NCBI GenBank assembly: GCA_038064995.1
Contig: JBBTRW010000065.1
Coordinates: 1,685-27,732 of the forward strand
Length of the DNA stretch: 26,048 bases
Origin: Patescibacteria group bacterium
Lineage (GTDB): Bacteria; Patescibacteriota; Saccharimonadia; Saccharimonadales; Saccharimonadaceae
Direction of reading: 5' to 3'
This document shows, piece by piece, positions 1 to 26,048 of the stretch (positions are counted from its first letter, which is position 1; every line of letters begins with the position of its first letter). Under the pieces are notes generated by a model. That model was not told the DNA's origin, did no database searches, and worked only from the letters and a program-made list of their open reading frames with translations. The position numbers and the translations under genes were made by a program.

Positions 1-1
1 T

Positions 2-611
<610 letters not shown>

Positions 612-615
<4 letters not shown>

Positions 616-3116
616 TAATTTCACTAAATTGGTTAAAGCAATATGTCGATATCAAGCTACCGGTTGATGAGCTTGCGACCTTGATTGGTGCGCGGCTGGT
701 CGAGATCGAAGAAATAATAGATCTAGGTAAAAAATACCAAGGGATCAAGGTGGTCAATGTCGTTTCGGTTGAAAAACATCCGAATGCAGATAGTCTGCAT
801 ATCTGCTTGGTAGATGATGGTAAAAAAACAAAAGGTCTTGATCGCAACAAAGATGGATTGGTGCAGATTGTTTGTGGAGCACCAAACGTTCGTAAAGGTT
901 TGGTCACAGCGTGGCTACCACCTGGCAGTACTGTTCCAGCTAGTTTTAACGATGACGAACCGTTTGTCGTAGGATCGCGTGAGCTGCGAGGAGTTGTCAG
1001 TAACGGCATGTTAGCCAGCGCCGCCGAGCTAGATTTTGGCGATAACCATGATGGGTTACTAGAGATCGATGTAAAGGCCAAGCCGGGTGACGATTTTGCA
1101 GATGTATATCAGCTAAATGATTATTTATTAGATATCGAAAACAAATCGCTGACTCACCGCCCAGATTGCTTTGGGGTTATTGGCTTTGCCAGGGAAGTTG
1201 CTGCTATTACCGGCAAGCAATTCAAAACTCCGGCCTGGTTGATAAATACGAAAACTGACATTGCCCGCACACCATCCAGCGCGACCCCGCTAAAAGTCAC
1301 GATAAAAAACCCTGAACTTTCTTCACGTTACCAAGCGGTTGTTTTGGGTGAAGCAAAGCCAACAGCCCTCTCGCCAGTAGAAGTTCAAACATGGCTAGCA
1401 AGGGTCGGCATAAAGCCAATTAACGCAGTTGTCGATGTCACAAATTACCTTATGGTATTAACTGGTCAGCCCCTTCATGCATTTGATTACGACAAATTTA
1501 CCAAATTAAACGGCGGCAAGGCCGAGGTAGTTGTGCGTGCGGGCAAAAAGGGCGAAAAGCTAAAGTTGCTAGATGGTAGAGACATCGTACTGGCCGAGGA
1601 TGACATAGTGATCGCCAGTGGCACTACGCCAGTTGCGCTGGCTGGCGCAATGGGAGGCAGCTCGACAGCAATAGACGACAGCACTCAGAACGTTTTGCTA
1701 GAAAGTGCTAGCTTTAATTTGTACAACTTGCGAGGCACGCAAATGCGACACGGAATATTCACCGATGCTATTACTAGGTTTACAAAAGGCCAATCACCTC
1801 AGCAAACAGCGCCAGTACTTTCGCAGGCTGCCAAAATGCTGGGTGAAATGACTGATGCACAAGTTTCTAGCTCTGTAGTTGAGGAATATCCCGTAAAACA
1901 AAAAGCAGTTTCTGTCAGCACGTCTGTTGATGACATAAACGACATATTGGGATCAAGCTTTACCAAGGAAAAAATAATTGCCGGCTTTAAGGCTGCAGAA
2001 TTTGTCGTCAGCGCAAAAGGCAATCAGCTCAGCGTGTCTGTGCCATATTGGCGGGCTGATATTAATATCGCCGAGGACATTGTCGAGGAAGTCGGGCGTA
2101 TCAACGGTTACGACAACATCACGCCAAGCTTGCCGACTAGGTCGTTTAAGGCCACACAGCAAACAGACTTAGAGGCCTTAAAACAAAAATTACGATCGGT
2201 CTTAGCGCGAGCCGGCGCAAATGATATTTTGACCTATAGCTTCGTGCATGGTGATTTACTAACCGCTGTCGGCCAAAAAACTACTAATTCATTCGCTATC
2301 ACAAATGCCATCAGCCCGAAATTGCAATACTATCGCCAAACGCTAACGCCTAGCTTGCTAGAACTAGTTCACCCTAACATCAAGGCGGGTGACGGCGAGT
2401 TTATTTTGTATGAAATAAACAGGACTCACAACAAAGTGCACGGAAAAGACAAAGAAGGTTTACCGGGAGAGCTAGAAATGACGGCACTAGTTTACGCCAA
2501 CAAGAAATCTGCCAGCACATCATCTGGCGGGTCGCCATATTATAAGGTTCGGCGACACCTTGACTTTGTGGCCCAGCAACTAGGCTTGGATTTTCAATAC
2601 ATGCCCATAGATAAAAAGCCAGATTATCCAGTGACTTCGCCATTTGATTGGCAACGCAGTGCATATATTACCGAGAAAAAGTCTGGTGTTTTCATTGGTA
2701 TAGTTGGTGAATATCGCCAACAGGTTAAAAAGAACTTGAAGCTACCGCAAAACATAGCTGGGTGCGAGCTGGGGACAGAGGATATCCTAAAGGCAGTGCA
2801 GACAAGTAGCTCGTCAAGCTACAAGCCTATTAGCAAATACCCCGGAACTTCACAAGATATCACGTTGCAGGTTAGTAAAAAAACAACTTTTGCCGAGGTT
2901 CAAGGGCTAATCGAGCAAGCACTGCAAAATGTCGATCTGGAATGGTCCGTAAATCCCGTTGGCGTATATCAGCCAGAAAAAGGTACTATGAAAAACATTA
3001 CATTTCACATAAAGCTAACTGACCATAAAAAGACTATTACTCGCGACAAAGCCAACCTGGCGATAGCCAATATTGGCACGGCGCTGGCAAAGAAAATTGA
3101 CGCAAAAGTAATCTGA
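612..3116 (+). CDS. pheT: Phenylalanine--tRNA ligase beta subunit
   Basis: 834 aa. MIISLNWLKQYV start, tRNA-binding HPNADSL/QIVCGAPN, NR-like HRPDC, GQPLHAFD, EEVGRINGYDNI, C-terminal FDX-ACB-like end. Confidence 0.97.
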
Positions 3117-3146
3117 TATAATACCTAGAATAAAGAGAGGCAGAAA

Positions 3147-3707
3147 ATGGAAAAATCATCAACTAGCAAAGCACAAAAAATTGGAATTTGGTTTATCATC
3201 GTCGCGATGACAGTAGGCTCGATTGGCGCGTATTTTATAGTTATCGTAGACACCGAAAACCAAAAGCGCGACGCAGCCCAGCAAACCAAAATACAAGAGC
3301 AAATAAAGAAACAGCAAGAGCAGGAGGATAAAAAAGTGAAAGAGCCATTAGACGGGTACAGTGCAGAACCTTTCGACAAAGCTAGCGTTAGCAAGCTAGT
3401 AATAAAAGACATAAAAGTCGGTGAAGGCAAAACAGCATCAAAAACATCAACTGTAAAAGTTAATTACTTCGGTTGGACTGCAGACGGCAAAATATTTGAT
3501 TCATCTAAAAAAGACGGAACACTAAGCCCAGTCGAGTTTCCTCTAAACCAAGTTATTCTAGGTTGGACTGAGGGTTTGGACGGCGTTAAAGCTGGCGGTG
3601 TACGCAAGCTAACAATACCCGCCGATAAAGCCTATGGTGACAACCCGCAAGCGGGTGCGCCAGCCGGCCCTATAGCATTTGTTGTTCAGGTAATCTCTGT
3701 AAAATAG
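3147..3707 (+). CDS. FKBP-type peptidyl-prolyl isomerase with N-terminal transmembrane anchor
   Basis: VKVNYFGWTADGKIFDSS, VILGWTEGL, GGVRKLTIP.DKAYG are FKBP signatures. Hydrophobic segment at about residues 12-33. Confidence 0.92.
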   Translation: MEKSSTSKAQKIGIWFIIVAMTVGSIGAYFIVIVDTENQKRDAAQQTKIQEQIKKQQEQEDKKVKEPLDGYSAEPFDKASVSKLVIKDIKVGEGKTASKTSTVKVNYFGWTADGKIFDSSKKDGTLSPVEFPLNQVILGWTEGLDGVKAGGVRKLTIPADKAYGDNPQAGAPAGPIAFVVQVISVK

Positions 3708-3714
3708 TACAAAA

Positions 3715-3763
3715 CTACAACATATAGCGTATTGACCCAACATGCTAACGCTATATATAATAG
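3715..3763. promoter_or_regulatory. Pair of inverted NrdR-box-like 16-mers bracketing a sigma70 promoter
   Basis: ctaCAACATATAGcgt (3715-3730, +) and ctaTTATATATAGcgt (3748-3763, -) resemble the NrdR consensus acaCwAtATaTwGwgt. They are 33 bp apart and lie upstream of an NrdH-like gene. Confidence 0.5.
3732..3761 (+). promoter_or_regulatory. sigma70-type promoter for the redoxin-trxB operon
   Basis: TTGACC (3732-3737), 18 bp spacer, TATAAT (3756-3761). AGGAGG SD lies before the ATG at 3801. Confidence 0.65.
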
Positions 3764-3800
3764 TTAGCAAAGAATAACAAAAACAGACATAGGAGGGAAA

Positions 3801-4052
3801 ATGTCGAAAAATATCACGGTTTATACTACTAGCGCTTGTGCATACTGCTTGATGGTAAAGAAATATCTCGAAAGCAGAGGTGAAGATTACAAGACGATCA
3901 ACCTCGATGAACAGCCAGACCAACGTGAAACTCTGCGTCAAATTAGCGGTGTTCAGACAGTCCCAGTTACAGTTATCGAAAATGAATCTTCTGAGCCAAT
4001 CGTCACTGTTGGCTGGAACCCAGGTAAAATTTCACAGGCACTGAGCGCCTAA
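3801..4052 (+). CDS. Glutaredoxin / NrdH-like redoxin
   Basis: 83 aa. ITVYTTSACAYC (CxxC) and QTVPV motif, strong SD, TAATG overlap with trxB. Confidence 0.88.
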   Translation: MSKNITVYTTSACAYCLMVKKYLESRGEDYKTINLDEQPDQRETLRQISGVQTVPVTVIENESSEPIVTVGWNPGKISQALSA

Positions 4053-4996
4053 TGTCGGAAAACGACATAAAGTCGCTTGTAATAGTAGGTGCTGGCCCCA
4101 GTGCTTTGGCGGCGGCTGTTTATACATGTCGTGAAGACATAGACACTCTTTTGCTAGAAAAAGGCGTTATTGGCGGATTGGCAGCAATTACCGACAAGGT
4201 CGATAACTATCCCGGATTTGCCGATGGTATCGAAGGCCTAAAACTGGCCGAGCAATTGCAAGCCCAGGCCGAAAGATTCGGCGCCAAGATAGATTTTGGA
4301 GAAGTCCAAAATATCGAAGACAAGGGCGACTACAAACTGATAAAAACTGACACTGGTGAGCTAAAAGCCAAAGCAGTGCTGATTGCAACCGGTAGCGACT
4401 ATAAAAAAATTGGTGTCCCGGGCGAAGCAGAATTTTTCGGACGAGGCGTACACTATTGTGCCACATGCGACGGCGCATTTTATCGTGACAAAAAGCTGGT
4501 CGTGATAGGTGGTGGTAACTCTGCCGTGCAAGAAGCTCTGTTTTTGACCAGATTTACGACTCATATCGACCTGCTAGTTCGATCAACCGTCAAAGCCAGC
4601 GAAATTTTACAGCACGATCTAGAAAAAGCCGCAAATGAAGGCAAAATAACAGTACATTTAAATACTGCAACCGACGAAATAGTCGCTACTGACGGATCGA
4701 ATGTTGATAAAGTACTGGTTACAAAAGACGGTGAAAAGATCGAGATTGAAACTGATGGAGTGTTCGTATTTGTCGGGTTGCTACCAAATACTCAGTTTCT
4801 AGCTGATTCAAAGATCGAGCTAGACGAACAAGGTTTTATAAAGACAGATAGCAAGCTGCAGACAGCAATTCCTGGTGTTTTTGCCAGTGGCGATGTCCGC
4901 AGCGGCGCAACCATGCAAATAGCCAGTGCAGTTGGCGAAGGCGCAACCGCCGCCCTTAATATTCGTGAATATTTAGAAAGCAAACACCCCGCCTGA
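4052..4996 (+). CDS. trxB: Thioredoxin reductase
   Basis: GAGPSA FAD motif, GVHYCATCDG redox motif, VIGGGNSAVQEA NADPH motif, PGVFASGDV. Confidence 0.95.
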   Translation: MSENDIKSLVIVGAGPSALAAAVYTCREDIDTLLLEKGVIGGLAAITDKVDNYPGFADGIEGLKLAEQLQAQAERFGAKIDFGEVQNIEDKGDYKLIKTDTGELKAKAVLIATGSDYKKIGVPGEAEFFGRGVHYCATCDGAFYRDKKLVVIGGGNSAVQEALFLTRFTTHIDLLVRSTVKASEILQHDLEKAANEGKITVHLNTATDEIVATDGSNVDKVLVTKDGEKIEIETDGVFVFVGLLPNTQFLADSKIELDEQGFIKTDSKLQTAIPGVFASGDVRSGATMQIASAVGEGATAALNIREYLESKHPA

Positions 4997-5041
4997 TACC
5001 CGGAGGCACCAGGGAGGTGTCTGCGACGGGTGGCGGGGTTT
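4983..5041. terminator. Long bulged GC-rich hairpin between convergent trxB and small ORF (probable bidirectional terminator)
   Basis: ACCCCGCC (4986-93) pairs with GGCGGGGT (5032-39), ACCCG (4998-5002) with CGGGT (5027-31), AGGCACC (5004-10) with GGTGTCT (5016-22). U-tracts are weak on both strands. Confidence 0.6.
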
Positions 5042-5219
5042 ATATCGAAAGTAAAGCATTGAGCCAGATTCCTCCGACGGCGCACATGAAAACTCCTCCT
5101 GCGAAGAGTCCTGCAGAGCCAGAGAGTGAAACCTTGAACCTTTTGCGCCAAACGGTCGCTAGACTTAGTGCCACGATTCCGAGTGCGACAATACCTCCGA
5201 ACAAAATATACAAGTACAC
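5040..5219 (-). CDS. Small (~59 aa) two-transmembrane hypothetical protein (cassette 1)
   Basis: AAGGAG SD is 5 nt before GTG at 5219 (the ORF track starts at GTG 5222). Own promoter and downstream hairpin. Topology is hydrophobic-RKRFK-hydrophobic. Confidence 0.72.
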   Translation of the reverse strand: MYLYILFGGIVALGIVALSLATVWRKRFKVSLSGSAGLFAGGVFMCAVGGIWLNALLSI

Positions 5220-5254
5220 CACAACTCCTTAGATTGAAGAATACTGTTATATAT

Positions 5255-5283
5255 ATTCTAACAAAAAATAGTTATTTTGTCAA
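5255..5283 (-). promoter_or_regulatory. sigma70 consensus promoter of cassette 1
   Basis: TTGACA (5283-5278), 17 bp, TAGAAT (5260-5255). The -35 overlaps the last codons of the PLD gene. Confidence 0.75.
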
Positions 5284-6261
5284 ACTCTCAATGTCAGTTT
5301 TAAAGAACTCCTCAAGCTGCGAGATGACATGTTTGTCTTTTGTTTCCAGCTCAACTTCGCGTGTGCCAAATCTTACGCCAGTATAGCTAAAGTTGTGACT
5401 ACCTGTCAGTGCAACTTTTGAGCCACTTTCCATCGTGAATACGATAAACTTTGCGTGTAGGTATGTTGGCTTTTTGTATTTGGATTTTAGGCCAGTTGTC
5501 AGTCGTGAAAATCGCAACATCAATTTCGTCCATCGGTGAGTATTTTTAGGTTGGTTGTAATAAATTACAGCTTTTTTGCTGCGCAATATCTTTGCCAGCT
5601 TGCCAGTTGGGCAGTACTGAGATACGAACAGGATTGATTTTGATTGTTTGGCTAGTTCTACTGCGCGTTCATAAATCATCGACTCATTTTTTTCGCCACT
5701 ATCAATTAGTAGCGTGCCGTAGCCAAGTTGTTTGTAAAAACCTGAATAATTTGCCGGGGCGCGGTCAGTTTGCACAATCTTTTGATGCTCGCTAGCTAGT
5801 AGATCAGCTAGTTTGCTGTCTTTCACCTTGAACATGTAATCTGTATTTCTGGCGCCCCTTCCATATAGGTTGACTCCACCAAAACAATACAGAGTGTCAT
5901 CCACGACTGTCCATTTAACGTGCGTGACGCCGGCAAACGGATTAATGAGGTGATTGCCACCCAGCCAGCGAAAGCTAACACCATTTTTTTTCAGCGTTTT
6001 GGATAGTTTTTTTGCTTCACGGCTATATTTTGCCCATCTTTTAAATGGGTTAAAGTAGCCACCAAACTCACTAAAGGTGAAGGTGTCGGCAGCAACACTG
6101 ACATCGACACCATTTTTGGACGCAACTATTAGGCTATCGATGAACTGGGCAGTCTCACGCTCTTTCGAAATACACAAGGTCATCACAATAACACGCTTTT
6201 TGCTGCGTGCAATGGCCTTTGACGCGTCGGCTATGTATTCTGATGTTGTCAGTAGTTTCAT
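5272..6261 (-). CDS. Phospholipase D superfamily protein (cardiolipin-synthase-like, no N-terminal TM)
   Basis: HVKWTVVD...GGVN is a canonical HKD motif. The second motif, HAKFIVFT...TGSHNFS, has T in place of D. Confidence 0.82.
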   Translation of the reverse strand: MKLLTTSEYIADASKAIARSKKRVIVMTLCISKERETAQFIDSLIVASKNGVDVSVAADTFTFSEFGGYFNPFKRWAKYSREAKKLSKTLKKNGVSFRWLGGNHLINPFAGVTHVKWTVVDDTLYCFGGVNLYGRGARNTDYMFKVKDSKLADLLASEHQKIVQTDRAPANYSGFYKQLGYGTLLIDSGEKNESMIYERAVELAKQSKSILFVSQYCPTGKLAKILRSKKAVIYYNQPKNTHRWTKLMLRFSRLTTGLKSKYKKPTYLHAKFIVFTMESGSKVALTGSHNFSYTGVRFGTREVELETKDKHVISQLEEFFKTDIESLTK

Positions 6262-6267
6262 GGTAAA

Positions 6268-6273
6268 ATTGTA
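6268..6273 (-). promoter_or_regulatory. -10 element 6 nt upstream of the PLD ATG (candidate leaderless promoter)
   Basis: Minus strand reads TACAAT-tttacc-ATG with no SD. Confidence 0.5.
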
Positions 6274-6310
6274 CTAATAACGATTATAACTTAAACGGAG
6301 AAATACTCAG

Positions 6311-6844
6311 ATGGCAGACTTTAACAAAATACTTGACGCAGGCGATGTCGAGACCGGTATCATAAACACAGTTGTTGAAATTCCAAAATGGTCAACACTA
6401 AAAATCGAGTGGCATCGCGATCTAGGCATATTCGAGCTAGACCGCGTCGAGCCAAGTATTTTTGCAAAGCCAGTTAATTACGGATTTATACCACAGACAT
6501 TGGACGAAGATGGTGACGAACTAGACACTTTGATAATTACCAACGACCCAATTCCAACGGGTGTGTATTTGAAAGCGCGTGTAATTGGCGTTATGCATTT
6601 TGTTGATGACAACGAGGTAGACGACAAGATTATCGTAGTGCCTGCCGATGATCGTAACACTGGCGACGAAATAAGGTCAATTGAAGATATTCACCAACAG
6701 TGGAAGCAAAAAATCGAACATCACTTCAACCACTACAAAGACCTTAAAAAACCTGGCAGCACAAAAGTTCAAGGTTGGGGCGACGCAAACGAAGCCAGGG
6801 AGGTTATCAAGACTTCGATCGAGCGTTGGAAGAGCCAGGCTTAA
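6311..6844 (+). CDS. ppa: Inorganic pyrophosphatase (family I)
   Basis: VVEIPK, ELDRV, PVNYGFIPQTLDEDGDELD, DDNEVDDKII, HHFNHYKDL motifs. Confidence 0.95.
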   Translation: MADFNKILDAGDVETGIINTVVEIPKWSTLKIEWHRDLGIFELDRVEPSIFAKPVNYGFIPQTLDEDGDELDTLIITNDPIPTGVYLKARVIGVMHFVDDNEVDDKIIVVPADDRNTGDEIRSIEDIHQQWKQKIEHHFNHYKDLKKPGSTKVQGWGDANEAREVIKTSIERWKSQA

Positions 6845-8384
6845 GGCCTCTTTTAGCCTTTCGAACCGCTTTGTCGCGAATAATAGCACTGGCGTTTGTG
6901 ATTGTCTCTATAATTCCCAATTGTTTTAACTGAGCACGCAATTTGTTTCGGGCGTGAACTGTTGTCACTAGGTCCATCCAGGCTTGTTTAGGTGTCGATA
7001 GTTTGCGGGTTACGACTTCTACAACATCGCCATTATGCAGCTTTCTATCAAACGGCACTATATTGCCATTTACCCGAAAGCTATAGGCGTGCTTGCCGAT
7101 GTCGCTGTGAACCAAATAGGCAAAATCTAATGGCAGAGCGTCTTGCGGCAGGTTATAAATATCGCCTTTTGGCGAATATACAAATATTCGTTGGTCAAAC
7201 AAATCTACCTTCAGCTCATCAAACGCAACTTCGTCACCCTCGCTCAGTTTGTCAGCGACCTCTTGCATTTGTGAGATCCACTGCAACTGTGCCGGCAGAG
7301 TAGACGTGCCTCGTTTTTTACGGTAATCTTTTGCTTGCTTTTGTTCGTGATAATGAAAACTGGCGGCCAAACCGCGTTCGGCGTATTCATGCATTTGCCG
7401 TGTTCTGACCTGAAATTCAACAACCTGTTTTGTGGGCGTAATGACGGTAGTATGCAGGCTTTGATAGCCATTCGGCTTTGGTGCGGCAATGTAATCTTTG
7501 ATACGGCCCAGCATAGGTTGGTACATGCTGTGCAGTAGCCCTAGTACTTTGTAACATGTGTTCTGGTCATCGACGATAATTCGCAGAGCGATCAGGTCGT
7601 AAATATCGTCTATATTATCGTCAGCTTTTTCCAATTTACGTTTCAGGCTGTAGATGCTTTTTACCCGTCCGTCCATTTCATGCTTGATACCCTGTTTAGT
7701 CAGCTCTTCGGAAAATTCTTTACGAACAATCGCTAACTTGCGATGAGATTTACCCAGGCGGTCTTTCATAATTTTGCGCAAACGTTTAAATTCGCGCGGT
7801 TCTAAAAAGCTAAAAGCTAGCTCTTCCATCTGCATGCGCAGGCGTCCCATACCTAGGCGATCAGCCATTGGCGCGAAAACTTCCAGGCTTTCACGAGCGA
7901 TCTTTAATTGCTTGTCACGGGGCATGTGCTCTAGTGTTTGCAAATTATGCAGACGATCAGCCAGTTTGATAATAATGACGCGGATATCTTGACCAATCGC
8001 GATTAGCAGCTTTGACAGGTTGTCGCGCGTGCCTGGCAAATAACTGCCAATATCGCGCATACCGGCCCTGGCCTGACCAACTTTTGTCACGCCATCAACC
8101 AAAAAGGCAACATCGTGCCCAAAAGCAGTTTCAATCTTTGCCAGGGTTAGCTCGGTGTCTTCAACTGTGTCGTGCAGCACCCCCGCGATAACTGTATCAA
8201 TATCCATTCCCCAATCTATCAAAGTATCAGCAACATGCAGTGGGTGAATAATATAATCCTCACCACTGAGGCGTTTTTGTTCTTTGTGGGCTTCGGTGGC
8301 AGTATCGATAGCAAGATCTAGCTCTAATACTTCGTTCTCGCTATAGTGGGGCTCGGCGTTTTTTAGGATATCTCGCTTCTTCAT
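6807..8384 (-). CDS. rel: Bifunctional (p)ppGpp synthetase/hydrolase Rel, short form (HD-SYNTH-TGS)
   Basis: HPLHVA/LHDTVED hydrolase motifs, KLADRLHN, GRVKSIYS, RIKD, NGYQSLHT, EFQVRT and a TGS domain. At 525 aa it ends before ZFD/ACT. Confidence 0.93.
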   Translation of the reverse strand: MKKRDILKNAEPHYSENEVLELDLAIDTATEAHKEQKRLSGEDYIIHPLHVADTLIDWGMDIDTVIAGVLHDTVEDTELTLAKIETAFGHDVAFLVDGVTKVGQARAGMRDIGSYLPGTRDNLSKLLIAIGQDIRVIIIKLADRLHNLQTLEHMPRDKQLKIARESLEVFAPMADRLGMGRLRMQMEELAFSFLEPREFKRLRKIMKDRLGKSHRKLAIVRKEFSEELTKQGIKHEMDGRVKSIYSLKRKLEKADDNIDDIYDLIALRIIVDDQNTCYKVLGLLHSMYQPMLGRIKDYIAAPKPNGYQSLHTTVITPTKQVVEFQVRTRQMHEYAERGLAASFHYHEQKQAKDYRKKRGTSTLPAQLQWISQMQEVADKLSEGDEVAFDELKVDLFDQRIFVYSPKGDIYNLPQDALPLDFAYLVHSDIGKHAYSFRVNGNIVPFDRKLHNGDVVEVVTRKLSTPKQAWMDLVTTVHARNKLRAQLKQLGIIETITNASAIIRDKAVRKAKRGLKPGSSNARSKS

Positions 8385-8390
8385 AGTTCA

Positions 8391-8396
8391 ATTATA
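8391..8396 (-). promoter_or_regulatory. -10 element 6 nt upstream of the rel ATG (candidate leaderless promoter)
   Basis: Minus strand reads TATAAT-tgaact-ATG with no SD. Confidence 0.55.
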
Positions 8397-8429
8397 CGCC
8401 AGATACCTACATAGAACGAATATAATCCA

Positions 8430-8467
8430 TCACTCTTTTTTGACCCGATCGAGTCAAAAAAGAGTGA
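8430..8467. repeat. Perfect 15-bp inverted repeat with 8-nt loop
   Basis: TCACTCTTTTTTGAC-ccgatcga-GTCAAAAAAGAGTGA. Confidence 0.9.
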
Positions 8468-8501
8468 GCTACTAAATCTGTCATCTCAATTCACGTGCAT
8501 G

Positions 8502-8547
8502 AAAAAAGAGCGGATGTTGCGGGGCCGAAGCCCCGCTTACCGCTCTT
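8502..8547 (-). terminator. Intrinsic terminator of cassette 2
   Basis: Minus strand reads AAGAGCGG-taa-GCGGGGC-TTCG-GCCCCGC-aacat-CCGCTCTT-TTTT, giving a UUCG tetraloop, two-tier stem and U-tract. Confidence 0.88.
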
Positions 8548-8554
8548 GTGTTGG

Positions 8555-8929
8555 TCAGGCTCTGGAAAAAAGTCCGAGCTGTACCAGTTGTGTGTATGTG
8601 GCAGGTCCCGCAAGCTCTTCCTCCCACAGGACTCCTTCGCCGCTGGGGGTGATCCACCAACTCTCGGAGTTCAACATAACCGCGAGGTAGATGCACTGCA
8701 TGTTTGCCGGGGTTTCGAAGCGGTGCGGGAACTTGAGCACGAAACTTTCGAGCTGGCCATCGCCGCTGAGAGTCCAATGCGATGGCGCTCCAACAACTTC
8801 GCCAATAACGGGGAATGCAACTTTTATGCGTGCCTGCTCTGCGCTTTGGCCGCCAACCATGATCTCACGCCCAATAACGAACATTTCTCGCTGGTCGAAT
8901 TCAACCCTTTTTTTACTTGCAGTGGACAT
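8555..8929 (-). CDS. Hypothetical 124-aa soluble protein (cassette 2)
   Basis: AAAGGAG SD 6 nt before the ATG, own promoter and terminator. Hand-counted GC is about 56% versus about 43% in gap. No family recognised. Confidence 0.78.
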   Translation of the reverse strand: MSTASKKRVEFDQREMFVIGREIMVGGQSAEQARIKVAFPVIGEVVGAPSHWTLSGDGQLESFVLKFPHRFETPANMQCIYLAVMLNSESWWITPSGEGVLWEEELAGPATYTQLVQLGLFSRA

Positions 8930-8979
8930 AGTCCACTCCTTTCTTAAAGCAATCGTGATAAAAAATAACTGCTAAGAAC

Positions 8980-8998
8980 TTGTACTATATTAGTACAA
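8980..8998. promoter_or_regulatory. Perfect 8-3-8 palindrome (candidate operator) over the cassette-2 -10
   Basis: TTGTACTA-tat-TAGTACAA. Confidence 0.45.
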
Positions 8999-9015
8999 AT
9001 ATAATCAATTGTCAA
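8987..9015 (-). promoter_or_regulatory. sigma70-type promoter of cassette 2
   Basis: TTGACA (9015-9010), 17 bp, TAATAT (8992-8987). Back-to-back with the gap promoter region (TGaTACAAT at 9037-9045). Confidence 0.65.
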
Positions 9016-9082
9016 GTATTGGAATAGCTATGTATATGATACAATATTTGTAAATAATACTAATGCTTATAGGAGTGGGAAC

Positions 9083-10102
9083 TTGGCGAAAACAAAAGTA
9101 GCAATTAATGGTTTTGGCAGGATCGGGCGCAATGCTTTTAAAATTGCCTTTGACCGCACAGATATCGAAATCGTTGCTATAAATGACCTGACAGATAACA
9201 AGACTTTGGCGCATCTGTTAAAACATGACAGCTCGTATGGAACATATGAACACGAGGTTAGTTTTAATGACGACGGAATAACCGTTAACGGACAAAGCAT
9301 CAAAATTTTAGCCGAAAAAGAACCAAGCGCATTGCCATGGTCTGATCTTGGCGTTGATGTTGTGATCGAATGTACCGGATTTTTCGTAAAACCAGAGCTG
9401 GCGCGAGCTCATATTGACGGCGCAGGCGCCAAAAAAGTAATTATCTCGGCTCCTGCAAAGGGTGACGGAGCAGATACGATAGTGCTTGGTGTAAACGAGG
9501 ACAAAATCGCCACGTCAACTGATGTCGTGAGTAACGCTAGTTGTACAACCAACTGCATAACTCCTGTAATGGCCGTACTTGAAAACAACTTCGGTATAGA
9601 TAAGGCTATGATGACGACTGTGCATAGCTATACTGCCTCGCAAAAATTGCAAGATGCTCCAGCTAAAGATTTACGTGAAGCCAGGGCTGCAGCAGAAAAC
9701 ATCGTACCTACAACTACTGGCGCTAGTATCGCAGCTGGATTGGCTCTACCAGCTATCCAGGGCAAATTCGGCGGCATGAGTGTACGCGTACCAACTCCAG
9801 TGGTAAGCATGAGTGACTTTGTAGTACTTATAAAACGTGATACAACTGTAGATGAAATTAAAGAAGTCTTTCGTAGTGCTGCAAGGCAGCCATTTTATCA
9901 AGGCATATTAGCAGTAACAGAAGAAGAGCTTGTTTCAAGCGACTTTAAGGGAAATTCACACAGTGCAATTGTCGATCTCAACCTTACAAATGTCATAGGT
10001 GGCAACCTCATAAAAGTAGTTGCCTGGTATGACAATGAATGGGGCTACAGTAACAGATTGGTCGAGCTAACAGCCGACATCGGTCGAACGTTGCAGAGTT
10101 AA
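9083..10102 (+). CDS. gap: Type I glyceraldehyde-3-phosphate dehydrogenase
   Basis: INGFGRIGR, SNASCTTNC, WYDNEWGYS. TTG start with AGGAG SD. Confidence 0.97.
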   Translation: MAKTKVAINGFGRIGRNAFKIAFDRTDIEIVAINDLTDNKTLAHLLKHDSSYGTYEHEVSFNDDGITVNGQSIKILAEKEPSALPWSDLGVDVVIECTGFFVKPELARAHIDGAGAKKVIISAPAKGDGADTIVLGVNEDKIATSTDVVSNASCTTNCITPVMAVLENNFGIDKAMMTTVHSYTASQKLQDAPAKDLREARAAAENIVPTTTGASIAAGLALPAIQGKFGGMSVRVPTPVVSMSDFVVLIKRDTTVDEIKEVFRSAARQPFYQGILAVTEEELVSSDFKGNSHSAIVDLNLTNVIGGNLIKVVAWYDNEWGYSNRLVELTADIGRTLQS

Positions 10103-10131
10103 GCCAAAACGCTTATACTAAAAGGCAGATT

Positions 10132-10584
10132 ATGAAGATATATTTAGGCAGTGACCACAACGGCTTTCATCTTAAAGAAGATGTTTTTGCGTATTTAGCA
10201 AAGCATGGATACGATACTGAAGACGTTGGCGATGAAGTGCTAGATAAAGAAGACGACTTTCCGCAGTTTGCGGCTAAAGCTGCTATAAAAGTTATCGGCA
10301 GTGAAGACAAAGACCCGCGTGCAATATTGTTATGTGGCGGTGCGCAAGGTATGGGAATGGCTGCAAATAGATTCGACGGTATTCGTGCCAGTGTTGTCTG
10401 GGACGCAACCGAGGCCAAGATGACACGTAACGACAACGACAGCAATATCCTTTGCCTGCCTGCTAGAGCGCTAGACGATGACCCCGAGCAATGGAAAAAC
10501 ATAATTGATACGTGGCTAACGACACCTTTTGCAAATGCCGAGCGATACCGTCGACGTAATCATCAATTGGATAATTTGCGATGA
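10132..10584 (+). CDS. rpiB: Ribose-5-phosphate isomerase B
   Basis: GSDHNGFHLKE, ILLCGGAQGM, R..NDSNILCL, RYRRR motifs. Confidence 0.92.
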   Translation: MKIYLGSDHNGFHLKEDVFAYLAKHGYDTEDVGDEVLDKEDDFPQFAAKAAIKVIGSEDKDPRAILLCGGAQGMGMAANRFDGIRASVVWDATEAKMTRNDNDSNILCLPARALDDDPEQWKNIIDTWLTTPFANAERYRRRNHQLDNLR

Positions 10585-11255
10585 GTATAGTAGTTCCGGC
10601 GATCACCGAGCAAAACGTCGAGGATGTTAACGCCGAGTGGTTGAAAGTGCAGTCTTTTGCCAGCCGTGTGCACCTAGATTTAATGGACGGCCAATTTGCA
10701 CCTGGTACGCCGATTCCAATCAGCAGTTTGTCATGGTCGGAAGGTTGGGATGTTGATATGCACCTGATGTATCAACAGCCAATGGAGCAATTGGCAGCGC
10801 TGACTGCAATGAATCCAAAGCCAAGCCTGGTTGTTTTTCATGCCGAGGCCGAAGGTGATTTATCGGCGTTTGTCAAAGGCCTAAAAGACGCTGACATAAA
10901 AGCGGGGCTTGCGTTAATGCGATCTACTGTACCCAGCGACAAAGCCGACCTGATATCTGCTGTTGATCACGTATTGATATTCAGTGGTGATCTAGGCAAG
11001 CACGGTGGCAAGGCGAATATGCTGCAGCTAGAAAAAGTACAACTGATTCATAAGATTAATGAAGAAGTCGAGATAGGCTGGGACGGTGGCGCCAACGTCG
11101 ACAATGCCTATACATTAGCACTAGGTGGCATAGATGTAATTAATGTTGGTCATGCCCTTGCAGATGTACAGGATCCCGAGGAAGTATACCGAAAATTCGA
11201 TTTTGAAATACATCGCAAAGACATGCTAAAGAAAAAAGAAGAGAAAGAGGCATAG
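10581..11255 (+). CDS. rpe: Ribulose-phosphate 3-epimerase (divergent)
   Basis: HLDLMDGQF, DMHLM, VFHAE, GWDGG. ATGA-coupled to rpiB. Confidence 0.88.
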   Translation: MSIVVPAITEQNVEDVNAEWLKVQSFASRVHLDLMDGQFAPGTPIPISSLSWSEGWDVDMHLMYQQPMEQLAALTAMNPKPSLVVFHAEAEGDLSAFVKGLKDADIKAGLALMRSTVPSDKADLISAVDHVLIFSGDLGKHGGKANMLQLEKVQLIHKINEEVEIGWDGGANVDNAYTLALGGIDVINVGHALADVQDPEEVYRKFDFEIHRKDMLKKKEEKEA

Positions 11256-11262
11256 GTTGGTC

Positions 11263-12123
11263 ATGGGTGGTAAATTAACTACAAAACAGTTAGAAGAAAA
11301 GGCCGAAGTAATTCGCGAAGATATTATTACCATGCTTGAAGCCGCTGGCTCTGGCCATAGCGCTGGCCCATTGGGGCTTGCCGACATATTTGCGGCACTT
11401 TATTTCGATATTTTAAATATCGACCCCAGCAATCCTACATGGGAAGAGCGAGACATGCTGTTGCTGTCGAACGGACACTGTGTGCCAGTGCAATATGCTG
11501 CCATGGCCGAAGCTGGCTTTTTCGAGCGTGACGAGCTGCTGACTTTGCGCAAGCTAGGCTCTCGTTTGCAAGGTCATCCAGAACGCGAAAAATTGCCTGG
11601 GCTAGAAACAACCTCTGGTCCGTTGGGTTCCGGGCTTTCCCAGGCTGCCGGCATGGCATATGTCATTGAAAAAATAGACAAAATAAAGAACAGGTGGGTT
11701 TACGTCGTCATGGGCGACGGTGAGCTAGACGAAGGCAATATTTGGGAAGCCGCAATGTTTGCTGGCAAATACAAGCTACATAATCTAGTTGGTATTATCG
11801 ATCGCAACAACATTCAAATTGATGGTCCGACAGAATCTGTTATGCCGCTCGAAGATTTAAAAGGAAAATGGGAATCATTTGGCTGGCACGTACAAGAAAT
11901 TGATGGCAATAATATAGAGAGTATCATAGACGGGGTAGCAATGGCTCGGTCGGTTACGAACAGACCTAGTGTGATTATTGCGCATACTGTTCCAGGCAAA
12001 GGTGTTGATTTTATGGAGTATGACTATACTTGGCACGGTAAACCGCCGAATCACGAACAGGCCAAAAAGGCTTTGCAGAAACTACGCAGTCTAAATGGCA
12101 AAATTACAGGAGAACACGAATGA
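11263..12123 (+). CDS. tkt: Transketolase, N-terminal (TPP-binding) subunit
   Basis: GSGH, LLSNGH, RLQGHP, GPLGSGLS, GDGELDEG..WEA, KGV.FME...WHGK. Start is either TTG 11257 or ATG 11263. Confidence 0.93.
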   Translation: MGGKLTTKQLEEKAEVIREDIITMLEAAGSGHSAGPLGLADIFAALYFDILNIDPSNPTWEERDMLLLSNGHCVPVQYAAMAEAGFFERDELLTLRKLGSRLQGHPEREKLPGLETTSGPLGSGLSQAAGMAYVIEKIDKIKNRWVYVVMGDGELDEGNIWEAAMFAGKYKLHNLVGIIDRNNIQIDGPTESVMPLEDLKGKWESFGWHVQEIDGNNIESIIDGVAMARSVTNRPSVIIAHTVPGKGVDFMEYDYTWHGKPPNHEQAKKALQKLRSLNGKITGEHE

Positions 12124-13118
12124 GCAGCTATGCAATTAATCCCAAAATATACGACCAAGATGTCGAGCAAGAGCCAATCCGTACTGGGTTCGGACGTGGT
12201 TTAAAGGCTGCGGGTGAGCAAGACGAACGGGTCGTCGCCTTGTGTGCTGATTTGACGGACAGTACTCAGATGAATCATTTTCGTGACGCTTTTCCGGAAA
12301 GATTCATTGAAATAGGCGTAGCCGAACAAAATCTAGTAACTGTTGCCAGTGGCATGGCTGCAATGGGCAAAATTCCGTTCACCAGCAGCTACGCTGCCTT
12401 TAGCCCGGGTCGCAACTGGGAGCAAATTCGAACTACGATCTGTCTAAATAACCAGCCAGTCCGAGTCGTTGGTTCGCACGCTGGTGTCAGCGTAGGCCCA
12501 GACGGCGCCACGCACCAAATGCTCGAAGACATTGCATTGATGCGCGTTTTACCAAACATGGTTGTTGTAGCACCTGGCGATTCTATAGAAGCCGAAAAAG
12601 CCACCATTGCCTTAGCGGGCGATAGCCGACCGGCATATTTACGCTTGGCGCGCGAGAAAACACCGATATTTAGCACTAACGAATCACCATTTGAAATTGG
12701 CAAAGCCTATGTTTTACGCGATGGCCGCGACATTACATTAATGGGAACGGGCACCATGACATATCAGTTGTTGCAAGCAGCCAATGTGCTGTCTCAAGAA
12801 GGTATAGAGGCCGAGGTGCTGCATGTTCCAACCATCAAACCCCTGGATGAGGCGGCAATTTTAACATCCCTACGAAAAACAGGCAGGGCCTTAACTGCAG
12901 AGGAAGCTCAGAAATCAGGAGGATTTGGCAGTGCTGTCGCAGAGCTTTTGAGTGCGAAGCTACCAATGCCGCTGAAGCGTGTGGGTGTAAAAGACAGATT
13001 TGGCGAAAGTGGTGACCCAGCCGAGCTACTAAGAAAGTTCGAGCTCACTAGCGATAATATAGTCTACAAAGCCCGCACGTTTGTGCATTCAATACCACAG
13101 TACAAACAAGGCTTCTAA
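12120..13118 (+). CDS. tkt: Transketolase, C-terminal subunit
   Basis: IGVAEQNL, GPDGATHQ, YLRL, TIKPLD, FGESG. ATGA-coupled to the N-terminal half. Confidence 0.93.
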   Translation: MSSYAINPKIYDQDVEQEPIRTGFGRGLKAAGEQDERVVALCADLTDSTQMNHFRDAFPERFIEIGVAEQNLVTVASGMAAMGKIPFTSSYAAFSPGRNWEQIRTTICLNNQPVRVVGSHAGVSVGPDGATHQMLEDIALMRVLPNMVVVAPGDSIEAEKATIALAGDSRPAYLRLAREKTPIFSTNESPFEIGKAYVLRDGRDITLMGTGTMTYQLLQAANVLSQEGIEAEVLHVPTIKPLDEAAILTSLRKTGRALTAEEAQKSGGFGSAVAELLSAKLPMPLKRVGVKDRFGESGDPAELLRKFELTSDNIVYKARTFVHSIPQYKQGF

Positions 13119-13227
13119 AAATCACAAAAGCAGATATCTCACATTAAAACTGTTAAGGGTTGAACCTTTAAAAATTTTTTTAGCGAATTGTGGTATTTTT
13201 TATTAGTAGTTAAAGCATAAACATAAA

Positions 13228-13236
13228 TGGTATAAT
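13228..13236 (+). promoter_or_regulatory. Extended -10 promoter upstream of fba
   Basis: TGGTATAAT in an AT-rich 150-bp intergenic region. Confidence 0.6.
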
Positions 13237-13269
13237 AAATGTAAATAACGAACTATTAATGGGGGGCGT

Positions 13270-14181
13270 ATGTCACTAAGTATTAAAGAAATTAGAGACA
13301 ACTGTATTCGTGCTAGGCATTTGATGCAGCGTTCGCGCCAGCAAAAATTTGCAGTTGGTGCGTTTAATGTTGATAACCAAGAAACCTTGATCGCTGTTGC
13401 ACGTGCTGCGCAAAAGCTCAATGCGCCTCTAATGGTTGAGTTAAGTGATGGTGAAGTAAAGGCGCTCGGTTTAGACAATGTCCGTGATATGGTCGACAAT
13501 TATCGAGCTGAATTTGGGATCGAGATGTATATCAACCTCGACCACGCCCCGACCGTTGAGGCTGCAAAAAGGGGTATTGATGCTGGGTTCGAGTTTATTC
13601 ACATAGATATATCGCAAGCTAATCACAGTGCGACTGATCAAGAAATTATAGATGCAACCAAAGAGGTGGTCGAGTATGCCAAGTTTACGGGCGCTTTGGT
13701 TGAAAGCGAGCCGCACTATTTTGGCGGTAGCTCGAACGTACACGAGGAAGAAATTGACTATGAAGAAATTAAGAAAACCTTTTCAACTCCCGAAGGCACG
13801 AAGTCTTTCGTTGAGGCGACCGGTATAGATACATATGCCGCAGCTATTGGCAACCTGCATGGTAAATATCCTGTGCCAAAAGTACTTGATCTAGATTTAT
13901 TGCAAAGTATCCGAGACAGTATTGATTGTCAGATATCTCTTCATGGAGGCTCAGGCACGCCTCTTAACTTCTTTGAACGTGCGGCGCAAATAGGGGTAAG
14001 CAAAGTCAACATCAATAGTGATATGCGTTATGCGTATCGTAAAGCCGTTGAAAAAGTGCTGCAAGAGCATCCAGAAGAATTTGCCCTGGTGAAACTAATG
14101 GACGAAGTGAAGGACGCAGTGCAGGTCGTCGTAGAAGAAAAAATAAAAGCATTTGGCAGTGAAGGAAATGCTGTTGTCTAA
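13270..14181 (+). CDS. fba: Class II fructose-bisphosphate aldolase
   Basis: AVGAFN, NLDHA, IDIS, AIGNLHG, SLHGGSG, SKVNINSD. Confidence 0.92.
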   Translation: MSLSIKEIRDNCIRARHLMQRSRQQKFAVGAFNVDNQETLIAVARAAQKLNAPLMVELSDGEVKALGLDNVRDMVDNYRAEFGIEMYINLDHAPTVEAAKRGIDAGFEFIHIDISQANHSATDQEIIDATKEVVEYAKFTGALVESEPHYFGGSSNVHEEEIDYEEIKKTFSTPEGTKSFVEATGIDTYAAAIGNLHGKYPVPKVLDLDLLQSIRDSIDCQISLHGGSGTPLNFFERAAQIGVSKVNINSDMRYAYRKAVEKVLQEHPEEFALVKLMDEVKDAVQVVVEEKIKAFGSEGNAVV

Positions 14182-15142
14182 GCTTCCGACAATTCTAACA
14201 ATTGGCAAGGCGACCCAGGACGTCTTTTTGAAAAGCTCGAAGAACTTTATTGCTCACGAACACAAAGGTGTTCAATACGAGCAGCTTCCACTAGGTAAAA
14301 AACTTGACCTAGACGAAGTTATTTTTGCCACAGGCGGTAACGTTACCAACGCCGCAGTTACCTTTGCTAGGCAGGGCCTGAATAGCCGGTACATTTGGGC
14401 GCTTGGCAAAGAAGTCGCTTCGGAAGCTATTTTAAATGACCTAGACAAAGAAGGTGTTGAAACGGGTGGGGTAGTTCAGGACGACAAATACCGTGCCAGC
14501 TATTCTACGATACTACTGGCCAACAACGGCGAGCGTACAATTTTGAATTTTCGTGGAACAAAATTGGCCAGCGATGGTCATCCACTAAATCTTGATGCAA
14601 TTGAACAGGCTGACTGGGTGTACTTGGCGGCGCTAGGCGACATGAAGCTATTAGAAAAAATTATCAGTACTGCCGTTAGGCACGACACAAAAGTCATGCT
14701 AAATCCTGCCGGTGCCGAATTAAAGGAAAAAAGTAAACTAAAAGCCCTGCTGGATGATGTTGAAGTCTTGTCTGTGAATAAAGAAGAAGCTCAACAGATT
14801 GTCAGCGGTCAAACCCTAGAAGAATTGGTTCGTCATGGCTCGCATTATTGCCCAGTAGTTATAGTCTCGGATGGTCCAAAGGGCGTGGCGGCGACAGATG
14901 GCAAAGAAATTGTTAGGGCTGGCATGTACGAAGACGTGCCGGTAATCGATAGGACTGGTGCGGGTGACGCTTTTGGTTCTGGTTTTTTAAGTCAATGGTC
15001 ACAAGGCAAGAGCTTGGCTGATTCAATTATTTTTGCAAGCGCCAATTCTACCTCTGTTGTGACAAAAATTGGCGCCAAAGAAGGTATTTTACATAAAGGG
15101 GTAAAACTGCACCATATGCCAATAGATACTAAACCCTTTTGA
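14168..15142 (+). CDS. PfkB/ribokinase-family carbohydrate kinase
   Basis: GGNVTNAA at the N-terminus, DRTGAGDAFGSG anion-hole motif. Start is uncertain (14153, 14168 or 14174) and overlaps the fba end. Confidence 0.9.
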   Translation: MLLSKLPTILTIGKATQDVFLKSSKNFIAHEHKGVQYEQLPLGKKLDLDEVIFATGGNVTNAAVTFARQGLNSRYIWALGKEVASEAILNDLDKEGVETGGVVQDDKYRASYSTILLANNGERTILNFRGTKLASDGHPLNLDAIEQADWVYLAALGDMKLLEKIISTAVRHDTKVMLNPAGAELKEKSKLKALLDDVEVLSVNKEEAQQIVSGQTLEELVRHGSHYCPVVIVSDGPKGVAATDGKEIVRAGMYEDVPVIDRTGAGDAFGSGFLSQWSQGKSLADSIIFASANSTSVVTKIGAKEGILHKGVKLHHMPIDTKPF

Positions 15143-15144
15143 TC

Positions 15145-15153
15145 TGGTATAAT
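15145..15153 (+). promoter_or_regulatory. Extended -10 promoter upstream of the 413-aa gene
   Basis: TGGTATAAT immediately after the pfkB stop. Confidence 0.55.
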
Positions 15154-15185
15154 CTTAAGCATAAACATGGTGGAGAAATAGAAAA

Positions 15186-16427
15186 ATGTCAAAACTTTTA
15201 CGGGACCTGCTAGATGCCGAAGAACCATTATTCAGTCTAAGCTTGCGCGACCTAGAAAAAGCTAGCGGACAAGGCGGTGTTGACGCAAGATTAATTGCTG
15301 ATATCACCCGTGAAACACACGAGGGAATGCGGCAGTTAGGGCTAGATCACAAAAATACTACTGGTCGTGAATTTTACCAGGCTTTACTGGCTCGTATGGC
15401 TAAAGATAACGAACGCGTCACACGCCTAGTCGGTGGCCAAGATTCTGCAGACGTTCGACATATGGTGCCCTACCTAGTAGCAGCGGCAAACAAGGTAAAA
15501 TTTAACCGCAAGGTCTTCGTGTTAAAACACGACAAGGCAAAAGATCTACTAAGACAAATGCCACCAGAAAAGTTAATAAAGTGCTTGGGCTACGACAATA
15601 TCGACAGCATGTTAGCGAGCGAAAACTTTTCGGAAATTTATACCGCCCTCCGGTTTTCTGAAGGTCCCGAATGGCTGAACCAATATAACGAGCTATTCAA
15701 GGCCGTGACTGCTGAAGATTACGAAGAGCGGGATATTGAAATAGTAGTCATGGATCACGACAAATATGTTGATCTAGCCGAGCACTTTGTCGAGAAAAAG
15801 CTTCACAATGTTACCCACACAAAAGAGCTGGGTGTTATTGTTGTGGTTCCTATGAAAGCCGAGCGCGTGAAGGGCTTGACGCTTAAAACTCTGCCGCTTT
15901 TGTTCCATTATTTAAATGAGGTAAAGCTATACTCAACGTTCTTTAAGCTAAAGTCTAAAACGGCTGATCATTTTGGTCAGACGGTTATGGAAACACTAAT
16001 CGCCGACCCGTCCAAAGCTGCGCAAATGGCAGGTCAACATGTGCATTGGCGTGTTGTGCAGCGCTATTTTGGCAAACTGAAAGACGAATCTCATTTGGAG
16101 GCGTTTGAGCCACACGTCCAACCAGAAGATTTACACTGGCGACGAGCCGAGAGTCTGCTATATGAATTAGATTCGGGTATGGAATTTTACAAAGACCGTG
16201 ATTGGGTCGGCATGGACTTTGACGGCGCACCAGTAACTCTGAACTTTGTCGACATCGCGCTGGGTTATTCTAACGATATTGCTTACGAAGCCAGTTATGT
16301 CTATCATTTCCGTGAAAGCCTGTGGAACGAGCTGTTTGCTCGCTATATGGGTATGCCAAATCTCGAACATCAGATTTTGCGCCAGCTCGATAACGATATG
16401 ATTGCACCGGAGAAACTAAAAGTATGA
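15186..16427 (+). CDS. Hypothetical soluble protein, 413 aa
   Basis: Long ORF with host-like composition, ATGA-coupled to the next gene. His/Glu-rich segments (HNVTHTKE, FHYLNE, HVHWR, EDLHW). No family recognised. Confidence 0.85.
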   Translation: MSKLLRDLLDAEEPLFSLSLRDLEKASGQGGVDARLIADITRETHEGMRQLGLDHKNTTGREFYQALLARMAKDNERVTRLVGGQDSADVRHMVPYLVAAANKVKFNRKVFVLKHDKAKDLLRQMPPEKLIKCLGYDNIDSMLASENFSEIYTALRFSEGPEWLNQYNELFKAVTAEDYEERDIEIVVMDHDKYVDLAEHFVEKKLHNVTHTKELGVIVVVPMKAERVKGLTLKTLPLLFHYLNEVKLYSTFFKLKSKTADHFGQTVMETLIADPSKAAQMAGQHVHWRVVQRYFGKLKDESHLEAFEPHVQPEDLHWRRAESLLYELDSGMEFYKDRDWVGMDFDGAPVTLNFVDIALGYSNDIAYEASYVYHFRESLWNELFARYMGMPNLEHQILRQLDNDMIAPEKLKV

Positions 16428-17026
16428 GTAAATATCAGATTTGTGTCAGTGGTTCTGCGGCGGGCGAAACCGTTAATTCTTCGCAGCATTTGGCGTATCA
16501 GCTAGGCGCGGCAATCGCCAAAAAAGGGCACACCCTAACAACTGGCGCGACGATTGGATTGCCACAGTACGCTGCACGTGGCGCTAAAGATCACGGAGGT
16601 CTATCGATTGGCTTTAGTCCAGCCGCCAGCATACGCGAACACCTAAAGTCGTATCGCTTGCCAGTAGAAGAATTCGACTATGTGAATTTTACTAATATGG
16701 ATTATGTTGGCCGTGATGTTTATTTGGTGCGTAGCTCCGATGCCGTAATAACCGTGGGCGGGCGTATGGGCAGTCTGCATGAATTTTCTACTGCCATTGA
16801 AAGCCATAAAATATGCGCGGTCCTGCTGGGCAGTGGTGGTTTGGCGGATTTTTTACCTGCGCTGGTTGAAAAAATACCAACGCCAAACAGCAAAGATATC
16901 ATTTACGACACCGACCCCGAGCGTTTAGTAGCTAGGGTTATAAAAGAATTAGACGAAAAGTATGCTGACTTTAAAGATATGATTAAAAATTTAGAAGAAA
17001 GACCAAAGAAAAGCTCCGATGGTTAA
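16424..17026 (+). CDS. LOG/SLOG-family nucleotide-binding protein (TIGR00725-like)
   Basis: ICVSGS, TTGATIGLP..AARGA...GG.SIGFSP, R...LVRSSDAVITVGGRMGSLHE. Confidence 0.82.
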   Translation: MSKYQICVSGSAAGETVNSSQHLAYQLGAAIAKKGHTLTTGATIGLPQYAARGAKDHGGLSIGFSPAASIREHLKSYRLPVEEFDYVNFTNMDYVGRDVYLVRSSDAVITVGGRMGSLHEFSTAIESHKICAVLLGSGGLADFLPALVEKIPTPNSKDIIYDTDPERLVARVIKELDEKYADFKDMIKNLEERPKKSSDG

Positions 17027-17086
17027 TCCTAAAAGCTTATGTTAAAATTTATACATCAAATATAAGCACAGAGAAAGGGGCTTAAT

Positions 17087-17560
17087 ATGAACAGGCAGCG
17101 CGGCTTTGGAGCAGTTGAAATTGTTTTAGTTGTAGTTTTTGTTAGTTTAATTGGATTTCTAGGATGGCGTCTATGGGAAGCGCAACAAGATATTGATAGT
17201 CTAAAGAAGCAAAGCCAAAGCAAGGCTGAATCTACAAAAGAATCTGAAAATGAAAATTCTTCCAAATCAGATGAGCAGCTAGTGGCTGAGGTAGTTTGTG
17301 GGGGCACAAGTCAAAAAGCCATAGACTATGCAGTGCAAAACGTCAATATATATAGTGAAATATTTGCCACGTACGGCGGGGGTTGCTATGAACCAGACGA
17401 AGAAGATGCCATTGGGGGAGGAATCGCCTTTCTAAAAAAGAAAGATGGGTCATGGGTTGAGATAACTAGCGGTAATGGTGATTTAGAATGTGAGAAATTA
17501 CAGGCCGAGGAATTCCCTAGCGAGTTAATTTCTAAATGCCAAGGACCGAGTTTCGAGTAG
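17087..17560 (+). CDS. Type IV pilin-like protein (class III signal peptide)
   Basis: MNRQRG|[21 protein letters not shown] has a basic leader, G|F cleavage site and E5, then a TM helix. S/E/K-rich linker and a C-terminal domain with 4 Cys. Confidence 0.75.
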
Positions 17561-17573
17561 AAGTATTGCAAGT

Positions 17574-17582
17574 TGTTACAAT
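17574..17582 (+). promoter_or_regulatory. Extended -10 for uvrB, 6 nt before the GTG start
   Basis: TGtTACAAT-agtata-GTG. Confidence 0.5.
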
Positions 17583-17588
17583 AGTATA

Positions 17589-19553
17589 GTGACAAAGTTC
17601 AAACTAAAAACCGATTATCAGCCAACTGGCGATCAGCCAACGGCTATTGCTCAATTGATTGATGGGTTAGAAAAGGGCGAGCGAGAACAAACATTGCTAG
17701 GTGTGACCGGTAGTGGCAAGACTTTTACTATGGCTAATATAATAGCCAATCGTCAGACGCCGACGCTGGTTTTGGCGCACAACAAAACACTTGCGGCGCA
17801 GTTATACAGCGAATTTAAAAGTTATTTTCCAGAAAACGAAGTACATTATTTTGTCAGCTACTTTGACTATTATCAGCCCGAAGCTTATATTGCTAGCCGC
17901 GATGTTTACATTGAAAAAGACAGCAAGATAAACGAAGAGATTGATAAATTACGACATGCAGCCACATCTGCCCTACTCACCCACTGTGACGTTATAATCG
18001 TAGCTAGCGTCAGTTGCATTTATGGCATTGGTTCGCCCGAAGATTACGGGCAAATGTCAGTAATGGTCAAAAAAGGAGAGAAAAGATCTCTCGACAAATT
18101 CATACGACATTTAACTGACATTCAATATCAACGAAATGATATAGACTTTTCCCGCGGTACATTCCGTCAGCGTGGCGATATTATAGATGTCTTTCCAGCT
18201 GGTGGTGACAATGCATATCGTATAGAGTTTTTTGGTGACGAGATTGAAAACCTAAGCGAGATCAACCCGCTAACTGGTGAAATTGTGCGAAAACCTGCCG
18301 AAGTTCATATTTTCCCAAGCTCGCACTATGTTACACCAAAGGAAAAACTTGGTCATGCACTGATCGGTATCAAAAAAGAATTTGAACAACGGGTGCAATA
18401 CTACGAAAAAGCTGGCAAATTTTTGGAGGCGCAACGGCTGACCCAGCGTACAAAATATGATATAGAAATGTTAGAGGAAACAGGTTTTGTAAAAGGCATC
18501 GAAAACTACTCAAGGTATCTGACCGATCGCGAACCAGGTGCGCAACCTGCAACTTTGATAGATTATTTTCCAGATGATTGGCTGCTACTAGTCGACGAAT
18601 CTCATATGAGCTTGCCACAAGTTCGTGGAATGTACAACGGCGACCGTGCTCGCAAAGAAACTTTAGTCGAGCATGGATTTCGAATGCCTAGTGCGCTGGA
18701 CAATCGTCCGCTAAGGTTCGAAGAATTTGATAAACATATAAATCAAGTTATCTATGTATCAGCAACCCCCGGTGATTACGAGCTAGAACATTCACCACCA
18801 CCTGCACAGCAGGTTATTCGTCCAACAGGCCTACTAGACCCCGTGATTGATGTCCGCACATCAGAGGGTCAAGTCGATGATCTGATAGCCGAAATTCGTG
18901 ATCGCACAGCGAATCATCAACGTGTGTTGGTGACGACTCTGACAAAACGTATGGCCGAAGACCTTACAACTCACCTAGAGGAACTCGGTATCAAGGTTGC
19001 ATATATTCACAGTGATATCGATACGCTCGAGCGCGGCGATATTCTGAAATCACTGCGCGTGGGAGAGTTCGACGTTTTGGTCGGTATTAACTTGCTGCGT
19101 GAAGGTTTGGATTTGCCAGAAGTCAGTCTAGTAGCAATTATCGATGCTGACAAAGAAGGTTTCCTACGCAGTGCCAGTGCCTTGATACAAACAATTGGTC
19201 GTGCAGCCAGGCACCTGGACGGCACAGTCATAATGTACGCCGATCACGAAACTGATTCTATGAAAAAGGCAATTGGCGAAACAAATCGCCGTCGCAAGAT
19301 CCAAGAAGATTATAATATCAAGCACAATATTACGCCTGAAAGCATTGCCAAAGAAATCAGTGAGGGCCTAAGGGCGATCATACCTGAAAAAGACAAAGGT
19401 CCAACACTGAAACTAAACAAGATACCAAAAGATGAATACCCACATCTACTCAAAGATTTAACTGGACAAATGGAACTCGCCAGTGCCAATCTAGAGTTTG
19501 AAAAAGCCGCCGAACTGCGTGATTCAATCGCTGAGATAAAAGCAAAAATGTAA
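17589..19553 (+). CDS. uvrB: Excinuclease ABC subunit B
   Basis: [64 protein letters not shown]-terminal UVR coil FEKAAELRD. Confidence 0.98.
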
Positions 19554-19594
19554 AAAAATAGCCCGGCCTCTCCGCGGATCGCGGAAAGACCGGG
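19552..19594 (-). terminator. Intrinsic terminator of cassette 3
   Basis: Minus RNA CCCGGUCUUUCCGCG-AUC-CGCGGAGAGGCCGGG forms a 15-bp stem with two G.U pairs (mismatches on the + strand), followed by CUAUUUUUUU. Confidence 0.88.
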
Positions 19595-19615
19595 GCAGGT
19601 CTGGGCCGCAGCCTG

Positions 19616-19801
19616 TCACGCGATTACTCCGCAAAGACATATGACTAGGGCGATGACGCACAGGATCATCATGTGCTCCATAATGGACTGGTCACTCTGA
19701 CGAGCTGCCTGGCTTTCGGCAGGGTCTGCAGAAAGATTCAGGCAAAACAAGACCCAGGCCAAGACAATCGTTGAGATTACTGCACCTATCAGCCATCCCA
19801 T
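19616..19801 (-). CDS. Small (~61 aa) two-transmembrane hypothetical protein (cassette 3)
   Basis: AAAGGTGGT SD 6 nt before ATG 19801 (the track uses GTG 19807). Consensus promoter and terminator. TM-polar loop-TM with 4 Cys. Confidence 0.78.
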   Translation of the reverse strand: MGWLIGAVISTIVLAWVLFCLNLSADPAESQAARQSDQSIMEHMMILCVIALVICLCGVIA

Positions 19802-19850
19802 CCTCACACCACCTTTCGATAGAGTTCAAAAAGTATGAAGATTAGTTATA

Positions 19851-19879
19851 ATTATAAAAATATAATCACTATTTGTCAA
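19851..19879 (-). promoter_or_regulatory. Perfect sigma70 consensus promoter of cassette 3
   Basis: TTGACA (19879-19874), 17 bp, TATAAT (19856-19851). Confidence 0.85.
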
Positions 19880-19901
19880 GTAGTTACACCTCGGTAATCT
19901 T

Positions 19902-19910
19902 TGGTATAAT
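19902..19910 (+). promoter_or_regulatory. Extended -10 promoter of the gatCAB operon
   Basis: TGGTATAAT 8 nt before the gatC ATG, with no SD. Confidence 0.6.
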
Positions 19911-19918
19911 AGTCACCA

Positions 19919-20209
19919 ATGGCGAGAATCTCAAAAGACGAGGTAATGCACCTAGCAAGCCTCAGCAACATCAGTTTGACCGACGAAGAAGTCGCGTCTA
20001 TGCAGGCTGATCTGGAAAATATACTAAATTATGTTAGTCAGCTCGAAAGTATTGATACTGACGGGGTCGAGCCGACCTATCAGGTTAATGGCTTGCAAAA
20101 CATCGACCGAGCAGATGAAATTATTGATTACGGCGTGACCCGTGAACAGTTGCTAGAGGTTGTACCGGAAAAGTTAGATGATCAAATAAAGGTACCAGAG
20201 GTTATCTAA
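19919..20209 (+). CDS. gatC: Asp/Glu-tRNA amidotransferase subunit C
   Basis: ISKDEVMHLASLS, IL.YVSQL...DTDGVEPT, KVP.V. First gene of gatCAB. Confidence 0.93.
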   Translation: MARISKDEVMHLASLSNISLTDEEVASMQADLENILNYVSQLESIDTDGVEPTYQVNGLQNIDRADEIIDYGVTREQLLEVVPEKLDDQIKVPEVI

Positions 20210-21616
20210 ATGACAAACATTCAGCAAATTGTCGACGCAGTCATGAATGGCAGCTCAACCGCCAAACAACAAGTTCAAGATGCTATTAAAAAGGCTGAGG
20301 ACAAAAAAGATTACAATGCAGTCCTAAGTTTAACCAGCGAACGGGCTTTAAAACGGGCCGATGAAATAGATCAAAAAATCAAAAACGGTGAAAAAGTTGG
20401 CAAATTAGCCGGTGTGCCATTCATCGCCAAAGACAACTTTTTAACATTTGGCGCACCAACAACCGCAGCCAGTAAAATTTTAGGCAATTTTAAAACACCC
20501 ATTCAGGCTACAGCCATAGAGAAACTAGAGCTTGAAGGCGCAATTTGTATCGGCAAGGCCAACCTAGATGCATTTGCGCATGGTGGTAGCACCGAGAACT
20601 CTGCCTACGGTCCAACTAAAAATGCCGTTGATCAAACTCGAGTAGCTGGCGGTTCTTCTGGCGGCTCAGCTGTCGCCGTAGCTTTAGGTATCGTGCCATT
20701 TACGCTCGGTAGCGATACCGGAGGTTCTATACGTCAACCAGCTAGCTTTAACGGTGTCGTTGGTGTTAAACCAACTTACGGAACAGTTAGCCGTTTTGGC
20801 GTAGTCGCAATGGCCAGCAGTACTGACGTCATAGGCCCAATTACTAAAAATATTGCCGATGCCGAGCTAGTGATGGATGTTTTGGCTGGTAAAGATGAAT
20901 ATGACGCAACTACCCTGCCTAACTTTTTCAAGCCTCGCATCGGCGAAGTTAAAAAGCAAAAAATCGGCATAGTAAAAGAGCTAATGGGCGAAGGTGTCGA
21001 GCCAGAGGTGCTGAAAGTAACTAACGATTATATAGATAAACTACGATCGGCCGGGCACATGTTAGAGGAAGTCAGCTTGCCGCTTGCGCCTATGTGTTTG
21101 GCAATGTATTACATCATTGTTCCTGCTGAAGTCAGTTCTAACTTGGCCAGGTATGACGGTGTTCGCTATGGTGTACGTTCCGATGCATCCGACCTGGCCG
21201 AGTTGTACGGCCGCAGCCGTGATGAAGGCTTTGAAGCAGAGAACAAGCGGCGTATTTTGATAGGTAGTTACGTCTTGTCTAGTGGCTACTACGACGCATA
21301 TTACAACAAAGCCGCTAAGGCTCGCACGCTTTTGGTTCAGCAATTTGATGCATTGTTCAAAAAATACGATGTTTTGATCGGACCGGTTACGCCAACAGTA
21401 GCTTTTAAGTTGGGTGAAAATACCGACGAACCTCTAAAAATGTACATGACAGACGTTATGACAACCCCTGCGAACTTGGCAGGCGTTCCGGCTATTAGTG
21501 TTCCAGCTGGCAATACCAGTGACGGATTGCCGGTTGGCGTTCAGTTAATTGGCCCGATGAAGTCAGACGCAGATCTGTTAGCATTAGCCAAATCTATGGA
21601 GGGCTACCATGAGTAG
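20210..21616 (+). CDS. gatA: Asp/Glu-tRNA amidotransferase subunit A
   Basis: LAGVPFIAKDN, GGSSGGSA, GSDTGGSIRQPA, SSNLARYDG, RRILIGSYVLS. Confidence 0.97.
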   Translation: MTNIQQIVDAVMNGSSTAKQQVQDAIKKAEDKKDYNAVLSLTSERALKRADEIDQKIKNGEKVGKLAGVPFIAKDNFLTFGAPTTAASKILGNFKTPIQATAIEKLELEGAICIGKANLDAFAHGGSTENSAYGPTKNAVDQTRVAGGSSGGSAVAVALGIVPFTLGSDTGGSIRQPASFNGVVGVKPTYGTVSRFGVVAMASSTDVIGPITKNIADAELVMDVLAGKDEYDATTLPNFFKPRIGEVKKQKIGIVKELMGEGVEPEVLKVTNDYIDKLRSAGHMLEEVSLPLAPMCLAMYYIIVPAEVSSNLARYDGVRYGVRSDASDLAELYGRSRDEGFEAENKRRILIGSYVLSSGYYDAYYNKAAKARTLLVQQFDALFKKYDVLIGPVTPTVAFKLGENTDEPLKMYMTDVMTTPANLAGVPAISVPAGNTSDGLPVGVQLIGPMKSDADLLALAKSMEGYHE

Positions 21617-22025
21617 TCTGATTATTATCATGGTTATCGTCATTATAATGATTGGCATTATTATGCTGGCAGTTATTGCCACGACTCGTAAAAATGTACC
21701 TGGTTTAGATAAGGAAGTTTTTTGCACAAAATGGCTAAAAATCGAAGGCAGCATGATCGACGATGAAGGCTCCAGTCACTTGGCTATTTTGAACGCCGAC
21801 AAATTGCTAGACGAAGCCTTAAAAGCCCGTGGCTTTGCTGGCGAGACTATGGGCGAGCGTATGAAAAGTGCCCGTAGTTCGTTCAGCAATAACAATGCCG
21901 TTTGGGCAGCGCACAAACTTCGCAATCAAATAGCCCATGAGTCAGATGTTTCTATAAAGTCAAAAACTGCTCGTTATGCATTAAAGGCCTTTAAAAAAGG
22001 TCTGAAAGATTTGGGGGCGCTATGA
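21609..22025 (+). CDS. Membrane-anchored protein with HEPN-like RxxxxH motif
   Basis: N-terminal 23-aa hydrophobic helix, helical body with ADKLLDEAL and AHKLRNQIAHE. Overlaps both gatA and gatB. Confidence 0.75.
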   Translation: MSSLIIIMVIVIIMIGIIMLAVIATTRKNVPGLDKEVFCTKWLKIEGSMIDDEGSSHLAILNADKLLDEALKARGFAGETMGERMKSARSSFSNNNAVWAAHKLRNQIAHESDVSIKSKTARYALKAFKKGLKDLGAL

Positions 22026-23458
22026 CAAAATATATTCCTACCATCGGCATAGAGTGCCATGTGCAGCTAGCAACAAAAACCAAGTTATTCAGTGGTGCAA
22101 ATAACGATGCACGCGATGAATCTCCAAACAGTGTAGTGTCGCCAATCGACTACGGTTTGCCCGGTATGCTGCCTGTACTCAATCGCGGCGCAGTAGATCT
22201 AGCGATAAAGGCTGGGTTGGCGCTGGGTAGTGAGATTGCGCTAATTAGCCGTTTCGATCGTAAAAATTATTTTTATCCAGATTTGCCGAACGGCTATCAG
22301 ATTACTCAGTTGTACGAACCGATAATTTTGGCTGGTAAGGTTAATGTACCGCTGGGCGATGAGAGTTTCGATGTACGTATACACCACGCCCACCTAGAAG
22401 CTGATGCGGGTAAGTTAACTCATTATGATGACTATAGTTTGGTTGATCTGAACCGTGTAGGTACGCCGCTGATTGAAATTGTATCCGAACCCGATATTCA
22501 CAGTGCGCAGCAGGCCAGGGCATACGCACAGGAACTATATCTGTTGATGACCTACGTCGGCGCAACGCATGGTGATTTGTATCACGGCAATATGCGTTTT
22601 GACGTTAATATTTCGATTGCCGAAGAAGGTGCAAAAGAGCTTGGCAAACGTGCTGAGGTAAAAAACCTTAACTCCTTTAGGGCAGTTGAAAAAGTAGTCG
22701 AGTATGAGTTTAAACGACAAAGTGAGCTGCTAGAAAAAGGTAAAGAAATCGAGCAAGAAACGCGTGGTTGGGATGACGACAAGCAAAAGACCTTTAGCCA
22801 ACGTTCAAAAGAAAATGCTCCAGACTATCGCTATATGCCAGACCCGGATTTACCGCCAATTGTTTTGAATCCAGAGCAGATAGAAGCTGCGAAAAGAGAG
22901 TTGCCTGATTTACCAAATGATTATCGCCAGAAGCTCGGAAATATTGGAATAGATAGCGAAGTTGTAGAAGACATAATCGCCATTCCAGAAGTTGCACGAC
23001 AGGTAGCTAGCGTGTTAGTTAAAAGCAAGTCCGAGCATGCTCGTCGCGTTGCCTTCTCGTTACTCCAAGAAAGACCCGAAGATGTAGCGGTTGAGATTGG
23101 CTGGGCTTCGAATGTTACAGATGAGCAGTTCATTAAGGCTTCAGAACTTGTTGAAGCTAACAAATTAAGCTCAACAGGGTTTAAACGAGTTATAGCAGGA
23201 ATTCAGGTTGAAAAAAACCCGAACATAGACCCTGAGAAGTTTGCAACCGAGAACAATATCATCCAAGTCAGCGACGAAGGCGAAATTATCAAAATAGTCG
23301 AACAAGTCCTGGCAGACCCAGCGGCACAAAAAGCCGTAGAAGATATAAAATCTGGCAATGACAAGGCTATCGGATTCCTCGTCGGGCAGGTCATGAAACT
23401 TTCACAAGGTAAGGCTAACCCAGCCTTGGCCCAAAAACTCATCCGCGAACGTCTGTAA
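22022..23458 (+). CDS. gatB: Asp/Glu-tRNA amidotransferase subunit B
   Basis: IGIECHVQL, PGMLP, FDRKNYFYPDLP.GYQITQ, LEADAGK, PLIEIVSEPD, DYRYMPDPDL, GFLVGQVMK. Confidence 0.97.
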   Translation: MTKYIPTIGIECHVQLATKTKLFSGANNDARDESPNSVVSPIDYGLPGMLPVLNRGAVDLAIKAGLALGSEIALISRFDRKNYFYPDLPNGYQITQLYEPIILAGKVNVPLGDESFDVRIHHAHLEADAGKLTHYDDYSLVDLNRVGTPLIEIVSEPDIHSAQQARAYAQELYLLMTYVGATHGDLYHGNMRFDVNISIAEEGAKELGKRAEVKNLNSFRAVEKVVEYEFKRQSELLEKGKEIEQETRGWDDDKQKTFSQRSKENAPDYRYMPDPDLPPIVLNPEQIEAAKRELPDLPNDYRQKLGNIGIDSEVVEDIIAIPEVARQVASVLVKSKSEHARRVAFSLLQERPEDVAVEIGWASNVTDEQFIKASELVEANKLSSTGFKRVIAGIQVEKNPNIDPEKFATENNIIQVSDEGEIIKIVEQVLADPAAQKAVEDIKSGNDKAIGFLVGQVMKLSQGKANPALAQKLIRERL

Positions 23459-23493
23459 CCTCAACAAAATACACTGCGCAGACTAGCCTGTGG

Positions 23494-23502
23494 TGGTATA
23501 AT
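23494..23502 (+). promoter_or_regulatory. Extended -10 promoter for the downstream small-gene cluster
   Basis: TGGTATAAT, then AGGAGAGG SD before ATG 23543. Confidence 0.6.
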
Positions 23503-23542
23503 AGTTATAGAACAAAAGAATAGTGCACTATAGGAGAGGTAC

Positions 23543-23797
23543 ATGTCAGATCCAGCATACATTTTAGTCATAATCTTGAGCGTATTTTTGGCGGTATCAT
23601 TACTGTTATCAATCATCTTACTAATCATGGTCATCACATTTTTCAAGCGGGTCAATTCTGTTGCAGCTGCGGTCCAAGCAACTGCAGAAAATGTAGAATC
23701 AGTAGTTAGTGGTGTCAGCAAGGTCACCTCACCGATGATAATCGCAAAATTAATCATGAAGCAGTTTAACCAAGCAGCCAAAGGAAAGGGGAAATAA
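23543..23797 (+). CDS. Single-TM coiled-coil protein (YtxG/DUF948-like by architecture and context)
   Basis: TM at about residues 5-33, then a heptad-like helix. Strong SD. Lies directly upstream of the YtxH-like gene. Confidence 0.65.
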   Translation: MSDPAYILVIILSVFLAVSLLLSIILLIMVITFFKRVNSVAAAVQATAENVESVVSGVSKVTSPMIIAKLIMKQFNQAAKGKGK

Positions 23798-23798
23798 A

Positions 23799-24104
23799 AT
23801 GAGTAAAAAATTCGCAGTAGGAGCATTCTTGGGAGCAATAGCAGGAGCCGTTGCTGGTGTACTAGCAGCTCCAAAGAGCGGTAAAGAAACCCGCGAGGAA
23901 ATCAAAAAGAAAGCCGACGAAGCAAAGCAAGACACAGTCGACGCATATGAGGCCACCAAGACAGAAGTGAGCAAGCAGACAGCCGATGCCAAGAAACAAG
24001 CCGAAACCAAAGCAAAAGAAGCCAAAGCAAAAGCCAAGGATATTAAAACTCGTGCTGAAAAAGCAGCTGACGCAGCTAAAAAAGAATTCAACAAGAAACC
24101 TTAA
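23799..24104 (+). CDS. YtxH-domain protein
   Basis: FAVGAFLGAIAGAVAGVLAAPKSGKETR signature, followed by a K/A/E-rich LEA-like tail. Confidence 0.88.
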   Translation: MSKKFAVGAFLGAIAGAVAGVLAAPKSGKETREEIKKKADEAKQDTVDAYEATKTEVSKQTADAKKQAETKAKEAKAKAKDIKTRAEKAADAAKKEFNKKP

Positions 24105-24111
24105 CTAGGTC

Positions 24112-24387
24112 ATGATACGTTCGCAGATTTCAAAAATAAAAGAGAAGGTTTCTAAAGATGCAACAAGGGGCGCTCAGAGCGAGCTCTTAGAGCAGCTGTT
24201 TAACGACCATTATAAATATCGCTGGCGCGTGTACAAGATGAACTTTGTGCGTGGTATTTTCTTCGGTCTTGGCTCTGTAATAGGGGCAACAATAATAGTA
24301 TCATTGTTGATATGGACTTTAGCCTTTTTTGGTCTGCCGGACAGTATATTAAATCAACTGGATAGAACACAGACACAAGAAACATAA
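24112..24387 (+). CDS. Small membrane protein, DUF5665-like
   Basis: MNFVRGIFFGLGSVIGATIIVSLLIWTL segment. Confidence 0.7.
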   Translation: MIRSQISKIKEKVSKDATRGAQSELLEQLFNDHYKYRWRVYKMNFVRGIFFGLGSVIGATIIVSLLIWTLAFFGLPDSILNQLDRTQTQET

Positions 24388-24417
24388 GCAATAAGTAGGG
24401 TGTGAGAAGGGATAGGT

Positions 24418-26048
24418 GTGAGTAAGCAAACAACGTCGTTACAGCCGTCTGATTATGTGCATTTGCATAACCACACACACCACAGCCTACTAGACGGTAT
24501 GACCAAAATTGAGGCCTTGGTCGAACGCGTCAAAATGATGGGAATGGAAGCCGTGGCAATGACTGACCACGGTACTCTATCCGGCACTATTGATTTTTAC
24601 AAAGCTTGCAAGGGCGAGGGCATAAAGCCAATTATCGGTATGGAGGCTTATATAGCTGCCCGCAAGCACACCGACAAAGAAATCCAGCACGACAAAGCTC
24701 GTTTCCACTTGATCATTCTCGCTATGAACAATAAGGGCTATGAAAACTTGATGCGTCTTTCAACCATAGCCAACCTCGACGGTTTATACTACAAACCACG
24801 CATCGATCGCGATCTGTTAGAACAATACAACGAAGGTTTAATTATTCTTAGCGGCTGCGCTAGCGGCGAGTTGGGCGAGGCGCTAAAAAATGGCGACTAT
24901 GCAACCGCTAAAAAAACAGCTAGCTGGTACAAAAAAGTTTTTGGTGATAGATATTACCTAGAGATACAAGATCATGGTGATTGGTCAGACCAGCTCAAGA
25001 TCAACAAAGGCGTTGAAAAGCTTTCTGCCGAGCTAGCAATCCCGCGGGTCTTAACCGGCGATGCGCATTATCTGAACAAAGACGACGCACCAGCGCATGA
25101 AATTCTGTTGTGCGTAGGCACTAACGCCTATCTTTCCGACAAAAATCGTATGTCTTTAGAGGGTTTCCATCTGCATGTGCGTGACCCTAATGAAGTTATT
25201 GAAAAATGGGGTGATCAGCCAGAGCTTATCACTACTAGCAAAGACATAGCAGACCGTTGCGATGTTCAGATCGAGCTAGGCAGCATATTAATTCCTACCT
25301 TCTCTACACCTCCACGCGAAACTGAAAAAAGTTATTTGCAAAAGCTTGTATATCAAGGTCTTGCCTGGCGTTATGGCAAAATGGATCGTGAAAAAACCAG
25401 AGATTTAAGTGTTAGCGATGCAAAAAAGAAGTTGCCCGACGATGTGCTGGAACGCGCCAAGTTCGAGCTGAGTGTTATAGATAATATGGGCTTTAATGGT
25501 TATTTTTTGATTGTTCAAGATTTTATAAACTGGGGCAAAGACCGCGGTATTATTTTTGGGCCAGGTCGCGGCAGTGCGGCTGGTTCAATTATTTCATATG
25601 CCCTGAATACAACTGACCTAGACCCAATTCATTATGATTTGCTGTTTGAGAGGTTTCTAAACCCCGATCGAATATCTATGCCCGATATCGATATCGATAT
25701 CCAAGATACCAGGCGCGACGAAGTCATCCAGTATTGTATTGATAAATACGGTAAAGACCGCGTTGCTAATATCGTGACATTTGGAACAATGGCAGCCAGG
25801 GCTGCGGTGCGCGATGTTGCCCGCGTGTTAGAGGTGCCATATTCCGAGGCTGATCATTTAGCCAAAATGATTCCTCCACCGGTGCAGGGACGGCACATAC
25901 CACTTGCAAAAAGTATCGAAGACGACCCTGATTTAAAAAAAGAATACGAATCTAACGAGCGTGCGCACGAGGTTATAGATTTTGCATCCAGGCTAGAAGG
26001 TACAATTCGTTCTCACGGCGTTCATGCTGCGGGTGTGGTGATTGCACC
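24418..26048 (+). CDS. dnaE: DNA polymerase III alpha subunit (3' truncated by window; missing from the ORF track)
   Basis: Manual translation from GTG 24418 (AAGGG SD) gives DYVHLHNHTHHSLLDG, AMTDHG, GMEAY, GPGRGSAAGS, FERFLNPDRISMPDIDID, SHGVHAAGVVIA. Confidence 0.96.
   Translation, partial: MSKQTTSLQPSDYVHLHNHTHHSLLDGMTKIEALVERVKMMGMEAVAMTDHGTLSGTIDFYKACKGEGIKPIIGMEAYIAARKHTDKEIQHDKARFHLIILAMNNKGYENLMRLSTIANLDGLYYKPRIDRDLLEQYNEGLIILSGCASGELGEALKNGDYATAKKTASWYKKVFGDRYYLEIQDHGDWSDQLKINKGVEKLSAELAIPRVLTGDAHYLNKDDAPAHEILLCVGTNAYLSDKNRMSLEGFHLHVRDPNEVIEKWGDQPELITTSKDIADRCDVQIELGSILIPTFSTPPRETEKSYLQKLVYQGLAWRYGKMDREKTRDLSVSDAKKKLPDDVLERAKFELSVIDNMGFNGYFLIVQDFINWGKDRGIIFGPGRGSAAGSIISYALNTTDLDPIHYDLLFERFLNPDRISMPDIDIDIQDTRRDEVIQYCIDKYGKDRVANIVTFGTMAARAAVRDVARVLEVPYSEADHLAKMIPPPVQGRHIPLAKSIEDDPDLKKEYESNERAHEVIDFASRLEGTIRSHGVHAAGVVIA

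Follow-up and report, generated by a model that had tools for sequence, protein, structure and literature searches.

The window, by which we mean the whole 26,048-nt stretch of Saccharibacteria DNA that was analyzed, contains three minus-strand units that are probably unrelated small accessory genes, built as ordinary transcription units, located at fixed permissive junctions, and carrying fast-evolving, genus-specific coding regions. By promoter and hairpin criteria, they are predicted stand-alone sigma-70-type transcription units with intrinsic terminators. The units may look alike because genes that lie against or between neighboring transcription units need exactly such parts, namely, a promoter, an SD, and a terminator. 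The units at the trxB/PLD, rel/gap, and uvrB/gatC junctions would have been inherited within the genus, and their coding regions would evolve very fast, having been truncated (ORF1 and ORF3), duplicated (in the congeneric genome G003), or lost (at empty sites). The ORF2 coding region would also have been replaced by other allele types via homologous recombination in the conserved flanks.

An earlier note on this DNA had described a common architecture of TTGACA-17-TAnnnT, SD, short minus-strand ORF, and hairpin, and the sequence confirms it for all three units, with a -35/-10 spacing of 17 nt in each. The unit 1 promoter, TTGACA-17-TAGAAT (5255..5283, minus strand), has a TG preceding the -10 box and a -35 box (5283-5278) made up of the final two sense codons (Leu-Thr) of PLD, whose ORF ends at 5272. 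ORF1 (5040..5222, minus strand) comprises 60 amino acids (aa) from GTG 5222 or 59 aa from GTG 5219, with the SD AAGGAG at 5230-5225; it has two hydrophobic segments, atypical codon use, and no family match. Hairpin H (4980..5024, minus strand), a predicted terminator common to the convergent trxB and ORF1, includes in its arm the last trxB codons (His-Pro-Ala-stop). This hairpin is conserved, in one to three copies, in 8 of 9 genus genomes, and it recurs behind other small membrane ORFs at the tuf/rpsJ junction; its repetition at a second junction implies at least one duplication of the terminator or of the ORF plus terminator.

The unit 2 promoter, TTGACA-17-TAATAT (8987..9015, minus strand; -35 box at 9015-9010), lies back to back with the gap promoter region, and this intergenic stretch is kept across the genus. 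ORF2 (8555..8929, minus strand; 124 aa; SD AAAGGAG at 8942-8936) is predicted to encode a soluble alpha/beta protein and is followed by a putative intrinsic terminator (8506..8547, minus strand) with a two-tier stem, a UUCG loop, and a U-run. Between this terminator and the rel promoter lies a 38-nt perfect palindrome (8430..8467), a dispersed repeat outside the ORF2 unit; the dispersed palindrome is paired with a gene for a PaaX/Cas2-like protein of 160 aa. The unit 3 promoter, TTGACA-17-TATAAT (19851..19879, minus strand; -35 box at 19879-19874), scores 12/12. ORF3 (19616..19807, minus strand) comprises 63 aa from GTG 19807, with the SD AAAGGTGG at 19816-19809, and has two hydrophobic segments; the start that aligns with orthologs is an ATG, which gives 61 aa (19616-19801). 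Its putative intrinsic terminator (19562..19594, minus strand), a 15-bp stem followed by T7, lies between ORF3 and the uvrB stop codon. The hairpins of units 1, 2, and 3 fold at -36.2, -31.2, and -36.9 kcal/mol (z = -5.6, -6.5, and -4.3 versus shuffles), and T-runs are found 3' of those of units 2 and 3, the T-run of unit 1 being weaker (GTTTGCTTTCT).

Among 37 promoter-like sites between positions 3000 and 21000, the three unit promoters are listed first, third, and sixth, with scores of 12, 11, and 10 of 12. Signals are generally weaker across the genome, as the earlier note had said of the neighboring genes, with a promoter of at least 11/12 in only 3 of 168 unit-first genes and a 4-mer SD in about 36% of genes (start codons are approximate). 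Consensus promoters also occur upstream of dnaK, rplC, tRNA, and other genes. A strict scan of the whole genome returned six such units, three of them inside the window; this clustering of half of the strict units in one 26-kb window is notable but post hoc, and it counts against our best explanation.

Gene calling and Pfam together support just five minus-strand genes in the window, namely PLD, rel, and those of the three units, much as had been noted earlier. The orientation rule proposed for the units nevertheless fails, since the three strict units outside the window lie on the strand of the local majority, relaxed units do likewise in 6 of 9 cases (the local majority strand served as a replichore proxy in this genome of 113 contigs), and genes inserted between uvrB and gatC in other Saccharibacteria lie on either strand. 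Promoter sequence common to units 2 and 3 had also been claimed. The 11-mer TGATTATATTT is real, and its only two occurrences in the genome are the promoter spacers of these units, but, measured from the -35 box, the two copies are offset by 3 nt, and they are not kept in the orthologous promoters of units 2 and 3; on these grounds, an operator common to both promoters was rejected as unlikely. Beyond the consensus hexamers and this one 11-mer, the units have no sequence in common, and no unit parts apart from hairpin H are repeated elsewhere in the genome.

The raised GC content reported earlier was borne out by measurement: the GC contents of ORF1, ORF2, and ORF3 are 0.49, 0.54, and 0.52, respectively, versus 0.431 for the genome and a called-gene mean of 0.433 (standard deviation, 0.040), and their GC3 values are 0.49, 0.59, and 0.60 versus 0.396 for backbone genes (standard deviation, 0.058). 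GC3 values of 0.41 for tuf and 0.45 for rplC led us to reject translational selection as the reason for the high GC3. In every lineage GC3 stays high even though synonymous sites are saturated, which simple vertical descent does not explain.

We compared the junctions in this genome (G000, the reference) and eight congeneric genomes. The trxB/PLD junction is occupied in 5 of 9 genomes and empty in 4, with occupancy patchy on the species tree; rel/gap (J2) is occupied in 6 of 8 and empty in 2; and uvrB/gatC (J3) is occupied in all 9. Upstream intergenic DNA is 0.71 to 0.88 identical to that of G000, equal to or above the flanking genes, whereas identity in the coding regions is at the level of shuffled sequence. 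Terminators are conserved for units 1 and 2, and promoter plus leader are conserved for units 2 and 3. At J2, promoter and terminator are conserved in the genus, the inner stem of G008 having a different sequence in which pairing is still possible, and at J3, promoter, leader, and SD are conserved and the ATG context GGTGGTGTGAGGATG is kept. Each ORF has a single match per genome. The uvrB/gatC spacers range from 29 to 5,402 bp among 58 Saccharibacteria loci, 12 of them being <150 bp, and rel/gap spacers outside the genus are mostly about 70 to 150 bp (read from coordinates). These sequence patterns indicate that the junctions fit variable sites at which conserved flanking pairs enclose variable content. 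The earlier note had named long-conserved genes at the same loci, with no empty-site alleles, as grounds for refuting its idea. These grounds largely apply, in that homologous genes with conserved promoter, leader, and terminator occupy the same loci in relatives; empty alleles do occur at trxB/PLD and rel/gap, however, and the genes are genus-restricted rather than long-conserved.

The narrow range of the proteins is apparent from database searches. Profile searches with ORF2 and ORF3 in 121 genomes of the family gave no match in the 119 genomes of the other 94 genera, and the two families comprise 8 and 15 clusters, respectively, among 5.8 billion proteins. Pfam, PADLOC, PHROGs, and NCBIfam returned nothing usable for the three ORFs, the only match being a sub-threshold one of ORF3 to DUF4064. 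As judged from these sequence searches, the ORF2 and ORF3 families are genus-restricted and without a known domain. The relatives of uvrB all come from Saccharibacteria metagenome-assembled genomes, and metagenome runs carrying the organism are from groundwater.

ORF3 is a truncated member of its family (A1, E = 7e-11 for the hydrophobic part). In full-length members (116 to 170 aa) there is an additional C-terminal domain, about 75 aa long, in which Cys and Trp residues are invariant, and the invariant residues of the J3 family are L, G, F, A, C, W, W, and C. A fold search with a model of this family gave a match limited to the helical hairpin. The J3 protein types are discordant with the species tree, the sister genomes G007 and G001 carrying different types, and G003 has two J3 copies. 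At trxB/PLD, three relatives (G003, G004, and G007) have longer two-segment ORFs of about 90 to 105 aa, and G008 has a 102-aa ORF without hydrophobic segments; the parts homologous between ORF1 and the longer ORFs are the promoter layout and the terminator only. The codon model of the genome scores ORF1 and ORF3 poorly, leaving ORF3 uncalled and ORF1 outscored by its antisense frame, and their coding status therefore rests on SD, frame, and positional homologs.

ORF2 belongs to a family of several very different allele types that are alignable over the full length with eight invariant positions, and it is homologous to the other junction occupants (A2/A5 profile E, 1e-42 to 1e-46). Between species, the ORF2 proteins are 18 to 30% identical, versus about 90% for the flanking genes. 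A dN/dS of 0.26 (G003 versus G005) and an AlphaFold model with a pLDDT of 83 and a pTM of 0.77 argue that ORF2 is a real protein. Foldseek searches with this model against PDB and AFDB found nothing significant (E of 0.16 or worse), the best VIA-align match was profilin-like with a Z of 5.3, under the stated noise level of the tool, and ESM Atlas gave no usable match.

It is possible, if not what we expect, that the units are exchangeable allele cassettes, that is, fixed loci at which a pool of markedly different alleles is swapped among Saccharibacteria lineages by homologous recombination in promoter and terminator flanks under frequency-dependent selection, with surface, immunity, or receptor-type functions as an analogy. 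This alternative overlaps our best explanation but treats exchange as the principal force. Between G003 and G005, ORF2 has a pS of 0.28 versus 0.69 and 0.80 for the flanking gap and uvrB genes, and a dS of 0.35 versus 1.84 for the adjacent gap gene; one ORF2 allele type is 81 to 89% identical across four species, equal to or above their flanks (78 to 85%); and in a strain about 96 to 98% identical in the flanks, the ORF2 coding region is unalignable and of the same length, with an adjoining tract of about 86% identity. The off-tree J3 types, the patchy trxB/PLD occupancy, and the high GC3 maintained in all lineages also favor exchange. On the other hand, most pairs are saturated, as are their flanks, and differential loss from an ancestral tandem pair would account equally well for the off-tree J3 types, G003 retaining two copies. 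Both the J3 types and the G003-G005 J2 pair are at odds with the core tree, for which old paralogy or recombination could account. The replacement in the near-identical strain is the sole within-species case and was seen in assembled metagenome contigs, and no donor was identified. Protein-indexed contigs did not yield the divergent allele of this strain: P0007, P0004, and P0002 are from other species, with flank identities of 73 to 79%, and P0008, full of errors at a coverage of 1.1, belongs to the same species. Overall, the ORF2 coding region appears to have been swapped between lineages by homologous recombination, to which two results point, and recombination would be the mechanism of this swapping within our preferred explanation of fast-evolving resident genes as well.

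The remaining alternatives concern the nature of the small ORFs and the origin of the units. ORF1 and/or ORF3 might be untranslated, as small RNAs or decaying remnants of longer genes, which we consider unlikely. Their poor codon-model scores and their truncation relative to positional homologs fit such a reading, as does a closely related strain (run X14) in which about 480 nt replace about 317 nt spanning ORF1 at trxB/PLD, but in both, a correctly spaced, strong SD precedes an intact frame in which two hydrophobic segments stand out cleanly, the GGTGGTGTGAGGATG context of the ATG is conserved at J3, and Rfam has no match in the window at E values up to 1. Less probable still is a role of ORF1 and ORF3 as small hydrophobic toxins, either type I toxin-antitoxin-like or part of stress-induced membrane-peptide systems; the length of 59 to 63 aa, the paired hydrophobic segments, the short predicted transcripts of their own, and the strong terminators would suit such toxins. 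Inside the units, however, the promoter-like sites of the opposite strand reach only 9 to 10 of 12, ORF1 and ORF3 are each single-copy, the consensus promoter with its strong SD looks constitutive, PADLOC and Pfam give no match, and the folded C-terminal domain of the ORF3 orthologs marks the short form as a truncation. The least probable alternative, already largely refuted, is the one advanced by the earlier note, namely, that a dedicated mobile or insertion system places promoter-ORF-terminator modules into intergenic sites and prefers one strand. Empty alleles at two junctions, the recurrence of hairpin H behind small membrane ORFs at tuf/rpsJ, and the phylum-wide variability of uvrB/gatC speak for it. 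Against it, no module is repeated and every gene is single-copy; alignments of occupied and empty sites show no flanking repeats, terminal repeats, or target duplications; the window genes with a Pfam match are all housekeeping or ordinary cellular genes, none a recombinase, and the window has no integrase or transposase; promoters and leaders are vertically conserved along with the promoter of the neighboring gene; and strand follows no rule, either throughout this genome or among genera. The looser suggestion of a dedicated expression class of small effector or membrane proteins is a fair description, but that of an acquisition system is not.

Returning to three resident accessory genes, the units are presumably transcribed and translated, and their products, shaped by diversifying selection, may work at the envelope or in interactions that differ from strain to strain. 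Besides the clustering in the window, the points that weigh against this reading are the poor codon-model scores of ORF1 and ORF3, the unproven homology of ORF1 to the longer ORFs at trxB/PLD, the persistently high GC3, and the duplication implied by hairpin H. A bolder extension, which we regard as rather doubtful, is that groundwater Saccharibacteria exchange, allele for allele, hypervariable small proteins from a common pool, GC3-rich and strongly expressed, under frequency-dependent selection, plausibly at the envelope or host interface, with hairpin H acting as both terminator and recombination anchor.

The proposed new insertion system is absent, and the units offer no basis for a mobile-element discovery. 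For the annotation of candidate phyla radiation genomes, three uncharacterized small genes can be taken as genuine, fast-evolving, and specific to the genus, and two of them represent defined families. Should they be expressed, these genes would be candidate strain-specific factors of the envelope or of interactions, few of which are known in this episymbiotic lineage, and the evidence for allele replacement at ORF2 provides a concrete locus for recombination and diversifying selection in Saccharibacteria populations.

Several known systems resemble these units in part. With type I toxin-antitoxin peptides, ORF1 and ORF3 share size and hydrophobicity, but they have two hydrophobic segments, are single-copy, have no identified antisense partner, and have orthologs with an extra soluble domain. 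Integron cassettes are promoterless, end in attC, and are arrayed next to an integrase in one orientation. The units here are likewise compact and single-gene, and a conserved structured repeat closes unit 1 and is also found behind other small ORFs, but the units carry their own promoters and lack an integrase, and visual inspection of the aligned hairpin H copies revealed no attC-like R or L boxes. Lineage-specific small protein genes, including those for small membrane proteins, are found as monocistronic units in intergenic space. Such orphan genes are similarly short, with their own promoter, SD, and terminator, no recognizable family, a narrow range, and fast turnover, and ORF1 and ORF3 resemble them further in having two hydrophobic segments; in contrast, the units here have genus-wide positional orthologs that can be traced by promoter and leader while the proteins are at 18 to 30% identity, and their expression signals are among the strongest in a genome of mostly weak ones. 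Replacement-type flexible genomic islets and hot spots of horizontal gene transfer sit between conserved core genes and, like the junctions described here, combine constant core flanks with content that is variable and sometimes absent or swapped. The islets here differ in being single-gene, about 0.3 to 0.7 kb long, and free of mobility genes or a tRNA anchor, and in that the regulatory flanks of the inserted gene belong to the conserved frame.

The three small minus-strand genes of the window have exactly the architecture that the earlier note had described, each consisting of a promoter, an SD, a short ORF, and a hairpin. They occupy the trxB/PLD junction (unit 1; ORF1, 5040-5222), the rel/gap junction (unit 2; ORF2, 8555-8929), and the uvrB/gatC junction (unit 3; ORF3, 19616-19807). 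All promoter spacers are 17 nt, with hexamer scores of 12/12, 11/12, and 10/12 among the three, and the promoters rank 1st, 3rd, and 6th among the sites listed for positions 3000 to 21000. The SDs of units 1 to 3 are AAGGAG, AAAGGAG, and AAAGGTGG, and the hairpins have folding energies of -31 to -37 kcal/mol, 4 to 6 sd under shuffles. Two further details of unit 1 were borne out: its -35 box coincides with the final sense codons of PLD, and the trxB reading frame continues into its hairpin because of an 8-nt deletion relative to the congeners, whose trxB ends in ...EYLES-stop. The raised GC content of the ORFs also held on measurement (0.49, 0.54, and 0.52 for ORF1 to ORF3 versus 0.433 in called genes; sd, 0.040). 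The excess is located at third codon positions (GC3 of 0.49, 0.59, and 0.60 versus 0.396; sd, 0.058), which places ORF2 and ORF3 within the top 0.7%.

The source Saccharibacteria genome (G000; 749.5 kb in 113 contigs, 43.1% GC, 89.5% completeness) has its nearest relatives at uvrB exclusively among Saccharibacteria MAGs, and groundwater metagenomes contain the window DNA near-verbatim. Pfam identifies almost all large ORFs of the window, namely, pheT, FKBP, glutaredoxin, trxB, ppa, gap, rpiB, rpe, transketolase N and C, fba, pfkB, uvrB, gatCAB, and dnaE on the plus strand, with PLD and rel as the sole minus-strand exceptions; plus-strand GC skew is positive along the entire window. Three plus-strand ORFs had no Pfam match: one of 138 aa (21609-22025) between gatA and gatB and, at an E value of 0.001, two within the plus-strand run (413 aa, 15186-16427; 157 aa, 17087-17560). 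The rel gene is apparently leaderless, with TATAAT ~7 nt before the ATG and no SD (8385-8420), an arrangement conserved genus-wide in orthologous loci. Among the backbone genes of G000, a 4-mer SD precedes only ~36%, and TAnnnT lies 5 to 9 nt before the start in 27% (starts being approximate).

The earlier note had proposed that the units form one class of portable modules with an orientation rule, possibly spread by an insertion system. The sequences have nothing in common except consensus hexamers, and when whole units were used as BLAST queries on the G000 genome, each returned only itself, apart from the unit 1 hairpin. The promoter sequence said to be shared by units 2 and 3 is indeed an 11-mer unique to both and the single outlier of 990 promoter pairs, but its two occurrences are out of register by 3 nt, and the relatives' orthologous promoters do not retain it; it is probably compositional. 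The genome has 30 instances of the pattern TTGACA-N17-TAnnnT versus ~10 expected by base composition (45 with spacers of 16 to 18 nt). The pattern precedes small ORFs but also dnaK, rplC, a tRNA, and genes for stress proteins, among others. A strict scan of the gaps between backbone genes (promoter of at least 10/12, SD, ORF of 35 to 150 aa, and terminator) recovered six units, three of them in the window. We find no orientation rule, because the three outside the window run with their neighbors and with the local majority strand, as do 6/9 units of a relaxed scan (versus 79% of backbone genes). Three of the six strict units cluster in the longest contig, a post hoc observation that is biased by contig ends. 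The architecture common to the three units is that of stand-alone bacterial genes in general.

Protein searches for the three ORFs in 40 relatives found next to nothing; the junctions themselves can be followed, as trxB, gap, and uvrB have the same order and spacing in all eight congeneric genomes (G001 to G008). The uvrB/gatC junction holds a minus-strand membrane protein gene in 9/9 genomes, with conserved upstream DNA that runs from the gatC start to GGTGGTGTGAGGATG, taking in TTGACAAAT, the -10 box, and a leader (AATCTTCATA..TTTTTG), at an identity (0.76 to 0.88) exceeding that of gatC itself. Full-length members of this family (116 to 170 aa) have two hydrophobic segments and a C-terminal domain of ~75 aa with invariant L, G, F, A, C, W, W, and C; G003 has two copies in tandem, and ORF3 and its G002 counterpart retain just the hydrophobic segments. 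At the rel/gap junction, 6/8 genomes hold a minus-strand ORF of 119 to 135 aa that aligns end to end with ORF2, sharing 8 invariant positions at an identity of just 18 to 29%, versus 89 to 94% for the flanking proteins. Promoter and terminator are conserved there, and the inner stem of the G008 terminator differs in sequence and can still pair.

The trxB/PLD junction is occupied in G000, G003, G004, G007, and G008, always with a TTGACA-17-TAnAAT promoter and a near-invariant hairpin. The occupants in G003, G004, and G007 are proteins of ~90 to 105 aa with two hydrophobic segments, and that of G008 is unlike them; ORF1 has two hydrophobic segments within its 60 aa, and its homology to the other occupants could not be demonstrated. 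An additional co-directional ORF of 262 aa lies between trxB and the hairpin in G004 (G004:C12:1-1565), and the junction therefore accepted another gene in that species. Empty-site alleles, which the earlier note had proposed to look for, are present at trxB/PLD in G001, G002, G005, and G006 (6 to 44 bp) and at rel/gap in G004 and G007 (124- and 157-bp spacers), and occupied and empty states are patchy across the core-protein species tree. The alignments contain no repeats or duplications at the empty-site boundaries. Within the genus, the three units are single-copy genes at fixed loci and are unrelated to one another, and the proposed insertion system is not supported.

Profiles of the ORF2 and uvrB/gatC families, each searched against 121 genomes of the family, matched only this genus, with no match in 119 genomes of the other 94 genera. 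Among 5.8 billion proteins, they matched only 8 and 15 clusters, and the named ones are all "hypothetical protein, Saccharibacteria." Outside the genus, rel/gap spacers are mostly ~70 to 150 bp as taken from coordinates; uvrB/gatC spacers range from 29 to 5402 bp over 58 loci and contain genes on both strands, making this a phylum-wide variable junction. Pfam, PADLOC, PHROGs, and NCBIfam gave no assignment for ORF1 to ORF3. ORF2 is a real protein, given a dN/dS of 0.26 in the sole unsaturated pair and the quality of its AlphaFold model (pLDDT 83, pTM 0.77), in which a sheet of four to five antiparallel strands is predicted together with one long helix and short helices at the C terminus; a fold search with this model gave nothing significant (best, profilin-like, Z 5.3). 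The uvrB/gatC family is predicted to form a helical hairpin and a small beta domain, for which the fold search gave no match. For ORF1 and ORF3, whose codon scores were poor, coding status is assigned from the SD, frame, and positional homologs.

Between species, nucleotide identity of the coding regions is at shuffle level, with a pN of 0.3 to 0.55 versus 0.07 for gap. GC3 is high in all orthologs (0.46 to 0.61) despite saturated synonymous sites. High expression was rejected as the cause, since GC3 is not raised in highly expressed genes (tuf, 0.41). About 20 G000 genes have GC3 of >0.55 versus 0.40 in the backbone and low codon-model scores; these are mostly hypothetical membrane or secreted genes and include ORF2, ORF3, a 93-aa ORF on C87, C12:7513-8552, C12:9855-10478, C81:2257-3615, C82:1769-2638, C105:3979-4425, and genes on C43, C48, and C58.

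Two results point to recombination at ORF2. The allele common to G003 and G005 has a pS of 0.28 versus 0.69 in adjacent gap and 0.80 in uvrB, and this allele type is 81 to 89% identical over four species, with flanks at 78 to 85%. A strain present in metagenome runs X14 and X16 matches the window at 96 to 98% identity over rel, the ORF2 terminator, and distal gap. Its ORF2 codons are replaced by unalignable sequence of exactly equal length (323 nt), after which identity is ~86% up to ~9336; X14 also carries ~480 nt in place of ~317 nt at the trxB/PLD junction. This pattern fits the import of a different ORF2 allele by homologous recombination, the crossovers lying in gap and in the conserved terminator; it does not count as evidence for a dedicated mobility machine. 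The coding regions of these genus-specific small proteins turn over extremely fast behind very strong expression signals, and that of ORF2 is apparently swapped between lineages. Such signals ahead of fast-changing small proteins in one Saccharibacteria genus are the real and mildly interesting content of these loci.

The unit 1 hairpin (4980-5024), between trxB and ORF1, is itself a conserved element with 1 to 3 copies in 8/9 genus genomes, 92 to 98% identical at trxB/PLD over five genomes and 88% identical to copies at the tuf/rpsJ junction. It matches no Rfam family, and we found sequence conservation only, not covariation; the terminators of units 2 and 3 drift instead. At tuf/rpsJ the hairpin faces the tuf 3' end and, in most genomes examined, terminates small ORFs on the opposite strand, which often encode hydrophobic peptides. 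G000 has two such units, with hairpins at C87:5089-5166 and C87:5618-5698, G006 has three hairpins ~550 bp apart (C14), and a genome of another genus has one at the same junction (G021:C1:354102-354184). This fourth variable junction (G000:C87:4800-5700; syntenic loci L133 to L139) holds 1 to 4 small opposite-strand genes of 36 to 157 aa in the genus, many encoding hydrophobic peptides, with species-dependent content.

A separate dispersed element is the perfect 38-nt palindrome TCACTCTTTTTTGACCCGATCGGGTCAAAAAAGAGTGA at 8430-8467, ~30 nt upstream of the rel -10 box in G000, as is one copy in G007. It has 6 near-identical copies in G000, where it also lies at C45:2618, C81:4054, C81:4587, C91:12982, C100:11095, and C77:943, and 6 copies in G007, where a paired arm change (GAC to GTC and GTC to GAC) preserves the palindrome; it is absent from the other seven genus genomes. 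In G000, G108, and G047, a gene of ~160 aa with a PaaX_M/Cas2-like domain lies between two palindromes (in G000, C81:4096-4578; PaaX central Cas2-like domain, E value of 7.7e-14), and in G007 two palindromes with an identical spacing of 533 bp flank the position expected for the ortholog. More distant proteins go with different palindrome sequences, as in G047, which has one of 40 nt. The protein is patchy, occurring in 16/151 genomes and 13/95 genera. The protein may be a regulator and the palindromes its operators, or the two may form a selfish pair resembling REP/RAYT.
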